From: a virus
Taxonomy: Duplodnaviria > Heunggongvirae > Uroviricota > Caudoviricetes
DNA: 64,000 bases
Strand: one strand, 5' to 3'
IMG/VR virus record: IMGVR_UViG_3300028586_000764
Shown: piece by piece, positions 1-64,000 of the stretch
How positions within the stretch are numbered: position 1 is the first letter of the stretch
How the letters are laid out: the number at the start of each line of letters is the position of its first letter
Made by a program: the position numbers and the translations under genes
The notes under the pieces: generated by a model
The model's input: the letters and a program-made list of their open reading frames with translations, nothing else
Databases searched by the model: none
Told to the model about the DNA's origin: nothing

Positions 1-1164
1 TTACGGATTAGGGAACGGCGCCTGTGGCACGGTGAAGTTGCCGGTATAACGGGCGGCACCGTTGGTGATGCGTACCTCGTCAATGTAGCCAGGGAAGTCG
101 TGGTCCCATCCGCCGTAACGACGCTCTGACCCTACCGACAGGTATCCCGTGGAAACATTTTGTCCGGTGAAGGTGCTAGAGCGCAAAGGCAGGCTCATAC
201 CATTGACGTAGATGGCATTTGTCGTGCCATTTCGCACGATTGCAACGTGGGTCCACTGGTTAAGCGGCATGGAGTAAGCCGCCTGAAGTTGCCCTGAACC
301 ACTGCCGTACCCGCTTAAGCCGATGAGGCCTGTGTTGTGGCAGTAGTACATTTGCCAGCCGGTGCCGTCGCCTGCCACTACCATGCTTCCGCAGGTTTCA
401 CCGCGAGGATTTGGTGGAGGAGCCGTTCGTAGATTGACCCAGGCCTCCACGGTAAATGAACCGGTCAACGAATACGAGGCTTTCCAGGGGAAGGTTGCAT
501 ATCCGCCGGTACCCGTGGCCAAACTGCTCGAACCGAATTTGGCCACTGCGCTTGTGAGTACAGCGCCATTGACAGAGGTACCCGATACCGACGGAGAGCT
601 GCTGTCAGCAAAGGTTGCAGCACCTGACGTTCCGTCGAAGTGCAGCAGCATCCCCAGATTTGCCCGTTGCGGGTCGACCGGCGCCGTAGCAGACCCTGCA
701 AGGGTTAGGTTAGCCGGTGCACTGGTAACATTGGCGGCGGATACTCCAATACTGCCGCTTGCGAGCGCACCTTCAGCCACGGGCGCCCATTGCACATTCA
801 CCGTGCACGACGCGCCGGCCGCTAGGCTACCTGGACTTTGAGAGGTGCCACAGTTATTGGCGGTGGTAGTCAGCCCCGCGCCGGCGAGGCTTACAGTCAA
901 GCCAGTAGCCCCCTCCTTGCCGCTATTTTGAACAACAAAGCCCAGCTGCCCTGCCTGGCCAACGCTGAGCGTACCAAAGCTCAAACCCTGCGAGGGAGAT
1001 AGCTGCAGCTGCGCTCGTGTAGCAGGGGCAGTGCCCGGCGCCGCCTGCACAACTAGCGTCTGTTTTGCGACCCTCATCTGGTAAGGCCCGGCTTGCGCGA
1101 TACTTGCCATAGCCAGCACTCCCAATAGAATGCCCGTCAGGCGCGGTAGAGAGGGGTATTTCAC
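1..1164 (-). CDS. secreted protein with Ig-like (choice-of-anchor-D-like) beta-sandwich region and C-terminal LamG/concanavalin-A-like lectin domain
   Basis: ORF 1..1266(-) is complete with its stop at 1-3. The preferred start is GTG at 1164, with GGAG 7 nt upstream, giving the signal peptide MKYPSLPRLTGILLGVLAMASIAQA. The protein has a G/S/T-rich region with ASCTVNVQWAP and a LamG-like WTHVAIVRNG...YVNG segment. The alternative start is at 1266. Confidence 0.7.
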   Translation of the reverse strand: MKYPSLPRLTGILLGVLAMASIAQAGPYQMRVAKQTLVVQAAPGTAPATRAQLQLSPSQGLSFGTLSVGQAGQLGFVVQNSGKEGATGLTVSLAGAGLTTTANNCGTSQSPGSLAAGASCTVNVQWAPVAEGALASGSIGVSAANVTSAPANLTLAGSATAPVDPQRANLGMLLHFDGTSGAATFADSSSPSVSGTSVNGAVLTSAVAKFGSSSLATGTGGYATFPWKASYSLTGSFTVEAWVNLRTAPPPNPRGETCGSMVVAGDGTGWQMYYCHNTGLIGLSGYGSGSGQLQAAYSMPLNQWTHVAIVRNGTTNAIYVNGMSLPLRSSTFTGQNVSTGYLSVGSERRYGGWDHDFPGYIDEVRITNGAARYTGNFTVPQAPFPNP

Positions 1165-1277
1165 TTTCAAACTCCGTGAGAATAATCCAAGTGTAGGGAT
1201 AGCGTTTAGCAGTGCGGCACCCCTTGTACGTCGACATCCAGTAACGTGCAGCCATGTTTCGAGCATTACCGTTCTTT

Positions 1278-1320
1278 GCTACACCTCATAGGAAAGAACA
1301 ACTTTTTTAAAAGGACACAA
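1278..1320 (+). promoter_or_regulatory. variant of recurrent upstream element (GCTACAC-N5-AGGAAAGAACAAC, then AAGGACACAAC RBS) for the 1322 gene
   Basis: The sequence is ttGCTACACctcatAGGAAAGAACAACttttttaaAAGGACACAACATG. It belongs to the motif family described in the findings. Confidence 0.4.
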
Positions 1321-1321
1321 C

Positions 1322-2773
1322 ATGACTGAAACGATGGACGCGCCGGAAGCTCTTGGTTTTCGTATCGAAGGCGAGTATTTCACGTCGCTGATGCGCGACA
1401 TGGTTCGTGAAGGCCGGTGGCGAAAAGCCTATGACATCCTGATGGACGGCCTGGAGGGTATTGGTGCTGGCGCCGTGCTGGATGTCCTTCGCGGTGCAAA
1501 GAAGCTCGTTGGGGTCAACAACCTCGACCTGGCAAGCGACGACGCGGAGCCAACTATCAAGGCATGGCTGGACTATCAGTTCCGGAACTGTTTCTCGTTC
1601 CGAGGCCACCTTTACCGTCCCTACGGCTACGTAGGAGGTTCCCAACAAAAGGACTACACGCTGGCGCAGCAGATTTTCCGCGGCGAAGATGAGCAAATGA
1701 GGCGGAATCGGATGTGGCGAAAAGCTGATTCGGAACTGTCGGAGCAATCCCAAATCAAGAGCTTCAATCCGTGGAAAGAGAATTACGAGTCAGTGCTGCA
1801 GCATCGCCCTGCATACTATGCAAGCGACCGTAGCCGAGACATCTGTATTATGGTCAACCTGAGCCCGGGCGAATATCGCCCAGTGATGTGCGAAGAAGTG
1901 GAAGCTGACGTGCCGCTCTGGTATGTCATGCCGACAAAAGCTGCTGATGTCATCCGTCAGGCCCATGCGAACTATCCACTTCCGGACCTGTTCGACGGTA
2001 CGATGGACCCGCCGGCGCCGCCCCGTCCGAAACCACAGGTCTCCGAAGAGACTCGGCGAGCACGCGCTGCAGCTGAAGACGCTCGAGCACAGGAAGTACA
2101 GGAAGCCCAAGCTGCCCGTATTGCCCGAATGCGCGATGACGTCGTGGCGTTTGCGGATGCTGACAGCGAGTTTGGTTGGCTAGAGCTGTCTGCCTATGAC
2201 GACCAGGCAAAACGTAACGTCCAGCTACGTGTCCCACATCGCGCGTTCATTTGCGCTGCGCTGGACCGAGCCCAGGCACAGCACCTGATGCCCGAGTACG
2301 CGCCCCGGTGCCCCACTGGCTTGAAACTGATGAATGACGACCCATACCACTCGGACGCCTGGCTTGGCGCCGGCATGGAGGTGGAGACCGCATATAATCG
2401 CGAACTGCCGGAGCAGCGCCTGTTCATGGACAAGCTCTACGAGCTGCAGCGTAAGCGCCTGGGCTTTGCGTTTGACGTGCTGGCGCGCGGCAAGGAAGAT
2501 TACGTGACAGGCACCGTCATTCATGACCCTGAGCTGGCATCCGAGGAGTCCATTCTGGTCGTGAAAACCGCTGCGCCGGAATACGCTCCTGCAGCGGTCA
2601 AATGCAAGGCGGTCATTGTCGAAACCGGCTCCAAGCTGGCGCACCTGGTGGTGGTTAGCCGAGAAGAAGCCATCTCGGTAATTCGCACGGAAAACGCTGT
2701 CGAGAAATTCCCGCAAGGTCACCAGGTCAGCATCAACTTCTCCGCCGGCACGGTATCCTTGCTGGCGCGTTAA
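1322..2773 (+). CDS. hypothetical protein with C-terminal PEP-utilising-enzyme mobile (swivel) domain-like segment
   Basis: The ATG has an AAGGA RBS. The C-terminus AVIVETGSKLAHLVVVSREEAISVIRTENA...GHQVSINFSAGTV resembles the GGRTSHAAIIARE swivel-domain pattern. A terminator follows. Confidence 0.75.
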   Translation: MTETMDAPEALGFRIEGEYFTSLMRDMVREGRWRKAYDILMDGLEGIGAGAVLDVLRGAKKLVGVNNLDLASDDAEPTIKAWLDYQFRNCFSFRGHLYRPYGYVGGSQQKDYTLAQQIFRGEDEQMRRNRMWRKADSELSEQSQIKSFNPWKENYESVLQHRPAYYASDRSRDICIMVNLSPGEYRPVMCEEVEADVPLWYVMPTKAADVIRQAHANYPLPDLFDGTMDPPAPPRPKPQVSEETRRARAAAEDARAQEVQEAQAARIARMRDDVVAFADADSEFGWLELSAYDDQAKRNVQLRVPHRAFICAALDRAQAQHLMPEYAPRCPTGLKLMNDDPYHSDAWLGAGMEVETAYNRELPEQRLFMDKLYELQRKRLGFAFDVLARGKEDYVTGTVIHDPELASEESILVVKTAAPEYAPAAVKCKAVIVETGSKLAHLVVVSREEAISVIRTENAVEKFPQGHQVSINFSAGTVSLLAR

Positions 2774-2794
2774 GGACCAAAAGCTGTATTTTCA

Positions 2795-2818
2795 CTGCCC
2801 TCCTCGGAGGGCAGTTTT
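2795..2818 (+). terminator. rho-independent terminator
   Basis: The hairpin ctgccctcc-tcgg-ggagggcag is followed by TTTTC. Confidence 0.8.
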
Positions 2819-2845
2819 CATTCTAGCCGCCAGACTTGCGCAAAT

Positions 2846-2877
2846 GAAAAACCCGCCAGACTTGCGTCTGACGGGTT
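2846..2877 (-). terminator. rho-independent terminator of the flotillin operon
   Basis: The minus strand reads cccgtcagac-gcaa-gtctggcggg followed by TTTTT. Confidence 0.8.
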
Positions 2878-2917
2878 GGAATGGATTGGTGAGCCGTGTG
2901 GGCCTCACCTGTAGTGC

Positions 2918-4651
2918 TTAGTTTGCTTCTTGCGGTGCTTCTGGAGCCGGAGCCGAGGCTTCGGCAGCCGAGGCGTTCAGCACGCCGCTCATGCCGACAG
3001 CCGATGCCACCAGAGCGTCCATGTTGCCGCCACCTTTCAGACCGACTTCAGCGAGCAGGCCGTCGACGACGGGCTGGCTGGTGCGATACCGCAGTGCAGC
3101 GGTGACCACTTCGTTGCCCAGGCCACCACCGGCAGCACCGTTGCCAGCAGCGGTACCAGCTGCGCCGGCACCACCAGTCAGGCCACCGACTTCCGCGATG
3201 CGGATGGAGTCGATGTTTTCCAGCGGCTTGACGCTCTGCTCGATGATTGCCGGCAGGACTGCCAGCAGCTGCATCTTGACTTGCTGAGCGATGACTTCCG
3301 GCGACAGCGCGTTTTGAGCTTCGTTTTTCTCGCGCAGTGCGGTTGCAACTGCGTTACCTTCGGCGATGGTCGCTTCGGCGCGCAGCAGTGCTGCGTCCTT
3401 GTCACCTTCGGCACGGGTACGTGCGGCGTTTGCCAGGTCTTCTGCAGCGTTGCGTTCGGCTTCAGCAGCCACCAGCACGGCAGTCGATTCCTTGCGAGCT
3501 TCTTCTTCAGCGCGGACCAGGGTCACGGCCTTGCTACGATTGGCGATTTCCACCTCACGTGCAGTGGTGACCTGTTCTTCAGCAGCGACAGCCAGGGCGC
3601 GAGCCTTAGCAGCTTCCGCTTCAGCAGCAGCTTCCTGCTCGCTCTTCTTCGCCACGGTGATGGCCTGGTCTTGGGCCGCCAGGCGAATCGTCGTTTCGGC
3701 GTCGATTTGCGCAGTTTCCACCGCTTTCTTCTTGGTCGCTTCCGACTGGGCAACGGCACGCTCGGTGTCGATGCGCTTCTGGGCGATGTTCTGGTTGGCG
3801 TCCAGGTCGGCCGATTCCGCACGTTGGCGACCTTCGGCTTTCACGCGTGCGACTTCGGCTTCTTGGGTTGCCGTCATCGTTGCGATTTCCTGTTCGTTCT
3901 GCAGTTCGGCTTCCGACTGGCTACGCTTCAGGGCCAGGGTCTGCTGGGTTGCAGCCAGGTCCTTCTCGGCGATTGCCACGCGGGTATCTTGCTTGGTAGC
4001 GTTGATATCGCGACGACGGGCTTCGGTCTGACGGGTCAGCTGGGCCAGACCTTCGGCGTCGAACGCGTTGTTCGCATCGAAGTACTGGGCTTCGGTCTGG
4101 TTGAGAGCGGTCAGCGAGACCGATTCCAGTTCCAGACCGTTGGTCAGCAGGTCTTCCTTGACGCTGTTCTTCACGGCTTGCGTGAATTCAGCGCGCTTTT
4201 CGTGCAGCTCGTGCATCGACATGGTTCCTGCGACAGCACGCAATGCGGCGACGAACTTCGCTTCGACCTGCGCCTTGAGCTTGACAGGGTCATTGGTCAT
4301 GGCGCCCAGGGTCGTTGCGGCCGTAGAAATGGACGCAGCGTCGGCCTTCACTCGAACGAAGAAGTCCACCTTGACGTCGACTCGCATCTTGTCGCCAGCA
4401 ACGAGAGCATCGTGCTTGCTGCGTTCGACAGACAGCGGCAGCGTCTTCATGTTGACGTACGTTGCCGTATGCAGTCGTGGCAGAACGAAAGCGCCACCGT
4501 TGAGCACCACCTTTTCGCCGCCCACGCCGGTGCGGATGAACGCACGTTCTTTGGACGAGATGATGTAGAACTTCATCACCACCATGCCAACGACGGCCAG
4601 TGCGATGAGAATGCCGATGATAACGCCGGCGGTCGACAGAATTGCGCTCAT
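2918..4651 (-). CDS. yqiK: flotillin / SPFH (band-7) family protein, YqiK-like
   Basis: The 577-aa protein has an N-terminal TM segment and an SPFH domain. It has a long Ala/Glu/Gln-rich coiled coil and a Gly/Ala-rich C-terminus. There is an AGGAG RBS 5 nt from the ATG. Confidence 0.9.
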   Translation of the reverse strand: MSAILSTAGVIIGILIALAVVGMVVMKFYIISSKERAFIRTGVGGEKVVLNGGAFVLPRLHTATYVNMKTLPLSVERSKHDALVAGDKMRVDVKVDFFVRVKADAASISTAATTLGAMTNDPVKLKAQVEAKFVAALRAVAGTMSMHELHEKRAEFTQAVKNSVKEDLLTNGLELESVSLTALNQTEAQYFDANNAFDAEGLAQLTRQTEARRRDINATKQDTRVAIAEKDLAATQQTLALKRSQSEAELQNEQEIATMTATQEAEVARVKAEGRQRAESADLDANQNIAQKRIDTERAVAQSEATKKKAVETAQIDAETTIRLAAQDQAITVAKKSEQEAAAEAEAAKARALAVAAEEQVTTAREVEIANRSKAVTLVRAEEEARKESTAVLVAAEAERNAAEDLANAARTRAEGDKDAALLRAEATIAEGNAVATALREKNEAQNALSPEVIAQQVKMQLLAVLPAIIEQSVKPLENIDSIRIAEVGGLTGGAGAAGTAAGNGAAGGGLGNEVVTAALRYRTSQPVVDGLLAEVGLKGGGNMDALVASAVGMSGVLNASAAEASAPAPEAPQEAN

Positions 4652-4711
4652 AAAAACTCCTAGATGTGGTATTGAACTGTTGTAAAAAACTTGTGCCCGA
4701 AAGCGTATGCG

Positions 4712-5317
4712 TTAGGTGCCGAGTCGAGTGGCGATGTAGCCACCTGCAGTCGGTTCCAGTAACTTGACGGTTTCCCCTAGAGCGAAAGCTCCGTCGTCCG
4801 ACGGGCAAATCATCACGTAGTGGGTTTGACCGTGGCGGTCAGTGAATTTGGCTTCGCCAAAGAGTTGCTTGGTCGCGCAGGGGCTTAGCAGCTCCACTTC
4901 TTGACCAATGAACTCATGGGGCTCGAGTGCAGTGGTGTGAACCACTTTCCACTGCTTGAACGACTTGGCAATCATTCGCAACAGGACGACTGCGCCAGCG
5001 ATTGCGAGCAGCAGGGCCACCACCAATGGCACACTGGTACCCGATGCGAGTTGCCCCACACCTTGCACAGCGACACCGGTGGCGCCAAAGCCGAGCAGCA
5101 ATAACGTGATTGCCGACGACAAGGGCATTTCGCGGATGAATAGCCAGTTCAGCACCGGAGAGTCTGGCAACGCACTGGTGTCGACTATTGAGTCGACCAG
5201 CGGGGATACTCCCGCACCGACCAACATCGATGCCAGGAGCTCGAACACACAAAAGCCGAGCATTGCGACCAGAACGCCAGAAAACACAGCCACGTCTGGG
5301 CTTAGAAAAAATTCCAT
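4712..5317 (-). CDS. yqiJ: NfeD-like membrane protein (YqiJ-like), upstream partner of the flotillin
   Basis: The 201-aa protein has several TM helices plus a C-terminal OB-like segment. It has the classic yqiJ-yqiK operon arrangement and an AGGAA RBS. Confidence 0.8.
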   Translation of the reverse strand: MEFFLSPDVAVFSGVLVAMLGFCVFELLASMLVGAGVSPLVDSIVDTSALPDSPVLNWLFIREMPLSSAITLLLLGFGATGVAVQGVGQLASGTSVPLVVALLLAIAGAVVLLRMIAKSFKQWKVVHTTALEPHEFIGQEVELLSPCATKQLFGEAKFTDRHGQTHYVMICPSDDGAFALGETVKLLEPTAGGYIATRLGT

Positions 5318-5373
5318 GTCTTCGTTTCCTAAAAAGATTCTTACTTGAACAAGTACGCTCTGACTGAGCGTCT

Positions 5374-5396
5374 GTTGGCCTTCTCATACATGTAGC
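5374..5396 (-). promoter_or_regulatory. variant recurrent upstream element (GCTACAT-N5-AGAAGGCCAAC) for the yqiJK-like operon
   Basis: The coding strand reads ttGCTACATgtatgagAAGGCCAACagacg, about 60 nt upstream of the ATG. Confidence 0.35.
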
Positions 5397-5503
5397 AACT
5401 GACTTTATGAAATTCACACAGGAGGTTTTTAGAACCTCAGCATACGTGTCTAAAACGCATCGCTAAATTCCCGTCAATTCTTCCTTCGCGATGGTTTCAA
5501 CTT

Positions 5504-5725
5504 ATGCTGTCTATGTGTCTTGCGGTATTCGGCGTCGTCCTTCTTGGCTCTTGCGCTGTTTTTGCCTTTAAGCGAATTTACTCAAAGAAATCCAACCCCT
5601 CGCCGCGCGTGGACAGCCGATTCTGGTTGGACGTCGCCTTGTATGGCGGAGGCTTCTTGTTGATGTTTTACTTCTTCTTCGGAAAAGCTCTCGCCATCTA
5701 CCTGGGATATGGCGATTTGACCTAA
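5504..5725 (+). CDS. small hydrophobic membrane protein (73 aa)
   Basis: The ORF has two predicted TM segments and a terminator immediately downstream. The RBS is weak. Confidence 0.3.
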   Translation: MLSMCLAVFGVVLLGSCAVFAFKRIYSKKSNPSPRVDSRFWLDVALYGGGFLLMFYFFFGKALAIYLGYGDLT

Positions 5726-5743
5726 GAACGCATTCTCGATAAC

Positions 5744-5772
5744 AAAAAGCCCGGCACGAATGCCGGGCTTTC
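5744..5772. terminator. bidirectional rho-independent terminator
   Basis: The hairpin gcccggca-cgaa-tgccgggc has an A-run on one side and a T-run on the other. It serves the CDF gene on the minus strand. Confidence 0.8.
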
Positions 5773-5774
5773 AA

Positions 5775-6704
5775 TCATGCTGCTTGTCGTTCGCCTACGT
5801 CAGGCTCGAAGAACGAGAATCGCAACTGCGGCACCGTGAATCGGCTTTGCATGCGCTCTTCGACTTCATTGATGGCAAAAACTAATGCCAGGTCCGACGG
5901 CATACGTCGCATTTGCACCTTGAGCGCGACCATGATGTAGGTCACGTAATCCTGGGTAATCATGTTGATGACGTGCTCGACTTCCGGCTGGGATTCGACG
6001 AAAGCGCGAATTTCCGCTTCGAGTACCGGATTAACGGACTCGCCGGCGTTCATACTTTTCACTTCCAACACCACCAGCATCGCGACCACGCACAGCAGCA
6101 CACCTACGCCTATGGTGCCGAGGGCATCGAACACCGGGTTGCCGGTGATGGCCGTCGCCACAAGAGCGAGAAGCGCTATAGCCAGGCCAGCAAGGGCCGC
6201 CACGTCTTCGCTTACGCAAACCAGCAGTGTTGACTGGCGCGTACTACGGAACCATTGCCAGAGTGTCTGAGTGCCACGTTCTTTTGCGGCCGCACGAAGC
6301 GCACCACGAAGAGCGTAACCTTCAGCTGCGACAGCAACAGCCAGTACGACAATCGAGTAGCCCAGGTATTTCACGGGTTCAGGATGCTTGAGCGCTTCCC
6401 AGCCGTGGTGGATAGAGAAGGCGCCGCCTACGCTGAAAAGTAGGAGTGCGACCATCAGCGCCCAGAAGTGCGCGTCACGGCCAAAGCCCATGGGGTGAGC
6501 CTTGGTAGGTGCTTTGCGAGCTTGTTTGATGCCGATGAGCAGTAACACCTGATTGCCGCAGTCAGCAAAGCTATGCAGCGACTCTGCCAGCAGCGAGCTG
6601 CTGCCGGTCATGACGGCCGCGACAGTTTTTGCCACAGCGATGCCGAGGTTAGCGCCAAGCGCAGTCAGAATTGGTTTCAGGGAATTGCCTGAGCTAAGGT
6701 CCAT
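5775..6704 (-). CDS. cation diffusion facilitator (CDF) family metal efflux transporter
   Basis: The 309-aa protein has 6 TM segments, an HSFADCGNQ motif and a C-terminal cytoplasmic domain. Confidence 0.9.
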   Translation of the reverse strand: MDLSSGNSLKPILTALGANLGIAVAKTVAAVMTGSSSLLAESLHSFADCGNQVLLLIGIKQARKAPTKAHPMGFGRDAHFWALMVALLLFSVGGAFSIHHGWEALKHPEPVKYLGYSIVVLAVAVAAEGYALRGALRAAAKERGTQTLWQWFRSTRQSTLLVCVSEDVAALAGLAIALLALVATAITGNPVFDALGTIGVGVLLCVVAMLVVLEVKSMNAGESVNPVLEAEIRAFVESQPEVEHVINMITQDYVTYIMVALKVQMRRMPSDLALVFAINEVEERMQSRFTVPQLRFSFFEPDVGERQAA

Positions 6705-6710
6705 GTAGGA

Positions 6711-6732
6711 GTTGTCCTGGAGATAATAGAGC
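6711..6732 (-). promoter_or_regulatory. recurrent upstream element (CTCTATTAT-N4-AGGACAAC) next to the CDF start
   Basis: The coding strand reads gctCTATTATctccAGGACAACtcctacATG. Confidence 0.4.
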
Positions 6733-6804
6733 TACGTGTAGCGAAGTGCGATTACAAAGAAAAACGCCTCAACCGAAGTTGAGGCGTTGAAATATGGTGC
6801 GAGA

Positions 6805-7926
6805 TTATGCAGCCTTGGCCGTTTCCTCGATAGGGCGCCAGATACGCCACTTTGCGGGGAAGCCGTTAATGCCCTGGGTCAGGAGAACATCCAGCCAGTC
6901 GACGCCCTTCTCACCTTCCGGAATCGGACCGGTTGGCAGATAGATTTCGACAATCTTACCTTCTGCTTCGAGTCGTTCAGCAAGCTTTTCAGCTGCCTGC
7001 AGACCACGCTTGCTGACGTCCAAGTCGGCCCAGATGACGACACGTTTGACGCTATCCGGGATGTGCACCTGCTCGAGCAGCACTGCCGACACACACGACC
7101 AGACTGGCATGCGAGAGATTGCGTGTGCCGCCAGGGCGGTTTCGATACCTTCGGCCAGGCCCAGCGTTTCACCCGCCTGGAACAGCTTGATGGCTGCGCC
7201 GCGCAGCTCACCACAGCGGCTCATCATCTTCTTGGCATCCGGAACCGGAGCCTTGGCGCCTTCCGGCGTCAGGAAGATGCGATGGATGGAGACGATACGA
7301 CCGTCTTTGTCCTTGATGGGGGCCAGAAGACACGGGAATTTTCCGTAGTTCTTCTTCTCCTTACCATGCATGTAAGTCAGGCCTTCGTGCGAGCGCAGTG
7401 TCTTAGGCATGTTATCTTTCCAGATGCCACGCGATGCCAGGTAGGACTCCGCGGCCGAACCCTTCAGGTCTTTGGACGTGGTCCAGACCTTGCGGATGCG
7501 GTCGTAAGCTCCGGCGAAGTCCACTGGCGGTGCGACGACGGTAACAGGCTTTCGAGGCACGGGAGCAGGAACACTGCTCTCGCCATCCAGCCAGGCTGCA
7601 ACTTCACGGATGGCATCTTTGATGTCATAGCCGCGAATCCAGGCCAGCATGCCAAAACCGCTTGGCTGAGCGCCGCACGAGTTGCAAATACCGCCGCCAG
7701 ACTCCGGATAGTCCTTAAACAGCCGAAAGCCGTTGCCGGTCTTGCCGCCATGGATGGGACAGGTTACGTGGTGTGGAGCCTTGGCCATCGCTTCGGACAG
7801 CTCGGGGGCCAGGTCTTCGAAGATGTACGGCCACTTTCCCGCTGCGTCTGCACGCAGCTGCGGAAAGGGCTTGTATTGCTTGTATGTTGAGGTTGGTTGG
7901 GTCACGGTGCGTCCGTTTCTAAACAA
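6805..7926 (-). CDS. DNA primase (CHC2 zinc finger + Toprim domains), phage/plasmid type, no helicase domain
   Basis: The zinc finger is CPIHGGKTGNGFRLF...GGGICNSCG. Toprim-like LGLAEGIETALAA and VVIWADLD follow. The TTG start is tentative. Confidence 0.8.
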   Translation of the reverse strand: MFRNGRTVTQPTSTYKQYKPFPQLRADAAGKWPYIFEDLAPELSEAMAKAPHHVTCPIHGGKTGNGFRLFKDYPESGGGICNSCGAQPSGFGMLAWIRGYDIKDAIREVAAWLDGESSVPAPVPRKPVTVVAPPVDFAGAYDRIRKVWTTSKDLKGSAAESYLASRGIWKDNMPKTLRSHEGLTYMHGKEKKNYGKFPCLLAPIKDKDGRIVSIHRIFLTPEGAKAPVPDAKKMMSRCGELRGAAIKLFQAGETLGLAEGIETALAAHAISRMPVWSCVSAVLLEQVHIPDSVKRVVIWADLDVSKRGLQAAEKLAERLEAEGKIVEIYLPTGPIPEGEKGVDWLDVLLTQGINGFPAKWRIWRPIEETAKAA

Positions 7927-7950
7927 GTTGTCCTACCGTATATAGAAACC
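7927..7950 (-). promoter_or_regulatory. recurrent upstream element (GGTTTCTATATAC-N3-AGGACAAC) for primase
   Basis: The coding strand reads gcGGTTTCTATATACggtAGGACAACttg. It shares GGTTTCTATAC with the element at 58156-58190. Confidence 0.45.
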
Positions 7951-8019
7951 GCTTCATAAATTCCATGAGGGGCTTTGCAGCACATCTTTTGCTCAGCCTA
8001 GCCTACCCATACCCCTAAA

Positions 8020-8454
8020 ATGACAAGGCATGTCTTCCCTATGCATACTTTAAAATCGTACACACAGCCGGTTAAGCGCCGCTGCACCTTCAAAACTTTC
8101 TGGGTCGGCTTCACCGACTGGTATGCTGCGCGATGCGCGCCAGGAGGCGCCTCTCGTGAACACGACAAACCCAAAGCTAACCGGGGCCTGCAGACAATGC
8201 TGCTCGTTGGCCTGCTTGTAGGTGCGCCGGCCGTGGCAGCGCTCATTGGGCCCATGGCGGCCGGTACGATGAGTGCGATGGGCACTAGCGCCGTCGCGGC
8301 CGGCACACAGGTGCTCTCCGTGATTATCGGGCTAGGCTTCTTTATTGGCCTGCCGGCATGGGCCGGCTATCGAACCTACCAATTCTGCCGCTCCATGTGC
8401 GACCGCGGCCAAGATATCCTGGACGGGCGCCGCACGCGAGTGCGGTTGCTATAA
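8020..8454 (+). CDS. hypothetical small membrane protein (start uncertain)
   Basis: Two hydrophobic helices are present (LLVGLLVGAPAVAALIG and VLSVIIGLGFFIGLPAWAGY). There is no clear RBS and there is a competing minus-strand ORF. Confidence 0.25.
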   Translation: MTRHVFPMHTLKSYTQPVKRRCTFKTFWVGFTDWYAARCAPGGASREHDKPKANRGLQTMLLVGLLVGAPAVAALIGPMAAGTMSAMGTSAVAAGTQVLSVIIGLGFFIGLPAWAGYRTYQFCRSMCDRGQDILDGRRTRVRLL

Positions 8455-8488
8455 GACCCAGGTCAACTACATTTTTCCTGGTGCAACC

Positions 8489-8662
8489 ATGATGAAAATC
8501 GAAATCAAGCTTTCGCAATCCACCATCCGCCGCAACGCAATGGTCGAGAGCGGCCTCAATCCCCAACTGATGGCCGTCAAGCGTGCCTCGCAACGTCAGC
8601 GTGACCGTAAGGCCGCTCTGCGTTCCGGGCATATGAAGCACAAGGGCCGCTCGTTCGACTGA
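8489..8662 (+). CDS. small basic protein (58 aa)
   Basis: The sequence is MMKIEIKLSQSTIRRN...KRASQRQRDRKAALRSGHMKHKGRSFD. It is followed by a structured T-rich region. Confidence 0.3.
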   Translation: MMKIEIKLSQSTIRRNAMVESGLNPQLMAVKRASQRQRDRKAALRSGHMKHKGRSFD

Positions 8663-8687
8663 ACAATGCCGGCTTGCCACACCATTC

Positions 8688-8740
8688 TGACGGCGTAGAC
8701 GTGACCAGGGCTTCCCACCCTGCCACGCTACGCCGTTTTT
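8688..8740 (+). terminator. possible terminator (long imperfect hairpin + T-run)
   Basis: The hairpin ggcgtag...ctacgcc with inner cagggcttcccaccctg is followed by gtttttctttc. Confidence 0.4.
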
Positions 8741-8782
8741 CTTTCTTACTGCCTTGAACCCTTCCTCCCGCTCCTCTCTGTC

Positions 8783-9568
8783 ATGCTCGCTGTAACCCAC
8801 GTTGTACGGGCCCACCGCGCCTTCTTACCAGTTGCCAGCGAACTACACCGTGCCCAACGTCTGCACGCCGGACAGCGGCAGGCATTTTGGCGCGCCTACC
8901 GCGGTGCTCGCCTGGCAATGCGCCAACCACATCAACCGCACCTGCTAGGACAAGCCCTGGCCGACCTAGTACGTGCGGGCTGTGCCTACGAAGCGGTGGC
9001 ACACGGCTTGAGGCTAGCCCGAGCGGCTACGCTGGCGCAGTTACGGGCGCAAGGCGCTGAAGGACGCGTACAGCGCGCCCTGGTCACAGAGGCGTTTCAT
9101 CTGGCACGTCAGACGTTCCGGGCACAGTTGGGTTTGCGCGAAGACCCCGTCAATCCAAAATTGCAATTCGGTCAAGTAGAGCCGGAGGCGGACTGGGTAG
9201 CATTCAGCGATGGGAGCTACCGTCCGGGCCGGGCGGCAGTGGGCGTATCACTCACGCAAACGCAGGGAGAAGGTAGCGCAGAAGTGAGCTTGACTCTGAA
9301 GGCGTCTTGCCCGCTCGAAACCGAATTGGCGGCTGCAATTGTCGCATTACAAACACTTTGCGCACTTGGAGCTCGAAAAATCGACCTGAATGTCGATTCG
9401 CTGGGAGTATTTCGTGCATTCGAGTCACGATTACCTCTAAAATACTGCGTGCAAGAAGCCGAAATGACAAGATTAGTGGAGCGGTTTGAAGGCGTAACAG
9501 TGACACTGGTACCTCGTCTCCACAATCATGCGGCAGACCGGCTAGCAGCAAAATCAGGACTGTTGTAA
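8783..9568 (+). CDS. protein with C-terminal RNase H-like (reverse-transcriptase-like RNase HI) domain
   Basis: The RNase H-like pattern is FSDGSY...AAVGV...ETELAAAIVALQ...IDLNVDS...HNHAADRLA. The N-terminal 140 aa are Ala/Arg-rich and the start is uncertain. Confidence 0.6.
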   Translation: MLAVTHVVRAHRAFLPVASELHRAQRLHAGQRQAFWRAYRGARLAMRQPHQPHLLGQALADLVRAGCAYEAVAHGLRLARAATLAQLRAQGAEGRVQRALVTEAFHLARQTFRAQLGLREDPVNPKLQFGQVEPEADWVAFSDGSYRPGRAAVGVSLTQTQGEGSAEVSLTLKASCPLETELAAAIVALQTLCALGARKIDLNVDSLGVFRAFESRLPLKYCVQEAEMTRLVERFEGVTVTLVPRLHNHAADRLAAKSGLL

Positions 9569-9581
9569 ATTTTTTAGCATT

Positions 9582-9613
9582 TTATACTTAAATGTGTTAT
9601 ACTTTTTAAATCA
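9582..9613 (+). promoter_or_regulatory. AT-rich promoter-like element with duplicated TTATACTT and 23-nt block shared with 27978-28000
   Basis: The sequence is tTTATACTTaaatgtgTTATACTTTTTAAATCA. It lies 20-50 nt upstream of the 9633 ATG. Confidence 0.5.
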
Positions 9614-9632
9614 CTTCGCAATTTAGAACACA

Positions 9633-10688
9633 ATGCCAGTTACCACTACCTCTCAGCTGCCTATCTTCGAGCTCGCCCTGGATGAAGCCTTGGAAGCGCC
9701 CAATGCGCATCACTTTCTGAACGGTGTGCGCAGCGGATACAAGGCGCTGTACGAATCGATTGTGGCAAACTCAGGCAATCGCAAGCGTGGACTTGACGCG
9801 CTTGACGCGTTCTTTGCCGCGAACAATGCCAACGTTCGTCGCCGTCGTGTTGCCGAACTGTGCGCTTGGTCGATTTTCGACAAGCCGTCGCTGCCTACGG
9901 AGCAAGACGCACTACCAGAATTTCTGTGGCTGTTTGCCATGCCCTTCCTGGTGACGTTCACTGCCGAGCAGTTGACGCGCCCGATTCTGCTGGAAGGCCC
10001 GGTCTTCGACGCTGATGCGCTGCTGACCTGTGCCGAAGATGCGGAAGTATTCAATGACGACGGGTTCATCCGGGCATTTTCCACGATGCTGCGTCGTGAT
10101 GACCTGCATGCCTACGGCCCGCGGGGCCTGGCCAGCACGTTTGTGACAGCCGAACTCGGTGGTGACGAAGTGCCGCAGCCGCTGCCACTGCTGATGGACG
10201 AAGACATCGAATCGCATCGCACGGTGGTCTATTTCGTACCCTGCGCGGCTCGTCTGCCAGTTGGCACCCGGCACCTCATGAACAAGGATGCTGTATGGTG
10301 CGAGCAAGAAGCTGCCCGGGTCATCCGTGAAGGCCTGGAAATGCAGGGGCTGGAAATCGATAACGTGCGCAGTCTGCCGCCCTGCCCCATGTCCGAAATC
10401 ATGCTCTATTGCTCGGGCTCCGGCCTGGCTGAGCTGGAATCGAATCTCGCCCGTGCAAAACAAATCTATGGAGAACTCAAAGTGGTCATCAAATATCCGA
10501 TGGAAGGCTTTGCCGAAATCAACGCACTGAACAACGAAGGCCAAGAAATCATGTTGCTGCCGGCTTTTGCGTTCGTCGAACCGCAGGCTGAGCTACGCCA
10601 AGTCGTCAATGCCATCTGTGAACAGCACGATATCCCGTTCAAGGGCTCGTTCACGCCGGCATTCACCGGCAGCCGCCTCATTCACTGA
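9633..10688 (+). CDS. hypothetical protein (351 aa)
   Basis: The long ORF has protein-like composition and an AT-rich promoter region upstream. Confidence 0.7.
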   Translation: MPVTTTSQLPIFELALDEALEAPNAHHFLNGVRSGYKALYESIVANSGNRKRGLDALDAFFAANNANVRRRRVAELCAWSIFDKPSLPTEQDALPEFLWLFAMPFLVTFTAEQLTRPILLEGPVFDADALLTCAEDAEVFNDDGFIRAFSTMLRRDDLHAYGPRGLASTFVTAELGGDEVPQPLPLLMDEDIESHRTVVYFVPCAARLPVGTRHLMNKDAVWCEQEAARVIREGLEMQGLEIDNVRSLPPCPMSEIMLYCSGSGLAELESNLARAKQIYGELKVVIKYPMEGFAEINALNNEGQEIMLLPAFAFVEPQAELRQVVNAICEQHDIPFKGSFTPAFTGSRLIH

Positions 10689-11046
10689 GCCACACGACGG
10701 TCGGAATGTCGACCGGCACCCAGCGCGCGTAGTGGTATTGCCCTTCGCGTATTGTCAGGTGTACCTCTTGCATCCTGGCCGGGGCGCTCACTCGGCCATT
10801 GTCAAACGCCGGCAGGTAGTGGAAAAACCGCACCGGCCGGTGCTGTAACCCCTTCATGGTCAGTTCGACCGTAATCAGGTTGGCAACTTGTTCAAAGCGG
10901 GCCGTCAGCACGCCGAACTGACGTTGGCCCTGCGGCTCCCGCAATATCACGAAAGTCACGCCATCGTGGTCCTCAATGCGCATATCGCATTCCAGGCTCT
11001 CTTCCGCCCCAAGCGAAAAGCGTCTACGCACATACTCCGTCACCAC
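10678..11046 (-). CDS. hypothetical protein (122 aa)
   Basis: A GTG start sits 5 nt after GGAG. The gene is convergent with the 9633 gene. Confidence 0.5.
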   Translation of the reverse strand: MVTEYVRRRFSLGAEESLECDMRIEDHDGVTFVILREPQGQRQFGVLTARFEQVANLITVELTMKGLQHRPVRFFHYLPAFDNGRVSAPARMQEVHLTIREGQYHYARWVPVDIPTVVWLSE

Positions 11047-11206
11047 CGATTCTCCTTATCAAAGCGCCATCTTTCGAGATGATACCGCACCTGGTGTCGC
11101 TTGAGGCTCCCATTTGAAAACACTGTTGCTATAGGTCTTGTGTCTAGCGGGCTCCCAACCCCACAGGCGCTCTTAGGAACCATATTTTTCTTTTAGGAGC
11201 CATACC

Positions 11207-11467
11207 ATGAATACCCAAGTCAATACCCAAGCATCCCAAGCTTACAACGCACGTACCGGTGCAGTTTTCGTCAAAGGCGAACCTGTGCTGATTGCACGTG
11301 AAAGCGACTTCCGGGATTTCATGGAAGAGGCGCCTGCGGAAAAAGTGCACAGCCTGCGTGCATCCCTCGAACTCGCTATCAGCCAATTCGGCGAAGCACG
11401 TTCGGTGGCCTGTGACCTGCTGCGTCAGCGACTGCGTGAAGTTCGCAGTCACATCCAAAGCGCCTGA
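11207..11467 (+). CDS. hypothetical small protein (86 aa)
   Basis: There is an AGGAG RBS 7 nt from the ATG and a terminator directly downstream. Confidence 0.65.
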   Translation: MNTQVNTQASQAYNARTGAVFVKGEPVLIARESDFRDFMEEAPAEKVHSLRASLELAISQFGEARSVACDLLRQRLREVRSHIQSA

Positions 11468-11484
11468 CCGCGTTGATTCAATTA

Positions 11485-11516
11485 GCCGTCTCGATTCTTC
11501 GAGACGGCTTTTTCTT
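11485..11516 (+). terminator. rho-independent terminator
   Basis: The hairpin gccgtctcga-ttctt-cgagacggc is followed by TTTTTC. Confidence 0.85.
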
Positions 11517-11585
11517 TGGCTAAATCGAACCGCTACACCAGCCACAAAGACAGAGACAACTCGAAAACGCATATTCGCCGTGAAG

Positions 11586-12158
11586 ATGCAAACAAAACAA
11601 ATGAAAAACGGTACTGTACCGTCGCACCTGCGTAAGGCGGGCGCCTATCTGATGTCAGCCACATTGCTTGCGGCACTCTCCGCCTGCACGCCGGACCGCC
11701 CCCAGCCCACCGCCCCCACCCTCAATCTGGTTACAGGCTGCTTCGAGTCAATGAACGGATTCGGTGAGCCATACCTGTACGTAGGGTGTCTGACCAAGCC
11801 GGAGTTGGACAGCCTGAATGACCATCAGCCCGACGGCTTCGTGACAAACAACGTGGCCGTATTCAAAGCAGAATATGCAAGTGCCGTTCGCCAGGGCGCA
11901 AGCAATGTCCGCCAGCCAGCGTTGAACCTGATAACGGGTTGTTTTGAAGGTCAGAACCGCATACTGCTGGGCTTGCACAAGCAATGCCCTGTCGGGTTCG
12001 ACACCCTTCAAGAAAAGTTCTTTTCGGCTGGCGTGCTGCGAAAGATTGGCCTGGCGAGGGACACTTACTTCAATCAAGGGGTCGCCGACCTTGAAGTAAG
12101 TCGGCCACGCTATGTTCCGCCCGTCGACTACACCTACCATCCAATCATTATTCTCTGA
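11586..12158 (+). CDS. lipoprotein with internal tandem repeat
   Basis: The lipobox is LLAALSAC. The internal duplication is PTLNLVTGCFE...C and PALNLITGCFE...C. The start could be at 11586, 11601 or a later ATG. Confidence 0.6.
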   Translation: MQTKQMKNGTVPSHLRKAGAYLMSATLLAALSACTPDRPQPTAPTLNLVTGCFESMNGFGEPYLYVGCLTKPELDSLNDHQPDGFVTNNVAVFKAEYASAVRQGASNVRQPALNLITGCFEGQNRILLGLHKQCPVGFDTLQEKFFSAGVLRKIGLARDTYFNQGVADLEVSRPRYVPPVDYTYHPIIIL

Positions 12159-12250
12159 GTTAAAGACAAGCTGGCGCAGGCCGGCTTTTTCTTTTCAGGC
12201 ACTAGTAGGCCGCGTCGTGAGCGGCTCTTCGTTGTCCACTACAATGGCAC

Positions 12251-12280
12251 AAAAAAACCCGCAGACTACGCTGCGGGTTG
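12251..12280 (-). terminator. rho-independent terminator
   Basis: The minus strand reads cccgcag-cgtagt-ctgcggg followed by TTTTTTT. Confidence 0.8.
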
Positions 12281-12291
12281 GAAAAAACATT

Positions 12292-12624
12292 TTAAGCATG
12301 CTCGGGTGCCTCCGTTGGCACTCGCACCAAGGCGCTCCCTACGGAGGTGGCCAACTGTACTTCACCGTTGCTGCGCACGAATTTGAGCGATGTGCCCATA
12401 TCAATGGCCTTCGGGTCGCCAAATAACTCGGCACTGACGTCCTGCAGTCGCAATGGGAATTGCTCTACCGGGATGCCATGTCCTGACAGTTCTCGGAACA
12501 GAACGAGCACAGAACGTGTTGCGGCCAAATGCAGCGGTTGGTTGCCAACCCACAATTCATGTGAGGCTCCGCATACCGCTGCCATAGGAGGTTCAGCTAC
12601 TGGGGAAGCAGCAAGATTTACCAT
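12292..12624 (-). CDS. hypothetical protein (110 aa)
   Basis: There is an AAGGA RBS 7 nt from the ATG at 12624 and a terminator downstream. Confidence 0.6.
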   Translation of the reverse strand: MVNLAASPVAEPPMAAVCGASHELWVGNQPLHLAATRSVLVLFRELSGHGIPVEQFPLRLQDVSAELFGDPKAIDMGTSLKFVRSNGEVQLATSVGSALVRVPTEAPEHA

Positions 12625-12639
12625 CGATATTTCCTTAAA

Positions 12640-12663
12640 GTTGTCCTTTCTCATATAGATAGA
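12640..12663 (-). promoter_or_regulatory. recurrent upstream element (TCTATATG-N4-AGGACAAC)
   Basis: The coding strand reads tctaTCTATATGagaaAGGACAACtttAAGGAaatatcgATG. Confidence 0.45.
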
Positions 12664-12843
12664 CCCAATAAATCGGTATTCCCCAAAAATGACTGACGTT
12701 CCTGTCAGAACTAATTTCGTTCAAGATATTATCGACAACTCACGGTAGTGTCAGCAAATTTTTGAACAAGCAACACATATTTATGAAACATTATCAAGTT
12801 ACTACTCGCTAGACCTATTAGGTCAACTATTTGGAGCACTTCT

Positions 12844-13281
12844 ATGAAGGTCGCTGTCTCGGCTGTCAACGCCAACAATGAAATCGTGCAACTCATCCTT
12901 ACTCCCTCGGACGAACTGCTCGCTGAACAAGCGCGCGTCGTTGCGACTTGCCCCAACCAGCTGCCTTTCCAGGAACTGCACGTCACCTTAGCGACGTCGC
13001 CTTTCCTGCACGAGAACCTGCCCTTACCTGCGCATCCCCCGCACATCGAGCTGGTCGACGTAGCCTCGAAGGTTGAGCGTGACGATAAGACTTCGGTCTA
13101 TCTGCGCGTATCGGACGCTTCACAGAAAGCACTGGAACAATACGTACACGCTATCGCGGCAATGGTGAATCTGAGCCTGCACGACGTGGAACGTGTATTT
13201 CACGTAAGCCTGTCAAACCTGACCGGCGCACCCCGCGGCTCCATCGCAAAGGTCTGGAACCATATTCCGACGTCGGTGTAA
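12844..13281 (+). CDS. hypothetical protein (145 aa)
   Basis: There is a GGAG RBS 7 nt from the ATG, an AT-rich upstream region and a strong terminator downstream. Confidence 0.7.
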   Translation: MKVAVSAVNANNEIVQLILTPSDELLAEQARVVATCPNQLPFQELHVTLATSPFLHENLPLPAHPPHIELVDVASKVERDDKTSVYLRVSDASQKALEQYVHAIAAMVNLSLHDVERVFHVSLSNLTGAPRGSIAKVWNHIPTSV

Positions 13282-13303
13282 GCCGGCACTGCAATACCCT
13301 TCA

Positions 13304-13335
13304 ACCCGTGAGCCAACTTGGTCACGGGTTTTTTC
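13304..13335 (+). terminator. rho-independent terminator
   Basis: The hairpin acccgtgagcc-aactt-ggtcacgggt is followed by TTTTTT. Confidence 0.85.
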
Positions 13336-13350
13336 TTCAACCGGGTAAAG

Positions 13351-13374
13351 AAAAACGCCTCCCGAGGGAGGCGT
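13351..13374 (-). terminator. rho-independent terminator of the Nudix gene
   Basis: The minus strand reads cgcctccc-tcg-ggaggcg followed by TTTTT. Confidence 0.8.
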
Positions 13375-13380
13375 GTGTAA

Positions 13381-13833
13381 TTAGGCAGCGGCAGGGGTGG
13401 CCGGTGCGCAGCGTTGGGCTTCGCGCAGCGCTTCGATGGCGCTGGCCAGCAGGCTCATGAAGTCCGGACAGAACAGTTCAGGGAACTGCCACGCATCGAC
13501 GATAGTTGGAAGCGCCATGCGAATCTCGATGACCTCGTCCGTCATGCTACGCGCGGAGAAAATGTCAGCCGAAACAGCGCAGTATGTGTAGAGCTCTGCC
13601 GTACTGCCGAAACGACGATAGCGTGCCAGAATCCAGGCGTCCAACGAGATGGTGATGTCTGCTTCTTCCTTGCATTCGCGGCTTGCCGCTTCTTCAGGCG
13701 ACTCGCCTTCTTCGATATGGCCCCCGGGGAAGTTAAGCCTGCCGAGCAAGAACTCTGGGCCATGGCGCTTGGTCAGGACCATGACATGGCTGAAGTCTGG
13801 GGAGAATACGATGGATTGAGCGTAACGCTTCAT
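13381..13833 (-). CDS. NUDIX hydrolase
   Basis: The Nudix box is GRLNFPGGHIEEGESPEEAASRECKEEADI. The start at 13833 (MKRYAQ) has an AAAGG RBS. Confidence 0.85.
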   Translation of the reverse strand: MKRYAQSIVFSPDFSHVMVLTKRHGPEFLLGRLNFPGGHIEEGESPEEAASRECKEEADITISLDAWILARYRRFGSTAELYTYCAVSADIFSARSMTDEVIEIRMALPTIVDAWQFPELFCPDFMSLLASAIEALREAQRCAPATPAAA

Positions 13834-13852
13834 GACTACCTTTCGATGTTGA

Positions 13853-13873
13853 ATTGACCTGCAAGGTATAGCC
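13853..13873 (-). promoter_or_regulatory. recurrent upstream element (GGCTATAC-N5-AGGTCAAT)
   Basis: The coding strand reads gtGGCTATACcttgcAGGTCAATtcaacatcgAAAGGtagtcATG. Confidence 0.5.
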
Positions 13874-14112
13874 ACACCGCGCTTTAAGCGTACGGGCATC
13901 TTCCTGCCTTTAACGGATTACCTGTCTCGAGTAGCGGTGTTGTGACACGCTCCTTAGGCCCTGGCTCATCTGCGCTTACCAAGCCCCAGTGTTGCTGGCG
14001 TCGTCTAGCAGCCCATTTGAATAGCGCCAGCGCCTCAAGAGTGATGTCGGCCGCGAGTTGGTCGTCAATGGTAAGCAGGACGCGCTAGAACATCCTCGGA
14101 CATTCGAAAAGA

Positions 14113-14138
14113 AAAACCGCATGGCAGAGCATGCGGTT
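14113..14138 (-). terminator. rho-independent terminator
   Basis: The minus strand reads aaccgcatg-ctctgc-catgcggtt followed by TTTTC. Confidence 0.8.
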
Positions 14139-14159
14139 CTTGAATGAAATTGCGACTGC

Positions 14160-14390
14160 TCACATGCTGTCGACGTAATCCTTTGCCTCGCGCAGGCCGA
14201 CGCCCATCTTGTCGCGATACAGCTTGATTGCCTGCATCTCTTTGTTGGCACGCTTGAGAACGCGGCACTGTTCGATGATGGTTTGCTGGTGAGCGTCCTT
14301 CTCAGCCAGCTCTTGTTGACGCAGCTCGGCCAGCTCTTGCTCGAGTTGAACAATACGAGCACGTCGCGCTTCAGGAGTCATTTGTTCCAT
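14160..14390 (-). CDS. small coiled-coil protein with ribosomal L7/L12 C-terminal-domain-like segment
   Basis: AIKLYRDKMGVGLREAKDYVDSM resembles L7/L12 [21 protein letters not shown]. The N-terminus is a coiled coil ARRARIVQLEQELAELRQQ. Confidence 0.55.
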   Translation of the reverse strand: MEQMTPEARRARIVQLEQELAELRQQELAEKDAHQQTIIEQCRVLKRANKEMQAIKLYRDKMGVGLREAKDYVDSM

Positions 14391-14413
14391 ATTCTCATAC
14401 CTTAAAAGTAAAA

Positions 14414-14433
14414 ACTGTCCTGATTACAAATTA
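14414..14433 (-). promoter_or_regulatory. variant upstream element (TAATTTGTAATC-AGGACAGT)
   Basis: The coding strand reads cagTAATTTGTAATcAGGACAGTttttacttttAAGGtatgagaatATG. Confidence 0.35.
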
Positions 14434-14482
14434 CTGCCCGACTTCCAGGCTACTGCTGAAAGTCGGGACGCGGACGCACCGC

Positions 14483-14710
14483 TTAGGTCGGGCTGAGGGG
14501 GCTGATGAGACCCCAGTCGATGACACCGGGCTTGCTGTCCGGGGCCGCCACCACGCCAGGCACTTCGCCGACGTATTTCGGTTCTTCATCGTCACGCTCG
14601 AAGGTGTCACGCCACATCTGGGTGGCAGCTTCAGCGCTTTCGGCAAGGACCAGTGCATCTTGGTCCATCGATGGGTCATTGTCTCGGACGTAGAACAGTT
14701 TCAGATTCAT
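14483..14710 (-). CDS. hypothetical acidic small protein (75 aa)
   Basis: There is a GAGG RBS 6 nt from the ATG at 14710. Confidence 0.5.
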   Translation of the reverse strand: MNLKLFYVRDNDPSMDQDALVLAESAEAATQMWRDTFERDDEEPKYVGEVPGVVAAPDSKPGVIDWGLISPLSPT

Positions 14711-14724
14711 GCGTTTCCTCTCAT

Positions 14725-14758
14725 GTTGGCCTGTTGGCAAATAGCATGAGGTATAGCC
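14725..14758 (-). promoter_or_regulatory. recurrent upstream element (GGCTATAC-N18-AGGCCAAC)
   Basis: The coding strand reads ttGGCTATACctcatgctatttgccaacAGGCCAACatGAGAGGAAAcgcATG. Confidence 0.45.
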
Positions 14759-14774
14759 AAATGCCTTTCGGCTG

Positions 14775-15143
14775 TTAGCGTGTCACAAGTGCGATGTCCC
14801 GCGGATTCTTTTTCTGCAGGTCAGCGATGGTCTTGGCGATTTGCTCATAGCGCACTTCACGGTCCACCGACAACTCGATAGACGTATCCGGCTTAATGCG
14901 GCGTGCCAGGTCGTCCATCGACACCGGGCTCATTTCCACCATTAGCTGGCCGCTTTCTAGCAGCGAAACCGACAACGTCTTGGCGACCACGGGCGCGCCG
15001 GCTAAGTCAGTCTGCGGCAAGTCGACCGGCAGTCGCTTGACGAACATCGGCATGGCCAGGAGCACGACGACTAGCAGAATCAGCAGGACGTCGACCAGCG
15101 GGGTGATATTAACGGCGGCCAGGGGCTTGCGTTGGTTGTCCAT
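14775..15143 (-). CDS. exbD: ExbD/TolR family biopolymer transport protein
   Basis: AVNITPLVDVLLILLVVVLL is the typical ExbD/TolR N-terminal TM segment, followed by a periplasmic domain. Confidence 0.85.
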   Translation of the reverse strand: MDNQRKPLAAVNITPLVDVLLILLVVVLLAMPMFVKRLPVDLPQTDLAGAPVVAKTLSVSLLESGQLMVEMSPVSMDDLARRIKPDTSIELSVDREVRYEQIAKTIADLQKKNPRDIALVTR

Positions 15144-15516
15144 CGAAGGGCTCCGGAAGGAAGTATTGAGACAGCGCGGCGTCCAGCTCAGGGAACGTAT
15201 GCTTATCGAAAAATTCGTTTTTTAGTCGGGTGACCGCTGCGGACGCTGCCGCAGGACGGGAATGCCGGCGAAGCGCCTGGCGAAAGCGTTGCATGGCAAC
15301 GTCGTACCAAGCGTCTTCCGTATTAACGCCCTGCTCCATCAGCGCTTCGACCTGGGCTGGTGCCATGTCGGACAACTCAAGCCATGCTGTCATCGCCGCG
15401 AGCAACTCCTCGATGCCCTGCGGGCGCGTGAGGTCACAAAAGATGTTCAGGCTCTGGCCACCGATGTTCAGCGGCGGCAGCACGGCCGTATGGGCGAAGG
15501 TGGCTGGGCTCTTCAT
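15109..15516 (-). CDS. hypothetical protein (135 aa) inserted between exbB-like and exbD-like genes
   Basis: The ORF overlaps the exbB-like stop and the exbD-like start. No family is recognised. Confidence 0.5.
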   Translation of the reverse strand: MKSPATFAHTAVLPPLNIGGQSLNIFCDLTRPQGIEELLAAMTAWLELSDMAPAQVEALMEQGVNTEDAWYDVAMQRFRQALRRHSRPAAASAAVTRLKNEFFDKHTFPELDAALSQYFLPEPFDGQPTQAPGRR

Positions 15517-15953
15517 TTGAACGACCTCAGCGCACGATTGTGCATCAGCTGTAGCTTGCGCTGCATTAGGTTGTACGCTACAGCGGCGGGCACAGCAGAA
15601 GCGAGGCCGACTAGCGTAGAATTCAGGGCGGTCGCAATTGGGCCTGAGATGAGCGTGATATCGACACCGCTACCAGACATGGCGCGCAGCGCTTCGATAA
15701 TGTGCATCACAGTGCCCGCCAAGCCTACGAATGGCGCGGTCGATGCGATGACAGCCAACATGGGAATACCCGCTTCAAGTTTCTCAATGACTTCGTCCAG
15801 TTTGCTCTGGTCGACGCCCACCTGCTCTTGCAAGCTGCGACGGAAGACAAGCTTCGGCGCCCACAGCTCCAGCGCTTTGTAGAGGATGAGTCCGATGGTC
15901 AGTGCGACAAGCGCCACCAGGAGATAATCGACGTAAATTGCAAGGTCTTTCAT
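15513..15953 (-). CDS. exbB: MotA/TolQ/ExbB proton-channel family protein
   Basis: The 146-aa protein has 3 TM segments and a GLAGTV...ALNSTLVGLASAVPAAVAYN pattern. Confidence 0.8.
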   Translation of the reverse strand: MKDLAIYVDYLLVALVALTIGLILYKALELWAPKLVFRRSLQEQVGVDQSKLDEVIEKLEAGIPMLAVIASTAPFVGLAGTVMHIIEALRAMSGSGVDITLISGPIATALNSTLVGLASAVPAAVAYNLMQRKLQLMHNRALRSFK

Positions 15954-15989
15954 TGTCAGTCTCGTTGAATGTGAAGTGAAAAAGTGAAA

Positions 15990-16721
15990 TCAAGGCAAGT
16001 CGAGGGTGTCCGGCTTGCTCTTACCATCGTCATACGGCACCCGAATTTCGAGCTTGCGCTGCTCTCCAGGTACCAACGGTGGAACCAGGTTGGTCCAGCG
16101 CTGACCTTTGGAGGCCAGTGCTAGTGCCAAGTCCCCTAATGCATTACTCGAAGGGACCAGGATGCGTGTGTCGATGACAATGCCCTGGTCATTGACCGTC
16201 AGCTCCAGCACCAGCACGGACCCTCCCGGCTGCTCGGGGTACGTCTTTGCTGGTTCCTCGGGTGGTGCTGGAGGAACTTCCGAACTCGGGATGGGCGGCA
16301 GGGGCATCGCGGCTACTTGCGAGGGCATGACAATCGCCGGTTGCTCGAGCGTAGGCAGCGGGGGTTGCGGCGCTATTGGCATATTCGGAGTCACCGACGT
16401 AGCGGGAACTGCCGGAGTGTTCAAAGGCGCAGCCGCTGCTACTGGCACGTTCGGGGCCACGACAGGCCGAGGTGGCTTAGGCTTGACCGGCGCCTTGTCA
16501 ACCTTCAGCGGCAAAACCTGACGCGGTGCGACAGCTGCCGGAGTAGGCGTCGGCGCTGGCTTTGCCACAGCCCGAACTGCCACTCGCACGGGCTTAGGCT
16601 TAGCAGGAGGAGTCCACTGCAGCTGCGGTTTCAGCCCTTGTGTTAGGGCCATCGCCAGCCAGACACCCGCACCAAGGCAGACAGTGCGACTGGCCAGATT
16701 GCCCCAGGCGTTGACTGCCAT
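15990..16721 (-). CDS. TonB/TolA-like energy transducer (N-terminal TM, Pro-rich spacer, TonB C-terminal domain)
   Basis: There are long PxP repeats. The C-terminus VLVLELTVNDQGIVIDTRILVPSSNALGDLALALASKG is TonB_C-like. There is an AGGAG RBS. Confidence 0.8.
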   Translation of the reverse strand: MAVNAWGNLASRTVCLGAGVWLAMALTQGLKPQLQWTPPAKPKPVRVAVRAVAKPAPTPTPAAVAPRQVLPLKVDKAPVKPKPPRPVVAPNVPVAAAAPLNTPAVPATSVTPNMPIAPQPPLPTLEQPAIVMPSQVAAMPLPPIPSSEVPPAPPEEPAKTYPEQPGGSVLVLELTVNDQGIVIDTRILVPSSNALGDLALALASKGQRWTNLVPPLVPGEQRKLEIRVPYDDGKSKPDTLDLP

Positions 16722-16724
16722 CGA

Positions 16725-17336
16725 TTACTCCTGCGAGTTACGGCGTGCGCGGAAGCGAATCACGCCGAAGCCCAAGACCAGCATGCCTAATGCCAGCAGT
16801 CCGGTCTTCATGGCCTGGTCTCGATGAGACTGTACCCAAGAAAGCCAGCTCGCCGGATTTTTCAGGTCAAAGCCGACCGCGACGACAGGCGCAGCTGGGG
16901 CAGCTGCAGGCGTAGTGGTGGGCGCGCTTTTTTGCTCGTTGAGCGGGTCGACACCTGCCTTGGCAGCCTGTGCCATCGTGGCGTATGTCATAACGGGCTG
17001 GCCTGCAACGGGAGTGCTGGTCGAGGGGGTCCCGGCCGGGTTGGATGCGGCAGCTTTATTAGTCGGGTCCGAGGCAGGAATCATCGGCATTCCCGAAGGG
17101 GACGTTGCAGTGCCTGTCGTGGTCGTGGCCGTAGGCGTCGAAGCCGCGGCCGGGGCCGAAGTTGGCGCGGGCCGCTCTTTCACCAGAAGGGGCATTTGAA
17201 CGTCGGCGCGCTTAGCCGGCAGCGCATCTGGCGTGGGCACGTCGAACTTTTTCACATAGGGTTGAGCCTGGTCGGCGGCGCTGGCGCTTACGCACGTCGC
17301 AAGCAGCGCGGTCAACAAAAGGTTTCGCATTGGCAA
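16725..17336 (-). CDS. secreted Pro/Thr/Ala-rich protein with C-terminal TM anchor and basic tail
   Basis: The signal peptide is MRNLLLTALLATCVSASA. The protein is low complexity and ends in ...TGLLALGMLVLGFGVIRFRARRNSQE. Confidence 0.65.
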   Translation of the reverse strand: MPMRNLLLTALLATCVSASAADQAQPYVKKFDVPTPDALPAKRADVQMPLLVKERPAPTSAPAAASTPTATTTTGTATSPSGMPMIPASDPTNKAAASNPAGTPSTSTPVAGQPVMTYATMAQAAKAGVDPLNEQKSAPTTTPAAAPAAPVVAVGFDLKNPASWLSWVQSHRDQAMKTGLLALGMLVLGFGVIRFRARRNSQE

Positions 17337-17406
17337 ACTACTCCAGAAAGGGACATATCAGCCCTGTATAGGAGGTAGTCTTTAGCCGCTTTTTAGGGCA
17401 CCAATG

Positions 17407-17450
17407 AAAAAGTCGCCTTCGTATGCTGGGGAAGCATACGAAAGCGACTT
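17407..17450 (-). terminator. rho-independent terminator (15-bp stem)
   Basis: The minus strand reads gtcgctttcgtatgc-ttcccca-gcatacgaaggcgac followed by TTTTTC. Confidence 0.8.
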
Positions 17451-17470
17451 GGAATCACATCGAGCGTAGG

Positions 17471-18436
17471 TTAGCGGTAGGTACGCTCGAGACGGTCACG
17501 ACGGGACGTGAAACGCGAGAAGGCGTCGATTCGGTCCACCGGCACGGAGAACGAGCGATTGCCGAAGGCATTCGCGCGCAGCCAGGCCATTTCATCCTCG
17601 AACTGTTCCAGAGGTACTTCAATCCACCATGCCTTTTCCGAGTTGGGCTTGGTGCCATCCGACCAGCGGTACCCACGGTCCTTCAGGGCGTCCTTGACGT
17701 CATACGACGCACCGACTGCCCAGATGCGGCGGGCCTCCGTCTGGAAGTTGGACAGCACGTGCGCCAGCGGCGTACGGCCGTCACCGTCAACCAGTGGCTG
17801 GTCCAGTGCATGCAGCAGTGCCAGGCAGTCGGCATCAGCGCGGTGGGCTTCATAGTAGAAGCCCATGCGGAACGCGATGAATTCCAGCTTCGCACTGGCC
17901 ATGCCCGAGCTTTCCCAGTCAACCTGCGACAGCGAGCAAGCCCAAGGCTTACCTTTCATAAAGGGGAAGCGGCGCTCGCAGACTTCACGGTCAAAACGCG
18001 AATTGTGCGCAATGATGAAGTCCGACATTTCGACGGTCAACTGGACGGCGTCGTCGTTGATGCGCTTACCCTTGACCATGTCGTCGGTGATTCCGTTGAC
18101 ACGGGAGGCAGCTTCCGGAATCGGCATGCCGGGGTCTTCCAGTTCATTGAAGCGGTCCAGGGCGCTCAGCACACGGCCGGTAATGCGGTCGTAAGCAAAC
18201 GTCACCATGCCCAATTCGACAATGAGGTCGACCGAAGCGTCTTTGCCGGTTGTTTCGGTGTCAAGCACCGTAGCGATGCCAACGTCGGCACTGACCGGCA
18301 CGCGGTCGGGGCGGAACAGGGTTTCGGCGTCGAAACGGCGCAACACACGGAACTGCTGGCTGTCCTCAAGGGCTTTTGCCATCTGTTCCAGCGAAGTCGT
18401 AGGGGCTGCAACAGGGGCGTCCAGTAAATCTTGCAT
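17471..18436 (-). CDS. DEDDh 3'-5' exonuclease (DnaQ-like) with C-terminal extension
   Basis: The exonuclease motifs are VLDTETTG, IIAHNSRFD and HRADADCLALLHAL. The start at 18436 has an AAGGA RBS. The upstream part of the long ORF has non-protein-like composition. Confidence 0.85.
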   Translation of the reverse strand: MQDLLDAPVAAPTTSLEQMAKALEDSQQFRVLRRFDAETLFRPDRVPVSADVGIATVLDTETTGKDASVDLIVELGMVTFAYDRITGRVLSALDRFNELEDPGMPIPEAASRVNGITDDMVKGKRINDDAVQLTVEMSDFIIAHNSRFDREVCERRFPFMKGKPWACSLSQVDWESSGMASAKLEFIAFRMGFYYEAHRADADCLALLHALDQPLVDGDGRTPLAHVLSNFQTEARRIWAVGASYDVKDALKDRGYRWSDGTKPNSEKAWWIEVPLEQFEDEMAWLRANAFGNRSFSVPVDRIDAFSRFTSRRDRLERTYR

Positions 18437-18455
18437 GAAAAATTCCTTTTCTGTT

Positions 18456-18477
18456 AATGGTCTCATGCGGTATAGCC
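18456..18477 (-). promoter_or_regulatory. recurrent upstream element (GGCTATAC-N6-AGACCATT)
   Basis: The coding strand reads gtGGCTATACcgcatgAGACCATTaacagAAAAGGAAtttttcATG. Confidence 0.45.
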
Positions 18478-18607
18478 ACCCACACAAGTCGCACAGGTAG
18501 CCATTAAACCACGTTTTAGATGGGTTACTCAATTTATCGATTGGAACGTAGCATTTGTATCTGTTACACTGCGCTACGTTATAGACAATTTCCTTGTGGA
18601 CACTTTC

Positions 18608-19165
18608 ATGCAAACCGCCCTGTCGGCTCAATCGGCCGCTTACGCTCCGCCCGTCAGCCAGAATCCGATTGCCGAGCTTCCCGTGCCGAGCCACTCCCGC
18701 GCTGTCGCACACCTCTACGATGGCTGCCCTAACCCGGCGTTCGAGCTGCCTGGCATGATTCCGGAGTTCCTCCGTGGTCAAGTTTGCAAGACTCCACTTC
18801 GCGCGACGGTAGCTGTGCAGCAGGACGAGACACTGGCTGGAGCCGCTCTCGCCTATGGCGCCGTGTCGGCACATTTCATGGTCTCGCCGGACGCGCAGTA
18901 CGTGCAAGTATCGCTGGCCTGGCCCCATGTGCGCGCGTGGGGGCATGGCCAGTGCGACTTCCTGAAGGAACGCGCCCGCGCTCGCTGTATTCAGCAATAC
19001 GCTCAAGCGGCCCTGGCGCTGGCTCGGGAAATCGAGTTGGCTGTCCCAGGCGCGTGTGCGGTCCTGACGTTCGTAGGCGAGTGGGACGAGCAAAGTGTCC
19101 CTCTGCGTCGCAAATTGGCAGCAAAATTCGTAGAAATGCAGTTTGGGAGTGCAGTGCGCCACTAA
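18608..19165 (+). CDS. hypothetical protein (about 186 aa)
   Basis: The composition is protein-like and a terminator follows. It is preferred over the antisense N-terminal extension of ORF 17471..19180. An alternative GTG start is at 18596. Confidence 0.5.
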   Translation: MQTALSAQSAAYAPPVSQNPIAELPVPSHSRAVAHLYDGCPNPAFELPGMIPEFLRGQVCKTPLRATVAVQQDETLAGAALAYGAVSAHFMVSPDAQYVQVSLAWPHVRAWGHGQCDFLKERARARCIQQYAQAALALAREIELAVPGACAVLTFVGEWDEQSVPLRRKLAAKFVEMQFGSAVRH

Positions 19166-19191
19166 CTCAATCTGTTGCAATATCCTTAAAA

Positions 19192-19223
19192 GCCCGCCGG
19201 CATTTGCTGTGCGGGCTTTTTTG
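19192..19223 (+). terminator. rho-independent terminator
   Basis: The hairpin gcccgc-cggcatttgctgt-gcgggc is followed by TTTTTT. Confidence 0.75.
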
Positions 19224-19284
19224 TTAGAAGGATGTACTTTTAGTGGCGAGCCTTAAAAAGTGGCCGGGGATACAAGTCGTCAGT

Positions 19285-19330
19285 GGCTATACGAGGCAGT
19301 AGGACACAAATTCAACCCCCGTAGGACACA
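19285..19330 (+). promoter_or_regulatory. recurrent upstream element (GGCTATAC-N8-AGGACACA ... AGGACACA) for rIIA
   Basis: The sequence is gtGGCTATACgaggcagtAGGACACAaattcaacccccgtAGGACACAgacaatATG. Confidence 0.5.
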
Positions 19331-19336
19331 GACAAT

Positions 19337-21838
19337 ATGAAACTCGCAAATAGCCACGCTTCCGGAAATATCGTTGCCAGTGAGGGCATTCAGACCACGA
19401 GCGCGTTCGGCATCGCCCGCACGCCGCACATGTTCAACATCCTCTCCAGCGGCCTGTATTCCGATAAGATTGCGGCGGTACTACGCGAAATTAGCTGTAA
19501 CGCGATGGACGCCCACATCATGGGCGGTACTCCCGACAGACCTTTCCAGGTAAAGCTGCCAACGTCGCTCGACCGTTCCTTCCACGTGAAGGATTGGGGC
19601 CCAGGCCTGAACGACCAGGAGGTGCGCGAACTGTACACCACCTATGGCTGGTCGAGTAAGCAAAACAGTGACGACGTTACCGGTGCCTTCGGCCTGGGCT
19701 CGAAATCGCCGTTTGCGTACACGACGCAAAACGAAGAAGACAGCGATGGCTTCACCATCGTCTCGACAAAAGATGGCTTCAAGCGCATCTACACCTGCCA
19801 CATCGGTGAAGATGGTGCGCCGGCTATCAGCCGCCTGCACGAAGGCCCGGCCGACGCCGACTGGCCGCATGGCGTGATGGTCACCTTCCCGGTGCAGACG
19901 CGCGATATCGCTGAATTCCATCAGAAAGCCGTGGAAATCTATCAGTGGTTCCGCATCAAGCCGGAAATGCTCGGCCTGAATGGCCAGCTGTCGGCGCCCG
20001 AGTTCGACTTCCAGGGTTCGTTCTTCTCGATGAAACGCAAAGACAACGGTTCCGACCGTGGCGCTAGCGTCATCACCGGCAACGTGCGCTACCCCATCGA
20101 ACAGAGCCGCCTGGGCAGCCTGACGCCTATCGAAGAAGCGTTGCTGACGTCGAGCATCCACATGCACTTGCCAATCGGCCAAGTCATGATGACGCCGTCG
20201 CGTGAAACGCTGCAGTACACCGAGCAGACCAAGAGCAACCTGAAGCGACACCTCGCGGCCGCGGCCAACGAAGTTGCTGAACGCGTGCGTGAATACGTGA
20301 TGACGCCGGAGCCGACCCGATGGGCATGGTTCAAGAAGATTCACTCGTACCACGCATCCCTGCCTCACGGCATTCAGTATCGTATCGAGAAGTTCCTGGA
20401 AGCTGCCGGCGTGCCTGAAGAAGAAATCAAGATGGTGTCGCAAGCGGTGAAAGAGAACACCATCGAAGTACCCGGCTGGGTCGGCGATGGCATCGGCGGT
20501 CCGGCCGTGGAGTTCGAGTTCAACGAAGACGGCACGTACAAGCGTGACGCTCAGGGCATGCGTGTTGTGGTGCCGCGAGAACACAACTTCGGCGCCCGTG
20601 TCTATCTGTACGGATATGACAAGGCTCGTGATGCCGTCAGCCGCCGTGAGTTCATCAACGGCCGTGTGGCCAAAGGTGGCGACAAGCATGGCCGCGTGCA
20701 GCTGAGTTTCCTGTCGAGCATCCACGTGTACTACGCGGACGACAAACTGGCTGACCAGCGCGTGCGCGCGGCGGTGCGTGATGGCGAATGCAACTACGCA
20801 ATGTTGGTCACACCTTGTAAAGGCACGCCTCAAGCATATGCGGCAGAGTACGCCGCACGTCTCGTGGGCAAAAAAGGCCTGGACGGTGTACCCTCGTTCG
20901 GCGTCTCCACACTGGAGATTCCGAGTGCGGTCGAAGAAGCGCGTGAGCGTCGCCGTCGTTTCAAGGAACTGGGCCCACGCGCTACCTTTGCAGACCACGA
21001 AGTGCACTACCTGAGCCTGAACGGCAACATGGCCCGCACCACCCTGGGCGAACTGGAGGACAGCGACCTGTTCTACATGACGGCTACCAAGCTCAACGAA
21101 ATTCGTAAAGGCACTGTTCGCAACAAAGCCGACACGTACGACCACAGCTTCCCCGGCAGCTATCTCGGCGAAGTCGTGCGCAGTATCCGCATCATCGTAG
21201 AGGAACTGGGCTTGCCGGTCTCCGGAATGGTGTTGATGCCAACGGAAGGCGCTGCCCGCCGACTGAAACTGCCGGAACAGGGCTTCAAGCCCTTCCTGCC
21301 GTATTTCGTCGGGGAGCTGAAGGCCAACCGTACGCGCTGGGAAGCACTGACCGCGACGGTCGACCGTACACCACGTGTGGACATGTCGTCGCAGTACAGC
21401 GCCAAGCAGTATGGCTGGCTCGGTACGCTGGGTCATGAGATGCATCGCAACAGCGAGTTCTGGCAGCACTTCGAGGCCGAATTCTCGACCTCGCCGGTAA
21501 CGCATGCCGTTCGGGAATTCGTCAAGAACTCGGACAGCAGCAAGGAAAAGGAGGCAGTGCCGGCCAATCCTGTGTTGCAGGCACTGCAGCTGGTGGCCAC
21601 TCACCTGACCAATCACGGTCTGCCTGAAACGTCGGTGAAGCCGCTGTCGTACTACCAAGTGCGCAACGTGTTCGAGGAGATGGCACCTAGCTTCGAGATT
21701 ATCAACCAGGACGCCATGTGCAACTGGATGCGCGACAGTGACAACCATGAGCACGCCCTGTCGACGTTCCGCATGGTTCTGCAGCTGGACGGGCTGACGG
21801 ACGAAACGAGCGGTCGCACGCTTCGCCTCGTCGCATAA
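19337..21838 (+). CDS. rIIA: rIIA-like protein (N-terminal GHKL/Hsp90-like ATPase domain)
   Basis: FNILSSGLYSDKIAAVLREISCNAMDAH...KDWGPGLND...GAFGLGSKSPFAYTT aligns with T4 rIIA [28 protein letters not shown]...RDFGPGMSD...GGFGLGSKSPFSYTD. Confidence 0.9.
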   Translation: MKLANSHASGNIVASEGIQTTSAFGIARTPHMFNILSSGLYSDKIAAVLREISCNAMDAHIMGGTPDRPFQVKLPTSLDRSFHVKDWGPGLNDQEVRELYTTYGWSSKQNSDDVTGAFGLGSKSPFAYTTQNEEDSDGFTIVSTKDGFKRIYTCHIGEDGAPAISRLHEGPADADWPHGVMVTFPVQTRDIAEFHQKAVEIYQWFRIKPEMLGLNGQLSAPEFDFQGSFFSMKRKDNGSDRGASVITGNVRYPIEQSRLGSLTPIEEALLTSSIHMHLPIGQVMMTPSRETLQYTEQTKSNLKRHLAAAANEVAERVREYVMTPEPTRWAWFKKIHSYHASLPHGIQYRIEKFLEAAGVPEEEIKMVSQAVKENTIEVPGWVGDGIGGPAVEFEFNEDGTYKRDAQGMRVVVPREHNFGARVYLYGYDKARDAVSRREFINGRVAKGGDKHGRVQLSFLSSIHVYYADDKLADQRVRAAVRDGECNYAMLVTPCKGTPQAYAAEYAARLVGKKGLDGVPSFGVSTLEIPSAVEEARERRRRFKELGPRATFADHEVHYLSLNGNMARTTLGELEDSDLFYMTATKLNEIRKGTVRNKADTYDHSFPGSYLGEVVRSIRIIVEELGLPVSGMVLMPTEGAARRLKLPEQGFKPFLPYFVGELKANRTRWEALTATVDRTPRVDMSSQYSAKQYGWLGTLGHEMHRNSEFWQHFEAEFSTSPVTHAVREFVKNSDSSKEKEAVPANPVLQALQLVATHLTNHGLPETSVKPLSYYQVRNVFEEMAPSFEIINQDAMCNWMRDSDNHEHALSTFRMVLQLDGLTDETSGRTLRLVA

Positions 21839-21858
21839 CGAAACTACCGCAATTCTTC

Positions 21859-21887
21859 AGCCCCGGGGACTTCCTCGGGGCTTTTTT
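21859..21887 (+). terminator. rho-independent terminator
   Basis: The hairpin gccccg-gggacttcct-cggggc is followed by TTTTTT. Confidence 0.85.
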
Positions 21888-21952
21888 CGTCGCACGAGTC
21901 GTCAGCACCCTGCATTTTAGAAGGAATCCAGGCGCTGCATGTAAATCTCGTT

Positions 21953-21994
21953 GCTATAGGTTAAGCGGGACTGTACTGGCCCCGCTAGGCACAT
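21953..21994 (+). promoter_or_regulatory. variant upstream element (GCTATAG ... AGGCACAT) for rIIB
   Basis: The sequence is ttGCTATAGgttaagcgggactgtactggccccgctAGGCACATttcAAGGAGaagaatcaATG. Confidence 0.35.
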
Positions 21995-22011
21995 TTCAAG
22001 GAGAAGAATCA

Positions 22012-23151
22012 ATGAGCTATATCCGCACCCTCGGTGGTATTCACATGGTCATCGACGGCAAGCCCATCGCGGTTGCCCAAAGTGACAAGCATTTCCAATC
22101 GGTCCTCGAGGCGCTCAAGCGCAAAGCGACGGATGCGGAAATTCTCGACATTCTCGACTCCGAGAAACGTCGCATGGAAGCCGCGGTGCAGGTCGCGCCG
22201 GGTATCGAAATCAAAGGCGGACAGCTGTACTACCAGAACGAGCCGGTTGCCGGCGTGCTGGGCGAGCGCATGATGCAGATGGTCGATGAAGGCTTCGACC
22301 TGACGCCAATGGCAGCCTTCCTGCGAAACCTGATGGAAAACCCGTCCAAGCGCGTGGTCGACCACCTGTACGGTTTCCTGGAATACGGCAAGAACGCCAT
22401 CACCGAAGACGGCTGCTTCCTGGCTTACAAGGCGGTTACCGCCGAATACAAGGACATCTACACCGAAACGTTCGACAACTCGGTCGGTCAGGTCGTCAAG
22501 ATGCCACGCAACCGCGTCAACGAAGACCCTAACCAGACCTGCAGCGACGGCCTGCACGTGTGCAGCTTCGAGTACCTGGATTCGGCGTATGCCCGCAACA
22601 GCGGCCACGTGATGATTTGCAAAATCAATCCGGCCCACGTCGTTGCAGTCCCGACGGACTACAACAACACCAAGATGCGCGTGTGCGAATACGAAGTCAT
22701 GGGTGAGCACGTCGACTACTACCAAAGCAAGAACGACACGCTGTCGGCAACCTCGGTGGCCACCAGCACCAACTCGAACTTCCGCGTCGACGTCGACTAT
22801 GGCAGCGGCTATGGCCATGAAGACGACTTTGAACGCCTGTCGGAAGCTGCGGACCACATGGAATCGCTGCTGGACCGTGACGACGTCAAATCGGTGCGCG
22901 TGGTCAACATCAAGACGGACGCTGTGGTGGACGAGCAGGACAACCCTGACTACGACGATGGCGAAGGCAGCGACGACGACGAGTCGTACACCATCTTCGG
23001 CATCCAGTCGGGTGGCGGTCGCATCCAACTGGAAGATGGCTTCGACAGCGTCAACGATGCTGTCATGGAAGCACTGGAATACGAGAACGGCGTCTACGTC
23101 CGTATCGAAATCGTCGACCAGGACGACAAGGTCGTCAAGACCCTGAGCTGA
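22012..23151 (+). CDS. rIIB: rIIB-like protein
   Basis: IKGGQLYYQN...MENPSKRVVDHLYGFL...ITEDGCFLAYKAV...TFDNSVGQVVKMPRNRVNEDPNQTCSDGLHVCS...KMRVCEYEV aligns with T4 rIIB. The C-terminal half is acidic. Confidence 0.9.
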   Translation: MSYIRTLGGIHMVIDGKPIAVAQSDKHFQSVLEALKRKATDAEILDILDSEKRRMEAAVQVAPGIEIKGGQLYYQNEPVAGVLGERMMQMVDEGFDLTPMAAFLRNLMENPSKRVVDHLYGFLEYGKNAITEDGCFLAYKAVTAEYKDIYTETFDNSVGQVVKMPRNRVNEDPNQTCSDGLHVCSFEYLDSAYARNSGHVMICKINPAHVVAVPTDYNNTKMRVCEYEVMGEHVDYYQSKNDTLSATSVATSTNSNFRVDVDYGSGYGHEDDFERLSEAADHMESLLDRDDVKSVRVVNIKTDAVVDEQDNPDYDDGEGSDDDESYTIFGIQSGGGRIQLEDGFDSVNDAVMEALEYENGVYVRIEIVDQDDKVVKTLS

Positions 23152-23157
23152 TGGCTT

Positions 23158-23192
23158 GGCCGGCGACTGGAGGTATCTCCATGTCGCCGGCC
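23158..23192. repeat. perfect inverted repeat (10-bp arms) immediately after rIIB stop
   Basis: The repeat is GGCCGGCGAC-tggaggtatctccat-GTCGCCGGCC. The T-run lies 8 nt away, so it may be an operator or a weak terminator. Confidence 0.5.
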
Positions 23193-23209
23193 AGAACCTG
23201 ATTTTCCAA

Positions 23210-23240
23210 GGCTTCGTCTCCGGACGAAGCCTTTTTCTTT
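23210..23240 (+). terminator. rho-independent terminator
   Basis: The hairpin ggcttcgtc-tccg-gacgaagcc is followed by TTTTTCTTT. Confidence 0.85.
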
Positions 23241-23261
23241 GCCTGTGTTGAGTTCCCCATG

Positions 23262-23288
23262 AAAAAACGCGCCAGATGGCGCGTTTTC
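23262..23288 (-). terminator. rho-independent terminator for the minus-strand gene cluster
   Basis: The minus strand reads aacgcgcca-tct-ggcgcgtt followed by TTTTTT. Confidence 0.8.
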
Positions 23289-23314
23289 AGCTAATGGGCT
23301 AGCCGCCCTATCGT

Positions 23315-23602
23315 TCATAGACCGTAGTATCGACCTGCCGACGGCTCATGCGAATCTTTCGCACGCCACCATTGCCACCAGGCGGGAGGCGCCCACTTAG
23401 CTGCTTTAGCCGCCTCGTTGCAAAGACGGATAGCCTCCTCTTCGTTGGGTGCGAATGCGTGAATTACGTCCGGCCTGCTGAACGGGGTCCTTGTGAACAG
23501 GATGCAGGCGTCGTAACCTTTTCTATTTGGTGCTAGAGACAAGGCTAGAGGGCTCCACGAGCTTTTTCTGGGCAGGGCGTAACTTGTTGGCGATTTTGAC
23601 AA
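23315..23602 (-). CDS. hypothetical protein (95 aa)
   Basis: The ORF has a dedicated terminator. It overlaps the 3' end of the DUF4031 gene by about 80 nt and the start is uncertain. Confidence 0.4.
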   Translation of the reverse strand: MSKSPTSYALPRKSSWSPLALSLAPNRKGYDACILFTRTPFSRPDVIHAFAPNEEEAIRLCNEAAKAAKWAPPAWWQWWRAKDSHEPSAGRYYGL

Positions 23603-23822
23603 TGTCTCGGGGCCTCACCGCATGTGCCCCGGCTGCCAAAACTTTCTCTCGCTGCTCGTCCGTTACGTCGTAGTGAGGGTGTCGGGCACCGCGATGAAAC
23701 GACGACCTCGCAATGCCCTGCGCCTGGGCGAACGTGTGCAGCTCTTCAAGGCTGTCCGCGGTCATGTGGAAGCGAGGCGTACCCCTTAAGATGATTGCCG
23801 CGTCATCGACATATACCGCCAT
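23523..23822 (-). CDS. DUF4031 family protein
   Basis: The DUF4031-like pattern is MAVYVDDAAIILRGTPRFHMTADSLEELHTFAQAQGI...FHRGARHPHYDVT. There is an AAGGAG RBS 7 nt from the ATG at 23822. Confidence 0.7.
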   Translation of the reverse strand: MAVYVDDAAIILRGTPRFHMTADSLEELHTFAQAQGIARSSFHRGARHPHYDVTDEQREKVLAAGAHAVRPRDIVKIANKLRPAQKKLVEPSSLVSSTK

Positions 23823-23826
23823 ACTT

Positions 23827-24687
23827 TCACTCCTTTTCCAATAGCCTGCCACGGGGCACATCATACCGCTGCCAGAAGCCTCGGAAGATTTCTTGTTCTG
23901 CCGTGACGCGCTTCATCATCGGGCAAGCGAATCGAATAACCAGCGTATGCGACTTCGAGTCCGTCGACTGCCACAGGACTTTTGGCTGCGAACTTGGAAG
24001 GTCCACGAATTCCACACCTTCAATACGTTCGAGGTGGGCATCGGCTTTAACCTGCCAGCCGGACGTCGCGGCTTCAGCCGCATCGAGAGCAGCTTTCTCA
24101 GCTTTCTCGAAGTCTACGTCGTAAGGGACCACGATAGGCAGAAGGTCGACGATGTACTCGCCGGTGGCACTGGAATTACGCACCGGCTGATTGAGCACTG
24201 CACTATTGGGCATGGACAGAGTCTTGCCCGTCAGTTGGTGAGCAGTACCAGTCTCTGCCAGCGTAGTGGTAAAGACATCGATGTCGATGACTCGCCCCTC
24301 TTTCCCTGCGATTTCGATGAAGTCACCCACTCGGTAACTGCGCGAAGTCGTAATCATCACGTAGCCCAGGATGCACATCAAAAGCTCTTTGGACACAAGA
24401 AGGATGGCGCCACCAACTGCAGCCAGGGACAGCATCAGGCCTGCCAGCTTGGTGGCCCAAATAGCAATGACGATGAACACCATCGTGACCCAAACGATGT
24501 TCTTGGCGTGTACGAGCTTTTCACGAGTACGCGATGCGTCCTGGCCGTTACTCGTGCGCAGGAGGAATCGGCCCCAGAGGCGAGTAATCATCACGGCCAG
24601 GCCGATGGTGATAGCCGTGGCAACGATGCGGCCGAGTTCGGTCGCATAATAGTTCTGTAAGACTGCCAGGATGGATTTCAGAGTCAT
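23827..24687 (-). CDS. small-conductance mechanosensitive channel (MscS family)
   Basis: Three TM segments are followed by the MscS beta domain GDFIEIAGKEGRVIDIDVFTTTL...LSMPNSAVLNQPVRN. Confidence 0.85.
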   Translation of the reverse strand: MTLKSILAVLQNYYATELGRIVATAITIGLAVMITRLWGRFLLRTSNGQDASRTREKLVHAKNIVWVTMVFIVIAIWATKLAGLMLSLAAVGGAILLVSKELLMCILGYVMITTSRSYRVGDFIEIAGKEGRVIDIDVFTTTLAETGTAHQLTGKTLSMPNSAVLNQPVRNSSATGEYIVDLLPIVVPYDVDFEKAEKAALDAAEAATSGWQVKADAHLERIEGVEFVDLPSSQPKVLWQSTDSKSHTLVIRFACPMMKRVTAEQEIFRGFWQRYDVPRGRLLEKE

Positions 24688-24696
24688 GGATTGCGG

Positions 24697-25218
24697 TTAG
24701 AAGGTAGGAACAGTAAAGCCTTGAGCAGCAAAAAGCGCGCGGTCAGCTACGACAACGGCGGCAACGCGCGGACAAAGCTCGCGCCAGTGGCATGCGAAAT
24801 GCTCTTTGTGTCTGGGAAGGTCGGCGAAAGACCGGTGCACTTCGGCTTCGAGGAAGTGACGGTCATGCACAGCCCAATGTTCAACACAGATGTACTCGCC
24901 GACCACGGCCTCGTTATTGAGGCGCTTGAGACGTTTGTCCGGCGCCAGGCGCGTCATGCCAACCTTGAGAAAGTCCGGTGTCACCGGGTTGGCGACAACG
25001 TACAGATGGCCGTGATTTTTCTTCCAGAGGGCTGCCAGTGACGCGTGCGCAAAATCCGTCCATTCGTCGGCTAGAACGTGTTCTCGGATAGCACGGGCGA
25101 CGTCAGTTTTGCCGGCGCGGATGGCTCGAGCGAGCAATCGGCCATGGGCGAGCGTGTCCTGTGCTGTAAAGGCACTGAACAGGCGCGTAAGGGTTTGATT
25201 GGATACAGAGGGTTGCAT
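24697..25218 (-). CDS. T5orf172 (GIY-YIG-like) domain protein
   Basis: GHLYVVANPVTPDFLKVGMTRLAPDKRLKRLNNEAVVGEY...EAEVHRSFAD is T5orf172-like. The start at 25218 has a weak RBS. Confidence 0.65.
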   Translation of the reverse strand: MQPSVSNQTLTRLFSAFTAQDTLAHGRLLARAIRAGKTDVARAIREHVLADEWTDFAHASLAALWKKNHGHLYVVANPVTPDFLKVGMTRLAPDKRLKRLNNEAVVGEYICVEHWAVHDRHFLEAEVHRSFADLPRHKEHFACHWRELCPRVAAVVVADRALFAAQGFTVPTF

Positions 25219-25334
25219 CCAATTATGTAGCAAGTTGACTTTATCCCAAAGCACTGGCTAACCGATTGCTGCTGCGGACGAGTCGGCGTTGCCTAGACAA
25301 CGTTGAAGATACTTTAATGAGTATAAAGCGCCAC

Positions 25335-25362
25335 GCTATACCGGGAGGACCGCGGACTATAC
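25335..25362 (+). promoter_or_regulatory. recurrent upstream element (GCTATAC-N4-AGGACCGC, then CTATAC)
   Basis: The sequence is cacGCTATACcgggAGGACCGCggaCTATACgtcg, about 50 nt upstream of 25413. Confidence 0.4.
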
Positions 25363-25412
25363 GTCGTATGACCGTCTCGGCATATCACTATTCACACGAA
25401 TCAAGAGGCGCC

Positions 25413-26768
25413 ATGAATCAAGAACTGCAAGAGTTGCTGCGAACTCCCCGCGAGGACCTGGATATCGAGCTTAAACAGTGGATGGACCCGGAAGACAAAT
25501 CGGTTCAAGCAAAATTTGCAAAAGAGTTGTTGGCACTCAGGAATCATGGAGGGGGCTATCTGGTTGTAGGGTTCTTGGATGAGCACCCTCCTTCGGAGGA
25601 CCCTGCACGCCCTGAAAATTTGTCTGCGTTCAGTACGGACTACTTCAATAACATCATTAAAAAATATGCCGAGCCTCCATTTCACTGTAACTCCCGAGTA
25701 ATTGTCCACCCGGTAAGTGGCAAAGAGTACCCTATTGTCGTGGTCCCAGGCGGAGCAACCCATCCCGTTCGATGCAAGGCGGATTCTCCTGATATGGGAA
25801 AAAGTGCCAAAATTAACAGCTATTACATTCGTCGCCCGGGCCCGGAAAGCAATACTCCACAGTCGGGCGCTGAATGGGACGAACTGATTAAGCGGTGTAT
25901 GTTGGCACAAAAAGAATCCATGCTTTCTGCCATTGCAACGCTAATGGGGCTAAACCGTGGCAGTGTCTCGGCCTATGTCCCTGCTGAGCCAATTCATCCT
26001 CTTTCGGAACTTCGGAAGTTCCGAGACGAAGCAATTGCAGCACTGGAGACCTTACAGCAAACGAAATTGCCAGCAAACGACGCTGCCCGCTTTCCAAACG
26101 GTCGATATGTCCTGTCTGCTCGAATTGTCGGACAGCTACAGAACCTTACGCAAAAAGAAATGCTTGACCGACTCACACGGCTGCGCCGCTACACGGGTTG
26201 GTCTCCTCTGTACGTATTTTCGCGCCCCGAACTTGCCCCCTATCCTGTGGATGAAAGGCAGGTGGAGTGCTGGTTAGGTCAGGGAGAGGACAGGGACGTG
26301 GGCCACGCCGATTTTTGGCGAATGTCTACCGATGGCTTCGTGACGCTGATTAGGGGCCATCAGGAAGATGGCCATGAAGCGGCAACTACCGGCATCCACC
26401 CTGGAAAAGGACTGGAGCTCACATTGCCCGCATGGCGTATCGCAGAGTTTCTGCTTCGGGTACGAGAATACGGAGCAGCGGTCACCGAAGGAGACTTTAC
26501 CATTCAACTAATCGTACAGTGGGAAGGCCTTGAAGGTCGACAGCTGTTCAGTTATGGAAACCGGCGTTGGCTTCCTGAGGGCTTTGAGGCAAAAGTCCAA
26601 AACTACCAAAAGGAAGTGGAGTTAACGCCGGCGGAAATTGATGTGGCACTTCCGACAGTATTGAATACTCTGGTAACTCCGCTCCTACGCCACTTTTCAT
26701 TTTTTGAACCCCCAGCGGATTTCTACGAGGGGGAACTAGGAGCGCTACAGAATCGAGGCAGCTTGTAA
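25413..26768 (+). CDS. AlbA_2 (Schlafen-like putative DNA-binding) domain protein with about 300-aa C-terminal domain
   Basis: LDIELKQWMDPEDKSVQAKFAKELLALRNHGGGYLVVGF is AlbA_2-like. There is an AGAGG RBS. Confidence 0.7.
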   Translation: MNQELQELLRTPREDLDIELKQWMDPEDKSVQAKFAKELLALRNHGGGYLVVGFLDEHPPSEDPARPENLSAFSTDYFNNIIKKYAEPPFHCNSRVIVHPVSGKEYPIVVVPGGATHPVRCKADSPDMGKSAKINSYYIRRPGPESNTPQSGAEWDELIKRCMLAQKESMLSAIATLMGLNRGSVSAYVPAEPIHPLSELRKFRDEAIAALETLQQTKLPANDAARFPNGRYVLSARIVGQLQNLTQKEMLDRLTRLRRYTGWSPLYVFSRPELAPYPVDERQVECWLGQGEDRDVGHADFWRMSTDGFVTLIRGHQEDGHEAATTGIHPGKGLELTLPAWRIAEFLLRVREYGAAVTEGDFTIQLIVQWEGLEGRQLFSYGNRRWLPEGFEAKVQNYQKEVELTPAEIDVALPTVLNTLVTPLLRHFSFFEPPADFYEGELGALQNRGSL

Positions 26769-26821
26769 TTCGTTCCTGGCTGTGCAGTAGATACGCCAAG
26801 CGAGTCTGGTATGTCTTGTCG

Positions 26822-26847
26822 AAAAAGCGCAACCTTTGGGTTGCGCT
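26822..26847 (-). terminator. rho-independent terminator
   Basis: The minus strand reads agcgcaacc-caaa-ggttgcgct followed by TTTTTC. Confidence 0.75.
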
Positions 26848-26941
26848 ATCTTTCAATCTAGACAGAAAAAACGTCCCGGAATCCGGAACTCACGCGTATT
26901 ACGCACGTGAGCCCAAATTTCGGGACGTAGAAATGCTGGAG

Positions 26942-27193
26942 TCAGAGGTCCAGTGTCATGTTTCGAGCACGGGTGGCCTGGTCATGGCGGAGCATTAGCT
27001 GCCGTTCGCCGTCGCAAAGGAGACGCTTGAGCTGACGAAGCTTGAACAGGTAAAGCTCGACTGGTTGGCCGTCGACGGTGAGTTGGACGGTAAAGTCCTT
27101 CACCTTTTCGAGCGCCGTTGTGTCAGGAACGCGTTCTTCGATGTAAAGCAGTTTGCCGCTGGCTTCGAGACTGCCTAGTTTTACGATTTTCAT
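26942..27193 (-). CDS. hypothetical small protein (83 aa)
   Basis: The ORF is contiguous with the 27190 gene (4-nt overlap) and the RBS is weak. Confidence 0.5.
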   Translation of the reverse strand: MKIVKLGSLEASGKLLYIEERVPDTTALEKVKDFTVQLTVDGQPVELYLFKLRQLKRLLCDGERQLMLRHDQATRARNMTLDL

Positions 27194-27834
27194 CGGATTT
27201 CTCGCACTACGCGTGGACCGACCTGACGGTCTGTGTAGTCGACCAGTCGAACCACTTTGATGTCGGCACGCTTGAGCAACGTCAGCGCGGTCGTTTTTGC
27301 TTCTTTCATCGTTGGCAGCCAGGTGAACAGCCGCTCGCCGGCTTCCGATGGAAGCGCGTCGGTAGCGTTGTCGGTGGCATATGCATGCACCTCAAAACCG
27401 CCGCGCGGCGCCTTAGCGCGTAGCACCACGATGCCAAATTCGTCGATGACCTGCGAGCTACCATACTCGCAGTCAGGTTCGAGAACGCGTTCTGCCTGCT
27501 CTTTTGCGTCGCCGAACGGCAGCCGCGAGATTTCCTTGACGGGGTCACGTGCTTCGAGGCCTGCGAATAGCTCGACGCGATAGCGACCCGAGGCTTCGAG
27601 AGGATTCGGTGGCGCGTCCGGCGTCGACTCCATCCGCTCGAAAGCAACGTTACTTGCCTGGGCCAGTGACAGTGAGACCACCATAGCCTGGCTGGGCAGC
27701 GCCTGATGAATCAAGTCGTGTGCTGTCACCAGACCGTCTTGCTGATTCGCTGCGTCGACTTCGATTTCGATGCGAACGATTGCCGGTACCTCGAAGGTAG
27801 CCTTATATTTGTTGGTCGTGTTGTCAGTTGTCAT
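27190..27834 (-). CDS. hypothetical protein (214 aa)
   Basis: AGGACACC lies 2-6 nt before the ATG and acts as the RBS. The upstream element is at 27839-27872. Confidence 0.65.
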   Translation of the reverse strand: MTTDNTTNKYKATFEVPAIVRIEIEVDAANQQDGLVTAHDLIHQALPSQAMVVSLSLAQASNVAFERMESTPDAPPNPLEASGRYRVELFAGLEARDPVKEISRLPFGDAKEQAERVLEPDCEYGSSQVIDEFGIVVLRAKAPRGGFEVHAYATDNATDALPSEAGERLFTWLPTMKEAKTTALTLLKRADIKVVRLVDYTDRQVGPRVVREIR

Positions 27835-27838
27835 GTTG

Positions 27839-27872
27839 GTGTCCTGTGAAACAAATGCATGCGGCGTATAGG
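27839..27872 (-). promoter_or_regulatory. recurrent upstream element (GCCTATAC-N20-AGGACACC)
   Basis: The coding strand reads gtgCCTATACgccgcatgcatttgtttcacAGGACACCaaATG. Confidence 0.4.
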
Positions 27873-27955
27873 CACGCGCTTTCTTAGTCTTTCACGTTCA
27901 AAAATCTTTGGCACGCGTTCCCGTTTTAGCCACTAACTTATCCAGAATTTAGATG

Positions 27956-28000
27956 CAATACTTTCTAAAATGATGCGAATGTAATATACTTTTTACATCA
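27956..28000 (+). promoter_or_regulatory. AT-rich promoter-like element with 23-nt block shared with 9591-9613
   Basis: The sequence is gcAATACTTTctaaaatgatgcgAATGTAATATACTTTTTACATCA. Compare AATGTGTTATACTTTTTAAATCA at 9591-9613. Confidence 0.5.
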
Positions 28001-28093
28001 AATAGTCTCCTGGAAGTCCCGTGTGCTCGACAGCCACGGATTTCTTGCATATGCAGCTTGGCTTTCAAGCTTCCCTAACCTACTTGAACGAAC

Positions 28094-28507
28094 ATGCCCC
28101 AACGATACGCCCTGGTTTGCTGCGGCAAGCAGAAGTCAACACACACGGCGAGCGCGAAAGAGCTCTATCAGTCGACCCTCTTTCGGAAAACACGTTCTTA
28201 TGCGGAACGCCAGTACGACGGCTGGTTTGTGCTCTCAGCCCTGCATCATGTGCTCCACCCTGACCAGGTCGTGATGCCTTACGAGTTCAAGCTGAACCGT
28301 CGTGATGCGAGCACGTGGGCCGATATCGTCGCGGAACAACTGGCTGCGCTAGTGCCTCCTGGATGCGAGCTGGACTATTTCGGTGGGGCCACCTATGGCC
28401 TGGTCGTGTCGAAATTGGAAGCAAGGGGCTATCTGGTGGGACAGCCCTTAGCCGGCCTACAGGTTGGCCAACGACTGCACTGGTTGACGGCGCGCGAATC
28501 CAAATAA
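28094..28507 (+). CDS. hypothetical protein (137 aa)
   Basis: Motifs ALVCCGKQK and WFVLSALHHVLHPDQVVMPYEF are present. There is no clear RBS. Confidence 0.5.
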   Translation: MPQRYALVCCGKQKSTHTASAKELYQSTLFRKTRSYAERQYDGWFVLSALHHVLHPDQVVMPYEFKLNRRDASTWADIVAEQLAALVPPGCELDYFGGATYGLVVSKLEARGYLVGQPLAGLQVGQRLHWLTARESK

Positions 28508-28574
28508 ACGGGCAAAAGAAGGCGCCCCTGAACCTGTCGGTACAAGGGCGCTAAATCATGCGGGAAGCGTCGGC

Positions 28575-29318
28575 TTAGTTAAGCGTCGCGCCGGTCGGAA
28601 CCAGGTAGCGCGTTGCAAAGGCGATGCGGATTTCAGTGTAAGAGCCACGGAAGTCCTCGTCGAACGCGGCACTACGTACTTTAGCCAGGCGCTGGATGAT
28701 GCGGTCTTGCAGGGGCGTCAGCACGGCAGTGGACGCCGCGCGGGCCACCGGGTAGACGTGCGCATCGTAGTAACGGCAACGTTCTTCATTGTCGAAAGGC
28801 TTCCACGCCGGGGCACCCTTCTCCGCTTTTTCATAAGCAGCCGAGTAGGCCGCTTCCGATTTCTTGCGGAAGCGCGAGTAGTGCGAGGGCACACTTCGTT
28901 CCAGGCGACGGTCCATCTGAGCAGCCTTGAACATCTTGCTTGCCAGGTTTTCTTCGATGGCCTTCAGCAGCGCAGGCATCTCGGGAGAATCTGCCGGCAG
29001 CGTGAAGTTACCAATGAAGTTGGTCACGCGATGGAACTGCAGCGCGAAGTAGACGTCACCGGGGGCGGTATTACTGCCCTTGATGAGCGCGCCGCGGAAT
29101 GGCGTGTGGTCGTCCACGGTAGCACCTCGCTGAGGGTCCAGGGCCATGTGGCGCAGGAGCGCGATGGTCAGGCGAGCCAGCTGGTCCGAGTCACGCTCCA
29201 TGGCCTCGAGCCGCGCGCGGTAATCGAGACTACGGAAGTGCCCTTCTGCTTCACCAGCCAGATGAGGCCGGTCGGAGAAGTGCGGATGCAATGCTTTCAG
29301 GTCGTACAGTGCGTTCAT
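28575..29318 (-). CDS. hypothetical protein (about 248 aa)
   Basis: The start is at MNALYDLK with a GAGG RBS 6 nt upstream. There is a promoter-like element upstream. Confidence 0.7.
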   Translation of the reverse strand: MNALYDLKALHPHFSDRPHLAGEAEGHFRSLDYRARLEAMERDSDQLARLTIALLRHMALDPQRGATVDDHTPFRGALIKGSNTAPGDVYFALQFHRVTNFIGNFTLPADSPEMPALLKAIEENLASKMFKAAQMDRRLERSVPSHYSRFRKKSEAAYSAAYEKAEKGAPAWKPFDNEERCRYYDAHVYPVARAASTAVLTPLQDRIIQRLAKVRSAAFDEDFRGSYTEIRIAFATRYLVPTGATLN

Positions 29319-29339
29319 GAATTTCCTCGTAAATAAGTA

Positions 29340-29380
29340 GTTGTCCTGCGTGCGTATAGCCAACCTGCGAGGGTAGTCAA
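29340..29380 (-). promoter_or_regulatory. sigma70-like promoter carrying the recurrent element (TTGACT-N16-TATACG ... AGGACAAC)
   Basis: The coding strand reads TTGACTaccctcgcaggttgGCTATACgcacgcAGGACAACtacttatttacGAGGaaattcATG. Confidence 0.55.
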
Positions 29381-29394
29381 AAAACACGTTCTAA

Positions 29395-29427
29395 AAAAGA
29401 AAAGGCCCCTTCAACCGAAGGGGCCTG
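29395..29427 (-). terminator. rho-independent terminator
   Basis: The minus strand reads aggcccctt-cggttg-aaggggcct followed by TTTCTTTTTT. Confidence 0.85.
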
Positions 29428-29443
29428 TACGACGTGCGAAGAC

Positions 29444-29908
29444 TTAGCGCATCCCAGTGCCCGGCACCCACGGCAAGGTATTGGCCTCAAAGAAGCCCAT
29501 GCTGCAGGTCTTGATGCTGCCACCCTGAGTGGTGAATTCCACCATCTCATGCGGCCCTTGCGTGTGCGTCGTGCCCGATGGCTTGACGAGTTCACGCTCC
29601 AGCGACTCCGGATGCGTCAGCCAGAACCAGCGTTCTGGCTGCTTCCAGTGGGGCGTGCCGCGCCCGCCAGCTTTCTTGACCACGACAACAGTCGGTGTGC
29701 TGGCAGGCCTGCCGGCCGGCAGGCGCGGTGGGGCAGCCTCTCGTGGACGGGGCTCCCCTTGGCGAGGAGCTGCCTGCAACAAAGCGGCGCGTGGTGCAGA
29801 ATGTGCCGGTTTGGCCGGTGGCGCTGTTCGGGCCGGCAACGCCGGGCGGGTGGCGATGGGCGCGCTGGCTGGGGAGGCGGCTTGACGACGATTACGGGTG
29901 AGGCTCAT
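29444..29908 (-). CDS. hypothetical protein with Pro/Ala-rich low-complexity N-terminus (154 aa)
   Basis: The ORF is in an operon with the dUTPase-like gene and has a terminator downstream. The RBS is weak. Confidence 0.5.
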   Translation of the reverse strand: MSLTRNRRQAASPASAPIATRPALPARTAPPAKPAHSAPRAALLQAAPRQGEPRPREAAPPRLPAGRPASTPTVVVVKKAGGRGTPHWKQPERWFWLTHPESLERELVKPSGTTHTQGPHEMVEFTTQGGSIKTCSMGFFEANTLPWVPGTGMR

Positions 29909-29921
29909 CTAGAAAAGGCTT

Positions 29922-30770
29922 TCAGGATTCGAGAATCGGTAGGGTTCGCAGGGCAGACGGCTCGACGATGCGATGCACGATGCCAATGCCGTTTTGCAGC
30001 GCTGGGGCACCCTCATGCTCGGTCATTTTGCCGATAAAAGGGCCTGTGTTCGTTTCAAGACAATGCCATCCGCCCGCGGCACAGGCGTCCGTGTAGCGAG
30101 ACAGGAGCCCCTGGCTGATGGCGTCCTCCAGCTCTTGGCCCGTGACGCCCAGCTGCTGTGCCATCAGCTCTTCCAGTGCCACGTTGTCTTCGACGCCATT
30201 CCAGTCTTTCACGTAGCGGCCGGTTTTGTAGCCGTAGCGCTGACGGAATACGTTGAGAAGATTCTTACCCAGATATTGGGCGTACAGCTGCTCGAACGAC
30301 AGGTCCACTTGCGCGCACAGCACAAAGAAAGCGTCGGTGTCGAAAAGGCCCTGCGCAGCAGCACCAACGAGTGCTTCGACTCCGCGGTTGAACGCTTCGT
30401 CGGATTTTTCGACGGTACCCGCCTGCTCTCGTGCTTTTTCAACACGGCGCATGATGGCCTCGTTGAGGACCCAGTCCGCAGCGTCGGCGCTGCCAAAGCG
30501 CACCATCCACAGCGACAGCGCGAAGTGCCAGATGTCTACCAGCTCAAGCTGGCACTGGCCGAGGTCTGGCTGGGTGTTTTTCTTCCACCATTTCCAGCGG
30601 TTGTAGTGCTCCAGAAGCTCCACCCCTTCAACCAGGATGGCGCGGCTCCAGGAGTAGCCGGCCTGCGCCCAGTCCGGGTTGACCACGCGATTCATGCGGT
30701 CCTGCAGCGAGAGCATGTGCGAGAGCATACGGCGGTCAGCAGTAGCGTTGATATCGTATCGAGTTGTCAT
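29922..30770 (-). CDS. dimeric dUTPase-like (all-alpha NTP pyrophosphatase) protein with C-terminal extension
   Basis: SLQDRMNRVVNPDWAQAGYSWSRAILVEGVELLEHYNRWKWWKK matches the dimeric dUTPase/dCTPase family signature. Confidence 0.7.
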   Translation of the reverse strand: MTTRYDINATADRRMLSHMLSLQDRMNRVVNPDWAQAGYSWSRAILVEGVELLEHYNRWKWWKKNTQPDLGQCQLELVDIWHFALSLWMVRFGSADAADWVLNEAIMRRVEKAREQAGTVEKSDEAFNRGVEALVGAAAQGLFDTDAFFVLCAQVDLSFEQLYAQYLGKNLLNVFRQRYGYKTGRYVKDWNGVEDNVALEELMAQQLGVTGQELEDAISQGLLSRYTDACAAGGWHCLETNTGPFIGKMTEHEGAPALQNGIGIVHRIVEPSALRTLPILES

Positions 30771-30814
30771 GATTTGAGGTCTTTCGTCAGTTGAAAATCG
30801 GTCGGCGCCGGCGC

Positions 30815-31582
30815 TTATGCTTCGCTGTCAATAGGCCAGAGCAACTGCGCCTTGCTGCGGGGGCTACGCAGGAGCGCCAGAAACCAGCACCAGGCGTCTG
30901 GGTTGTCCCGGACAAATCGCTGCCAGGCTTGGGCTTGCACGCGCGTGAAGCGCCGACGGGTTTCGCGTGTTCGCATGCGCGCGGCATGGTGGAACGCGTG
31001 GGTAAGTTCATGCAGGACGATGACAGCCAGGTGCCGTCCAATCAGCTCCTCGTGGAGCCGAACGCAGCGACGACGAATGAGGTAGTACCCCCAGACGCCC
31101 TCTTGGTCACCCTTCTCGCCTGCCATGGCGGCCAGGTCGACCAAATGCGGCCCAACCCATACTTCCTGCGGCGCTCGCGCGCGCCAACGGCTTTGGCCAG
31201 TGGCATAGGCGGCGTAGTTGTGGGCCCCGCGACGCCGGGAAGTCAACTGGCTATTGAGCCATTTCCAGGCGGCGGGGTTGCGGCTGGCGAATTCGAGTAC
31301 GCCAGCGGCGAAGCTGTGCGTGAAATGCTCCTCGGTAGAAGCATCGTCCAGCCCGTGCGTGTAGTGGATGGCCTCAATCAGGCGTACAACAAATGCCTCA
31401 AGGAGCGCCCTCCCTGTTAAATGCTCGGCAATACGGATACAGCCGGCGTTGTAGTCGTTCACTGAATTCTCGTTCCCACGCCCTAGCACTGCCTTGGGCA
31501 GACGTTCTACTCGTAACTGGTACGGGCCCAGTTCGAGCAGAAAAAGCAAACTTGCCCCGGAGGGCACGTGAGAGTTGGGCAT
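30815..31582 (-). CDS. putative zinc metallopeptidase (HExxH motif)
   Basis: The motif is LAVIVLHELTHAFHHA. The family is unclear (SprT/ImmA/WLM-like) and the start is uncertain. Confidence 0.55.
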   Translation of the reverse strand: MPNSHVPSGASLLFLLELGPYQLRVERLPKAVLGRGNENSVNDYNAGCIRIAEHLTGRALLEAFVVRLIEAIHYTHGLDDASTEEHFTHSFAAGVLEFASRNPAAWKWLNSQLTSRRRGAHNYAAYATGQSRWRARAPQEVWVGPHLVDLAAMAGEKGDQEGVWGYYLIRRRCVRLHEELIGRHLAVIVLHELTHAFHHAARMRTRETRRRFTRVQAQAWQRFVRDNPDAWCWFLALLRSPRSKAQLLWPIDSEA

Positions 31583-31719
31583 CGCAGTGAGGAACGAGAG
31601 AACGTCGAACGGTGCCTGCGAAGAGCTGCAGGAGTCTTCTTGTTTAGCACCTGGACCTTAAATGTCGGAGTCTCCTAAAAAGATATTTTCAAATGTTCGT
31701 TTGCGTATGGAGTCCGCTA

Positions 31720-31739
31720 GCTATAGGTGAGAGGACATG
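31720..31739 (+). promoter_or_regulatory. recurrent upstream element (GCTATAG-N5-AGGACATG) for DNA polymerase
   Basis: The sequence is ctaGCTATAGgtgagAGGACATGgg, about 55 nt upstream of 31793. Confidence 0.45.
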
Positions 31740-31792
31740 GGACGTGGATATACGTCCTTTCAATTTTTAGCAACGAGAGGAGATTTACCTTT

Positions 31793-34700
31793 ATGCAACT
31801 CGGATTCGATTTGGTCTATACCGACCCGAACACGCACGAAATCGTGCCTTGGGCAATGCCTGACACGAAGCTGTTTGCCCGTATCGAAGCGGCACCATGG
31901 AAAGTGGTCGACGTGGAGACTACCGGCCTGAATCCTGCAAGCAAGGAACAGAAGTTCTCCGGCAAGGAACTGCGTCGGGGTATCAACCCGGTGCTGCGCC
32001 TACGCATTCTGTCGGTGCTGTACCCGATGATTGGTACGGCCAAAGGCTACGACGTCGTCGCTTTCGACTTCGACCAGATGACCCAGAAGGAACGTGAACA
32101 AGCGGCTACGGCTTCGATGAACAATGTCGTCATCGCACACAACGCCGGCTTCGACGCGTACTGGATTCGCCAGTTCACGAAAGTGACGCCGAAGCTGTTG
32201 CTGGACTCGATGCTGATGGCCCGCGTGCTGCGCCCTGAACACCCGCTGGTCATGGCGCGCATCTGCAACGACGAGAACGAGGACCCGGACATCAAGGCGG
32301 AAGCCGAAGCGATGTTCATGCAGGGCCGCTCGGGCTGGTCGCTTGCCGACCTGTCGGTAGGCGTTCTGCGTCGTATTCTGCCTAAGGGCCTGCAAGGTCC
32401 TAAAAACTGGGCAGAGCCGTTCCTGACGCAAGCGAACTACAACTACGCCACCGATGACGTCCGGGTGCTGCACGACCTGCTGCTGGACCTGTTCGAAATC
32501 GACAGTTGTGACCAGCTGCTGGAGCGCTACTATGAGCTGCGCGCAGAGAATCGCGTGCTGCGCATCATTGAGCCCCAGGTGCTGGACATCGTGATGATGC
32601 GGGAACACGGCATGCCGTGGGACCAAGCTGAAGCTGCGAAGTACATCGAAGTCCAGTGGGACAAGGTGCGTCAGTTTGCAAAGCGCATGGTGGAACTCGA
32701 ACCGGCCCTGGCCAAGTTCGAGCGCGACCTGGGCGATGCCGGCAAAGGCATTACGGCCAACCTCAAAACCGCTATCGGCGAAGCATTTGCCGCCCGCGGC
32801 CTCGAGCTGGAGATGACGGAGAAATCCAACACCTTCAAGATTGGCGAGAAAGACTTGCGTCGTGCTCGCGCACAGGTCAGCGACGATGCCCGGGAACTGT
32901 TTGACACCTGGGTCGGCCTGAACCGTGCAAAGAAAGCTGGCGGTATGGCCATGGAAGTGACGGGCTACGCGGTACGCTCTCCTCAACGGGATAGCCGTCT
33001 GCATCCGAACACGGGCCACGGTCCGGTGACGGGCCGTCTGTCGTCATCCGAGCCGAACTGCTTCACCGGCGACACCGAAATCCTCACGCTTCAAGGCTGG
33101 GTGCGTTTCGACGAGCTGGACGATGATGCCAAAGTCGCGCAGTACGTCGACGGCCGTATCGAGTTCGTGAGCACGCTCGACGTGATTCGCGAAGACTGGG
33201 AAGGCACCCTGGTGCACAACCAGACCTCGAGCACTGACCTGCTGACGACGCCGATGCACCGCTGCCTGCTGATTGACCCCGTGTCGAAAAAGCAACGCGT
33301 GGTGATGGCCGAGGACTATCCGGAAGGCTATCGCCAGCTGCACGGCGGTATGTACGCGGGCGGCGAAGGCTTGGGCGTGAACGAAGCAGAACTGCGCTTC
33401 CTCGTCATGGGCCACGCTGCCGGCAGCTGGGAAGAAGACGGTTCGTTCACGCTGCGCTTCTCGCGTGCGCGTAAAGCAGAACGTTTCCTGAAGCTGTTTG
33501 CCAACCTGGACCCGATGGCCAACGTGCTGTCGACCGATGCACGCAGCTTCCGTTTCGGACCGACGCACGAACTCACCGAGCTGGCTGAGCTGTACCTGGG
33601 ACACGACTACGAATTCGGTTTCGGCGAATGGGTATTCTCCCTGAGCCGTGAGCAAATCGAGGTGTTCTTCGACGAGCTGACCCGTACGGATGCGACCCAC
33701 GCGAAGCCGACCAAGGCCTATCGTGCCCAGTATGTGGCTACTCGCAAGAGCGACGCAGACATGGTTCAAGCCCTGTATGCGGTGTCGGGTGCAATGGCCC
33801 GCGTGCAGTCGAATCTGGACAAGAAGACCGGAGAACAAACCTGGACCGTCAAGGCGGTGCAACGCGACTACACGTTCACCACTAACCGCACGCAAGAGCT
33901 CAAGCCTTACAAGGGCAAGGTTTACTGCGTGACGGTGCCGAGCAGCTTTATCGTGGTTCGCCACGGTGACAGCCTGCCGATGGTGACGGGTCAGTGCCAG
34001 CAGTTCCCGCGTGACCAGGGCTTCCGTAACTGTGTGATGGCGCCGGAAGGCTACAAAATCATGGCATCGGACTATTCCGCACTGGACATGCGTGTGGGTG
34101 CTGCACTGGCAATTCGTGCGCAGCGACATATCTTCGAGGCGTACATGGGCGACCGGGCAGTACATCCGGACGCAGCACGTGTGATTGCCCGGGTGTATGA
34201 AGGCAAGATTTCGATGGAAGCCGCTCGCGCCGAGGAAGCTCGTGCCGTTAAGGCCTTCGGTGACTGGAAAGCTCGTCGTGAAGACGTCGCTGACGCAATG
34301 GACGCTCGCAAGCGTTACTGGGAAGAGTACCGCAAACGTGCTCGCACCCAGCTGCTCGCCGGCTTCCAGCGCTGCCTGAAGGAAGTTCGACTGAAGGCCG
34401 ACTCCGAGGGCACCTCGGAGTGGGGTTCGCTGCGCGATGCGTTCAACATCGAAGGCATGGACATCCACACCTGGACCGCGCTGGGCATGGTGGGTGAAGA
34501 CCCGAAAGCGCTGTTCTCGGGCCTGTCCGGAGAAGACGTCGCCAAGTCGCTCAAAGAGTGGAAGAAGAAGCTCGGCGACAAGCGTCAAACCGGTAAGGTC
34601 GGTAACTTGTCGCTGCTGTATGCGATGAAGACCCAGGGCCTGATGGATGCTGCAGCTAAAAACTACAACATCCACTGGACTTACGAGGAAGCCGACAAGG

Positions 34701-35149
34701 TGCGCAACGATTGGCTGGCCGCTTACGTCGAAATCGACCTGTGGCACAAGTGGACCGAGCTCAACCCGGCAGAACAAGTGTATGTGCCAGACTTCGACCG
34801 CGGCGGCAAGTTCGCCAAGAAAGAGGTTTACGCATCGTACACGCTGGGTGACCGCCTCATCTACGCCTTCGGCCTGAACGCTGCTCTGTCGTACGAGGAC
34901 CAATCGACCGGCGCTGACATTCTGGGCCTGGTGATGCAAACGCTGCGGGAGTTCCATCCGGACATCTTCGATAGCGTCATCAACCAGGTGCACGATGAAT
35001 TGGTGTTCATGCTGCCTGACGAGAAAGTCGAGGAATGGACCGAGATTGTTCAGCGGGTCATGACTGAGTGCGCTGAGCACTTCCTGATGCAGTTCGGCGT
35101 GCGTGGTGAATGCTCTCCGGCTACGGGTCAGGTCTGGCTCAAGGACTGA
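31793..35149 (+). CDS. family-A DNA polymerase with N-terminal 3'-5' exonuclease domain, interrupted by an intein
   Basis: The exonuclease motifs are VVDVETTG, VIAHNAGFDAYW and YATDDVRVLHDL. The polymerase motifs are RLSSSEPN|intein|CQQFPRD, DYSALDMR (A), KRQTGKVGNLSLLYAM (B) and VHDELVF (C). There is a GAGGAG RBS. Confidence 0.95.
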   Translation: MQLGFDLVYTDPNTHEIVPWAMPDTKLFARIEAAPWKVVDVETTGLNPASKEQKFSGKELRRGINPVLRLRILSVLYPMIGTAKGYDVVAFDFDQMTQKEREQAATASMNNVVIAHNAGFDAYWIRQFTKVTPKLLLDSMLMARVLRPEHPLVMARICNDENEDPDIKAEAEAMFMQGRSGWSLADLSVGVLRRILPKGLQGPKNWAEPFLTQANYNYATDDVRVLHDLLLDLFEIDSCDQLLERYYELRAENRVLRIIEPQVLDIVMMREHGMPWDQAEAAKYIEVQWDKVRQFAKRMVELEPALAKFERDLGDAGKGITANLKTAIGEAFAARGLELEMTEKSNTFKIGEKDLRRARAQVSDDARELFDTWVGLNRAKKAGGMAMEVTGYAVRSPQRDSRLHPNTGHGPVTGRLSSSEPNCFTGDTEILTLQGWVRFDELDDDAKVAQYVDGRIEFVSTLDVIREDWEGTLVHNQTSSTDLLTTPMHRCLLIDPVSKKQRVVMAEDYPEGYRQLHGGMYAGGEGLGVNEAELRFLVMGHAAGSWEEDGSFTLRFSRARKAERFLKLFANLDPMANVLSTDARSFRFGPTHELTELAELYLGHDYEFGFGEWVFSLSREQIEVFFDELTRTDATHAKPTKAYRAQYVATRKSDADMVQALYAVSGAMARVQSNLDKKTGEQTWTVKAVQRDYTFTTNRTQELKPYKGKVYCVTVPSSFIVVRHGDSLPMVTGQCQQFPRDQGFRNCVMAPEGYKIMASDYSALDMRVGAALAIRAQRHIFEAYMGDRAVHPDAARVIARVYEGKISMEAARAEEARAVKAFGDWKARREDVADAMDARKRYWEEYRKRARTQLLAGFQRCLKEVRLKADSEGTSEWGSLRDAFNIEGMDIHTWTALGMVGEDPKALFSGLSGEDVAKSLKEWKKKLGDKRQTGKVGNLSLLYAMKTQGLMDAAAKNYNIHWTYEEADKVRNDWLAAYVEIDLWHKWTELNPAEQVYVPDFDRGGKFAKKEVYASYTLGDRLIYAFGLNAALSYEDQSTGADILGLVMQTLREFHPDIFDSVINQVHDELVFMLPDEKVEEWTEIVQRVMTECAEHFLMQFGVRGECSPATGQVWLKD
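33059..33994 (+). other. intein (312 aa) inserted in polymerase motif between SSSEPN and CQQFPRD
   Basis: The intein starts CFTGDTEILT and ends ...VVRHGDSLPMVTGQ before +1 Cys. Degenerate LAGLIDADG-like segments are present (LVMGHAAGSWEEDGSF). It is in-frame with both exteins. Confidence 0.75.
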
Positions 35150-35205
35150 CACAACTGGATTGGCAGGTGGCCCTTCGGCTTCCTGCTCAACACCCTGCTT
35201 TATTG

Positions 35206-35233
35206 GCCTGCGGATTTTTCCGCAGGCTTTTTC
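35206..35233 (+). terminator. rho-independent terminator
   Basis: The hairpin gcctgcgga-ttttt-ccgcaggc is followed by TTTTTC. Confidence 0.85.
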
Positions 35234-35347
35234 TTTGGCGGAGTCAAAACACGGTCCCACTGTCCGACCGCTAAACAGCGCGGCTACACGCTGACAGTGC
35301 CCGGCATAGTGCCGGGGTTTTTCCTGACAGTTCAAGAGGCTCCGCTA

Positions 35348-35806
35348 ATGACTATGCCCGTTCACCTCCTGCTTCCCCGTTCTGATGCCAAACAAATTCA
35401 GGCCGGGCGCCCTACCCGCCTCCTCTTCCCCATCGAAGACGCTATCAGTACGCCCGACCACCCGTTTCGCTCGCTCGCCGACTCCGATGCACAGTTTCCT
35501 GCCCGCACCGAGCAAGCTGGATTGCCTGTTCGAGATGGCCGTCCCGCTTGGGTAACCTGTCCAGTCAGCGAGCACGGGTATGTGGACGTGAACAACGCCG
35601 GCCGTCTCTGGAACTTTCTCGGTGACGCCACTCACTGCACGCAGTTACTGCAGACGCCGCACGGCCTGGTCGAGGGCCAAGAACTGACCATCGAGAACCG
35701 CTACAACGTGCCAGCGACTTGGGCTCGGGTTACTCGCATCGAACTGCTGCGCGGACAGCTCAATGGTCCCTGGATGTGGCTGGTGGAACTGGTCGCCATC
35801 GGCTAA
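35348..35806 (+). CDS. hypothetical protein (153 aa)
   Basis: There is an AAGAGG RBS 8 nt from the ATG. Confidence 0.55.
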   Translation: MTMPVHLLLPRSDAKQIQAGRPTRLLFPIEDAISTPDHPFRSLADSDAQFPARTEQAGLPVRDGRPAWVTCPVSEHGYVDVNNAGRLWNFLGDATHCTQLLQTPHGLVEGQELTIENRYNVPATWARVTRIELLRGQLNGPWMWLVELVAIG

Positions 35807-35870
35807 ACGCGGGACTTATACGGTGTTTATGCCTGTGTTCCAGGCGTTTTGTTGAACCAATAGACTATCC

Positions 35871-36320
35871 ATGGACAAACTTCTTCGCATTTTCGTCGCA
35901 CTCGACTGGCTCGTCGGTGGCCTTTCCATTCTTGTTGGACTGTACCTCCAGAACTACTGGGTCGTCGCCGGCGGCGCGCTGGGCCTTCTGGCTGCGTACT
36001 TCAAGCCTGCTGTCATCATCAAAAACAAAATGGAGAAGAAGTTTCTCCGCAAGAAAGTGAAGACGGAAGACTCTGACGTCGCGCTTGCAGAAGACACCTT
36101 CTATGCTCAAGTGCTGGGGGCGGAAGCTGGTGATGAAGTAGCACCGGCGCCTGTCGTGCCCCAGGTGCCACGCGCCTACCCCGACCCACTGCCCCCTTAC
36201 GCAGGCGTGTTCCTGTCAAAGAACCGACATAACCAGGTTCTCCCGCAGCACATCCACCTGCTGGCAGCACCTACGGAATCGGAAACCGTACAGAAAAAAC
36301 TCCCGCCAAGCTTCTATTGA
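35871..36320 (+). CDS. hypothetical membrane protein (2 TM) with Pro-rich C-terminus
   Basis: The sequence includes LDWLVGGLSILVGLYLQNYWVVAGGALGLLAAYF. The RBS is weak. Confidence 0.55.
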   Translation: MDKLLRIFVALDWLVGGLSILVGLYLQNYWVVAGGALGLLAAYFKPAVIIKNKMEKKFLRKKVKTEDSDVALAEDTFYAQVLGAEAGDEVAPAPVVPQVPRAYPDPLPPYAGVFLSKNRHNQVLPQHIHLLAAPTESETVQKKLPPSFY

Positions 36321-36423
36321 TGCAGCTCTAGTGAAAAGTCGGGCGCGTTGCTCGCAAAAACGACAACGCGTTGCTACACACTGAACTACTTTTGAACCAC
36401 CCCGAACTTTTCCCCTCCCAATC

Positions 36424-36534
36424 ATGATACGTTTTCTGAGAACCCATGCGGAAATCATCACTGGCGTTTGCGTAGTCCTGTCTCTCGCACTCTTCGGCCT
36501 GTTGGTTTATCTGCTCAAAGGCAGTGTCTGGTAA
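36424..36534 (+). CDS. possible small hydrophobic peptide (36 aa), not in ORF track
   Basis: The peptide is MIRFLRTHAEIITGVCVVLSLALFGLLVYLLKGSVW. It has no strong RBS and is preceded by an inverted repeat GCGTTG...CAACGC. Confidence 0.3.
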   Translation: MIRFLRTHAEIITGVCVVLSLALFGLLVYLLKGSVW

Positions 36535-36618
36535 TCCCACCAAACTGTTTTTGTCTGAACGCCTTGCTCCCAAGGCGTTTTGCATTTGGTGCTCAACGCA
36601 GGACGCGTCAGCACCAAT

Positions 36619-36659
36619 AAAAAGCCCCTGTGAAGCATGAAGCTGCACAGGGGCTTTTT
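36619..36659. terminator. bidirectional rho-independent terminator
   Basis: The hairpin cccctgtg-13 nt-cacagggg is flanked by AAAAA and TTTTT. Confidence 0.75.
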
Positions 36660-36670
36660 CTCAGGCGCAG

Positions 36671-37108
36671 TTAAGCCGCGGCCGGACGGATACGCACTAC
36701 CAGGCCAGTCACAGGGAGCCTAGTGATGGTGACTTCTTGGCCGGGGCTCAACGGCGCTTCGGCTGGCGTGTCGAGCCAGTAGTGTTCGCCACTGGAGCAC
36801 GCAAGGCGCTCGAATCGGTGTGCAGGGACGGTGGCCACCTCGCAGCGAGACTCGACGAGCGCTTGCGGGTCTTGTGCGTCAAGCTGCCAGGTATCGACGA
36901 ATAGTCCGATGCTCCATAACGTCAGGAGCAAAGCACTCAGCGAACAAACCCGATGCACTTCTGCCCAAGGGCGCGCGCGGATGTTACGTTTGGTAAGGCG
37001 GCACCAGAGCTGCGCGGAAGCTCCGATACTTACAATGAAAAACCAGCGCCAGGCCCACGCTGATTGCAGCAGGGTCCAGGCGCTGGCTACCGCGATGGTG
37101 TCGTTCAT
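36671..37108 (-). CDS. hypothetical membrane protein (145 aa)
   Basis: Two or three TM segments are followed by a C-terminal soluble domain with distant NfeD-like character. Confidence 0.55.
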   Translation of the reverse strand: MNDTIAVASAWTLLQSAWAWRWFFIVSIGASAQLWCRLTKRNIRARPWAEVHRVCSLSALLLTLWSIGLFVDTWQLDAQDPQALVESRCEVATVPAHRFERLACSSGEHYWLDTPAEAPLSPGQEVTITRLPVTGLVVRIRPAAA

Positions 37109-37132
37109 CGCAGAAAATAGCTCATGTCGGCG

Positions 37133-37348
37133 TTACGCGCGGGCGCGGGCCGGACGTTCCCAGAAGTAGAGCACCAGGATGCCCTCGCTGGAGACGCACG
37201 AGGTCGAGCTAGCCAGCTGCCAGTCCTCGCCTTTTGGCGGCTTTGGCGAGATACGGGACAGGTCGTCAGAAATACGCTGATGATTCGGGAAGTCCGGCGG
37301 CACGACGGTAAAGGTGGTTCGGTATTCGTAAGCTGGGTTAAAGTCCAT
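37133..37348 (-). CDS. hypothetical small protein (71 aa)
   Basis: The ORF is upstream of and overlapping the 36671 gene start. The RBS is weak. Confidence 0.3.
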   Translation of the reverse strand: MDFNPAYEYRTTFTVVPPDFPNHQRISDDLSRISPKPPKGEDWQLASSTSCVSSEGILVLYFWERPARARA

Positions 37349-37732
37349 TGCAAAATCTCACATAGTGATGTTCGGGTGTCGCAGGCTGGCAGTGCGTTAC
37401 CTCGATGAAGAACTGGTGGTCAAGCAGGACAGCAGTGGTCTCAGTACGCCAAGCGCAAAAATTGAGAATTGCTATTGCCCGTGTATGGCTGACACAGCGA
37501 ACAGGCTCGATATCGGAAACGGTAAATTGTAAATTCGCAACTGGCCTGAAAAATTGTGAATGCCTGGTGGCATCTGAGATGTTTAGGTCGCCAGCTTTAT
37601 ATCCCGCCCTCTGTAGCCTCGTAAAAATCGGCACAAACAGAAAAACTTTTCTATTGGTTTTGATGTGAGAAAGTGTGACTTTTCTGCGTAACTCACAACC
37701 CCCTGAAATCGCGGGATAGTTGTTTCAAAGAA

Positions 37733-37759
37733 AGAAAAACTCCGGCAAGCTGCCGGAGT
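37733..37759 (-). terminator. rho-independent terminator
   Basis: The minus strand reads ctccggca-gct-tgccggag followed by TTTTTCTTTC. Confidence 0.8.
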
Positions 37760-37768
37760 TCGAATTGA

Positions 37769-38032
37769 TTATGTACGTAGCACTGCGAGCGTAGCAGCAC
37801 TGATAAGCGGGAAGGCCTGCGATTCGAGGACGGTGTAACGGGTGCCGTATGGCGATTCAGCCGTGGACAGCGCTTCGTAATGCTGGGCCAGCAGACTGTA
37901 GGCTTGGCTCTCGGTCTGCGCCTGCACGGGATGGATGACCGACAGGGTCGATTCAGCGTCGTCGTACAGCCCGACCTCCACCTTGCGCACCTGCGCTGTC
38001 ACCATGAAGAGCATCTCGGGGTCGTTTGACAT
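37769..38032 (-). CDS. hypothetical protein (87 aa)
   Basis: The start is at MSNDPEM with an AAGGA RBS 9 nt upstream. Confidence 0.55.
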   Translation of the reverse strand: MSNDPEMLFMVTAQVRKVEVGLYDDAESTLSVIHPVQAQTESQAYSLLAQHYEALSTAESPYGTRYTVLESQAFPLISAATLAVLRT

Positions 38033-38050
38033 AGCTTTGTGTCCTTTCAA

Positions 38051-38070
38051 GTTGTCCTGACTCGTATAGC
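38051..38070 (-). promoter_or_regulatory. recurrent upstream element (GCTATAC-N5-AGGACAAC)
   Basis: The coding strand reads gcgCTATACgagtcAGGACAACttgaAAGGAcacaaagctATG. Confidence 0.5.
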
Positions 38071-38094
38071 GCCGGCGCCGGTGGTAAGTGGGTC

Positions 38095-38128
38095 GCTATA
38101 CGTGTTTTCTAATTTGGATTTGAGGACA
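38095..38128 (+). promoter_or_regulatory. recurrent upstream element (GCTATAC-N21-AGGACA as RBS) for 38133 gene, divergent with 38051-38070
   Basis: The sequence is gtcGCTATACgtgttttctaatttggatttgAGGACAcatcATG. Confidence 0.45.
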
Positions 38129-38132
38129 CATC

Positions 38133-38420
38133 ATGCAAGCATATTGGATTGGCTACTCGGTTCTGTTCGGTCTCTGGCTCGCCCTGGCTGACGGAATTGC
38201 CGTCGATGTGAAGATGAAACACGGTCAGCGTCCCGGTCTGGCCATGTGGTTCTTCGCAGTGCTGGTGCCACTGGCCTATGTGTTCTACCTCTCCCCAAAG
38301 GTAGGATTCGGCGCAGTCGTATTCGGCACGGTCATGTCGTTGGCATTGAAATGGCTGAAACAGCAAGTCGAAAAGGAACACCGCGGCGAGCCCACCTCCC
38401 CGTTGCTGCACCTTTTCTAA
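38133..38420 (+). CDS. hypothetical membrane protein (95 aa)
   Basis: There are 3 hydrophobic helices and a terminator immediately downstream. Confidence 0.6.
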   Translation: MQAYWIGYSVLFGLWLALADGIAVDVKMKHGQRPGLAMWFFAVLVPLAYVFYLSPKVGFGAVVFGTVMSLALKWLKQQVEKEHRGEPTSPLLHLF

Positions 38421-38435
38421 GACAGCACCTACTTC

Positions 38436-38466
38436 AAGCCCATCTTCGGATGGGCTTTTTCTTTTT
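38436..38466 (+). terminator. rho-independent terminator
   Basis: The hairpin aagcccatc-ttcg-gatgggctt is followed by TTTTCTTTTT. Confidence 0.85.
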
Positions 38467-38618
38467 CGAATAAACTGCTGCTGGTGCGGTGAACAGCAGA
38501 TGTTGTTCATTTTACGAGAAGCTTCACAGTTGCAAGCTACTAATTGTTACATTTCTGCAGAAAACGTATATTGTCGACGCGGTACAATTGTGTCCGTGTA
38601 ATCAACAATGTGAAGTTT

Positions 38619-38653
38619 TCGACGGGCAAGAAAAATGCCGCTTCGTCGTAGAC
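38619..38653 (-). terminator. rho-independent terminator
   Basis: The minus strand reads aatgccgc-tatcgtctacgacgaa-gcggcatt followed by TTTTC. Confidence 0.75.
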
Positions 38654-38687
38654 GATAGCGGCATTGAATGATGTCGGCGTAGTAGCG

Positions 38688-39011
38688 TCAGGCCGCGCGT
38701 GCGTGCTTGCGCTGCAGTGCGGCGATTCCTTGCGAAAGTGCCCGTTCCGTGATGGGCTGACCTTGTTCGCGCAGAGCGTCACGTAGTGCGAGCTCACGGC
38801 GGTACTGGGTCAGACGCTCACTCATTGCGTTACGAACGCGCTCACTTTTGACGCCGTGTTCGTGTTCGCCCGGGATGGCCAGGACCGTTTCCAGCATACG
38901 AATGTGCAGCTTCATCTCGGTGGTAGGAAGTCGCATCCCGCGGTCGACCGAAGCCGAAGGCTTGGCGTTGGTGTGGTGACGGCGGAAGTTGGCGTGCATG
39001 ATGTTCGACAT
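38688..39011 (-). CDS. hypothetical Arg/His-rich protein (107 aa)
   Basis: The start is at MSNIMHANF with an AGAGG RBS 5 nt upstream. Confidence 0.55.
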   Translation of the reverse strand: MSNIMHANFRRHHTNAKPSASVDRGMRLPTTEMKLHIRMLETVLAIPGEHEHGVKSERVRNAMSERLTQYRRELALRDALREQGQPITERALSQGIAALQRKHARAA

Positions 39012-39032
39012 GGTGACCTCTTGAAAATTGTA

Positions 39033-39053
39033 ATTGACCAGCCATGTATAGCA
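39033..39053 (-). promoter_or_regulatory. recurrent upstream element (TGCTATAC-N5-TGGTCAAT)
   Basis: The coding strand reads ttGCTATACatggcTGGTCAATtacaattttcAAGAGGtcaccATG. Confidence 0.45.
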
Positions 39054-39139
39054 AGTATGAATCCGCCCGTTTAACAATCGTGCGCCAAAGAATTGTCAAA
39101 TCTACATAATGCTAAAAAGTGCATCATGAGGAGAAAGTT

Positions 39140-39451
39140 ATGAGTGGCCCAGAACTGCTTAAAAGTGCTGAATACAATCCGAACAACCTGCTGGACCAAC
39201 TGCTTGAGCAGATGCGGCTGAAGAATGATGCCGCCTTGGCTCGTGCTTTGGAGGTGGCTCCGCCGGTCATCAGCAAGATTCGACATCGTCGATTGCCAGT
39301 GGGTGCATCTCTGCTCATTCGCATGCACGAGGTGAGTGACTTGTCGATTCGAGACCTGCGATACCTGATGGGTGACCGACGCGGCAAGCATCGCATCAGT
39401 AACGCACAGGGGAACCCTAACCGAGGCATGCCGGACCAAAGTTACAATTGA
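39140..39451 (+). CDS. putative HTH DNA-binding regulator (Cro/CI- or Ner-like)
   Basis: There is an AGGAG RBS. The HTH-like segment is NDAALARALEVAPPVISKIRHRRLPVGASLLIRMHEVSDLSIRDLRYL. AATTGT repeats lie upstream. Confidence 0.6.
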   Translation: MSGPELLKSAEYNPNNLLDQLLEQMRLKNDAALARALEVAPPVISKIRHRRLPVGASLLIRMHEVSDLSIRDLRYLMGDRRGKHRISNAQGNPNRGMPDQSYN

Positions 39452-39551
39452 GGAAAAAGGCTACCGCGTGCTAAGCAACGCGGTAGCAAATGCCATCTCC
39501 TGTGAGAGGCACAGCCTATCATCGGTACGGCAACTTGGAGCGCATAATAGA

Positions 39552-39581
39552 AAACCGCCAGCAGGACGCCGGCGGTTTTGT
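39552..39581. terminator. bidirectional rho-independent terminator
   Basis: The hairpin accgccagc-aggac-gccggcggt is flanked by AAAA and TTTT. Confidence 0.7.
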
Positions 39582-39591
39582 AAATCAGCAG

Positions 39592-40605
39592 TTACCAGGC
39601 AGACAAGGCGCGCTTGCGCTGCTCTTCTGGCAGGAAGCTAGCCAAAGCCCCCTGCCGCATCATCTCAGCACATTCCTTCCCGTCGAACCCGAACAATTCG
39701 CCAACCAGGGCCAGTTCCTGTGAGTGCGTTGTCGCGCTCATCAATCGGTTGTCCGTGCACGGCACGAGCTTGAGACCAAAGTCGTGCAGGGCGCGGAACG
39801 GATGTTCCGTTGCGGACGAAATCGCGCCTGTATGTACATTTGACGAGACGCAGGCCTCGATGACGATACCTCGCTCGCGGACCATTTCGATAAGAATACG
39901 GTCGCCATTCAGGCTGTCAATCAACCGGGTGCCATGGCCCAGGCGCTTGGCACCGTGGGTGACGGCCTCCCAGATACTGTCCAGCCCTGCGGCTTCGCCG
40001 GCATGCAGCGTGATGGGGGCATGCGGCATTTCTTCATAAAGGTCCAGTAGTGCCGGATGCTTCGAGGGTGGAAATCCCGCTTCAGGCCCGGCCAGGTCGA
40101 CGCCGACAACCAAGCTGTTTGGCTGGCGGTGCCGTTGCTCGAACAGCGCGCGAACTTGTGCGAACTCGTCAATGTGACGAAGGCCGCACAGCAGCAGGCC
40201 TGCTTCGATACGGTTACCTGTCTCTTCTCGGCCTTCTCGCACACCCTGCTCCACTGCAGCGATAACCGCGTCAGGCGACAGACCACCGGCGGTGCAGAGC
40301 ATAGGGCCGAATCGCAGCTCGGCCAGCACGACGCCATCGGCCGCCAGGTCGATGACTGCTTCACGCGCGACGCGCACGAGGCTCGACTCCGTTTGCATGA
40401 CACCGACGGTCCATCCGAAGGCTTCCAGGTAGCCCGGAAGGCTGCCGGCTGCCGCGCGTGCTGCCACCAAAGCAGCCAGGCGCGCCGGGTCCCGTTCAGG
40501 CAAAGGCATACCAACCGCGTCTGCCAGTTCGATGAGCGTTTGTGGGCGAAGACCGCCGTCCAGGTGGTCGTGAAGTGCAACCTTGGGAATAGCTTGTGTG
40601 TTCAT
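39592..40605 (-). CDS. add: adenosine/adenine deaminase family protein
   Basis: The motifs are VALHDHLDGGL, TLHAGEAAG and LVPCTDNRL. The start is at MNTQAIPK (40605). Confidence 0.85.
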   Translation of the reverse strand: MNTQAIPKVALHDHLDGGLRPQTLIELADAVGMPLPERDPARLAALVAARAAAGSLPGYLEAFGWTVGVMQTESSLVRVAREAVIDLAADGVVLAELRFGPMLCTAGGLSPDAVIAAVEQGVREGREETGNRIEAGLLLCGLRHIDEFAQVRALFEQRHRQPNSLVVGVDLAGPEAGFPPSKHPALLDLYEEMPHAPITLHAGEAAGLDSIWEAVTHGAKRLGHGTRLIDSLNGDRILIEMVRERGIVIEACVSSNVHTGAISSATEHPFRALHDFGLKLVPCTDNRLMSATTHSQELALVGELFGFDGKECAEMMRQGALASFLPEEQRKRALSAW

Positions 40606-40736
40606 GGTTCTTCCAGCGTCGATGCGCCGGCTCCTAGTAAGTGGGCCGAAGCCAATGTTTAATGTCCTATGTCCTGTAGCGAAACGCAATGGTTGAACAA
40701 TCCCTATATGAGTTTTAGGTCATCTAGGAGTTGTTC

Positions 40737-41114
40737 ATGAGTCACCTTGACATTCAATGGCGCGCCCTCGGCCAGCACTTTGGTTATCCAACTTGCTGCG
40801 TCGAAGAGTTCCTCAAGGACTGTTGCCAAGTCACGAAAGACCGCTATCCCAGCGCTCCGTGGCTCGGCACGGGGTATATCCCTTGTCCGTGCTGCGCCGA
40901 GAAAGCCATCGGTGACTTCGACGACTTCGTCACGACGGTGATTGCGCCAGTACGCTGTGCCAACACGGTCTTTCCGGAAGAAGGTCCGGATGAAGACATC
41001 GACGCAGTCATCGAAGCAGCATGGTACGCAGCACCGCAAATGCAGAAACCGGCCCTGAACACGTTCAGCCCCCGCCGTCTTCCGCAGTGGATGTTCGGCC
41101 TGCTGCGCCTATAG
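40737..41114 (+). CDS. hypothetical Cys-rich protein (125 aa)
   Basis: There is an AGGAG RBS 6 nt from the ATG. Motifs GYPTCCVEEF and CPCCAEKA are present. A terminator follows. Confidence 0.55.
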   Translation: MSHLDIQWRALGQHFGYPTCCVEEFLKDCCQVTKDRYPSAPWLGTGYIPCPCCAEKAIGDFDDFVTTVIAPVRCANTVFPEEGPDEDIDAVIEAAWYAAPQMQKPALNTFSPRRLPQWMFGLLRL

Positions 41115-41123
41115 CAGTAATTC

Positions 41124-41153
41124 ACGCCTCCTTCCTGGAGGCGTTTTTCTTTT
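41124..41153 (+). terminator. rho-independent terminator
   Basis: The hairpin acgcctcc-ttcct-ggaggcgt is followed by TTTTTCTTTT. Confidence 0.85.
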
Positions 41154-41251
41154 GAGCGAGCACAGAAAGTAAAAACCCAATCGCAAAAATGCGATTGGGC
41201 TTCTTGAGAAATCATCTGGTCGAACGACAGCGAAATGTCGTCCGGGATGTA

Positions 41252-42670
41252 TTAACGCCTGACCTTACGCAGACCTGCAGCGGTGGTGACCGGGGTGATG
41301 ATACGGTTGGTTTCCGGTTCCAGAGGGTCACCGTACACCGGCAGGTGACCGGTGATGCCGTATTCCGGGTGGGTGACCCACAGAGCTTGCTGAGCACGCT
41401 CCCACTCGAAGTTCATCTTGTAGACCCATTCGTCGTAACCCTTCAGGGAGCCGTTGACGATGACGTTGGCCACGTTGCCGTACTTGTGGAAGTGACCGCA
41501 GACCATGTAGTCGAAACCACCGGCGCCGCTCTTGACCGCGCGTTGTTGCTTGCGGTGAGCCACTTTCATCATTGCCGGCCAGAAGCCGCCAAGACCACCA
41601 CCACCGCCAATCTGGTCACCGTGGGTGAGCAGGTAGCGGGTGCTGTACAGGTTGAACGGCAGGTCCAGCGCGGTCGAGATGTCGAATTCCACGTTGCACT
41701 TGTCGCCCAGGCGGCCACGCACCAGCATGGCGACCATGTTGTACAGCAGCCAGTCGTAGTTGTCCTTGACGGCAAACTTCGCGGTCGGCTTGCGGTCGAT
41801 ACGACCGTGGTTACCCACGACGCCGGCCACATAAAGCCACGGGAACTCTTTCGCCATCACCACCAGGTTCTGGGCCAGCTTTTCAGCCAGGCTCAGCAGG
41901 CAGTCATGAATCGGCGCATCGTTGGTGATACGCAGTTCTTCGTGAATATTGCCCGAGAACATGTCACCACCCAGCAGAACGGCCATGCCGTCGTAGGTCT
42001 GGCCCGATTGACGCTGATGCAGCAGCTGCAGCGTGGTCGAGAACACACGGTCAGCGCGACGGTTCGCGATTTCCAGGTTGAACTCGTTCAGGCCTTCGAT
42101 TTGGTCCGGGTCCACGACCTCGCCCCAGTGCCAGTCCGACAGCATCAGGGTGGGGATACCCGCGAGGGCTTCCTTCTTCGATGCCTTGGTGCGGTCGAAC
42201 TTCAGCGGCGCACCGGTTGGCTTGATGCGGAAAGCATCCGCCATCTGGTTGATGAGGCCTGCCATGGCCAGGTCGGCTGCGCTTTCGTCGCGGGCCGCCT
42301 TCAGCTGGCGTTCCAGGTCCTTGACCTTGCGGTTCATGATTTGAACTTGCGAAGCGTCACGTTCGGTCGAGCGAACCTTCTTCTTCATTTCGCTGATGCG
42401 AACACCGATTGCCAGTTCCGAGGAACGACCGGCTTTCAGCTTCATGGCTTCGCCGTCGTTTTCCAGCAGGCCGGCGTCGTTCAGCTCTGCGAGCTGGTCT
42501 TCGTCCAGGAAGTTTTCAACTTCTGCCTGCTTAATCCACAGAATGTTGGTACCAGCTTCGTCGGTGTCGTCGATGATGACGGCGCCCGAGGACCAACGCG
42601 TGACGTTCTCGCCTTGTGCTTCCAGTGCTTCTTGCAGCGACAGCAGAATTGGGGAGAGAGTGTTCTTCAT
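41252..42670 (-). CDS. SbcD/Mre11-like calcineurin-type metallophosphoesterase with N-terminal coiled-coil extension
   Basis: The motifs are LSDWHWGE (I), GGDMFSG (II), GNHGR (III) and GHFHK (V). The first roughly 170 aa are coiled-coil. The start at 42670 has an AAAGGAA RBS. Confidence 0.8.
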   Translation of the reverse strand: MKNTLSPILLSLQEALEAQGENVTRWSSGAVIIDDTDEAGTNILWIKQAEVENFLDEDQLAELNDAGLLENDGEAMKLKAGRSSELAIGVRISEMKKKVRSTERDASQVQIMNRKVKDLERQLKAARDESAADLAMAGLINQMADAFRIKPTGAPLKFDRTKASKKEALAGIPTLMLSDWHWGEVVDPDQIEGLNEFNLEIANRRADRVFSTTLQLLHQRQSGQTYDGMAVLLGGDMFSGNIHEELRITNDAPIHDCLLSLAEKLAQNLVVMAKEFPWLYVAGVVGNHGRIDRKPTAKFAVKDNYDWLLYNMVAMLVRGRLGDKCNVEFDISTALDLPFNLYSTRYLLTHGDQIGGGGGLGGFWPAMMKVAHRKQQRAVKSGAGGFDYMVCGHFHKYGNVANVIVNGSLKGYDEWVYKMNFEWERAQQALWVTHPEYGITGHLPVYGDPLEPETNRIITPVTTAAGLRKVRR

Positions 42671-42960
42671 TGCAATTTCCTTTTCGTAGACCCGTTGAAA
42701 CAAACGTTTCGTATTTGAATTCTCAAAATTCAACGGGCATGGTGTTAACTTTTTTGTGTCCTGGAGGGCCCTGCAGAGTCTGCGGGGGCTACCGGCCAAC
42801 GTTCCTATGGCTTGGCGCCGATAACTCTTCATATAGCAACTGCCTTTCCATTTTTGGGAACACGTTTTCGGCTGAAGGAGGACGAGCGCCGACCGCCGGC
42901 GAAGGCCCGCGGCAGGAGGTTTTTAGAAGAACTAGCGGAAATTGTGAAAGAAAGCGTCTT

Positions 42961-42980
42961 GCTATACGAAATAAGGAAAC
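42961..42980 (+). promoter_or_regulatory. recurrent upstream element (GCTATAC-N5-AAGGAAAC)
   Basis: The sequence is ttGCTATACgaaatAAGGAAACcactctacagaagaacaatATG. Confidence 0.4.
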
Positions 42981-42999
42981 CACTCTACAGAAGAACAAT

Positions 43000-43776
43000 A
43001 TGAAACCGTACTTCTTTGTGCTCGGCGCTCCCGACCACGAAATGCAGGAAATCGAGCGCGTCTGTAAGGAGCGCGGCATCAATCACGGGTATGCGACCGT
43101 CAACTGCGGGAACATCGTGCACACGCACGAAGCCTACCGCGCGACAAGTGTTCAGCGCCTCGTACCGCCGGGCTCTCACGTCGTCATGGTCGAATGCTCT
43201 GTCATGGGACTCCCTGCCCACGACGTCGTCGACCACCACCAACCAGGTGACCCAGGCTACGGCATGCCTCCGGAGCGTTTCTTCGAAGGCAGCTCCCTGG
43301 GCCAATTTCTCACGATGCTGGGTCTGGAACCCACGCAGCGCCAACGCGTTATCGCAGCGGCGGACCACTGCCTGACCGCGGCCTACAAGGGCCTGTGCCC
43401 GGGTGTGACGCCCGACGAATTGCGAGCGTTTCGTGAAGAAACCCGCAGCCGCGCGCGCAACGTCTCGCGCGAAGAACTCGCTCGTCAAATCGAAGAGGCC
43501 ATAAAGGCGCTGAAATGCGCACCCCGAATTCGCCTCGCCGACACCGACGTGGCATGGTTCGAGGAAATGGATACGGCACCAGCCGAAGTATCCGAAGCCA
43601 GTGCTCGCATGGGTATGCCGTATGTGTACTTGAGCCGTCAAGATGACGGCCGAGTCAAAGCCGGTATCCGCAGCGCGCCGGCCGACGTTGTCCGCATCTG
43701 GCTCGACCAGTGCGGCCTGTCCAGCACCTATGGCGACCCTCAACGCGGTTTCGCCGGCGGCTATTTCGCTTTCTAA
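43000..43776 (+). CDS. hypothetical protein (258 aa)
   Basis: The long ORF has protein-like composition. No family is recognised. Confidence 0.6.
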   Translation: MKPYFFVLGAPDHEMQEIERVCKERGINHGYATVNCGNIVHTHEAYRATSVQRLVPPGSHVVMVECSVMGLPAHDVVDHHQPGDPGYGMPPERFFEGSSLGQFLTMLGLEPTQRQRVIAAADHCLTAAYKGLCPGVTPDELRAFREETRSRARNVSREELARQIEEAIKALKCAPRIRLADTDVAWFEEMDTAPAEVSEASARMGMPYVYLSRQDDGRVKAGIRSAPADVVRIWLDQCGLSSTYGDPQRGFAGGYFAF

Positions 43777-43908
43777 GCTAAGCCGTACGTGTCTTTGCAC
43801 ACAAAATCATTACCAAACTCCGAAGCGCCTCCCCGGCCTTCGGAGTTTTTCATTTGGGCGGCGGTTTCACCCCAAAGAAAAACGCCCCGAGAGGGGGCGT
43901 TGAGTGAA

Positions 43909-44358
43909 TCAGGCTACCGAGATATAGCCTGGGAGTTCGTCGAGGCGATAGATGCCCGGAACGTGGGGGAACTGCGGCACCTCGAGGTCTTCCCAGCCGT
44001 TGATTTCCCGGCCTTCAACTTCGCGTGCGTCCAGGAACAGACGCATGTCACACGAAGTTTCGAGGTAGTAGAACTTGTCGTCCAGATACGAAAAGCGCGA
44101 GATGCGATTCGTGAGCTTGAGGCGAGTGATTTCGTCCTTCGGTACGCGCAGCCACGAGTGTCGCGGCGATTCGATGCGGACCAGCTCCAGCTTCGAGTCT
44201 TCCAGTTCGATTTCGGTATCGTGAATCCACCGTTCCAGCAGTTCAACGGCGAAGGTGCACTGCAGGGGCAGTGGGAGTGCCTTCAGCTTGACGATTTCGG
44301 CCTTCGCTTTCGCGTGGGCCACTCGCAGTTGCTCGAGGGTGACAGGTGCCTGGGTCAT
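43909..44358 (-). CDS. hypothetical protein (149 aa)
   Basis: The start is at MTQAPVTLEQ with a GGAG RBS 6 nt upstream. Confidence 0.55.
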   Translation of the reverse strand: MTQAPVTLEQLRVAHAKAKAEIVKLKALPLPLQCTFAVELLERWIHDTEIELEDSKLELVRIESPRHSWLRVPKDEITRLKLTNRISRFSYLDDKFYYLETSCDMRLFLDAREVEGREINGWEDLEVPQFPHVPGIYRLDELPGYISVA

Positions 44359-44377
44359 GCTGTTCTCCGTAAATGTG

Positions 44378-44397
44378 ATTGTCCTATTCAGGATAGC
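44378..44397 (-). promoter_or_regulatory. recurrent upstream element (GCTATCC-N5-AGGACAAT)
   Basis: The coding strand reads tcGCTATCCtgaatAGGACAATcacatttacGGAGaacagcATG. Confidence 0.5.
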
Positions 44398-44470
44398 GAA
44401 TTGCACGCCGGCTACCAAGGCTGGCCGGGAACCGTGCGAATGTTATGCTCTACTCCGGCAGCCGCCGGCA

Positions 44471-44498
44471 AAAAAAAGACCCCGCACGAAGCGGGGTC
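44471..44498 (-). terminator. rho-independent terminator
   Basis: The minus strand reads gaccccgc-ttcgt-gcggggtc followed by TTTTTTTT. The palindrome GCCGGCagccGCCGGC is adjacent. Confidence 0.85.
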
Positions 44499-44514
44499 TA
44501 GAAATCAAGCTAGG

Positions 44515-45135
44515 TTACTCTGCGAACAGGTCCTTGAGGGCTTGAGCGATGTCATCTGGAACCCAGATGAGGAAATGGTCCTTGCTAGCACCATCGTCAG
44601 CACGGTCGGAGACGTAGACCTTCACGCCTTCGGCTGCAACTCGGAAGTAGAAGTGCTCCAGAATCCAGGCGTTCACGGTTTTTTCATGAGCACCATCGTG
44701 CAGCCCGTACTTGCTGATGTTGCTCACTTCAGCGAAGTTTTCCAGCACAACACTGGCATTGAGAGACACGTCATCCGGAACCTTGATGGCCGAATCGTTC
44801 AGGTCGCACAACTTGCGCCAGTCGCGAGTTGCGATGTCGTCGATGCCAGTGCCTGGCGGATAGACCACGAGGTCTTCTCCGTCACTGTCCACGTCGTAGA
44901 CCCAGCTAATGACGAAGAGGTTGCCCGGCTGGTGGTACAGCGGCGCTCCAAGGATTACCCGGGAGGCGTCGAGCTTGAGCATTCCGTTCATTGCAGCCAG
45001 GTTCTTGTAACCATACGAGATGGCCAAGGACTCCTGCACATCCGACAGCTTCAAAGCGATATCGCGGTCCTTCAGGGCGGCGAACAGCTTCTTAGCCTGG
45101 GATTTGAATGACTCGAGGGTGATGTGGTTTTCCAT
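44515..45135 (-). CDS. hypothetical protein (206 aa)
   Basis: The start is at MENHITLESF with a GGAGA RBS 6 nt upstream and a terminator downstream. Confidence 0.65.
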   Translation of the reverse strand: MENHITLESFKSQAKKLFAALKDRDIALKLSDVQESLAISYGYKNLAAMNGMLKLDASRVILGAPLYHQPGNLFVISWVYDVDSDGEDLVVYPPGTGIDDIATRDWRKLCDLNDSAIKVPDDVSLNASVVLENFAEVSNISKYGLHDGAHEKTVNAWILEHFYFRVAAEGVKVYVSDRADDGASKDHFLIWVPDDIAQALKDLFAE

Positions 45136-45380
45136 GTGGATTCTCCAAATATGCGCGAGGCACATGGTTCAAGTGGAGCTGCCTTTGCCAGATTTGATGT
45201 GCCTCGCGTACATTTGCGAGGGTTCAAAAGGTGGGTACTACCCGCATTCAACATATTCGATTTCTCGAACGGCAGCGATAGGCTGCGGTGGCCTGAACAT
45301 CGTGTAGGTAACGCATCGGTGTGCCAGCTTGCGGCACTGCTGGCTATACCCGCCAAGGACCACTACTTAAAGGAGCGAGC

Positions 45381-45677
45381 ATGGCAAAGAAAATCATCTC
45401 CCTGTCGGGAAAAATCAAGCGTATCCACGCGAACGAAGGGGACATCCACACGACGGTAATGTTCACTCTGGAAGGTGACACCGTGATTCGCACAATGCTG
45501 GTCAACTACGAGGTGTACACAAATAGCCTGCGCTTGACCGCACCGGGCGACGTCGTCCAAATCGAGGCCCGGGAAGACACCGGCTTTCTCTCCATGGCAT
45601 ACCCGACCGTCTTCAGCTGGACCAACGTCACGCTCAATGCCGAGCTGGGCCGTTCGCAGCCCAACAGCAAGTCCTGA
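45381..45677 (+). CDS. small OB-fold-like protein, paralogue A (98 aa)
   Basis: There is an AGGAG RBS. GKIKRIHANEGDIHTTVMFTLEGDTVI...LTAPGDVVQIEAREDTG is paralogous to the next gene. Confidence 0.65.
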   Translation: MAKKIISLSGKIKRIHANEGDIHTTVMFTLEGDTVIRTMLVNYEVYTNSLRLTAPGDVVQIEAREDTGFLSMAYPTVFSWTNVTLNAELGRSQPNSKS

Positions 45678-45687
45678 AGGCTCGAAC

Positions 45688-45963
45688 ATGCCAAACAAAG
45701 TCACCCAAGGCACGGGCAAAGTCAAACGCATCCACGTCGAGTCAGCAGAAATTACTTGCTACGCCAGGTTCACCCTGGAAGGTCAGACGGACATCTTTCG
45801 CTTCGGGACCACCGACCCTGACTTGCGCGCGAAACTGGAGCTAACCTCGCCTGGCGATGAAATCAGCTTCGAGTACGAAGAGATGGGCTGGATTCTGAAG
45901 GCAAATGAACTCTGCAGTTTCACGAACGACACCCTGGACGATGAGTTGAAGCTGGGTACCTGA
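45688..45963 (+). CDS. small OB-fold-like protein, paralogue B (91 aa)
   Basis: The sequence is GKVKRIHVESAEITCYARFTLEGQTDI...LTSPGDEISFEYEEMG. A terminator follows. Confidence 0.65.
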   Translation: MPNKVTQGTGKVKRIHVESAEITCYARFTLEGQTDIFRFGTTDPDLRAKLELTSPGDEISFEYEEMGWILKANELCSFTNDTLDDELKLGT

Positions 45964-45987
45964 CGCGACCAACTATACCCCATGATT

Positions 45988-46016
45988 TCCCGGAGCTGAC
46001 CCTCCGGGATTTTTTT
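45988..46016 (+). terminator. rho-independent terminator
   Basis: The hairpin tcccggag-ctgaccc-tccggga is followed by TTTTTTT. Confidence 0.85.
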
Positions 46017-46120
46017 GTGACTCGTCACAAGAAATCATGCCCACGGTTGAATATCGGAAGCCGGCTGCAAATAATATGGGGCGCTACACCTGGCCAGACA
46101 AGAGAACAGGAGCGCTACTG

Positions 46121-46696
46121 ATGCAAACGATTCACGTCCAGGCAACCCTCGGAACCGGCGACTGCGAAGACTGCGGTTTTTATGACTACGGCCACTTCCA
46201 GATTACTTTCGCTGATGGCAGCGTTGTCGCCGGCGGCTACGACGGCCACCTAGGAGGCGGCCCGTGGGACGGTCAAATGAGCACGTTGTATCAGTGGTGC
46301 CTGGCGAAGCTCGGCTACGTTGTCCAGGTCGACGGGGTCACCAACATCGTGTCAGTACTCTATCAGTACAAGCCGGCGCCCGAGTATGGGACGGAGGCAG
46401 TAGCGTTGTTCGATGGGCCGCTGGAACCTCTCAACCTTCGGACTACACGGGTTCCGAGCCCGGAGTATCCCGAATATGACATCGAAGCAGCGTTGGACTT
46501 CCCTGCAGTGACATCAGGGGGCGCACTGCGCCTTGCCACCGTTCATGCGCCGGTTAATCTCCCGCCTGCGCAGGTCCTTGACTGGGACGGCGATTGGGAC
46601 CGGGTCTACCGGCTACTACTCGAGCAGCGCTGTCATTTGACGGTTGAAGAACATCGAGAAGCCGATGACGAGACAGGCGATGACGGTGATTATTGA
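46121..46696 (+). CDS. hypothetical protein (191 aa)
   Basis: There is an AGGAG RBS 8 nt from the ATG at 46121. Confidence 0.55.
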   Translation: MQTIHVQATLGTGDCEDCGFYDYGHFQITFADGSVVAGGYDGHLGGGPWDGQMSTLYQWCLAKLGYVVQVDGVTNIVSVLYQYKPAPEYGTEAVALFDGPLEPLNLRTTRVPSPEYPEYDIEAALDFPAVTSGGALRLATVHAPVNLPPAQVLDWDGDWDRVYRLLLEQRCHLTVEEHREADDETGDDGDY

Positions 46697-46747
46697 AGGA
46701 ACGAGAGCTCTCGGCCGACTACATTAAACATCTCGCAAGGAGTCTGT

Positions 46748-47185
46748 ATGCCTCGAAAAAAAGAAGATTTCGCAAACCACCCTTGGGACGTAGCGACAGC
46801 AACGCCGCTGAGGCGGCAGTCCACCCCACTGAGTAAGATGCAGGACATCGACCCTGGTGTGAACTTTTTCGTCCTCGCCCTCGAGGCACTGGGCGCCACG
46901 CCCCATTTTTCTTGCGAGGGTCATACAAGAGGTTTTTACGTGTTGTTCTCGGCACCTTATGAGCTTGCCTTGGACATTCGGAAGGCCGGCTATTTCTCAG
47001 TCCAAATTGAAGACCAGGGAACCTGGTCGATTCGGAAGACGTCCGCAGAATACGTAGAATACGCTGAAGCCCCCTACACCGAGAAAGCCAAGGTCTGGTT
47101 ATTGCGCGCTGCGGCTGACGCCTGGCTACGCCACTTCGGAAACCGTCTCGCGACCCTGAATCCCTCGTCGCAGCTATTGGCGTAA
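46748..47185 (+). CDS. hypothetical protein (145 aa)
   Basis: There is an AGGAG RBS 5 nt from the ATG. Confidence 0.65.
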   Translation: MPRKKEDFANHPWDVATATPLRRQSTPLSKMQDIDPGVNFFVLALEALGATPHFSCEGHTRGFYVLFSAPYELALDIRKAGYFSVQIEDQGTWSIRKTSAEYVEYAEAPYTEKAKVWLLRAAADAWLRHFGNRLATLNPSSQLLA

Positions 47186-47217
47186 CGCGTCACGATAATT
47201 CAAAAACCAACTTCACG

Positions 47218-47559
47218 ATGCCAAACAAAACTGCAGCTGCAGCATCCAGCCTCTTCCAAGAGAAAAAACGAACCTACGTAGATGCACTTCATGTAGAGCT
47301 GAGCCTGAGTCATCGGATTCAGGTAGGCTTTTTCGTCACCGAGTTCCTGCTCAATGCCAGTGCGCTGCAGGCCGCCTATCCGAAGTCACGGAGTCGCTCG
47401 CACATGGACCAATACTTCGAGCGCCGCCAGGCGTCACTAGTGGCGGACGTCGGAACCGGCCATTGGAAGGCCGCTTGCCATCAAGCTTTGTGCAGGGACT
47501 ATCTTGCGGGCCAACTTGACTGGGTGATATCCCACTATCGGACGGATGCTACCTGCTGA
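47218..47559 (+). CDS. hypothetical protein (113 aa)
   Basis: The ORF follows the 46748 gene in an operon. The RBS is weak. Confidence 0.45.
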   Translation: MPNKTAAAASSLFQEKKRTYVDALHVELSLSHRIQVGFFVTEFLLNASALQAAYPKSRSRSHMDQYFERRQASLVADVGTGHWKAACHQALCRDYLAGQLDWVISHYRTDATC

Positions 47560-47586
47560 ATTGTACTGGCAAGGGAAACTTCCGAC

Positions 47587-47623
47587 AAAAAAGCCCTCCT
47601 TGCATCACTGCGAGGAGGGCTTT
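47587..47623 (-). terminator. rho-independent terminator
   Basis: The minus strand reads gccctcctcgc-agtgatgca-aggagggc followed by TTTTTT. Confidence 0.75.
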
Positions 47624-47636
47624 GTCAATCAGTACA

Positions 47637-48323
47637 TCAGCCTTGGTTGAACAGCACCCAAGGGCAGTCGGCTTTCTTGGCTTGCGCGAAGAATACCTTC
47701 AGCTCGGCCGGGCAAGTCGAGTCTTCCAGCGCTCGGCTGGTGTAGACCATGAATTCCCAGACACCAGGTTCCTTGTCATTGCCGCGGTGCGCGAAGCTAC
47801 CGTTGGCTTGAATCCAGGCCCAAGCCGGCAGCTGGTCTGGGGTGTCATACTCGAAGTTATCGGTCATGTCGACTTCGAACACGTGTACGACCCGGTCTTG
47901 GTACATCGGCGTCGGAACCACCTTTGCTTCCAGTTCTCCAAGGGAGAGCGTCAGCGTCTGGGTGTCTCGGCCGAGGACCTCGAACCATTCGTCATACTCA
48001 GGTTCATAGCCGCCGCCGTCCGCGTTGATGATGGCGATTGCCTCTTCATCACTTGGCGCGTCATCACGGTAGACGTTGAACACGTCCTGGCCATGCTTGT
48101 GGTGATGCACGATACTCCACGATACGACTTGCACCGTGATGCGGCGCTCCTCGTTAGGACTCGCAGCTTGCCGTTGTGCGGCGGAAGCAGCATTCCAGGA
48201 CGCGTAGCCGTGCATCTTGGCCACGAGTTCGAGCGATTCACCAACGGCCAGGCTTGCGCCCTTTTGCGCATAAGCTTCGCGCAGCATGCGGGCCTGTTCT
48301 TTCAGTTGCGGAGTGCGATGCAT
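47637..48323 (-). CDS. hypothetical protein (228 aa)
   Basis: There is an AAAGGAA RBS 5 nt from the ATG. It lies immediately downstream of the group II intron. Confidence 0.65.
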   Translation of the reverse strand: MHRTPQLKEQARMLREAYAQKGASLAVGESLELVAKMHGYASWNAASAAQRQAASPNEERRITVQVVSWSIVHHHKHGQDVFNVYRDDAPSDEEAIAIINADGGGYEPEYDEWFEVLGRDTQTLTLSLGELEAKVVPTPMYQDRVVHVFEVDMTDNFEYDTPDQLPAWAWIQANGSFAHRGNDKEPGVWEFMVYTSRALEDSTCPAELKVFFAQAKKADCPWVLFNQG

Positions 48324-48389
48324 GAGTCTTTCCTTTCACAATCGCGAAGGTTCCGAGCTCCCAATACGTATTGGGTCCGGAATGCGGTG

Positions 48390-50724
48390 GTGGGTAGGAG
48401 CACTGTCTCGCGACAAACACTCCCCCCTATAAACCGTACGTGCGAGTTTCCCCGCATACGGCTTCAATCAACGGAAAGTCGGGCGGGCCCGACCGGCAAT
48501 AGAAACTTGAAACCTGTGGCATGGCCCCTCGTGTGACAGAGGGGGTGAAGTAGAGCGAGGTTTTCCGAGGTGTTGGGACCCTTATCGACCCGGCGAACCA
48601 GGTGATGAGTGTGCCAACGAGTAAGCCTCGTGATAGCCTCGGCACAGACGGGGCAAAGCCCTTTCTGTCGCCTCCACAAATACAGCAGCCGGCGTCGGCC
48701 TTGAAGATTGTTCTCCATTTGCACGGAGAATCGCTCCTCGAAGTAGGTTTCGAACGCTGGGTTGAACGGTTGAGCCTCCTCTCGAATCTTCACATGGCGA
48801 CGGATGACCGTCTCCAGTGCGTATCTCAAGGTTAGCAGTTTCCGTTCACCATTCTTCTGTATTTCCGTGGTGCTGAAGCGGAAGGTACGGGCGCCGACAG
48901 GTTTGAAGTACCTGGAGAGTATCCAGGGCCTCGACTTGTTCGGATGCCGTCTCTTCGCCCAGCGCCAAAGCGCTTGCCATATTTCTTTGTCGACGTTGTT
49001 GTAAGTGTCTTTCGACACCACGTGCTGATGGTAGTTAGCCCAGCCCCGAATCTTTGGATTCAAGACCTTAATCAGCAGACTTTGTGGCGACGTACGATGT
49101 TTCCGTATTGTCGTCCTGACCGCGTCGAGGAACGTTTTCACGTTCTTCTTGGCCGGCTTGATGAGCAGTTTTTCCTTAGATGTACCATGGTGGTACTTCC
49201 GGACGTTCTGCCCCAGGAAGTCAAAGCCTGTTCCAACGTGGGTCACCTTAGTCTTCTCCTCGGAGAGGGTCAGACCTCGGCTTGCCAGGAAGTCGCGCAC
49301 GAGCGGTTTGACCTTGTCTTCGAGCAGCTCTTTCGAGCTACCCGTGATGACGAAGTCGTCCGCGTACCGGACCACTTGAACTTGTGACTTGGCGGCGATA
49401 TGATGCTTGACGCGCTTCAGACCGTGGGAACGACCGAAGTGTTCAATCAGCAAATCTTCCAGCCCGTCGAGAGCCAAGTTGGCCAAGATGGGAGAGATGA
49501 GTCCCCCTTGTGGCGTACCTTCCGTTGTTGGATACAACGAACCTTTGTCGACAAACCCCGCCTTCAGCCATTTTTCCAACACGCTAGTGTCGGTGCAGAT
49601 GTTTTTCAACATCCAGCCGTGACTGATATGGTCGAAGCAACCCTTGATATCGCCTTCTAACACCCATGCCGCGGATTTCTTGTGCGAGAGGAGTGAGAAG
49701 AGTTTGGCGATAGCGTCCGCGGTCGAGCGTGCAGGTCGGAACCCGTAGCTGTTCCAGTCGGCCGTGGTCTCCGAGACGGGTTCCAGCGCCAGCGCGTGCA
49801 GAGCCTGCATTGCGCGGTCCTTCATCGTCGGGATTCCCAGGGGACGTTTCTTTCCATTGGCTTTGGGGATGTACACGCGTCGTAGCGGTTTCGGCTGGTA
49901 GCCTTTGCGCACGAGCGTCCCAATAGCTTTTGCTTTGGCCTGCGGAGAGTCCCAGGTTACCCCGTCGACTCCCGCAGTCCGTTTGCCTTGATTTTCAGTT
50001 ACTCGTCGAACTGCCAAGGCTTTGGCAGAATACGAGTGCGTCAGCAACCATTGCAGGGCTTTCACCTTGCGCCAGTGCTTCAGCTCAGTTGCCTTCGCGA
50101 TGCGTACTTGCAGCTTCCTTACCTCCAGATGACAACGTGCCCAGTCGATGCTGTGCCAGTCGATACCTGTAGTGGGAGCCGCATCCGCACCGAATGCTAC
50201 TTTCGTAGCGTCTAATGCAGTCATTTGCTTGTCCCCCTAAAGAGAAGTTCCGCGAGTTATTTCGCGATGTTGACAAGAACTAAGTCAGCCGGCTTTCACC
50301 GCGGTGCAAAGCACCTATCACACCGATTACAGGTGCGCGTTCGCTTCTTAGTTCATCCTCTACCCTCTAAGCCATGGGCGTTCCTTGCGGTCAGCTTGCT
50401 CGCCTTGCGGAGAGCGACTTATAGGGCTTACCCCGGTCTCGTTGATGCAACACTACTGGGTTAGGTCCCACCTATACACCGTGCGCTTGAATGTCCGTGC
50501 AGTCCCAATTCCTAGGGGATTTGCCAGCGCGTGCCTTTTGGCTTGAGTCTGTCAGCTTTTTTGACTCATTCGCAGTAACGGCGATTATCAGTGGTTCACG
50601 TGAGTTGACCATACCAGTAAGCCTAGTCCTATCCCAGATAAAGCTTCCAGGTTCACTTCGTGCCTCACGGCCCGACTTGTGACACTCTTTCGAGTTTCGG
50701 TACATTGTCCTCCGAGCTTCACAC
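48390..50724 (-). mobile_element. group II intron (ORF-containing, with domain V/VI); boundaries approximate
   Basis: Domain V, GAGCCGTATGCGGGGAAACTCGCACGTACGGTT, lies on the minus strand at about 48416-48450. Domain VI-like GGGGGAGUG...GCUCCUACCC with a bulged UA follows, and the 3' end is at about 48390. The candidate 5' GUGUG is at about 50724. The protein ORF sits in domain IV. Confidence 0.8.
48464..50224 (-). CDS. group II intron-encoded protein: reverse transcriptase / maturase / HNH endonuclease
   Basis: The RT motifs are RPLGIPT and YADDFVI. The maturase domain is RGWANYH. The C-terminal zinc finger/HNH is CPVCAEAI...WHTHHLV...CHTRGH. It ends just before domain V. Confidence 0.9.
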
Positions 50725-50816
50725 CCCGCAGTTACCCGCGACGCATGTCAGAGTAGGCTACTCTCGACGGAACGAGAGGTTTCCCTAACCAAAAAGATGG
50801 CCTGAAACAATTGCAA

Positions 50817-50840
50817 AAACGACCTTGCGGGTCGCACAAG
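50817..50840 (-). terminator. rho-independent terminator upstream of the intron
   Basis: The minus strand reads cgacccgc-aag-gtcg followed by TTTTTG. It lies inside the weak ORF 50748..50942. Confidence 0.6.
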
Positions 50841-50961
50841 AATGCCTGCGTTATCGACCAAAAACCCTCGCGGTGAGCGGATAGGCTTGGTTGAAGTAGA
50901 TATTTTCCTGTCTTTACCGTATGAGATGCATTCGCACCTCACTGCAGGCAGCGGGCGGTCA

Positions 50962-50984
50962 GGTGGCCTAGAACACGTATAGCG
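50962..50984 (-). promoter_or_regulatory. recurrent upstream element (CGCTATAC-N7-AGGCCACC), minus orientation
   Basis: The coding strand reads ctgCGCTATACgtgttctAGGCCACCtgacc. Confidence 0.4.
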
Positions 50985-51016
50985 CAGCAGCGTTTAATAA
51001 GCCGTAGTCCGTTTTT

Positions 51017-51036
51017 GCTATACGTGCAAGGTCATT
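51017..51036 (+). promoter_or_regulatory. recurrent upstream element (TGCTATAC-N5-AGGTCATT)
   Basis: The sequence is tttTGCTATACgtgcaAGGTCATTattAAAGGAtatttATG. Confidence 0.5.
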
Positions 51037-51050
51037 ATTAAAGGATATTT

Positions 51051-51671
51051 ATGAGCAAAACATCACAAGGCATTCCGGCATATCCGGCCACCATGACATT
51101 TACGTTACCGGACAGCTCTATCGTCGAGTTCCCTGTGGAGTGGACTCCTTGTGGAACCTTGTTCTACCAGCTTTCTGCGGCAGAGTTCCAGTCCAAGGTA
51201 GGCGCGCGGATGGAAGCGCTTGGCGAAGAACTCGTGAGCGCGCGTGTCACATTGAACGAAGACCCAAGTGTTCTCGCGGAGATAGACTTAAACCCCAAAT
51301 GGGGCCTAGTGCCCGTAGGAGACGCCTTAGCCCAGTGGGCTCGCAAAATGCATCCAGAAGACTGTGCTTACCTCGATGAGGTGCTCTATCCTGCTACGTT
51401 ACTCTGGAGGATGCCGGATGGTGGCCTTTTGCGTATGCCAGCCCAATGGGTCAACACAGGCGAAGTCCGCCCGCGTCCAAAGAATCGGCTTCTATCAGAG
51501 CTGATGAAGGCTCGGTGGGCACTCGAACCCGGTGCGACTGGTTTTGCACACATCATCCTGCGTGCTGACCCTACCATCGTCGCTGCCGTCAAAATTAGCG
51601 AAGACAATGAAGTCATGGCGCCATCACTGGCCTTCGAGACTTGGGTTTCCAAGAACCCTAAGCCTGACTGA
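51051..51671 (+). CDS. hypothetical protein (206 aa)
   Basis: There is an AAAGGA RBS and a terminator downstream. Confidence 0.7.
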   Translation: MSKTSQGIPAYPATMTFTLPDSSIVEFPVEWTPCGTLFYQLSAAEFQSKVGARMEALGEELVSARVTLNEDPSVLAEIDLNPKWGLVPVGDALAQWARKMHPEDCAYLDEVLYPATLLWRMPDGGLLRMPAQWVNTGEVRPRPKNRLLSELMKARWALEPGATGFAHIILRADPTIVAAVKISEDNEVMAPSLAFETWVSKNPKPD

Positions 51672-51681
51672 TTACATTCAG

Positions 51682-51709
51682 CCCACGGCACCCTGCCGTG
51701 GGTTTTTTT
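51682..51709 (+). terminator. rho-independent terminator
   Basis: The hairpin cccacggca-ccc-tgccgtggg is followed by TTTTTTT. Confidence 0.85.
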
Positions 51710-51863
51710 ATTACAAGCACATTAGAGGCGTTCGAGCAGGTTCAGCAAATGGGGCCGCAGCCGTTAGGTTAGTTTTAAGAAGAGTTCCCAGGCTCAAAGG
51801 GCTAAACCATAGTTCATATTTTATGAAGATACGCAGCTTTCTTGACCGATTTAAGCCTCCAAT

Positions 51864-52145
51864 ATGACCAAACAACACCTCTCCATGCTGCTGGCGCTGG
51901 CCGTACTGGCAGGCTGCTCGGCACAAGATAAACCGGCGGCGCCACCAACCGCTAAACCGCCTGCTAGCACGGCCCCGGTCGCGGTCATTGTAGACGTCCC
52001 GGCTAGCCCTGCCCCTGTAGTGCCACCAGCCCCCCGCGTGGTGGCGCCAAAGCCGAAAGTTCAAAAGCAAGGTAATGCGATGCCTGAACTCACCCCGCAG
52101 GAGTTCGCTGCGTTAAAGGCTCGTTTGTCCGCGCCAGGCCGCTAA
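51864..52145 (+). CDS. small Pro/Ala-rich lipoprotein (93 aa)
   Basis: The signal peptide is MTKQHLSMLLALAVLAGC with an LAGC lipobox. The RBS is weak. Confidence 0.6.
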   Translation: MTKQHLSMLLALAVLAGCSAQDKPAAPPTAKPPASTAPVAVIVDVPASPAPVVPPAPRVVAPKPKVQKQGNAMPELTPQEFAALKARLSAPGR

Positions 52146-52270
52146 TTGTTAGCAAAAGATGGGACCCGCTCCTGTTCAGCAGACAGTTCGCTAGACAACC
52201 TATGGAGCGTGTCTATCAAAGCTGACTGCACATCGACCGCCCTCACCAACTTCTCGGCTCCACTACACGA

Positions 52271-54106
52271 ATGAAAAAAATCTCCTCTCTTATCATGGGA
52301 GTCGCGCTCACTGCTTCAAGCCTGTCGGCTGTTGCAGCTCAATACGAAACGCGAATTCTCATCAAAACTCTGAAGGTTACGGGCAGCCCGCAACCTGGCA
52401 CCGGCACGCCGGGAACCGGAACGACGCCTGGCACCGGTGGCACGGGTGGCTCCGGTACAGGAGGCACGGGCGACACGTCTACGCCGTCCTCGAAAGCCGT
52501 GACCCTGACTCCGGGCTCTACGGACTTTGGTGCGCTTCAAGTGGGCGAGACTTCCACCGTCCGCGCTTTCCTGTTGAGCAATCCGGACACCGTCGACAAG
52601 GCGATTTCGGACATTCATGTCAATGGTGCTGACTTCAAACTGTCCGGCAACCAATGCGGCACAACGCTGGCCGCGGGTAGTACCTGCAACATCGGCGTGG
52701 TGATGACTGCCGGCGGCCTGGGAGCCTCCTCGGGCTCGTTGTCGGCAACGGTTGCTGGTCAAGTGCTAACCGCGTCCCTGACGGGCACGGGCAAGTCGGT
52801 TGACGCCGCTCTGCAGGCGTCCCCTGCTTCCGTCGACTTCGGCGCCGGTGTAACTGGCCAATCGTCGGAGGTGAAGACAGTTTCACTTCACAACTCGAAC
52901 GATGTCGCTGTCCAGTTCAGTGGTTTCTCGATGGATAGCGCCACCAAAGCGAATTTCAATGTGGACCCCGCTGGCTGCGGGACCTCGCTTGCAGCTGGTG
53001 CGTCGTGCAACCTGTACGTAATGATGACCCCCTCGCAGGCGGGCGCTCTTTCGGGTAGTATCTCGATTGTCGCGGGCGGTCGTCTAACGAACGTGGCGCT
53101 GAGCGGTAGCGCTGTAGCCGCGACCAAATCCATCGCCAACTCAGGCTGGACCACTTTGACCGCCGAGCCTGGCCGTCCGAGCACTGGCTCTGTTGCCCTC
53201 AGCAACACAGGCAACTCGACAATCCGCCTGGGCGCGATTTCCACCGGAACGCCATACTTCTCGATTACCAGCAATGAATGCGGTACCGAGTTGGCTCCTG
53301 AAGGCTATTGCACGGTCACCGTTCAGTTCTCGCCTAACAAGGCCGGCGACTTCGCGGACACGCTGACCATTGAGAGCGATGCGACAAACAACGCTTCACT
53401 CCAGCTAACGGGTACAGGTATCGCCCCGCAGCCGCACCTGGACCAGATTTCTGGCGGCTACTTCGGCACTCCGTACGTGAACACCACGGACTCGACCACT
53501 GTCGTATTCCAGAACACCGGCCAAGTTCTCACGAAAGTGGGCACCATCAGCTACCAGGGTACTGGCGGCACTACCGCGCCGGCATCCACTGTGTTTAACG
53601 TGACTTCCGACACCTGTACTGGCGCGTCGCTCGCACCAGGTGCTACCTGTAATGTGGTCGTGGCTTTGACCGGTAAGCAAGAACCAACCAGCTATTCGAT
53701 GTCCATCTACCCGAAATACGGTGAGACTGGCACGGAAGCGACGAGCTATGGCTATGTGGGTGGTAATTTCCACTACATGTACACCGCGATGACGGCTACG
53801 AACTTTGGCGGCACGTTCAACTCGACCACCCCGGACAGCACTCCAATTGCGTTCCAGACTTCTGGTGGCACTTCGCAGCGCACCTTCACGCTGACCAGCC
53901 GCGACTCTGCTCCTGGCACCGTGACCGTGGCGAGCTCTAACGCACCTGAGTTTGTCATCAGCTCGAACACCTGCCTTGGTACCCTGGCGCCGAACCGCAG
54001 CTGCACGTTTGTGGTCACCTTCAAATCAGCCGGCTCCGGACAACGCGCTGGCAACATCAACATCGGTGGCGCCACCAAGATGTCAGTCAGCCTGACGGGC
54101 AACTAA
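52271..54106 (+). CDS. large secreted protein built from about 5 Ig-like (choice-of-anchor-D-like/ASH-like) repeats
   Basis: The signal peptide is MKKISSLIMGVALTASSLSAVAAQ. A repeating pattern L.P...FG...VG..S......N.G...I.I..I...G..F......CG..LA.G.SC...V.F.P is present. There is an N-terminal G/T-rich linker. Confidence 0.8.
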   Translation: MKKISSLIMGVALTASSLSAVAAQYETRILIKTLKVTGSPQPGTGTPGTGTTPGTGGTGGSGTGGTGDTSTPSSKAVTLTPGSTDFGALQVGETSTVRAFLLSNPDTVDKAISDIHVNGADFKLSGNQCGTTLAAGSTCNIGVVMTAGGLGASSGSLSATVAGQVLTASLTGTGKSVDAALQASPASVDFGAGVTGQSSEVKTVSLHNSNDVAVQFSGFSMDSATKANFNVDPAGCGTSLAAGASCNLYVMMTPSQAGALSGSISIVAGGRLTNVALSGSAVAATKSIANSGWTTLTAEPGRPSTGSVALSNTGNSTIRLGAISTGTPYFSITSNECGTELAPEGYCTVTVQFSPNKAGDFADTLTIESDATNNASLQLTGTGIAPQPHLDQISGGYFGTPYVNTTDSTTVVFQNTGQVLTKVGTISYQGTGGTTAPASTVFNVTSDTCTGASLAPGATCNVVVALTGKQEPTSYSMSIYPKYGETGTEATSYGYVGGNFHYMYTAMTATNFGGTFNSTTPDSTPIAFQTSGGTSQRTFTLTSRDSAPGTVTVASSNAPEFVISSNTCLGTLAPNRSCTFVVTFKSAGSGQRAGNINIGGATKMSVSLTGN

Positions 54107-54128
54107 GCTAACGCGAGTTGCTTGATGA

Positions 54129-54158
54129 GCCCTGCTTCTACGGAAGCAGGGCTTTTTT
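54129..54158 (+). terminator. rho-independent terminator
   Basis: The hairpin gccctgcttc-tacg-gaagcagggc is followed by TTTTTT. Confidence 0.85.
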
Positions 54159-54308
54159 ATCGGAGTTTCTGTAAAACCTGTCTTTAGGACTACTAGGGCT
54201 TCAATGGTAAGCACAGAACAGGCCGTAGTTTAAAATAGTAGGTCCGGGCTTATAGAGCGCAGGCTCACTGTTTGGGAACTAGGTTAGCCGTATTTTTTAG
54301 AATGGATT

Positions 54309-54337
54309 TTGGCAAATGCTTATCGCTGTGCTATAAT
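54309..54337 (+). promoter_or_regulatory. canonical sigma70 promoter (TTGGCA-N17-TATAAT) for the TerD gene
   Basis: The sequence is TTGGCAaatgcttatcgctgtgcTATAAT. It contrasts with the GCTATAC-type elements elsewhere. Confidence 0.6.
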
Positions 54338-54413
54338 GTGCGCACTCGATGTTCTCAGAAGCATTGAAATAATCCACCTCCCCCGTAAGCCAATTATTCT
54401 AGGAGAAGTACGC

Positions 54414-54989
54414 ATGGCAATCAGTCTGCAAAAAGGCGGCAACGTCAACCTGAGCAAAGAGGCCCCTGGCCTGACCAAACTGACCATCGGCCTCGGCTGG
54501 GACCCGCGCCCGACCGATGGTGCCGCCTTCGACCTGGACGCTTCGGTTTTCGTGCAAAATGCTTCGGGCAAAGTTCGCAGCGACGCCGACTTCATCTTCT
54601 ACAACAACCTCAAATCGGCCGACGGCTCGATTATCCACAACGGGGACAACCGTGACGGCGGCGCCGTCGGCGACGACGAAACCGTCAGCATCGACCTGAG
54701 CAAGGTTCCGGCTGACGTCGACAAGCTGTCGTTCTGCGTTACCATCCACGAAGCAACCGCCCGTAAGCAAAACTTCGGTGGCGTTCCAAAGGCGCACGTG
54801 CGAGCTATCAACGGTGACACGAACGTCGAAGTTGCTCGTTACGACCTGTCGGAAGATAGCTCGACCGAAACTGCGATGATTTTCGGAGAACTGTACCGTA
54901 ACGGCGCAGACTGGAAATTCAAAGCCGTCGGCCAAGGCTTCAATGGCGGCCTGGGCCCGCTGGCACGTTCGTTCGGCGTCAACGTCTGA
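54414..54989 (+). CDS. terD: TerD-family stress protein (TerD/TerE/TerZ-like)
   Basis: There is an [38 protein letters not shown]...FDLDASVF...GDNRDG is typical of TerD. Confidence 0.9.
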
Positions 54990-55089
54990 GCAACTAAGCG
55001 CCCGCGCTAACCAATGCCGGCTAGCATCTGCTAAGCCGGCATTTTCCTATTTAAGGCCCTGCGTCCAACTCACACTTAACGGTTAAATC

Positions 55090-56394
55090 ATGCGACAAAT
55101 CAATCGCGGCGAACGCCTCAAATTGCAAGACCTGCTTCGTGGAGGGAACCGATTCAACATCGTAGTAAATGCCTTCGGTCCCGGCCTGACGCTTGATTTC
55201 GCATGTTTCGGAATCGACGCATCGGGAAAGCTGTCTGACGACAGATATATGACCTTCTTCAATCAACCGACGTCGCCCTGTGGTGGCGTGTCCCTGGCAA
55301 GCGGGAATCAGTTCGCCTTTGACCTGGACCGTATTCCTGCCGGTATCGACCGGCTGGTGCTCACTGCTGCGTTGGACGGCCCAGGTACAATGGGTAAGCT
55401 CAATGCCAGCAGCATTGTGCTAAAAGAAGCCGGCCAAGACGTTGGGCGATTCAATTTTTCCGGAACCGATTTTCAAGAAGAGCGCGCGCTAATGCTTATT
55501 GAAATTTACCGCAAGGACGGTAAATGGCGAATGAGCGCAACAGCACAAGGCTTCAACGGTGGCCTTGACGCGCTGGTACGTCACTTCGGTGGCGAAGTGT
55601 CAGATTCGGGCCCAGGCCCTGCAGCCCCGCCGGTGCCGGCGTCCAATAGCGTCAACCTAACAAAGCGCATTGCACTGGAAAAGCGTATGGCGACAGAAGC
55701 CCCTCAGCTCCTGAGCCTCACAAAGAGTGCAAACGTCTCGCTGGAGAAAGTTGGGCTTGGAACGCATAAAGCTCGATTCTGCGCGGTTTTCGACATCTCG
55801 TGGTCGATGGAAGACCTCTACGACACAGGTGAAGTTCAGGCATTTGCTGAGCGCGCGCTGGCGATGGGGTGTCGATTCGATGATGACGGCGAAATGGACA
55901 TCTTCCTGTTTGGTGCGAATGTTCACCAAGTGATGACCATGAACATCGGCAATTATAAGGTCCACTTGCGTACAGTGCTCAAACAAGTAGGCATGGAGGG
56001 GGACACCCAATACGGGAAGGCGGTCCAAGCGATTCGACGTTTCTACTTCCCGGAGAACGACGGGTCGGAGGAGCCGAAGAAAGCTCGAGCGGACACTCCG
56101 GTATACGTTGTGTTCCAAACCGATGGTGACACGGCACGTAAAGATTTCACCGAACGGCAGATTCGTGCGTCGAGCTATGAACCAATCTACTGGCAGTTTG
56201 TCGGCCTGGGCAGGGACCGAAATTTCAGCTTTCTCCGAAAACTCGACGACCTGAAAGGTCGTTTGCTGGACAATACGGGCTTCTTCGAGGTGAGCAATGT
56301 GTCTGGCTACTCAGACGACGTCTTCTTCGATAAGATGGTCGCAGAGTACTCGCAGTGGGTGATTCAGGCCAAGCACAAGGGCCTAATCGTTTAA
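55090..56394 (+). CDS. TerD-domain protein with C-terminal von Willebrand factor A (vWA) domain (TerF-like)
   Basis: The N-terminal TerD-like segment includes GERLKLQDLL...FNIVVNAFG...FDLD. The C-terminal vWA-like region is FCAVFDISWSM...DIFLFG...VFQTDGDT. Confidence 0.75.
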   Translation: MRQINRGERLKLQDLLRGGNRFNIVVNAFGPGLTLDFACFGIDASGKLSDDRYMTFFNQPTSPCGGVSLASGNQFAFDLDRIPAGIDRLVLTAALDGPGTMGKLNASSIVLKEAGQDVGRFNFSGTDFQEERALMLIEIYRKDGKWRMSATAQGFNGGLDALVRHFGGEVSDSGPGPAAPPVPASNSVNLTKRIALEKRMATEAPQLLSLTKSANVSLEKVGLGTHKARFCAVFDISWSMEDLYDTGEVQAFAERALAMGCRFDDDGEMDIFLFGANVHQVMTMNIGNYKVHLRTVLKQVGMEGDTQYGKAVQAIRRFYFPENDGSEEPKKARADTPVYVVFQTDGDTARKDFTERQIRASSYEPIYWQFVGLGRDRNFSFLRKLDDLKGRLLDNTGFFEVSNVSGYSDDVFFDKMVAEYSQWVIQAKHKGLIV

Positions 56395-56437
56395 GAATAC
56401 AAGAGAGCCTTCTCTACGAAGGTCTCTAAATTTTGAA

Positions 56438-56477
56438 AACCGAAGCGCGACACTTGTTGCCCTTCGGTTTTATTTTG
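56438..56477 (+). terminator. probable rho-independent terminator
   Basis: The hairpin ccgaag-16 nt-cttcgg is followed by TTTTATTTT. A second hairpin lies at 56404-56426. Confidence 0.5.
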
Positions 56478-56515
56478 GTCGTCGCAAAACCCCATGGCCC
56501 CGGGCGGGGCGGATG

Positions 56516-56995
56516 TCAAGTGACGACTAGCAGCTCTCCATTCGGATGGCGCATCAGGCCCACGCGGCAGCCAGAGTACGCACGCTGCGGGCACGTCGGA
56601 GTAACCTTGATGAGTCCACTGCCGTCATGCGCCAACCACACCGAACGATTGGCTGTGTGCGGACGCACCAGCAGAACGAACGTCGTAGGCTTGGCCTGTG
56701 CTTCTTCCTTGCGCATAACTTCATCGAGCAACATAGCGTCGGCCAGTTTGCCAAGGACAGGCGCCGGTTTCGGAGGGCGAAGCTCCTTGGCGATTGCCAG
56801 GGTGCCTGCAAAGGCCATCAAAGGAAATACTATCTTCGCACCGAGAGCGCCGCCCGTGAAGTCGAGAACGATGCCAATCAGGCTAGCCAGCGCCAAGGCA
56901 AAGGACAGTGGCCGCGGCCAATATACGCACATCACGAGGCTGAGCGCTGCAAGTGCAATCCAGGTGAAACCAATGACAAGAGAAAGTTCGGGCAT
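56516..56995 (-). CDS. hypothetical membrane protein (159 aa)
   Basis: There are three N-terminal hydrophobic helices and no clear SD. Confidence 0.45.
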   Translation of the reverse strand: MPELSLVIGFTWIALAALSLVMCVYWPRPLSFALALASLIGIVLDFTGGALGAKIVFPLMAFAGTLAIAKELRPPKPAPVLGKLADAMLLDEVMRKEEAQAKPTTFVLLVRPHTANRSVWLAHDGSGLIKVTPTCPQRAYSGCRVGLMRHPNGELLVVT

Positions 56996-57246
56996 GTGAC
57001 AGAGAGAGTGATTGATTCGAGAAAGATTTGCCCTCCTCGCCGTCGACCACAGCGTCCCTGTGCAGGGCTAATGTTAGCCCCTAAAATGTAATAACCTTGT
57101 ATGGCAGGATTGGCAACACATTATAGCCTCACCTTGTGCAAAAAATACAATACTTTAAGTGAAAAATTGATAATTATTTTTTTAGCTAGTTTCCTATGGG
57201 ACTTGACGTTCTAAAATGGAGGTCACCCCTATAGCAACCCCCTCTA

Positions 57247-57284
57247 TAAAAAACCCGGCTGCAAGAGCAACCGGGTGAAAAAAG
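57247..57284 (-). terminator. rho-independent terminator
   Basis: The minus strand reads acccgg-ttgctcttgcag-ccgggt followed by TTTTTT. Confidence 0.75.
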
Positions 57285-57296
57285 AATGCGAAAGCG

Positions 57297-58139
57297 TTAT
57301 TTGTGGCGCACGTACATCGCGCTGCTGCCCTTGCGATATGGCGCCAGGTCGACGCCGGCCAGGTGGTCCTTGGTGACACGCTCCCAGTTCGTCGAGTTGC
57401 GCTCGGCAAATTCGACCGTATAGAAGTCGCCTTCTTGTGGGAGACCAACCACCTTTTTCTTGATGGCGTCAGTGCGCGCGTTCTGCTCGCTCTCGAGAAG
57501 CTTGATGAGCTCGGCCATTTGGAGATGCTGAAGGACCAGGTCGTCCAGCGTAGCCGGCAGCGGCGCATCGATATTGAAAGGCAGCACACCGTTAAGCTGC
57601 TCGCGCAGGCCACGCACTTCGTGCATGAGCTTCGGATATACCGCGGCGAGCATCTCGCAGTCGATAAGCGCGCCGTGCAGGGTACGCTTGGAGCGGTCAA
57701 CGCTGTAGCGGTCGCACAGCGCATCCAGGGTGTGTACTTTGGCACGCACGTGTCGGCGCGATTGAGCCAGCGTATCGGTCAGCGCGCCAACAGTCTTGAC
57801 GAGCGACTTGCGTTTGGCGCTTTTGAGCTCGGCTTCCAGGAAGCCTACGTCGAACGGCGCGTTGTGGATGACCACGTGTGCACCTTCGACGAATGTCAGC
57901 AGGTCGTCGGCGATGTCGGCAAACAGCGGTGCGTCTTTCAGGTCTTCCAGCGACTTGCCGTGGACGGCAGTCGCTTCGGCCGGCACTTCACGTTCCGGAT
58001 TGAGGAGCGTGTAGTACGTGTTGCCTGTCGGAAGGCCGGACTCTGGGTCGAATTCGATTGCTGCGATTTCGATAAGACGGTGAATTCCTGGTCCGATGCC
58101 GGTGGTTTCGGTGTCCAGTGCGATATGCTTCTGGGTCAT
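57297..58139 (-). CDS. DnaQ-like DEDDh 3'-5' exonuclease (DNA pol III epsilon-like) with C-terminal extension
   Basis: The exonuclease motifs are IALDTETTG, VIHNAPFDVGFL and HGALIDCEMLAAVY. The start is at MTQKHIALD with an AAGGA RBS. Confidence 0.85.
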   Translation of the reverse strand: MTQKHIALDTETTGIGPGIHRLIEIAAIEFDPESGLPTGNTYYTLLNPEREVPAEATAVHGKSLEDLKDAPLFADIADDLLTFVEGAHVVIHNAPFDVGFLEAELKSAKRKSLVKTVGALTDTLAQSRRHVRAKVHTLDALCDRYSVDRSKRTLHGALIDCEMLAAVYPKLMHEVRGLREQLNGVLPFNIDAPLPATLDDLVLQHLQMAELIKLLESEQNARTDAIKKKVVGLPQEGDFYTVEFAERNSTNWERVTKDHLAGVDLAPYRKGSSAMYVRHK

Positions 58140-58155
58140 TGTTATGTTCCTTGAT

Positions 58156-58190
58156 GTTGTCCTAGGTGATGCAGCTTTGTATAGAAACCC
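58156..58190 (-). promoter_or_regulatory. recurrent upstream element (GGTTTCTATAC-N15-AGGACAAC)
   Basis: The coding strand reads cgGGTTTCTATACaaagctgcatcacctAGGACAACatcAAGGAacataacaATG. Confidence 0.5.
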
Positions 58191-58237
58191 GCCGCCCATA
58201 AAGTCTCGAGGGTTCCGCATCGCTTGTTCGACAACTC

Positions 58238-58257
58238 GCTATCCTTAGTAGGTCAAC
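58238..58257 (+). promoter_or_regulatory. recurrent upstream element (GCTATCC-N5-AGGTCAAC), divergent from 58156-58190
   Basis: The sequence is tcGCTATCCttagtAGGTCAACtatcAAGGAAtcccaATG. Confidence 0.5.
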
Positions 58258-58272
58258 TATCAAGGAATCCCA

Positions 58273-58620
58273 ATGTTCATGCTCACCAACGAACGCATTC
58301 TTTCGCGCATACCTCCGCACCAGGCGAACCTCCCCTTCCAACCTGGTGAACTCTATGTGATGAAGTACATGGGCTTGCCCAGCGTCGTCACTGTGCTCGC
58401 GCGTACTCCGGATGCGGTAACCCTATGGTTTGGCACCCTCGAGGTTGAGGAGCTGAATCAACGCGTGCTCTTCCGCTTAGGGCGCCGCTGCAAGTTTCTC
58501 GGAATATGGCTGCCCTGGGCTCGCTGCAAGCCCGAGCGCGTCATTGAACTGGGCTTGGACGACAGCCTCGGCACGAATAATCAGTTCTGGAACCAAAAGA
58601 ACACCGCGCTGGTAAGTTAA
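58273..58620 (+). CDS. hypothetical protein (115 aa)
   Basis: There is an AAGGAA RBS 5 nt from the ATG and a terminator downstream. Confidence 0.65.
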   Translation: MFMLTNERILSRIPPHQANLPFQPGELYVMKYMGLPSVVTVLARTPDAVTLWFGTLEVEELNQRVLFRLGRRCKFLGIWLPWARCKPERVIELGLDDSLGTNNQFWNQKNTALVS

Positions 58621-58639
58621 GCCGACATCCCGTGATTAA

Positions 58640-58675
58640 GAGCTCCCCGGTTCACCCCGGCGGAGCTTTTTCTTT
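58640..58675 (+). terminator. rho-independent terminator
   Basis: The hairpin gagctcc-ccggttcaccccggc-ggagct is followed by TTTTTCTTT. Confidence 0.8.
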
Positions 58676-58723
58676 GTCGTACAATGAGGAACGCCACCCG
58701 AGGGTGGCGTCCATGGTTAGCTG

Positions 58724-60295
58724 TTACCAGCCTTGATTGCTCAGGTCCGTCTCCAAGGGAGCAAATGGCCATTGCCCTGCGATGCCCTGTGTAACCTTCA
58801 TGTCTTCGCGCTCGTCGATATCATGCCCAATAGCGCCAACCGCGAGCGGCTCATTACTATTGCCGTTCCGTGCGTGGATAGTAATATGGTAGTTGTCGAT
58901 ATCGCGGCCCGCTTCGTATGTACCCCAATTCTGCCAATTGACGGTGTATGCCGGATTGGTATCGAGGATAGCGTCGCCGCCGACCCAGACATAGTCATAG
59001 AACACTGTCCAAGATGCGACACCCGTGTACTCGATAGTCTGGCATTTTTCGCCATTGACTTGCAGGAACCCACGGCGGGCAATCATATCTTGCTTAACTA
59101 CTGCACAGTCGATACCCATCTTGCCGTGTTTGGTAACGAACGAAGGATAGTCAGTAGTGAACGTATACTCGTACGTCGTCCCATATTTGTTGCTTTCGGA
59201 AATCGTGTACACGTGATTGCCGTCGGCGTCTTGAATGCTGAAGCCATACTCGTTCTTATTCCACCAGCTTAGCCGACCATCGGTCGCTTGGGCATCCGTA
59301 CTGCGGTATGTATCGTCAGCAGGGGCCCATTGCCACGTACGCAGCTTGCTGTGGAAAACCGGCAGGCACATATTGCCTTGCGTGTTGGCGTACGAGCAGT
59401 CCGATACAGCTGTGAATGTTGTCGTCCAAGGGAAGCCTTGGACGACCAGTGCGGTGTATCCAGAGGCGTCACATTCAGTCGCCGACGGGTTATCCAGGCA
59501 GTACTGTTCATCCGGCACTGTTTCGGTCGGGGCGCAGCCGTCGAGCCACGGCATGTCGGAGCACGTAGAGTCCGGTGGTGGGTCGTCTGTTGTGGGCAGT
59601 CCCGGAAGCTCGTCTATCGGGAGTATCGGCGTCATGCCGTCTCCAATGTCTTCGGCAGGTTCGGAGTCGTTACCTGATGGGGCTACGGTGTCGCTGGAGC
59701 ACACTCCGTCATAAATGACCGAGGTGTCAGGGCACTGCCGAGGGTAGCCTGGCATATCCGTGTCGCCCTCCTGGAGGGACTGGTCGAGTGCCGCTTCGGT
59801 TTGCTCCGGATTCCCGGGTGGTGGGTCGTAGAAGAACGTGTAAGCGCCGGACTCGCCTGAGCCAAAGCACTGAATCATCGAAGTGCCGTCCCATGCCGCG
59901 GGGATGCCTTCCATGCCCATTTCATGATTTACCGCCATGCAGACGTCCCGCGAAATTTTGTTGCGCAGGACAAAATGGCGTGACGCATCCTCGGGCATGT
60001 AGTATTCCCAATCGGATGGCTTAGGCTGCGAACCGTCCACGTAGGACGAGTTTGGCGGCGTAGGCATCGCAGTAAGGTATTTGGAGGGGAAGGCAGGTGT
60101 GCCCGTCGGCCAACCTACTCCGTCAGCGGTGGCCAAGGCACCGGCGGCCGCGATTTGGTTTGACTGCGCGATGAGCGTGACTGCTGCCGCCCGGGTAGAG
60201 CCTTTATGAAGGCTGGTACCCCCATAGTAAATTGCTGCCAGGGCCAGGGCGGCCACCAGTGCAATTGCGATAATCGTGATGATGAGGGAGAACAT
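58724..60295 (-). CDS. large Cys-rich extracytoplasmic protein with N-terminal signal-anchor (523 aa)
   Basis: The start is at MFSLIITIIAIALVAALALAAIYYGG. There are more than 20 Cys, Asp/Pro-rich linker segments and Trp/Tyr-rich beta-like repeats. Confidence 0.7.
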   Translation of the reverse strand: MFSLIITIIAIALVAALALAAIYYGGTSLHKGSTRAAAVTLIAQSNQIAAAGALATADGVGWPTGTPAFPSKYLTAMPTPPNSSYVDGSQPKPSDWEYYMPEDASRHFVLRNKISRDVCMAVNHEMGMEGIPAAWDGTSMIQCFGSGESGAYTFFYDPPPGNPEQTEAALDQSLQEGDTDMPGYPRQCPDTSVIYDGVCSSDTVAPSGNDSEPAEDIGDGMTPILPIDELPGLPTTDDPPPDSTCSDMPWLDGCAPTETVPDEQYCLDNPSATECDASGYTALVVQGFPWTTTFTAVSDCSYANTQGNMCLPVFHSKLRTWQWAPADDTYRSTDAQATDGRLSWWNKNEYGFSIQDADGNHVYTISESNKYGTTYEYTFTTDYPSFVTKHGKMGIDCAVVKQDMIARRGFLQVNGEKCQTIEYTGVASWTVFYDYVWVGGDAILDTNPAYTVNWQNWGTYEAGRDIDNYHITIHARNGNSNEPLAVGAIGHDIDEREDMKVTQGIAGQWPFAPLETDLSNQGW

Positions 60296-60344
60296 TGAGC
60301 ACCTTATGTAGAGTGTGCTGTGTAGGAACCTCCCTCTTCTCCAG

Positions 60345-61121
60345 TTACTTCCGCGCAGCTCCTTTTTCGGTGCCTGTGCACACAAGGCTCAGGTCTTCAC
60401 CATCTTGACGGACGCCGCAGCCTCGGGCCCACGGATGCTGACCCTGGTAGAACTGATGCATCTCTTGAGCGTAGCGGACGAACGCCGCTTTGCCGTTGTC
60501 CTTGTCGCAGGCAGGGGTCGAATCTGCCGGCATCAGGAGGTTCACACGCTCAAGCAGCTTATCAGCCGCGGTCTGCGCAACTTTCGGTTCACCAATATCA
60601 GCCTGGATGCCCAATACAGCGATAGCAAAGGGCAGGTCGAGTCGGCCAACCACTTGAACAGCATGGGGCTCTACGACACCGCAGGATAGGCCAAGCAGGG
60701 TGGCTCGGCGCGCTTCATCCAGGAAGCTGCCCAGCTTTCCGATGACCACTTGCTGCTTTTTGGAGAACTGTGTGCCGAACGTCGCCGCGTACATGCCCTC
60801 ACGAGCCGCTGGCGCTTTACGAAGTTCCGCGCCCATCGCAGGTTCGATTGCGTCGCGGTACGCCGGCGACAGCGCAACGCCCCAGCGCCCTTCTCCACAC
60901 TCCCAGGCATCTGTGCGGGCAACTCCAGAGACTTCGGTCATGGCGTAGGTTTCGCCCATTACACGCAACCGTTCGGGGCTAGCGTGCGAAACGATACATG
61001 CGGCGACCGTGTCTGCCTGTGCAGTGGTCGGCTTGTCAGCACACCCGGTGAGTAGCGGGCTCGCCATCCCGGCGATTAGAATCAGCGCCAACGACTTAAA
61101 GCGCGAAGAGTACGAGGTCAT
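60345..61121 (-). CDS. lipoprotein (258 aa)
   Basis: The start at 61121 has a GGAAGGAA RBS. The signal peptide is MTSYSSRFKSLALILIAGMASPLLTGC with an LTGC lipobox. Confidence 0.65.
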   Translation of the reverse strand: MTSYSSRFKSLALILIAGMASPLLTGCADKPTTAQADTVAACIVSHASPERLRVMGETYAMTEVSGVARTDAWECGEGRWGVALSPAYRDAIEPAMGAELRKAPAAREGMYAATFGTQFSKKQQVVIGKLGSFLDEARRATLLGLSCGVVEPHAVQVVGRLDLPFAIAVLGIQADIGEPKVAQTAADKLLERVNLLMPADSTPACDKDNGKAAFVRYAQEMHQFYQGQHPWARGCGVRQDGEDLSLVCTGTEKGAARK

Positions 61122-61921
61122 GAAGGCGTTCCTTCCATTGCAAATTTTGTAGAGGTCTGTTTGGCTGGTTCGCGGTTGCCCTTGTCGTCGACGAAGATTT
61201 CGCGGAACGCGACGTACATAAGGGCTGGCAAGAAGCACAGCAGTAGAGGTGTGATACCTGGCAGCCCCCATATGGCAACCAGAATCAGAAGGCGGACCGC
61301 TAATGCGAATTCCACTCCTAGCCTGGAATTCTTGTGTGTCGCCTGGCGCAGCAGCAGCTGTACTTGTGATTCGTCGAGCCCGAACTCTCGGCGCAAAGGA
61401 TGTCGCAGCCCTGCCAGGTCGAGCACGGTATATCTTTGCAACGAGGCCGCCAAAATCAACATCATGCTTGCCGGCGTGAAGGGCGACGCATCTGAAAAGA
61501 GCCATACCAGCGGATTAGACAGGTCAGGCGCTGCCAGCTTTTGTGCCGCCGACTCCGGCTGCATGGCCGACCACGCACACAGCGTTGCAGCGATTATTCC
61601 GATAATCAGAATAGCTCGCGCGGATACTCGGATTTCGTAGACCAGCTCCCGTGTGGCCGCATGGAAAATACCGGGCAAGTCAGCCATGCGAAGTACGTGA
61701 TTGTCGGAGACGCTGACAATTTCCAGCCCTACGCCCAAGCACCACGCCAGGAAAAACGGCGTCAGTAAAACGAGGTGCGCTTGCTCCAGCGCCCAAGTTA
61801 TGCCGCACATGGCGAGTGCGAGTGCAAATAAGGTGTGAAAAGACCGTCCCATCAGCTCCAAGGCCTGGCGGGCCCACCTGCGGGCATATCCCGGCGCCAC
61901 TTGGCGAGGCTCAATTACCAT
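61118..61921 (-). CDS. polytopic membrane protein, paralogue 1 (267 aa)
   Basis: The protein runs MVIEPRQVAPGYARRW... to ...LPALMYVAFREIFVDDKGNREPAKQ. It is about 40% identical to the next gene. There is a GAGG RBS. Confidence 0.7.
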   Translation of the reverse strand: MVIEPRQVAPGYARRWARQALELMGRSFHTLFALALAMCGITWALEQAHLVLLTPFFLAWCLGVGLEIVSVSDNHVLRMADLPGIFHAATRELVYEIRVSARAILIIGIIAATLCAWSAMQPESAAQKLAAPDLSNPLVWLFSDASPFTPASMMLILAASLQRYTVLDLAGLRHPLRREFGLDESQVQLLLRQATHKNSRLGVEFALAVRLLILVAIWGLPGITPLLLCFLPALMYVAFREIFVDDKGNREPAKQTSTKFAMEGTPS

Positions 61922-61936
61922 AGCTGAGACCTCGCA

Positions 61937-62734
61937 TCAGGCCGTGCCGCCCTGGGCGGCAGTGCTGGTCGCGACCTGCTTTGCAGGCTCTCGGTTACCC
62001 TTATCGTCGACGAACATCTCGCGGAACGCGACGTAGCTTAGGGCCGGCAGTAGGCACACCAAGAAGGGTGCCAGGATTGGTAAGAACATGCTCGCTGCGA
62101 TTATCAAACCCAGCGGAACAAGCTGCATAAACGCAGTCGCCGGCAGGTTTTTGAACATCGCGCGATGAAGCAGCGTCCTGACTTGGCCCTCGGGAACATC
62201 ATAGGTGCGTTGCAGTGGGTGCGCCAACGTACCCAGGGCTGCGGTATGCCCTTGGAGCATCTGACCACAAAGCAGAACCAGCATCGACTTAAAGAACGGA
62301 GAGTCAGTCGTTGCAATCCAAGTCCACAAACTGGTGAGGTCTGGCGTAGGTGCTTCACGAACGGCCGTCGGTTTCGGCATGTTCCCCAGATAGAACTGGA
62401 CCAACAGGTAGACAGCCACGATAAGAAGCACCCAGCGTTTTTGCCAGACATCTCGAACGGTGCCTACCGCTGCGGTATGCAAAATAGTAGGAAGGTCCGA
62501 CAACTTGACAACCTGATTGTCGGCCGTTGCGGCGAACTCAATGGAAACGATACAGGCATACAGCCCGAACGGAATTGCGGCCAGTTCGGACAGCCATCCG
62601 AGGCCCATCGTGAGGAGACAAAACACCATGGCAAAGCCAAACCAGATGTGAAACGCACGTCCAATGAGTTCAAACGACTGCGAGAACCACCTAAGCACGA
62701 AGCCCGGTTCGATTTTGCGAGGTTCGATGACCAT
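61937..62734 (-). CDS. polytopic membrane protein, paralogue 2 (265 aa)
   Basis: The protein runs MVIEPRKIEPGFVLRW... to ...LPALSYVAFREMFVDDKGNREPAKQ. There is an AGGAA RBS 6 nt upstream. Confidence 0.7.
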   Translation of the reverse strand: MVIEPRKIEPGFVLRWFSQSFELIGRAFHIWFGFAMVFCLLTMGLGWLSELAAIPFGLYACIVSIEFAATADNQVVKLSDLPTILHTAAVGTVRDVWQKRWVLLIVAVYLLVQFYLGNMPKPTAVREAPTPDLTSLWTWIATTDSPFFKSMLVLLCGQMLQGHTAALGTLAHPLQRTYDVPEGQVRTLLHRAMFKNLPATAFMQLVPLGLIIAASMFLPILAPFLVCLLPALSYVAFREMFVDDKGNREPAKQVATSTAAQGGTA

Positions 62735-62819
62735 AATTTTTTCCTGAAATGTGCCTGGAGGACGACGCAAACGGACCCCAGGGCATACCATGAGGTCCGT
62801 CGTATTCCGGGCGGACGTA

Positions 62820-63188
62820 TTAGTGCGTAGGAGCAGGCGCTTGCACAGCCGGCGCTTGTGTTGCTTGGAATTGCTGTGCCTGCGCGGCTTGCAGTGCGCT
62901 CGGAGCCTGGCCAGCTGCAGCTGCTTGTTGCGCGGCTTGCAGCTCAGCCTGGATTCGGGCTTGGTGGGCTTCCCACTCTGCCTTCTTTTCCGGGCTATCC
63001 CAGACGATTTCGGCAGGTTTCAGGTTCGGGTCATACGTGGCCGGACGCGGTGCTTCCTGCTCCGGCGCGGCGGTGACGGCTGCCGGGGCGGCAGCCTTTG
63101 GCGCTTCGGGGGTTGCTTGCTTCGAGCAAGCGCTCATCAAGGCAGTGGCGACCAGGATGCTGGTAATGGTGGCAATTCGTTTCATCAT
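62820..63188 (-). CDS. Ala/Gln/Pro-rich lipoprotein (122 aa)
   Basis: The signal peptide is MMKRIATITSILVATALMSAC with an LMSAC lipobox. The mature part is low complexity. Confidence 0.65.
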   Translation of the reverse strand: MMKRIATITSILVATALMSACSKQATPEAPKAAAPAAVTAAPEQEAPRPATYDPNLKPAEIVWDSPEKKAEWEAHQARIQAELQAAQQAAAAGQAPSALQAAQAQQFQATQAPAVQAPAPTH

Positions 63189-63244
63189 GGTGAGATGTCG
63201 ACAGAAATAGGAACGTGCGACATCTAGCCACCGGGTTTATGCCT

Positions 63245-63574
63245 TCACGCAGATGCCTTCTGGTGGGCAGTTCCGACTAGCACCATGAGCGTCACCGGCA
63301 CCAGCGCAAGGGGAACTATCAAGAAATCGGACCAAGCATGTGCGGCGCCAAACGCGGCAGCGCCCATCGCGCTAAGGCAGGTGCCTGTCATCAACAGCTG
63401 GCCAAGCATACGCTCGGCCATGTGCCGCTTGAAGGTCTGGTCAACGGAACAGCCCTGTTTGCTCGCGCGGACCTGCACCTGCGCCAACACCTGGCGATAG
63501 TCAGTCCGCGGGCCGAAAAGCTGAACCGAAGCCGCGCCGGCGAGAATATTGGAGACGGCCCAGCGGTTACGCAT
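63245..63574 (-). CDS. hypothetical membrane protein (about 109 aa)
   Basis: There is an AAGGGG RBS before the triple ATG. The C-terminus has hydrophobic helices. Confidence 0.5.
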   Translation of the reverse strand: MRNRWAVSNILAGAASVQLFGPRTDYRQVLAQVQVRASKQGCSVDQTFKRHMAERMLGQLLMTGTCLSAMGAAAFGAAHAWSDFLIVPLALVPVTLMVLVGTAHQKASA

Positions 63575-63584
63575 CATCATCCCC

Positions 63585-63953
63585 TTATTTTTTCGAGGTA
63601 CCACGAGAGAAAATCGAAGCCGCTGCAGCACGCAGTTTACCGGCCACGAACTGGACGGCACCGCCGATGGCCCGTACTACTGGTCGCATTGCGAGTACGA
63701 TGCCAAGCGAAACAAACAGAGACGGTCCATACTCGAGCGTCATGGCAGCTCGCTCGGCCGGCAAGGCCCAGTTTTGAATGCTGCTGAGGTCCGCGGCGAG
63801 CCAAGCAGATGCCATCGTGAAAACCATGGTGTAGGCAGTCGCCCACACATATTCGTGCAGCCCCTGGTTACGCCGCTTGATGCAGCCGAGTAGGCGCATA
63901 AGGCTGGCCATGAACAGAACGCTTGGCAGCGCAATCGACAAAAATAGAGCCAT
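63585..63953 (-). CDS. hypothetical membrane protein (122 aa)
   Basis: The protein has 3-4 hydrophobic helices and the RBS is weak. Confidence 0.5.
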   Translation of the reverse strand: MALFLSIALPSVLFMASLMRLLGCIKRRNQGLHEYVWATAYTMVFTMASAWLAADLSSIQNWALPAERAAMTLEYGPSLFVSLGIVLAMRPVVRAIGGAVQFVAGKLRAAAASIFSRGTSKK

Positions 63954-64000
63954 TTTTCACCAATACTGGATAGGTCCGCGCCGCTCTTCCAAAGGAGCTT

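Follow-up and report, generated by a model that had tools for sequence, protein, structure and literature searches.

Envelope-function genes as partly swappable accessory cargo of a putative giant extrachromosomal element of Comamonadaceae

The window, by which we mean the whole 64,000-nt stretch of DNA that was analysed, holds several intact host-like envelope genes (Table 1). The flotillin, NfeD, CDF, MscS, TerD and TerD-vWA genes reported in the initial annotation are all present at the coordinates given there, have strong family support, and lie within one mobile element with no island boundary between them. Predicted topologies of the cargo proteins fit their family assignments. The flotillin has a single N-terminal TM segment and is rich in Ala and Glu in its middle region, and the TM2 motif of the CDF transporter (HSFAD) aligns to DSFAD of YiiP. 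For MscS, Pfam support is a 40-bit match to the beta domain only; its fold is confirmed at the level of a predicted structure, with an AlphaFold model of pLDDT 86 whose top 50 Foldseek matches are all MscS-family channels, aligned over the full length. The element backbone around these genes is phage-like, with a primase, exonucleases, rIIA, rIIB (PHROGs matches of 1e-103 and 6e-70 for the rIIA-like and rIIB-like proteins) and a PolA containing an intein-like insert; the window also holds a group II intron.

Table 1. Genes and sequence signals of the window, with positions counted from its first nucleotide
Feature	Position	Strand	Support or remark
Block of small TM ORF, NfeD, flotillin and terminator (2.9 kb)	2819..5743	-	Absent in L006 and L007
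Intrinsic terminator closing the NfeD-flotillin operon	2850..2877	-	12-bp stem with 7 GC pairs, then T-tract
Flotillin (YqiK-type SPFH), 577 aa	2918..4651	-	Pfam Flot 1.5e-32, Band_7 4.9e-11
Short NfeD / YqiJ partner, 201 aa	4712..5317	-	Pfam YqiJ_N and YqiJ_OB; three TM segments
Weak promoter-like box variant of NfeD: GCTACAT, 8 nt, AGGCCAAC	5374..5396	-	Displaced
Small ORF between both cassettes, 73 aa, two TM segments	5504..5725	+	Homologues in L003, L004 and L008; no Pfam family match
Terminator hairpin 3′ of CDF	5741..5770		Boundary of the two cassettes; conserved in L003, L004 and L006
CDF-family metal transporter, 309 aa	5775..6704	-	Pfam Cation_efflux 7e-32; TIGR01297 above cutoff
CDF cassette (boxes and ORF)	5779..6755	-	977-nt presence/absence polymorphism, from comparison with relatives
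CDF promoter-like boxes: GCTACAC, 17 nt, AGGACAAC	6711..6742	-	Good copy of the element
Primase terminator hairpin with TTTTTCTTT tail	6763..6788	-	With the CDF boxes, a composite terminator-promoter unit
Toprim/DUF7146 primase	6805..7926	-	Pfam; backbone gene bordering the variable slot
ExbD (14775-15143) and MotA/ExbB (15513-15953)	14775..15953	-	Pfam; membrane genes of the conserved backbone
rIIA-like (19337-21838) and rIIB-like (22012-23151)	19337..23151	+	PHROGs; box A before each
Operon of T5orf172 (24697-25218 or 25254), MscS (23827-24687) and DUF4031 (23523-23822)	23523..25254	-	Pfam
TerD near-consensus sigma-70 promoter, TTGGCA-17-TATAAT with upstream TG	54309..54337	+	11/12 positions
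TerD (54414-54989) and TerD-vWA, TerF-like (55090-56394)	54414..56394	+	Pfam TerD 3e-79; vWA-TerF-like 8e-50 plus TerD; TerD homologues in 126 phage records

The recurrent upstream element is real and consists of two parts, box A, (T)TGCTAYA(C), at ~38–42 nt and box B, AGGACAAY, at ~23–29 nt from start codons. All 13 exact copies of GCTATAC are intergenic, intergenic DNA making up ~22% of the window, and 12 of them lie 34–78 nt 5′ of a start on the same strand, mostly at 38–42 nt. TGCTAYA or GCTATAC occurs 28 times (27 intergenic) versus 12.8 in simulations, and AGGACAAY 11 times versus 2.5 expected. The two positions at which the motif had initially been placed near the cargo, 6711 and 5374, are both copies of box B. 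TTTTTCTTT, the word with the strongest enrichment in the window, was rejected as a promoter element, since it forms the T-tract of intrinsic terminators. Judging from position and conservation only, the family promoter would be (t)GCTAYAS, an extended –10-like box lacking a –35, together with AGGACAAY. The same terminator and promoter signals are found throughout all modules of the window.

Agreement with this pattern differs among the cargo genes. Upstream of CDF, box A (GCTACAC) lies 38 nt and AGGACAAC 14 nt from the ATG; the relative L006 has a canonical GCTATAC and an invariant AGGACAAC at this place, separated by a diverged spacer. Both boxes being kept in relatives despite that divergence, CDF at least appears to be driven by the element's own promoter type, as the initial annotation had proposed for most of the cargo. 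The boxes of NfeD stand at atypical distances from its start (79 nt for GCTACAT, 64 nt for AGGCCAAC), and are kept in the 90%-identical relative L004, in which the bases between them differ; on the Variovorax replicon pPBL-H6-1, AGGACAAC lies 60 nt 5′ of NfeD. No terminator was found in the 60-nt gap between NfeD and flotillin, and the two genes would form a single transcript from a weak variant of the family promoter. The generalization fails for the remaining genes. MscS lies inside an operon, starting 9 nt past the upstream T5orf172 gene with which it would be cotranscribed, and therefore lacks boxes of its own. TerD is preceded by the only near-consensus sigma-70 site in the window, the –10 region of which overlaps a box A variant, TGCTATAA; the assertion that these genes lack host-type promoters is thus wrong for Ter. 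TerD would be transcribed by the host sigma-70 RNA polymerase.

Comparison with relatives shows that CDF and NfeD-flotillin are separate cassettes bounded by terminator hairpins, and that close relatives have one, the other or both. In L003 and L004, where the flanks are 88–90% identical, 19 nt take the place of the CDF cassette; L008 and the ~75%-identical L006 and L007 carry it at this position. The last two have 27 nt between two terminator hairpins instead of the 2.9 kb block, and a 13-nt direct repeat, CAAGTCTGGCGG(G/C), lies 3′ of the terminator of the NfeD-flotillin operon. The membrane genes of the window fall into two classes: a backbone class at a fixed position in the family, comprising MscS beside rIIB and ExbB/ExbD, and a class of accessory cassettes, comprising CDF, NfeD-flotillin with the small TM ORF, and TerD/TerD-vWA.

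The backbone also identifies the nearest cultured relatives. Four Variovorax replicons of 801–839 kb encode a protein with 50% full-length identity to the rIIB-like protein, and 24 window genes, including rIIA, rIIB, MscS and PolA, map in order onto these megaplasmids at 32–69% amino-acid identity. On pPBL-H6-1, the counterparts of the primase (a toprim protein, 62% identical), ExbD (62%) and MotA/ExbB (58%) occur in the same order, the rIIA-like and rIIB-like proteins are 40% and 50% identical, and the MscS gene likewise adjoins rIIB. GCTATAS and AGGnCAAC boxes are found at the orthologous primase, rIIB and PolA genes, with 15 of 19 box copies intergenic in a megaplasmid region that is 15% intergenic, and the megaplasmid has its own NfeD-flotillin near TelA, plus a vWA protein. 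The ~800 kb tRNA-carrying Variovorax megaplasmids contain repB-parAB, tra/trb, a tRNA array and CRISPR (PMC7313664). No rep/par, tra, tRNA or CRISPR was found within the 64 kb window, and membership of this megaplasmid family is therefore supported by a single collinear module. Identical or related genes were found on two contigs, of 810 kb and 1.23 Mb. Many cargo relatives, at 60–97% identity (97%, 77% and 65% for flotillin), are on large contigs where no virion genes were seen. Our best explanation, which we consider somewhat probable, is that the 64-kb window comes from an extrachromosomal element of Comamonadaceae that is very large, at ~0.8 Mb or more, and that may be a plasmid or a phage-plasmid, a result midway between a chromosomal island and a phage programme. 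The envelope genes had initially been described as embedded among phage replication genes; their neighbours are indeed phage-like, but the same backbone is found on cultured megaplasmids.

A less likely reading, though one deserving serious attention, is that of a genuine huge phage or megaphage, whether lytic or maintained as a phage-plasmid (pseudolysogen), whose membrane genes act during infection, either by stabilising the envelope over a long latent period, by delaying lysis together with rIIA/rIIB, or by excluding superinfecting phages. The rIIA and rIIB homologues (the best rIIA match coming from an uncultured 'huge phage' record of 595 kb), T5orf172, the intein-like PolA insert, PHROG-only families, including a phage-only family for the PEP-utilizer protein, and PeSL-like cassettes are features usual in large lytic phages, and the exonucleases, the DNA-polymerase exonuclease subunits, the group II intron and the share of ORFs without a Pfam match (about 60%) point the same way. 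NfeD-flotillin occurs on the cultured jumbo phage Phosso and on 17 IMG/VR viral contigs, often with XpaC and TelA, and huge phages too can have tRNA arrays and CRISPR, as reported for the Variovorax replicons. The dense terminator-promoter cassettes resemble the PeSLs of T4-type phages (PMC2839356), and Ter genes are a known jumbo-phage feature (PMC7824862). However, neither the window nor ~200 kb sampled from related loci yielded a capsid, portal, terminase or tail gene, flotillin, rIIA and MscS queries did not find the element lineage in IMG/VR, and, up to September 2026, tailed phages >1 Mb had not been reported (PMC13598248). The Variovorax replicons, stably maintained in four strains at 99% identity and described as megaplasmids, bear catabolic transposons, repB-parAB, tra/trb, Wadjet and chaperone-usher pili. 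With these nearest cultured relatives being collinear with the window and carrying orthologous promoters, and with no virion gene seen at any sampled locus, the element is not a proven phage, and the original suggestion that the cargo is expressed as part of a phage programme in an infected cell is not supported.

Whether the cargo was captured recently or has resided for long was raised at the outset. Recently captured host genes (morons), carried passively and with no selected role for the element, would fit the presence or absence of CDF among ~90%-identical relatives, the nearest named homologues being all from Comamonadaceae or Burkholderiales, and a Ramlibacter MAG contig with CDF relatives of up to 70% identity. 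We nevertheless regard this as improbable, as the composition of the cargo, the retention of partner genes and the trees all point to long residence. GC3 and codon usage of the cargo fall inside the range of the element and are indistinguishable from those of the backbone, flotillin and TerD being among the best-adapted genes, and the trees and identity gradients agree, the nearest named bacterial homologues being ~54–56% identical for flotillin and at most 48% for MscS. Flotillin is, moreover, common plasmid cargo, with homologues in 325 plasmid records. The CDF gene retains the subfamily-invariant motifs HSxADCxN and (G/S)EDxAAL, and, with conserved boxes, occupies the same site in a relative that is only 75% identical at the nucleotide level, so that its absence in L003 and L004 looks like loss; a sampled CDF relative of 70% identity is on a large contig of this type, which showed no virion genes, and not on a chromosome. 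NfeD and flotillin are paired at every locus examined, with the NfeD homologue directly 5′ of flotillin in all 15 of the viral loci that allowed a test and the partner also retained in L002, L005, L010, L011 and Phosso, and the position of MscS beside rIIB is kept down to 47% identity. A chromosomal prophage or genomic island, with module boundaries between cargo and replication genes (named initially as evidence that would count against the phage reading, and not observed), is very improbable: one relative is located 1.09 Mb into a contig whose length, 1.23 Mb, would match a small chromosome, but the 17 kb sampled on that contig are syntenic element backbone, the 64 kb hold no housekeeping genes, integrase or tRNA, common promoter and terminator signals run across all modules, the cultured relatives are separate replicons, and the true bacterial flotillin context in Rhodoferax is quite different (DnaG and gamma-glutamyl transpeptidase nearby).

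The membrane genes are best read, then, as ordinary, partly swappable accessory cargo of a giant extrachromosomal element. The site downstream of the primase would be a hyperplastic slot in which the CDF and NfeD-flotillin cassettes are gained and lost as units, probably via recombination at composite terminator-promoter units, like the PeSL units of T4-type phages. By analogy with their families, NfeD-flotillin would form an SPFH scaffold on the inner membrane, CDF would export divalent metal ions, MscS would relieve turgor, and TerD with TerF would provide a sub-membrane stress and exclusion system; jointly the cargo would buffer the envelope of the cell bearing this very large element, and possibly exclude competitors.

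Several known systems resemble parts of this arrangement. As in E. coli yqiJ-yqiK and bacterial NfeD-SPFH operons (e.g. Rhodoferax), a short NfeD (TM domain and OB fold) is followed by a flotillin with an N-terminal anchor, SPFH domain, Ala/Glu-rich coil and Flot domain. In contrast to those operons, the pair in the window lies on a mobile element with an element-type promoter variant, and shows at most 56% identity to named bacterial proteins, while its relatives on large contigs and viral contigs form a far deeper set. Sinorhizobium jumbo phage Phosso and IMG/VR huge phages (180–543 kb) share the NfeD-flotillin pair at 37–47% identity, but XpaC and TelA directly follow it in Phosso and in 9 of 15 loci, whereas the window has no Ter-related gene beside the pair, its Ter genes being 50 kb off. 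Jumbo-phage Ter systems (Iyer et al. 2021, PMC7824862) and Jug-phage TerD operons (PMC12880540) likewise combine TerD with a TerF-type vWA protein on a giant mobile element; the Ter genes of those phages are highly transcribed and are proposed to act against superinfection or stress (PMC7824862, PMC12880540). Unlike them, the window has two Ter genes only, with no TerC, TelA or biosynthetic genes and with a consensus host-type promoter, and its carrier may be a plasmid. In the PeSL (promoter-early stem-loop) cassettes of T4-type phages, composite terminator/promoter motifs also flank accessory genes (PMC2839356, PMC4122927) and indel boundaries between close relatives fall at these motifs; the likeness is one of motif-bounded indels, recombination at the motifs and mini-circles being only putative in the window element. 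The promoter differs, being a GCTAYAS box without a –35 and not the strong sigma-70 early type, and the cargo consists of large, functional, host-like genes and not of small ORFans.

At the level of the replicon, the ~1 Mb Pseudomonas megaplasmids pMPPla107 and pBASL58 resemble the window element in type only: they are 0.9–1 Mb in size, have GC below that of the chromosome, mostly hypothetical genes, many tRNAs, their own replication and repair genes, CRISPR, and membrane/efflux cargo (PMC6482414). The Variovorax replicons pPBL-H6-1, pSRS16-1, pPBL-E5-1 and pWDL1-1 are similar in size and share collinear primase, RVT-like, ExbD/ExbB, 3′-5′ exonuclease, rIIA-like, rIIB-like, MscS and PolA genes, yet at only about 50% protein identity. 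Their GC content is higher (62.5% for the megaplasmid versus 57% for the window), the megaplasmid flotillin lies ~175 kb away from the shared module, and the window has ~37 kb of extra insertions between shared genes, which include CDF, NfeD-flotillin at this site, the Ter genes, the group II intron, a dUTPase and an adenosine deaminase.

We conclude that the window belongs to a giant, extrachromosomal, megaplasmid-type element of Comamonadaceae with a phage-like backbone. Its content is phage-like (rIIA, rIIB, a family A DNA polymerase (PolA), primase, exonucleases, dUTPase, T5orf172 and a group II intron), and many of its ORFs lack a Pfam match. In phage and plasmid collections, megablast found nothing that matched the window. 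The rIIA and rIIB genes, early genes typical of phages, match PHROGs at 1e-103 and 6e-70, respectively; a pattern scan of IMG/VR with rIIA recovered one relative (36%), and a scan of genome contigs with rIIB recovered a sole close relative, in Variovorax WDL1. A protein search against plasmids aligned the whole of rIIB, at 50% identity, with a gene present on four replicons of 801-839 kb from cultured linuron-degrading Variovorax, which also carry rIIA. In all, 24 window genes map in order onto approximately 27 kb of the megaplasmid at 32-69% identity. This collinear region encodes a RecD-like helicase, YbaB, a 5'-3' exonuclease, a toprim primase, an RVT-like protein, ExbD/ExbB, a 3'-5' exonuclease, rIIA-like and rIIB-like proteins, MscS and PolA, with MscS directly adjoining rIIB. 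The promoter-like boxes of the window also precede orthologous genes on the megaplasmid, where 15 of 19 copies fall in the intergenic 15% of the region; the primase boxes read GCTATAG, 5 nt, AGGTCAACT, and rIIB and PolA have the GCTATAG variant in both elements. The Variovorax replicons were published as 'tRNA-carrying megaplasmids' with repB-parAB, F-like tra/trb genes without a relaxase, a complete tRNA array and CRISPR-Cas I-E; their GC content is lower than that of the chromosome, and they are 99% identical across four strains (PMC7313664). No tRNAs were found in the 64 kb window. A syntenic relative of approximately 75% nucleotide identity (metagenomic locus L006) occupies positions 1,086,411-1,103,340 of a 1,229,481 bp contig (JGI 3300046810 Ga0495660_0000002), and the MscS protein of the window is 100% identical to one whose longest contig is 810,191 bp. 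The cargo itself is ordinary: its protein families are known, and host-like envelope genes are to be expected on so large a mobile element. Ter genes have been described from jumbo phages and plasmids, and flotillin is common plasmid cargo.

The same phage-like content could mark a huge phage or a phage-plasmid, a reading that we regard as less likely but keep as a serious rival. Neither Pfam nor PHROGs identified capsid (HK97-fold), portal, large terminase or tail genes in the window, and none of these is listed in the precomputed Pfam annotation of related loci totalling approximately 200 kb. No virion gene appeared in the sampled loci, which cover little of elements of at least 0.8 Mb. We consider it improbable that the window element forms, with the metagenomic contigs of 810 kb and 1.23 Mb and with the Variovorax 'megaplasmids', a family of giant Comamonadaceae phage-plasmid hybrids, which would replicate as plasmids but descend from huge phages or still form virions, and would carry a dedicated 'envelope-management' set, partly conserved and partly swapped as promoter-terminator cassettes (rIIA-rIIB-MscS, ExbB/D, NfeD-flotillin with TelA/Ter, and CDF). 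Were this true, a tailed-virus-type genome would for the first time exceed 1 Mb, in the 1.23 Mb member; according to a September 2026 review, genomes of more than 1 Mb have so far been limited to Nucleocytoviricota (PMC13598248). As tailed phages the 810 kb and 1.23 Mb elements would be record-sized, and concatemers or misassembly are possible. A chromosomal prophage or island was rejected, given the syntenic element backbone sampled on the 1.23 Mb contig, the lack of tRNAs in the 64 kb, the context of flotillin in Rhodoferax and the collinear but separate Variovorax replicons. The megaplasmid-type assignment also carries a caution, in that phage-looking sequence (rIIA/rIIB, PolA, T5orf172 and cassettes resembling the promoter-early stem-loop (PeSL) cassettes of T4-type phages) is the backbone of megaplasmid replicons in cultured Variovorax. 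The Variovorax link in turn makes an experimentally tractable host available for a family of 0.8-1.2 Mb elements that is otherwise known from metagenomes.

Cargo genes and other features of the window, with the signals found upstream of the cargo genes (TM, transmembrane)
Feature	Coordinates	Strand	Family matches and description	Upstream signal
483-aa protein	1322-2773	+	C-terminus: PEP-utilising enzyme mobile domain; phrog_11532 (2e-52)	
13-nt direct repeat	2825-2861	-	CAAGTCTGGCGG(G/C)	
Flotillin, 577 aa	2918-4651	-	Pfam Flot (1.5e-32), Band_7	No box; 60 nt behind NfeD
Short NfeD, YqiJ type, 201 aa	4712-5317	-	Pfam YqiJ_N (residues 11-113), YqiJ_OB (136-194); three TM segments	Weak variant: GCTACAT at 79 nt; AGGCCAAC at 5374, 64 nt from start
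Two-copy string	5390-5410 and 25225-25245	-	ATAAAGTCA-n(1-2)-TTGCTACAT	
Small ORF	5504-5725		Two TM segments	
CDF transporter, 309 aa	5775-6704	-	Pfam Cation_efflux (7e-32); TIGR01297, 89.5 bits (cutoff 82.35)	Good copy: GCTACAC 38 nt from start; AGGACAAC at 6711
ExbD	14775-15143	-	Membrane gene	
ExbB	15513-15953	-	Membrane gene	
MscS	23827-24687		Pfam MS_channel_2nd (weak match); AlphaFold/Foldseek	No box; 9 nt behind T5orf172 gene
T5orf172	24697-25254	-	GIY-YIG-like	
Schlafen/AlbA_2-domain protein	25266-26768	+		
PolA, 1140 aa	31727-35149	+	Family A DNA polymerase; insertion at about residues 380-812	
Group II intron	48389-50779	-	Complete; Rfam D1-D4 113 bits, D5-D6 58 bits	
ORF within intron	48464-50224		RT, maturase and HNH domains	
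GCTATAC pair	50983 and 51017		Palindromic	
TerD	54414-54989		Pfam TerD (3e-79)	TTGGCA-17-TATAAT with upstream TG; 11/12 matches; sole strong sigma-70-type site in 64 kb
TerD-vWA (TerF-like)	55090-56394		vWA-TerF-like (8e-50), TerD (1.8e-25)	

Pfam bears out the initial annotation of the three minus-strand ORFs in 2918-6704 as a flotillin, an NfeD and a CDF transporter, and likewise shows the MscS and TerD/TerD-vWA genes placed elsewhere in the window to be real, MscS also by predicted structure. The flotillin has a single N-terminal TM-like segment (residues 8-26) and an Ala/Glu-rich middle region (216-430; 27% Ala, 14% Glu), and its Band_7 (30-213) and Flot (414-538) matches both exceed the gathering score; a PDB search by sequence matched no solved structure at E<=0.001. 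The NfeD directly upstream combines a multi-TM N-terminal domain with a C-terminal OB fold and lacks the ClpP-like protease domain. Since the gap of 60 nt between the two contains no terminator, both genes are probably on one transcript. By homology, the pair would scaffold inner-membrane microdomains. Upstream of it lies a small two-TM ORF that had been overlooked. At the other end, the 13-nt direct repeat supplies the 3' arm of the flotillin terminator with its first copy, and its second, 16 nt further downstream, borders a 2.9 kb block absent in L006; the repeat may be a recombination scar.

The pairing of NfeD with flotillin is kept in all relatives examined, despite differing neighbourhoods. 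Flotillin relatives at 97%, 77% and 61-65% identity are found on contigs of up to 454 kb, and identity to the proteins of named bacteria (Caldimonas, Rhodoferax, Variovorax, Burkholderia) reaches 51-56% at most. A single-protein pattern scan of IMG/VR with flotillin gave no match; flotillin is encoded by 17 viral contigs of that collection, nine of them 180-543 kb long. NfeD is immediately upstream in 15 of the 15 testable loci, and XpaC and TelA are immediately downstream in nine (viral loci L017-L021, L024, L027, L028 and L030). The same yqiJ(NfeD)-flotillin-xpaC-telA arrangement occurs in the cultured Sinorhizobium phage Phosso (469 kb; PV764938.1, 355001-359181; locus L013), whose YqiJ homologue is annotated only as 'hypothetical protein'. 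Flotillin homologues were found in 325 plasmid records, and the Variovorax megaplasmid has its own NfeD-flotillin pair (52% identity), surrounded by Wadjet, chaperone-usher pilus and transporter genes, with TelA and a vWA protein encoded approximately 4 kb away. A literature search found no description of NfeD-flotillin operons in phages, SPFH proteins being merely listed in some phage annotations. Many huge phages, like the megaplasmid, keep the pair together, often within a yqiJ-flotillin-xpaC-telA operon, which points to a selected, unstudied role of SPFH scaffolds in cells with giant mobile DNA.

The CDF protein retains the residues invariant across its bacterial subfamily. Its TM2 motif HSFAD aligns with the metal site DSFAD of Shewanella YiiP and is invariant in 28 family members, and TM5 has a conserved, non-canonical (G/S)EDxAAL in place of HxxxD. 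Alignment to solved structures ends at residue 127, Pfam ZT_dimer was not detected in the protein, and no NCBIfam equivalog was reached. By homology, it would export divalent metal ions. Relatives at the same site are 96% and 87% identical, and to the group at approximately 70% belongs a similar contig of 105 kb, in the sampled part of which no virion genes were seen. The MscS protein, with three TM segments, gave an AlphaFold model of pLDDT 86 whose top 50 Foldseek matches in the PDB were all MscS-family channels (probability 1.0, approximately 270-283 aligned columns, i.e. full length), so that it is predicted to have the full MscS fold of three TM helices, beta domain and C-terminal alpha/beta domain and would, by homology, vent turgor. 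Identity to MscS of named Betaproteobacteria is at most 48%, the same pattern as for flotillin. Neither a profile scan of IMG/VR nor tblastn against 50,697 phage records recovered MscS, and a literature search found no description of phage-encoded MscS or CDF. The gene is followed by DUF4031. T5orf172 and the Schlafen/AlbA_2-domain gene, which adjoin MscS, are divergent; PADLOC matched no cargo gene to a defence system, T5orf172 alone giving weak matches, to the candidate families PDC-S57 and PD-Lambda-1.

No TerC, TelA, TerB or PRTase/HAD gene was found adjoining the two Ter genes (54414-56394), and neighbouring ORFs have no family match. Other Ter components lie elsewhere in relatives, TerC in L010 (a metagenomic locus, with an HtpX-like M48 peptidase; 17156-18031 and 20504-21265) and TelA in viral loci and the megaplasmid. 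By homology, TerD/TerF would contribute to a stress and exclusion system beneath the membrane, of the kind put forward for jumbo phages (PMC7824862). In GC3 and codon adaptation every cargo gene lies within the element's own range (absolute z < 2), flotillin and TerD being among its best codon-adapted genes. The evidence favours long residence of the cargo genes in the element, and recent capture was rejected on composition and phylogeny.

Several further genes are of note. ExbB and ExbD, passed over previously, are a backbone feature common to the window and the Variovorax megaplasmid pPBL-H6-1, and L006 encodes TatA/TatC (13266-14521). L009 (1-499) and L010 (1-448), on the 105 kb and 200 kb contigs bearing CDF or NfeD-flotillin, encode large hybrid sensor histidine kinases (1373 and 1113 aa) that combine PAS, HisKA, HATPase and receiver domains. 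The PolA insertion is probably an intein that contains a homing endonuclease. In many unrelated phages, matching insertions lie inside ribonucleotide reductase and other genes; the Variovorax homologue of PolA is approximately 330 aa shorter. Domains of the group II intron flank its ORF, and the palindromic GCTATAC pair lies just upstream of the intron.

Besides the T-tracts of intrinsic terminators, which account for the most enriched word, TTTTTCTTT, and led us to reject it as an upstream element, there is a genuine promoter-like element in the window. All 13 exact copies of GCTATAC are intergenic (intergenic sequence being approximately 22% of the window), and 12 of them lie 34-78 nt, mostly 38-42 nt, upstream of a same-strand start codon. 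Box A more broadly is (T)TGCTAYA(C); TGCTAYA and GCTATAC together have 28 copies, 27 of which are intergenic, against 12.8 in simulated sequence. A second box, AGGACAAY (box B), occurs 11 times where 2.5 copies would be expected, its usual position being 23-29 nt upstream of a start. Judging by sequence, box A may be an extended -10 element (tG-C-TATAC) that lacks a -35. In a relative of approximately 75% nucleotide identity the CDF gene has a canonical GCTATAC and AGGACAAC is unchanged while the spacer has diverged; the NfeD boxes are conserved in 90%-identical relatives. The initial annotation held that most of the cargo genes carry the recurrent motif and not host-type promoters. Judged by the upstream signals of each gene, this holds for CDF and weakly for NfeD-flotillin, and for neither MscS nor Ter. 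Other candidates were set aside: ACAYGTA, seen in both upstream regions, has scattered matches only, and ATAAAGTCAnnTTGCTACAT, common to the NfeD and T5orf172-MscS upstream regions, has two copies only, is not conserved in L004 and gave at least one match in 25 of 100 shuffles. The two-copy string upstream of NfeD and T5orf172-MscS probably reflects chance or a recent duplication; L004, a close relative, does not conserve its GTCA part. GCTAYAS with AGGACAAY would be a family-wide promoter type, the presumed activity of which is directly testable in the Variovorax strains.

Within the element family, MscS and ExbB/D would be backbone genes, and CDF, NfeD-flotillin and TerD/TerF accessory units, the first two exchangeable as promoter-gene-terminator cassettes. 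The repeated linkage of flotillin with TelA/XpaC and of MscS with rIIA/rIIB suggests a common theme for the cargo, either envelope protection or control in a cell burdened with approximately 1 Mb of foreign DNA, or exclusion of competitors.

The slot downstream of the primase is hyperplastic among metagenomic relatives. In L003 and L004, with flanks of 88-90% nucleotide identity, NfeD-flotillin alone is present and window positions 5779-6755 (CDF and its boxes) are replaced by 19 nt; L008, with flanks of approximately 85%, has both cassettes; in L006 and L007, with flanks of approximately 75%, CDF is at the same site and window positions 2819-5743 are replaced by 27 nt. Since the most distant relative has CDF and the 19-nt scar holds possible remnants, the absence of the gene from L003 and L004 is most simply read as a deletion. 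Bordering the slot is the 483-aa protein, which is conserved in L003, L004, L006 and L007 and matches a phage-only PHROG of unassigned function. Junctions of the 977-nt and 2.9-kb indels are all at terminator hairpins, and the window contains nine composite units in which a terminator is followed by a box. This organization is like that of the PeSL cassettes, in that composite terminator-promoter motifs flank accessory genes and indels between close relatives end there. It is unlike them in its promoter: PeSLs carry a strong sigma-70-like early promoter, whereas here there is a GCTAYAS box with no -35, the sole strong sigma-70 site being that of TerD.

Follow-up and report, generated by a model that had tools for sequence, protein, structure and literature searches.

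The window, the whole 64 kb stretch of DNA analysed here, is part of a giant phage-like element of at least 810 kb. The genes of this element, orphans for the most part, include rIIA/rIIB and a PolA with an intein. Nearly the same 23 nucleotides occur in two intergenic regions of the window, and this observation raises two questions. First, what kind of signal is the repeated block? Second, why do its two copies agree at more positions than such a signal needs? In our view each 23-mer is likely to form the core, from about -19 to +4, of a promoter recognised by an RNA polymerase with a housekeeping (group 1, sigma-70-type) sigma factor. Sigma regions 2 and 3, together with the open complex, make their contacts in the stretch from -19 to +4 (geometry: Hinton 2010, PMC2988021).

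Occurrence and extent of the repeated block

The two copies and the genes that follow them are:

9591-9613, + strand: 23-mer copy 1, AATGTGTTATACTTTTTAAATCA, about -19 to +4 of the predicted promoter (site 1)
9633-10688, + strand: gene A, 351 aa, proposed target of site 1
27978-28000, + strand: 23-mer copy 2, AATGTAATATACTTTTTACATCA, about -19 to +4 of the predicted promoter (site 2)
28094-28507, + strand: gene B, 137 aa, DUF6884 family (Pfam PF21818, E = 2.3e-36), proposed target of site 2

As a sequence-only reading had described, the two intergenic blocks, both on the + strand, match at 20 of 23 bases, and each is followed by a + strand gene, with starts at 9633 and 28094 respectively. Its AT islands are also real, both blocks lying inside the two largest of the window (9543-9642 with 28% GC around site 1, and 27924-28018 with 30.5% GC around site 2); the GC content of the window is 56.9%, not roughly 59%. 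When the two sites are aligned in register, 13/45 positions are identical upstream of the block, 20/23 within it and 11/37 downstream, the similarity ending sharply at both block edges. The 23-mer had also been taken to define a promoter class, but it has just two copies in the 64 kb (no third copy with three or fewer mismatches exists anywhere in the window), and 229 kb of related loci add none, the block being found there solely at orthologous positions. The two promoter cores are real and conserved in relatives; they represent a known type of signal and no large new class.

Shuffling the whole window gave no match as good as the 23-mer pair, a test that ignores local AT-richness. Shuffling the 8.2 kb of intergenic DNA in blocks of 20 or 40 nt produced a direct match of 20/23 somewhere in 3 of 300 trials (p ~0.01). 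The match is significant, yet not overwhelming taken alone. It is very unlikely, in our view, that the identity is a chance likeness of two AT-rich promoter regions, meaningless beyond the -10 hexamer. The three composition-matched shuffles fit such a likeness, as does a related contig, L022, that lacks the block; however, once the register is fixed by the hexamer, at least 10 of about 13 non-required positions match (estimated p ~1e-3 at 33% background), and each copy is separately conserved in relatives. The additional positions common to both cores are A-19, A-18, C-8, TTTTA from -6 to -2 and ATCA from +1 to +4. These identities, at least 10 in number, surpass the needs of sigma-70, and generic promoter function does not account for them. 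They probably stem either from a common ancestor of the two cores or from base preferences that the polymerase, or some factor, has around the discriminator and start site of both.

The blocks had further been described as preceded, at 15-22 nt, by a second copy of (T/A)ATACTTT. Such copies do exist (TTATACTT at 9582 and ATACTTTCTA at 27958), but the spacing from start to start is 15 and 28 nt. They are two-copy repeats with unequal spacing, and they are not conserved, TATACTTA being changed to AATATAAA or TAGCCTTA and AATACTTT to AAGACTTC or AGGGCTTC in relatives. A further copy of the motif had been placed at 57149:

57149-57159, + strand: AATACTTTAAG, in an AT island flanked by convergent genes; does not belong to the motif

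This region scores at most 10 bits with the position weight matrix, against 42 for the two true sites, and its 8-mer occurs at chance level; WATACTTT, this site included, has 4 occurrences in the window where 1.0 would be expected, a count attained in 4 of 100 shuffles.

It is extremely improbable that the blocks are origin-like iterons, as had also been suggested, or another repeated replication or packaging site. The AT-rich islands and the short ATACTT direct repeat at each site are in keeping with this idea. However, an iteron-type origin needs at least three regular, conserved direct repeats, commonly accompanied by DnaA boxes or an AT-rich unwinding element, and the two sites fall short of this, each having only two half-copies, 15 or 28 nt apart. 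DnaA boxes are not enriched (22 versus 27.6 expected), and the GC skew does not turn at either site. Since the upstream ATACTT copies are not conserved, the origin reading fails.

The predicted promoter upstream of gene A

The elements recognised at site 1 are:

9563-9573, + strand: A/T tract, UP-element-like in sequence, abutting the -35 hexamer
9574-9579, + strand: -35 hexamer TTAGCA, found by consensus scan, 18 nt ahead of the -10
9593-9597, + strand: TGTGT, with TG at -15/-14 (9595-9596)
9598-9603, + strand: -10 hexamer TATACT
9604-9609, + strand: T-rich discriminator
9610-9632, + strand: predicted gene A leader, 23 nt, ATCACTTCGCAATTTAGAACACA, conserved in the alignment of relatives

A consensus scan flags 9574-9603 as TTAGCA, 18 nt and TATACT with TG. 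In the whole window, the only scan matches that bear the TG are this one and the following, each of them lying between genes, within an AT island and ahead of a gene:

54309-54337, + strand: putative third sigma-70-type promoter (TTGGCA, 17 nt, TGcTATAAT), ahead of terD, whose ATG is at 54414

The latter is the best consensus match of the window (11/12 with TG), and a TerD domain is recognised in the product of terD. It has TGTG at -17 to -14 in common with site 1, the remainder of the 23-mer being absent.

It is the related metagenomic contigs that decide the promoter reading. All 11 upstream regions of gene A orthologues (29-100% protein identity) contain TAnnnT with T-12, A-11 and T-7, in the forms TATACT, TATAAT, TATTAT, TATAGT, TAAAAT and TAATAT. 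TG is present at -15/-14 in 9 of them by script, or in 10 by eye when the second TAAAAT of L026 is used, and the distance from hexamer to ATG is 27-31 nt in 9. Across 15 orthologous regions the hexamer varies solely at -10, -9 and -8, with T-12, A-11 and T-7 fixed, a pattern that fits the known information content of the sigma-70 -10 element. The -35 hexamer is conserved in five genomes, reading TTAGCA, TTAGCT or CTAGCA in four relatives with a constant 18-nt spacer. Independent scans of two contigs gave TTAGCA, 18 nt, TGtTATAAT (L017) and TTGATT, 17 nt, TGtTATAGT (L024). From -17 to the ATG, 38/43 positions are identical between the window and L025, with an overall aligned nucleotide identity of 71%, and this segment is nearly invariant among relatives whose gene A proteins are 63-89% identical. 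The A/T tract, which overlaps the stop codon of an RNase H-like gene (8783-9568), is A/T-rich in L019, L017, L015 and L025 too, though individual bases differ, and it may act as an UP element.

The suggestion of promoters with a TATACT -10 is in this way supported by phylogenetic footprinting, strongly so at site 1, where sequence comparison argues firmly for a sigma-70 promoter of the -35/TGn/-10 type. The elements, their geometry and their conservation are read directly from the aligned sequences; the start, A9610, is predicted from standard -10 geometry. We propose that the UP-like AAATTTTT, TTAGCA, the 18-nt spacer ending in TGt and TATACT would direct transcription from about A9610, and that the transcript would consist of a 23-nt leader followed by gene A. 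The predicted leader ends in AGAACACA, similar to an AGGACAC box; the AGGACAC box precedes many start codons in the window.

Gene A has no Pfam or PHROG match, and its 23 homologues are every one metagenomic. Its predicted structure is confident (pLDDT 91.5), and comparison of the model with the PDB yielded no relative.

The predicted promoter upstream of gene B

Three more elements are found around copy 2:

27961-27972, + strand: invariant box CTTTCTAAAATG, at roughly -36 to -25 relative to the predicted start at site 2
27985-27990, + strand: -10 hexamer TATACT
28012-28045, + strand: hairpin, then TTTCTTG, within the predicted 97-nt gene B leader, from the minimum-free-energy fold

Site 2 by itself would fail a standard promoter scan, its -35 matching at 3/6 positions and its TG being displaced to -17/-16 (27980-27981) from -15/-14. 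The weak -35 candidate, TTTCTA (27962-27967, 17-nt spacer), lies within the box. The box reads CTTYCTAAAATG in the window, L020, L021 and L022 and is the sole identical stretch of that intergenic region. It is centred near -30, always 12 nt before a TAnAnT hexamer, which is TATACT, TACACT, TACACT and TACAGT in the four genomes. A -10-like TAAAAT also occurs inside the box (27966-27971), and the actual -10 at site 2 could be this upstream hexamer; the box could instead belong to the divergent gene at 27190-27834.

In our proposal, site 2 would use the same -10 hexamer, T-rich discriminator and ATCA start as site 1, beginning at about A27997, with CTTYCTAAAATG near -30 in place of a good -35 and a canonical TG, and a 97-nt hairpin leader would precede the DUF6884 gene. 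The start at A27997 is again a prediction. The fold of the leader has z = -2.0, and the hairpin is found in L020, L021 and L034, with a compensatory change in one pair only.

The block reads TGTAATACACTTTTTACATCAA in L020 and L021, while L022 has lost it, retaining the upstream box and, of the block, the position of the hexamer alone (TACAGT). To judge by this genome, the block outside the hexamer would be dispensable. This bears on the idea that the 23-mer is chiefly an operator or activator site at which a protein of the element or the host co-regulates genes A and B, an idea that would add to the promoter reading and that we regard as rather unlikely. The two sites agree at 20/23 positions, as against about 10/23 (by eye) for site 1 and the terD promoter; the block is preserved letter for letter at each site among close relatives; and a short dyad, TGTAA-N8-TTACA, occurs at site 2 and in its relatives. 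However, site 1 has no such dyad (TGTGT ... TTAAA), L022 keeps gene, box and -10 while the block is gone, and distant gene A orthologues retain only TGnTAnnnT. In addition, no DNA-binding protein was recognised among the scanned proteins of the window, and, by eye, no IHF or CRP consensus is preserved at both sites.

Which polymerase may read the predicted promoters

The presence of sigma-70-type promoters in a phage is expected in itself. Both sites resemble extended -10 promoters in having TAnnnT with T-12, A-11 and T-7 and in lying ahead of a gene that runs in the same direction. TG occupies -15/-14 at site 1 and in 9-10 of the 11 regions ahead of gene A orthologues, whereas at site 2 it stands at -17/-16. 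As for the -35-like hexamer expected at 16-18 nt, site 1 agrees with sigma-70 at 4/6 positions with an 18-nt spacer, and site 2 at 3/6 with 17 nt. Outside the general consensus lie the T-rich discriminator and the ATCA start of both sites.

Most genes of the element have a different motif upstream, GCTATA(C/G), which is 9-fold enriched in intergenic DNA and absent on their own strand upstream of genes A and B. This motif is the better candidate for an element-specific promoter. Because most genes have it, the few sigma-70-type promoters are most simply understood as those that the host holoenzyme could use without element factors, and they would be early or constitutive. The identity of the polymerase, like promoter strength and timing, is inferred here from sequence elements.

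Huge phages often carry their own transcription factors. The blocks might be promoters for a polymerase or sigma factor encoded by the element or, in another version, site 2 might be comparable to a T4 middle promoter with an activator at the -30 box; we judge this to be quite unlikely. The poor -35, the invariant -30 box and the sigma-70-type -10 of site 2 together have the geometry of T4 MotA-dependent promoters (PMC2988021), and the 10-mer TTCTAAAATG of the box occurs three times in the window, in intergenic DNA, against 0.07 expected. Against this, no extra factor is needed at site 1, given its conventional -35 with an 18-nt spacer and its canonical TGn. Only site 2 combines a sigma-70 -10 with a box near -30 (-36 to -25, invariant in four genomes), as T4 middle (MotA/AsiA) promoters do, and its CTTYCTAAAATG differs from the MotA box, TGCTT(t/c)A. 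No gene for MotA, AsiA, a sigma factor or a polymerase was identified in the 64 kb window; the genome extends to at least 810 kb, and sigma factors or a polymerase of its own may be encoded elsewhere in it. The abundant GCTATA(C/G) would also be better suited to an element-specific promoter.

It is also possible, though unlikely, that the block, with its T-rich discriminator and ATCA start, and the recurrent intergenic box TTCTAAAATG mark a small dedicated regulon of megabase-scale phage-like elements in which an element factor redirects the host sigma-70 polymerase, a new analogue of T4 sigma appropriation, with genes A and B as first-wave takeover genes. If this were true, gene A would be a confidently folded takeover protein without a known structural relative.

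The preferred reading, promoters of the sigma-70 type, opens a way, at the level of sequence, into transcription in a lineage of very large, uncultivated phage-like elements. It sets a few bacterial-type promoters, probably usable by unmodified host polymerase, apart from the many genes with GCTATA(C/G), predicts two exact start sites (A9610 and A27997), and suggests that gene A and the DUF6884 gene may be among the first to be expressed.

T4 early promoters (Hinton 2010, PMC2988021) offer a comparison, being phage promoters in AT-rich DNA with several sigma-70 elements and extra conserved positions, and rIIA/rIIB of T4-like phages are present in the element too. However, T4 has dozens of early promoters in 169 kb, whereas the element has two or three in 64 kb, most genes having the other motif; the block itself is present twice in 64 kb, and 229 kb of related loci have it at no other place. 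A T4-type early class, by comparison, has many copies per genome with an extended consensus in common, which act right after infection and need no phage proteins. The -35 of T4 early promoters is also stronger than TTAGCA. Kinship of the element to T4, if any, is remote.

Both sites recall the promoter-early stem-loop (PeSL) cassettes of T4-type phages, reportedly described by Arbiol et al. in 2010, in which short repeated early-promoter sequences are said to stand at unrelated genes. Here, there are two copies only, the shared 23 nt exclude the stem-loop and no sign of recombination or gene shuffling was seen at the sites, but the repeat does lie at unrelated genes, with a stem-loop beside the promoter at site 2.

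The 23-mer pair and its surroundings

The sequence-only reading had pointed to a near-identical AT-rich 23-mer in two intergenic regions, and this pair is confirmed, with 20 of the 23 bases shared, both copies on the + strand and a + strand ORF downstream of each (starts 9633 and 28094):

9591-9613, + strand, AATGTGTTATACTTTTTAAATCA: site 1, before gene A (9633-10688, 351 aa)
27978-28000, + strand, AATGTAATATACTTTTTACATCA: site 2, before gene B, of the DUF6884 family

Each copy lies in one of the two largest AT islands in the window, with 28% and 30.5% GC respectively against 56.9% window-wide. The similarity has sharp edges, since the in-register identity is 20/23 within the block and only 13/45 upstream and 11/37 downstream of it. 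No third copy was found at up to three mismatches in a search of the whole window. Shuffling of the whole window gave 0 expected matches, which exaggerates the significance because local AT-richness is ignored; with shuffling confined to the 8.2 kb of intergenic DNA, in blocks of 20 or 40 nt, 3 of 300 shuffles produced at least one direct match at 20/23.

Each block had also been described as preceded by a second copy of (T/A)ATACTTT. Two-copy repeats of ATACTT are indeed present, but their spacing is unequal (15 versus 28 nt) and they are unconserved in relatives. WATACTTT, including the site at 57149 that had been added to the motif, occurs 4 times versus 1.0 expected, and 4 or more occurrences were obtained in 4 of 100 shuffles; judged by these counts and by its matrix score, the 57149 site does not belong to the 23-mer motif. 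The position matrix, built from aligned sites, matched only the two sites in the window (42 bits versus 11 for the next best) and only the orthologous positions in 229 kb of related loci. A pattern scan of IMG/VR with TGTNNTATACTTTTTANATCA returned 13 matches, which we regard as chance because all lie in AT-rich contigs (22-43% GC) unrelated to the window.

Conservation of the two sites in related loci

Gene A has a graded series of metagenomic homologues, and the DNA upstream of it was compared in 11 genomes including the window (positions are counted from the predicted starts, A9610 and A27997). In the five closest genomes (63-100% gene A protein identity) the intergenic region aligns gap-free, with a -35 of TTAGCA, TTAGCT or CTAGCA, an 18-nt spacer ending in TGTGT, a -10 hexamer of TATACT, TATAAT or TATTAT, and then TTTT(T/A)AAATCA(C/A)TTCGCAAT(T/C)TA(G/A)A...CAATG. 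Between the window and the related locus L025, 38 of 43 bases are identical from -17 to the ATG, the overall aligned identity being 71%. Around the distant orthologues (29-55% identity) the surroundings are unrelated, yet each has a TAnnnT hexamer (TGtTATAGT twice, TGaTATAAT, TGcTAATAT, TGcTAAAAT and cGtTATAAT), usually 27-31 nt before the ATG. T-12, A-11 and T-7 are constant in 11/11 genomes and -10 to -8 are variable, a pattern that, at the level of sequence, marks a sigma-70-type -10 element. The TG at -15/-14 corresponds to the extended -10 element (for the definitions of -10 elements, see Hinton 2010, PMC2988021). A generic promoter scan calls site 1 (TTAGCA, 18 nt, TATACT, with TG) as well as its counterparts in L017 (10/12, with TG) and L024 (TTGATT, 17 nt, TATAGT, with TG). 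The upstream TATACTT at 9583 is replaced by AATATAA in L019 and by TAGCCTT in L017 and L015, and is therefore not a functional repeat; as a second -10, TATACT there was rejected, being unconserved and without a -35 at workable spacing.

For site 2, the comparison covered DUF6884 gene orthologues together with their flanking DNA. L020 and L021 retain the block as (A/G)TGTAATACACTTTTTACATCAA, with TACACT as the hexamer. The block is gone from L022 (68% protein identity), which makes the extra shared bases dispensable; L022 still carries TACAGT 12 nt from an invariant box, the sole stretch identical in all four genomes:

27961-27972, CTTYCTAAAATG: invariant box of site 2 (CTTTCTAAAATG box)

Given a -10 at 27985-27990, the box lies at about -36 to -25. 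The -35 is a 3/6 hexamer, TTTCTA, within the box at a 17-nt spacer, and the TG is at -17/-16 rather than -15/-14; with its poor -35 and displaced TG, site 2 is thus a weaker promoter call than site 1. By analogy the box might be an activator site, since its geometry resembles the activator position of T4 middle promoters (PMC2988021). Alternatively, its TAAAAT might serve as the -10 of a second promoter in tandem upstream, or the box might be a signal that acts on the divergent gene 27190-27834, whose start is itself preceded, at 37 nt, by a conserved CTATAC motif.

The predicted 97-nt leader of the DUF6884 gene contains a hairpin:

28012-28045: hairpin with an 11-15-nt loop (GTGCTCGACA...), then TTTCTTG

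The hairpin is found again in L020, L021 and L034, where covariation is slight, and could be a candidate attenuator, stabiliser or protein-binding site. A similar hairpin precedes a non-syntenic DUF6884 gene copy in L031.

Proposed promoter function and other intergenic motifs

In the best-supported account, a housekeeping-sigma holoenzyme would bind each site by its -10 hexamer, with additional use at site 1 of the TGn, the moderate -35 and the upstream A/T tract, and would start transcription at A9610 and A27997. Most simply, both sites would be promoters usable by the unaided host enzyme, since another motif dominates the window and no sigma or RNA polymerase gene is visible in it. Polymerase identity, start sites, promoter strength and timing are what we infer for both sites. 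The picture resembles that of T4 early promoters, in which several sigma-70 elements stand together with extra conserved positions (PMC2988021). Sigma-70-type and extended -10 promoters are already well known in phage genomes; what is new here is a known kind of promoter in an unusual genome, together with a minor unexplained excess identity between the two copies.

This excess comprises about 10 shared bases beyond sigma-70 needs, namely A-19, A-18, C-8, TTTTA (-6 to -2) and ATCA (+1 to +4), with a chance that we estimate at about 1e-3 when the register is fixed by the hexamer. To account for it, either the two cores descend from one ancestor or their discriminators and start sites are under the same constraint, the source of which could be a polymerase preference or an overlapping regulator.

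The suggestion of origin-like iterons was rejected: each site has two half-copies, unequally spaced and unconserved, with no DnaA-box enrichment and no turn of the skew. An RNA element was also rejected, the block being mostly upstream of the predicted start and without an Rfam match; neither Rfam nor tRNA scans gave anything near either site. Compared by eye, the two sites do not both fit an IHF site (WATCAANNNNTTR), and the CRP half-sites at site 1 (TGTGT...TCAC) are 13 nt apart and unconserved.

A sigma-70-like scan of the whole window gave 29 consensus matches, near the shuffle expectation. Just two of the 29 have the TG, site 1 and the following, each of them an intergenic site that lies within an AT island and precedes a gene:

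54309-54337: predicted terD promoter, TTGGCA, 17 nt, TGcTATAAT (11/12 consensus), 77 nt before the ATG at 54414

Site 1 and the terD promoter have TGTG in common at -17 to -14, so that the TGT of the 23-mer is part of the extended -10. The other bases shared by the two 23-mers are all missing from the terD promoter, whose discriminator is GC-rich. On this reckoning the window would hold about three bacterial-type promoters, two of them with an unusually similar core.

The motif CTATA(C/G), often after TTG, has 9 times the density in intergenic DNA that it has in coding DNA (19 of 33 matches fall in 8.3 kb of intergenic DNA), usually lies 20-80 nt upstream of same-strand starts and has no T at the -7 equivalent. 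It is presumably the first promoter-like class of the sequence-only reading. Examples of (TT)GCTATA(C/G) are:

11129, 19287, 21954, 38096 and 51018, + strand
38069, 27871 and 17371, - strand

The copy before rIIB lies inside a stretch of 27 nt that is unchanged in L020 and L021. A box, AGGACAC, precedes many start codons in the window. As candidate roles, (TT)GCTATA(C/G) is probably the main element-specific promoter and AGGACAC probably a ribosome-binding signal.

The 10-mer TTCTAAAATG occurs 3 times versus 0.07 expected, always intergenic:

21913-21922, - strand
27963-27972, + strand, in the invariant box of site 2
57209-57218, + strand

TTCTAAAA occurs 7 times versus 0.99 expected, again all intergenic, also at 5427, 29389, 42921 and 54295; two of its copies are included in an exact 16-mer, TTCTAAAAACCTCCTG, at 5419-5434 and 42913-42928.

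The TTCTAAAATG copy at 57209 lies in a third AT island (57092-57296), between convergent genes. On its - strand this island has TATAAT at 57122-57127 and, immediately beyond the terminator of 57297-58220, GCTATAG (57234); a small transcript or gene that lacks annotation may begin in the island. The non-coding block 11118-11206, upstream of an 86-aa ORF (11207-11467), includes a GCTATAG motif and is at least 93% identical (at least 28 per 30 nt) in L015 and L025, where the gene A proteins are just 63-74% identical; it may represent a conserved leader, or alternatively a small RNA.

The source element and its relatives

The recognisable features of the window include:

19337-21838: rIIA
22012-23151: rIIB
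31727-35149: family A DNA polymerase ORF, 1140 aa, interrupted by an intein-like segment
48389-50779, - strand: complete group II intron (Rfam domains 1-4 and domains 5/6, the window's only Rfam matches)
48464-50224: intron ORF with reverse transcriptase, maturase and HNH domains, between the Rfam matches

Residues ~380-810 of the polymerase ORF are similar to intein-bearing stretches in unrelated phage genes (RNR, NAPRT, nucleotidyltransferase), a similarity that indicates a putative intein inserted in the polymerase. Other recognisable proteins are exonucleases, TerD/TerF proteins and an adenosine deaminase; most ORFs lack a family assignment, and a tRNA scan of the window found none.

A megablast of 20 kb found no DNA-level relative in the phage collection, and even the best rIIA matches stay under 40% identity. 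Protein-guided scans of IMG/VR, singly and as alignments, gave no relatives of genes A and B, and a GTDB scan with the DUF6884 alignment gave just an unrelated Microlunatus gene. The Logan assembly L014 carries the same DNA (99.995% identical), and an identical DUF6884 protein is recorded on a contig of 810,191 bp (P0024). The source would be a giant phage-like element, its phage nature being deduced from rIIA/rIIB and gene content, since no structural genes are in view in the window.

Syntenic relatives, sharing rIIA, a PolA exonuclease, primase and gene A, lie on contigs of 0.81-1.46 Mb, none of them in IMG/VR:

L015 (JGI 3300046810), 1,229,481 bp
L025 (Ga0308158_10000004), 1,463,929 bp
L032, 1,119,147 bp
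L031, 809,642 bp
P0024, 810,191 bp, the contig with the identical DUF6884 protein

These contigs also carry cellular-type genes (TatA/TatC, ExbB/ExbD, flagellin, a two-component system); they may be whole phage genomes, extrachromosomal elements of another kind or chimeric assemblies. A genome of 841.7 kb has been described as the largest of any phage (bioRxiv 10.1101/2025.01.14.633092), and the relatives of 1.1-1.46 Mb exceed this. Gene A has a confident predicted fold with no known relative. These large relatives and the gene A fold are more remarkable than the promoter pair. Finally, a 44-nt direct repeat, 91% identical, at 61173-61216 and 61992-62035, lies within adjacent - strand ORFs (61118-61921 and 61937-62791) and suggests a tandem gene duplication.

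Follow-up and report, generated by a model that had tools for sequence, protein, structure and literature searches.

The five co-directional genes at positions 14775-17336 of the window (the whole 64-kb stretch of DNA analyzed here) probably encode a divergent, self-contained energy-transduction module of the Ton/Tol type, and this module would be a conserved backbone component not of a phage but of a family of giant conjugative megaplasmid-like elements from Burkholderiales, which measure about 0.8 Mb and are possibly larger. Motors of the Ton and Tol types are known from chromosomes, where they serve to import nutrients and to keep the outer membrane intact. The version described here appears to be strongly diverged, with two new subunits and no receptor, and is found in the backbone of widespread but barely studied giant plasmid-like elements.

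Organization and products of the gene cluster

The genes are tightly packed or overlapping, as the first-pass annotation had described, and all lie on the minus strand; its gene-by-gene reading (a secreted anchored protein, a TonB-like protein, an ExbB, an unfamiliar protein, and an ExbD) is correct. The features are as follows:

14775-17336, minus strand: cluster of five co-directional genes
17410..17450, minus strand: terminator-like hairpin with an 18-bp stem, then TTTTCATT (from a scan and the sequence)
16725..17336, minus strand: g1, predicted exported bitopic protein (201 aa from the ATG at 17330; 203 aa from the TTG at 17336)
15990..16721, minus strand: g2, putative TonB/TolA-like energy transducer (243 aa, 19% Pro)
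15513..15953, minus strand: g3, predicted short ExbB/TolQ-type proton-channel subunit (146 aa; PF01618 match)
15109..15516, minus strand: g4 (X), soluble and presumably cytoplasmic protein of an orphan family (135 aa; no family matched)
14775..15143, minus strand: g5, predicted ExbD/TolR-type subunit (122 aa; PF02472 match)

Only 3 nt separate g1 from g2, and 36 nt lie between g2 and g3. Gene X overlaps both of its neighbors, as was noted initially, sharing 4 nt (ATGA) with exbB and 35 nt with exbD, and a GGAG is positioned 8 nt upstream of the exbD ATG; the ATGA overlap suggests that X is translationally coupled to ExbB. Because the hairpin separates g1 from the upstream gene, which codes for an RNase_T-type exonuclease, a promoter belonging to the module itself is likely to lie in 17337-17409. 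The ATG at 17330 is the likelier g1 start and agrees with the publicly available gene call. Purifying selection acts on each of the five genes, with dN/dS values of 0.08-0.44 (0.25-0.44 for g1), and X, with a dN/dS of 0.16-0.30, has 23/14/59 differences at codon positions 1/2/3; the selection on all five and the codon-position bias of X argue that the genes are real. Gene X is thus both real and conserved.

Profile matches place g3 in the MotA/TolQ/ExbB proton-channel family (PF01618, MotA_ExbB; E 3e-23, 82.4 bits, cutoff 22.9), and g5 in the ExbD/TolR family (PF02472, ExbD; E 5e-15, 56.2 bits, cutoff 25.4, covering model positions 2-126 of 128). The ExbB profile matches solved TolQ and ExbB structures at E 1e-18 to 1e-15, with TolQ 8odt as the top match (E 2.4e-18) and ExbB 5sv0 at E 4e-17. 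In alignments with E. coli ExbB and TolQ, Thr81 in TM2 of g3 (equivalent to ExbB T148/TolQ T145), Thr113 in TM3 (T181/T178), and Pro122 are invariant, as is the g5 TM residue Asp18, which aligns with E. coli ExbD Asp25 and TolR Asp23. Compared with E. coli ExbB/TolQ, g3 lacks both the cytoplasmic domain between TM1 and TM2 (a loop of ~25 vs ~80 residues) and the C-terminal tail, and its residues 6-139 align to positions 5-132 of 138 in the short-type ExbB model TIGR02805 (exbB2), with a score of 54.5 bits relative to a cutoff of 135. The residue corresponding to ExbB Glu176/TolQ Glu173 is replaced by Thr in g3, and by Gln in the related locus L094, such that proton coupling in g3 could differ. 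The tolQ model scores above the exbB model on g3 (77 vs 56 bits), and tolR above exbD on g5 (63 vs 45), with every NCBIfam model matched by the module proteins scoring far below its curated cutoff.

The identification of g2 as a TonB_C-domain protein is based on architecture and predicted fold, its sequence scores being below the family thresholds. The protein has an N-terminal TM helix (residues 5-29), a Pro-rich disordered spacer of ~135 residues (30-165), and a C-terminal domain (169-229) that is beta-beta-alpha-beta in an AF2 model with a pLDDT of about 88. When this domain is compared to the PDB with Foldseek, the top 19 matches are all C-terminal domains of TonB, HasB, FusB, or TolA (E 0.12-1.3; TM 0.34-0.46), and an hhalign comparison with a TonB alignment (E 3.6e-4, 37% probability) is in register with E. 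coli TonB 173-215. The TonB_C-type model TIGR01352 is matched at E 0.026 (14.9 bits; cutoff 27.1), and weakly by 9 of 18 g2 orthologues (best E 1e-3); a Pfam search with g2 gave no match, and a search of its profile against PDB sequences gave no TonB match, its sole hit being a noise-level one to IscU at E 0.6. A Tyr-Pro motif precedes strand 1 of the C-terminal domain in most orthologues. The SxxxH motif, which is invariant in the helices of the three reference TonB sequences aligned (including H20), is absent from the N-terminal helix of g2, where the orthologue alignment contains no conserved Ser or His and only G19 is invariant. The g2 gene adjoins exbB-exbD in 31/31 related loci. The architecture and predicted fold suggest that g2 is TonB/TolA-like, with a C-terminal domain whose sequence is distant from canonical TonB.

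Export and inner-membrane anchoring are predicted for the g1 product. Its signal peptide has the cleavage site ASA|A, and the mature N terminus carries a short alternating-hydrophobic motif resembling a beta strand (YVKKFDV, FSLKLD, FTLKVE). The protein is 19% Ala, 11% Pro, and 11% Thr, its Ala/Pro/Thr-rich region is disordered, and it contains a conserved motif, QPV.TYATMAQAAKAGVDP; a C-terminal hydrophobic segment (TM helix, 173-195) is followed by an Arg cluster, RFRARR. No family was matched by g1 in Pfam and PDB profile searches, and a lipoprotein was ruled out by the lack of Cys conservation in Variovorax or Burkholderia orthologues. Gene X likewise matches no known family and no known fold, and no hydrophobic segment was found in its product, for which a confident model has four short strands and five helices; it is presumably a soluble cytoplasmic protein of a small orphan family. 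Because X is absent in about a third of related loci, and the X-less modules have equally short ExbB proteins, X is not a substitute for the missing ExbB cytoplasmic domain. A plausible view is that g1 and X are lineage-specific accessory or regulatory subunits.

Megaplasmid relatives and the backbone location of the module

Sequence comparison identifies the element sampled by the window as a distant relative of Variovorax megaplasmids. The window is collinear with the 693-719 kb region of the Variovorax sp. SRS16 megaplasmid NZ_LR594667.1, to which about 25 window genes match in order at 33-64% amino acid identity (58% for ExbB, 62% for ExbD, 62% for the primase, and 40% for the rIIA-like protein), and the same five-gene module is present there, as genes E5P2_RS31660-31680, in the same backbone neighborhood. 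GC content is 57% in the window vs 62.5% in the Variovorax megaplasmids. The exact module proteins are also encoded on an 810-kb (810,191-bp) metagenomic contig; the window represents 64 kb of at least 810 kb, and the T4SS and Rep/Par functions are those known from relatives.

The complete annotation of NZ_LR594667.1 (801 kb) includes RepB/ParAB, a full F-type T4SS, coupling proteins, a tRNA array, and only one exbBD pair. Among all of its named products there is no capsid, terminase, portal, or tail protein and no TonB-dependent receptor, in a listing (PLSDB) that omits pseudogenes and whose many 'hypothetical proteins' could include highly divergent virion proteins. Plasmids pSRS16-1, pPBL-E5-1, pPBL-H6-1, and pWDL1-1, from Variovorax that degrade linuron, have been described as transferable megaplasmids with tRNA genes (Ozturk et al. 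2020, PMC7313664), and the Variovorax megaplasmids are described as ~800 kb, conjugative, and stably maintained in cultured strains, with catabolic transposons (PMC7313664). The Ton-like module and the rII-like genes are not mentioned in that report, and we found nothing relevant in the literature on phage or megaplasmid ExbB/TonB modules. There are no tRNA genes in the 64-kb window.

The gene order TonB-like, ExbB, (X), ExbD does not vary among the 31 related loci, and the conserved block consists of rIIB, rIIA, the exonuclease gene, the module, an RNaseH-like gene, and the primase. The module sits in this replication/backbone block and not in cargo regions. We did not find the ordinary host Tol-Pal fragment acquired as cargo that the first-pass annotation had envisaged as the counter-case; rather, the module is a conserved, divergent core of the element family. 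Contigs carrying the module are very large, from 0.8 to 1.46 Mb, and those of 1.2-1.46 Mb could be chromosomes with an integrated copy.

Relationship to Ton and Tol systems, and possible roles

No TonB-dependent receptor was found among the window ORFs of at least 430 aa that were scanned (most of the window's ORFs in the usual receptor size range), in agreement with the initial reading, and none is adjacent to the module in 31/31 loci. Host-encoded TonB-dependent clients of the module may nonetheless exist. One alternative is an ordinary auxiliary Ton system energizing TonB-dependent transporters of the host or of accessory regions, for nutrient or siderophore uptake. The order transducer, exbB, exbD is that of many Ton operons, including those of the short-ExbB type (TIGR02805 exbB2 class), which also share with g3 a short ExbB with almost no cytoplasmic domain; g3 matches the full length of TIGR02805, albeit with the subcutoff score given above. 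The conserved ExbB TM2 Thr, TM3 Thr and Pro, and ExbD TM Asp are common to both, and the transducers are alike in their TM helix at the N terminus and their Pro-rich spacer; the g2 C-terminal domain is predicted to be beta-beta-alpha-beta with a TonB-like fold, and the Tyr-Pro motif is present in most orthologues. Plasmids do carry Ton clusters. However, there is no receptor beside the module in the 31 loci and none annotated on the 801-kb relative, g2 fails the family thresholds and is without the SxxxH seen in the three reference TonBs, and ExbB Glu176 is replaced. Moreover, the module is located with replication and backbone genes and not in cargo, and contains two extra conserved subunits foreign to canonical Ton systems: g1, encoded ahead of the transducer, and X, encoded between ExbB and ExbD. 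We thus consider the auxiliary Ton explanation unlikely. Ordinary plasmid Ton clusters, such as those of P. aeruginosa CP124675 and Azotobacter pAcX50f, illustrate the difference: each is also a TonB-ExbB-ExbD set on a large plasmid, but their transducer is annotated as an 'energy transducer TonB', their ExbB has 235 aa, g1 and X are missing, and a TonB-dependent receptor lies within 4 kb or directly beside them, with nutrient transporters adjoining. Their ExbB proteins are 42-43% identical to that of the window over the C-terminal two thirds only.

There are also likenesses to Tol-Pal, in that the tolQ/tolR models score slightly above the exbB/exbD models, a solved TolQ is the top PDB match, TolA C-terminal domains are among the g2 fold matches, and a role in envelope integrity would need no receptor. 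In E. coli, however, tolA follows tolQR, whereas the transducer gene of the module precedes exbB, and the g2 spacer is Pro rich, unlike TolA domain II, which is a long Ala/Lys-rich helix. Homologues of TolB, Pal, CpoB, and YbgC are absent from the module.

For the divergent backbone module that we favor, gene identities, conservation, residue conservation, fold, and the element type of relatives were obtained directly; complex stoichiometry, energy coupling, the roles of g1 and X, and the target are inferred. By analogy with complexes of known structure (ExbB-ExbD and TolQ-TolR), the short ExbB would form an inner-membrane ring around an ExbD dimer, and proton flow via ExbD Asp18 and ExbB Thr81/Thr113 would drive stator movement, which would be passed to the N-terminal helix of g2. 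The Pro-rich spacer of ~135 residues would then span the periplasm, and the beta-beta-alpha-beta domain could grip a partner via strand pairing. Because there is no linked receptor, the C-terminal domain differs greatly from that of canonical TonB, and SxxxH is absent, the task is perhaps a dedicated envelope function serving the element (outer-membrane tethering, or transfer/pilus support, for example) and not generic nutrient import, the divergence and the lack of a linked receptor being the sole grounds for this preference.

A more specific and distinctly improbable version is that megabase-scale conjugative elements have a dedicated proton-motive-force motor, with g1 as a built-in client, gating by X, and mechanical work in replicon maintenance or transfer. 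Gripped by the g2 C-terminal domain, the g1 motif would be an analogue of a TonB box or TolA box; X would act from the cytoplasm to gate the stator; and the motor might, for example, remodel the envelope surrounding the F-type transfer apparatus or its pili. If true, Ton/Tol-type motors would have a third functional class in addition to nutrient import and Tol-Pal. Any service of the motor to the element itself would be a new use of this motor class, and would provide a handle on the maintenance or transfer of megabase plasmids; as the module is present on plasmids of cultured Variovorax strains, it is directly testable by genetics.

Phage and defense interpretations

The first-pass annotation regarded the motor as phage-borne, which is an interpretation and not an observation. 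It is not supported: the window is collinear with a megaplasmid backbone, and RepB/ParAB and an F-type T4SS are encoded on the complete relative. The phage-like appearance arises from the rIIA/rIIB-like and replication genes, which are themselves part of the plasmid backbone. A huge phage with its own proton-motive-force motor, acting in DNA entry, superinfection exclusion, envelope remodeling, or release, would account for the PHROG matches of neighbors that include rIIA-like, rIIB-like, and phage-type replication genes, for the best tblastn match of the rIIA-like protein in phage records (a 595-kb uncultured phage, 36% identity), and for the very large size of the related contigs. It is very improbable, in that no virion or packaging gene is present in the window ORFs scanned and none is named on the 801-kb relative, and the relatives are stably maintained conjugative plasmids of cultured strains with catabolic transposons (PMC7313664). 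In addition, IMG/VR contains no relative of the module's ExbB or of the linked primase, rIIB-like proteins in IMG/VR are at most 40% identical vs 45-74% within the element family, and megablast of positions 13000-19500 against INPHARED gave no nucleotide match. In phage records, tblastn with ExbB matched nothing beyond misfiled bacterial contigs and the edges of prophages, with partial coverage of the protein and 35-44% identity. The case also serves as a warning against calling a contig a phage on the strength of rII-like and replication genes alone.

A MotAB/ExbBD-stator defense or sensor system resembling Zorya, detecting envelope perturbation by phages or competing plasmids, would fit with the many defense systems of these elements (type I restriction-modification, AbiE, Wadjet, and type I-E CRISPR) and with the adjoining rII-like membrane proteins, but it is exceedingly improbable, as none of the five proteins is matched by a PADLOC model (a 12.8-bit BilD match is at chance level), the module is without a nuclease or other effector gene, and a TonB/TolA-type transducer is, to our knowledge, not a Zorya component. 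Beyond their defense systems and their rII and replication genes of phage type, the elements carry tRNA arrays and their own protein-export genes.

Organization and coding capacity of the module

Five tightly packed, co-directional ORFs had been called in the first-pass annotation, and all are present on the minus strand at 14775-17336:

16725-17336, minus: g1, secreted anchored protein; likeliest start ATG 17330, giving 201 aa
15990-16721, minus: g2, TonB/TolA-like; 243 aa, 19% proline
15513-15953, minus: g3, ExbB/TolQ; 146 aa, PF01618 MotA_ExbB, 82 bits
15109-15516, minus: g4, here X; 135 aa, no family match, no hydrophobic segment
14775-15143, minus: g5, ExbD/TolR; 122 aa, PF02472 ExbD, 56 bits

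A strong hairpin with a T-run (17450-17410) lies between the upstream exonuclease gene and the module. The g1 start has GGAG upstream and agrees with the public gene call. As had been proposed, an uncharacterized 135-aa protein is encoded between the exbB-like and exbD-like genes and overlaps both: the start of X overlaps the exbB stop as ATGA, and its 3' end lies 35 nt within exbD, whose ATG is preceded by GGAG. When orthologous modules of related contigs are compared, dN/dS is 0.08-0.19 for ExbB and ExbD, 0.16-0.25 for g2, 0.25-0.44 for g1, and 0.16-0.30 for X, with X differences at codon positions 1/2/3 of 23/14/59. The X values indicate an expressed, selected protein and rule out a spurious frame.

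The Pfam matches of g3 and g5 are both well over threshold. Alignment with E. coli MG1655 ExbB/TolQ and ExbD/TolR places Asp18 of the module ExbD at Asp25/Asp23, and Thr81, Thr113, and Pro122 of the module ExbB at conserved TM2 and TM3 residues; by this alignment, g3 and g5 are a predicted stator pair with proton-pathway residues intact. Compared with E. coli ExbB/TolQ, the module ExbB has almost no cytoplasmic loop or C-terminal tail, and Thr takes the place of Glu176/Glu173. The NCBIfam tolQ and tolR models slightly outscore exbB and exbD, all far under curated cutoffs, and the module ExbB family profile matches solved TolQ (8odt) and ExbB (5sv0) about equally.

The proposal that g2 is a TonB_C-domain protein with a long spacer rests on architecture, modeled fold, and the Pro-rich spacer, and the TonB_C score is sub-threshold. 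It reaches no TonB threshold (TIGR01352, 14.9 bits versus a cutoff of 27.1) and has no Pfam match; weak TIGR01352 matches occur in half of the orthologues (9/18), a g2 profile finds no TonB among PDB sequences, and the SxxxH helix motif, invariant in reference TonB sequences, is not found in g2. An AlphaFold2 model built on an 18-sequence alignment has a TM helix at 5-29 and, after disordered Pro-rich sequence, a beta-beta-alpha-beta domain modeled with confidence (169-229). The top 19 Foldseek matches in the PDB are all TonB, HasB, FusB, or TolA C-terminal domains, with weak E values (0.12-1.3), and in hhalign, with a small TonB alignment as target, G166-W209 falls on E. coli TonB 173-215 (E 3.6e-4). 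Several weaker lines thus agree on a TonB/TolA-like architecture, and we regard g2 as probably TonB/TolA-like by architecture and modeled fold, rather than as a tested TonB family member.

A survey by HMMs and BLAST gave 31 loci, over which the gene order g2, ExbB, (X), ExbD is invariant, with g1 in most. The block rIIB, rIIA, exonuclease, module, RNaseH-like gene, primase is kept down to ∼30-50% amino acid identity. X is confidently modeled (pLDDT 83, pTM 0.75) with four short strands and five helices, and its profile finds only 22 clusters, all of 97-133 aa, among 1.84 billion representatives. About one-third of the loci lack X (L092, L115, L116, L120-L123, L126, L129, L132, and L135), and there exbB and exbD either abut or share 4 nt, so X is an optional, lineage-specific insertion. 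Because ExbB is equally short with or without X, we rejected X as a substitute for the lost cytoplasmic domain.

The secreted Pro/Thr-rich anchored protein said to lie upstream is borne out in g1, whose signal peptide ends ASA|A; the protein also has a low-complexity region rich in Ala, Pro, and Thr, and a hydrophobic segment toward its C-terminus (173-195) with RFRARR directly after it, and no family was found for it. In its orthologues, the mature N-terminus carries a short motif and the center a common one (YATMAQAAKAGVDP), and both the signal peptide and the C-terminal anchor are kept. The N-terminal motif is alternating-hydrophobic (YVKKFDV, FSLKLD, FTLKVE, YTSQIRL); it brings to mind a TonB box, or the N-terminal stretch of TolB that binds TolA, and could be a client strand for the adjacent TonB-like domain.

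A family of giant conjugative elements

The gene calls of the first-pass annotation were largely right; its description of the cluster as phage-borne is not sustained, given the absence of phage nucleotide matches and of IMG/VR ExbB relatives, and the collinearity of the window with a Variovorax megaplasmid. The module region matches none of 50,697 phage records at the nucleotide level, and tblastn of ExbB against phage records finds only ordinary ExbB/TolQ genes of misfiled bacterial contigs. Among 2.9 million IMG/VR viral contigs, neither the short ExbB nor the linked primase has a relative, and rIIB-like proteins there are at most 40% identical, versus 45-74% inside the megaplasmid family. 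In GTDB, a single species representative, Variovorax sp. WDL1, has a full-length relative. The exact module proteins are encoded on two contigs, one of 69.6 kb (Logan) and one of 810 kb, and orthologous modules in the same neighborhood on three larger contigs (846 kb, 1.23 Mb, and 1.46 Mb), on one Burkholderia cenocepacia contig, and on ∼800-840-kb plasmids of four cultured Variovorax strains. Those contigs >1 Mb may be replicons or may be chromosomes with an integrated copy.

By local tblastn, window positions 6.8-61.5 kb are collinear with 719-693 kb of the 801-kb Variovorax sp. SRS16 plasmid NZ_LR594667.1 (33-64% amino acid identity). Ozturk et al. 2020 (PMC7313664) describe the Variovorax plasmids as a new megaplasmid group that carries tRNA genes together with repB-parAB, tra/trb genes, type I-E CRISPR-Cas, and catabolic transposons; the Ton-like module goes unmentioned there. 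We examined the RefSeq annotation of the whole NZ_LR594667.1 record, which includes RepB and one further replication initiator, ParA/ParB, all of an F-type T4SS along with two coupling proteins, chaperone-usher pilus genes, type IV pilus-like genes, and defense systems, and has no product named capsid, terminase, portal, or tail. The window belongs to this giant-element family, as do loci L003, L004, and L114; in its backbone, plasmid functions (RepB/ParAB, F-type T4SS) stand alongside genes of phage type (rIIA/rIIB-like, DNA polymerase, primase, RNaseH, ligases, Rad52, SSB). The phage-looking rIIA/rIIB-like and replication genes are themselves part of the megaplasmid backbone. The rII-like pair is divergent from the module and remains its neighbor in most of the related loci (32-74% identity):

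19337-21838, plus: rIIA-like gene, 833 aa
22012-23151, plus: rIIB-like gene, 379 aa, PF26926

NZ_LR594667.1 (L095-L112) also encodes SecA, two SecB, signal peptidases, S26 and A24 peptidases, Dsb proteins, several aminoacyl-tRNA ligases, SmpB, peptidyl-tRNA hydrolase, RecA/RadA/RecJ, gyrA, thyA, and two giant 'choice-of-anchor D' proteins (∼3,200-3,300 aa). Its gene set is unusually autonomous for a plasmid.

Possible roles of the module

The module comprises a stator pair, a periplasm-spanning transducer with a modeled TonB/TolA-type fold, and two conserved accessory proteins, with no linked receptor, and is a new Ton/Tol variant on giant conjugative elements that form a little-known family. 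By analogy with solved ExbB-ExbD and TolQ-TolR complexes and the Ton/Tol model, proton flow at ExbD Asp18 inside the ExbB ring would generate force, which g2 would pass to a partner held by strand pairing. We tentatively favor a dedicated task that would serve the element, for example tethering the envelope or aiding a transfer/pilus apparatus, over generic nutrient import, because the g2 C-terminal domain is far from canonical, SxxxH is missing, and the module is part of the backbone in differing hosts. An auxiliary Ton system for host receptors is unlikely, though it is the strongest competitor. Ordinary plasmid Ton clusters of P. aeruginosa and Azotobacter have a recognized TonB and a 235-aa ExbB, lack g1 and X, and, unlike the module, have a TonB-dependent receptor directly adjacent (P. 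aeruginosa) or ∼3.5 kb upstream (Azotobacter); the whole NZ_LR594667.1 annotation has no TonB-dependent receptor product, and the module's exbB-exbD pair is its sole such pair. A phage-encoded motor is very improbable, and so is a Zorya-like sensor, with no PADLOC match. The module is open to testing in Variovorax strains that grow in culture. More curious than the module is the family of elements that carries it: plasmid-like replicons on a megabase scale whose gene content includes phage-type rII and replication genes.

Other features of the window

48389-50779, minus: complete group II intron (Rfam)
39592-40689, minus: adenosine deaminase ORF
52271-54106, plus: ORF for a 611-aa protein with HYDIN/ASH-type Ig-like domains
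25266-26768, plus: Schlafen/AlbA_2-domain protein ORF
2918-4651, minus: flotillin/SPFH gene
5775-6704, minus: cation-efflux gene
23827-24687, minus: MscS mechanosensitive-channel gene
14483-14740, minus: 85-aa ORF
14160-14390, minus: 76-aa ORF
13381-13899: NUDIX gene
13374-13355: strong terminator

The intron has Rfam D1-D4-7 (50626-50779, 113 bits) and domain V/VI (48389-48466, 58 bits) matches and encloses a reverse-transcriptase/maturase/HNH ORF (48464-50224; phrog_1423, E 2e-116). Nothing in the collinear part of the Variovorax plasmid matches window stretches ∼37-42 kb and ∼44-57 kb; the adenosine deaminase and 611-aa ORFs sit within them, and neither these nor the Schlafen/AlbA_2 ORF is matched there.

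The flotillin, cation-efflux, and MscS genes share a backbone stretch with the ExbBD module and rII-like genes, and functions in the inner membrane and ion homeostasis are concentrated locally; the Variovorax plasmid also has the flotillin and MscS genes. The two small ORFs are co-directional with and downstream of exbD, followed by the NUDIX gene and then the terminator, and neither is found in the Variovorax module. By eye, the C-terminal motif GLREAKDYVD of the 76-aa ORF resembles the ribosomal L7/L12 C-terminal domain, and the 85-aa ORF is kept in the close relatives L003/L004/L114 at 42-51% identity.
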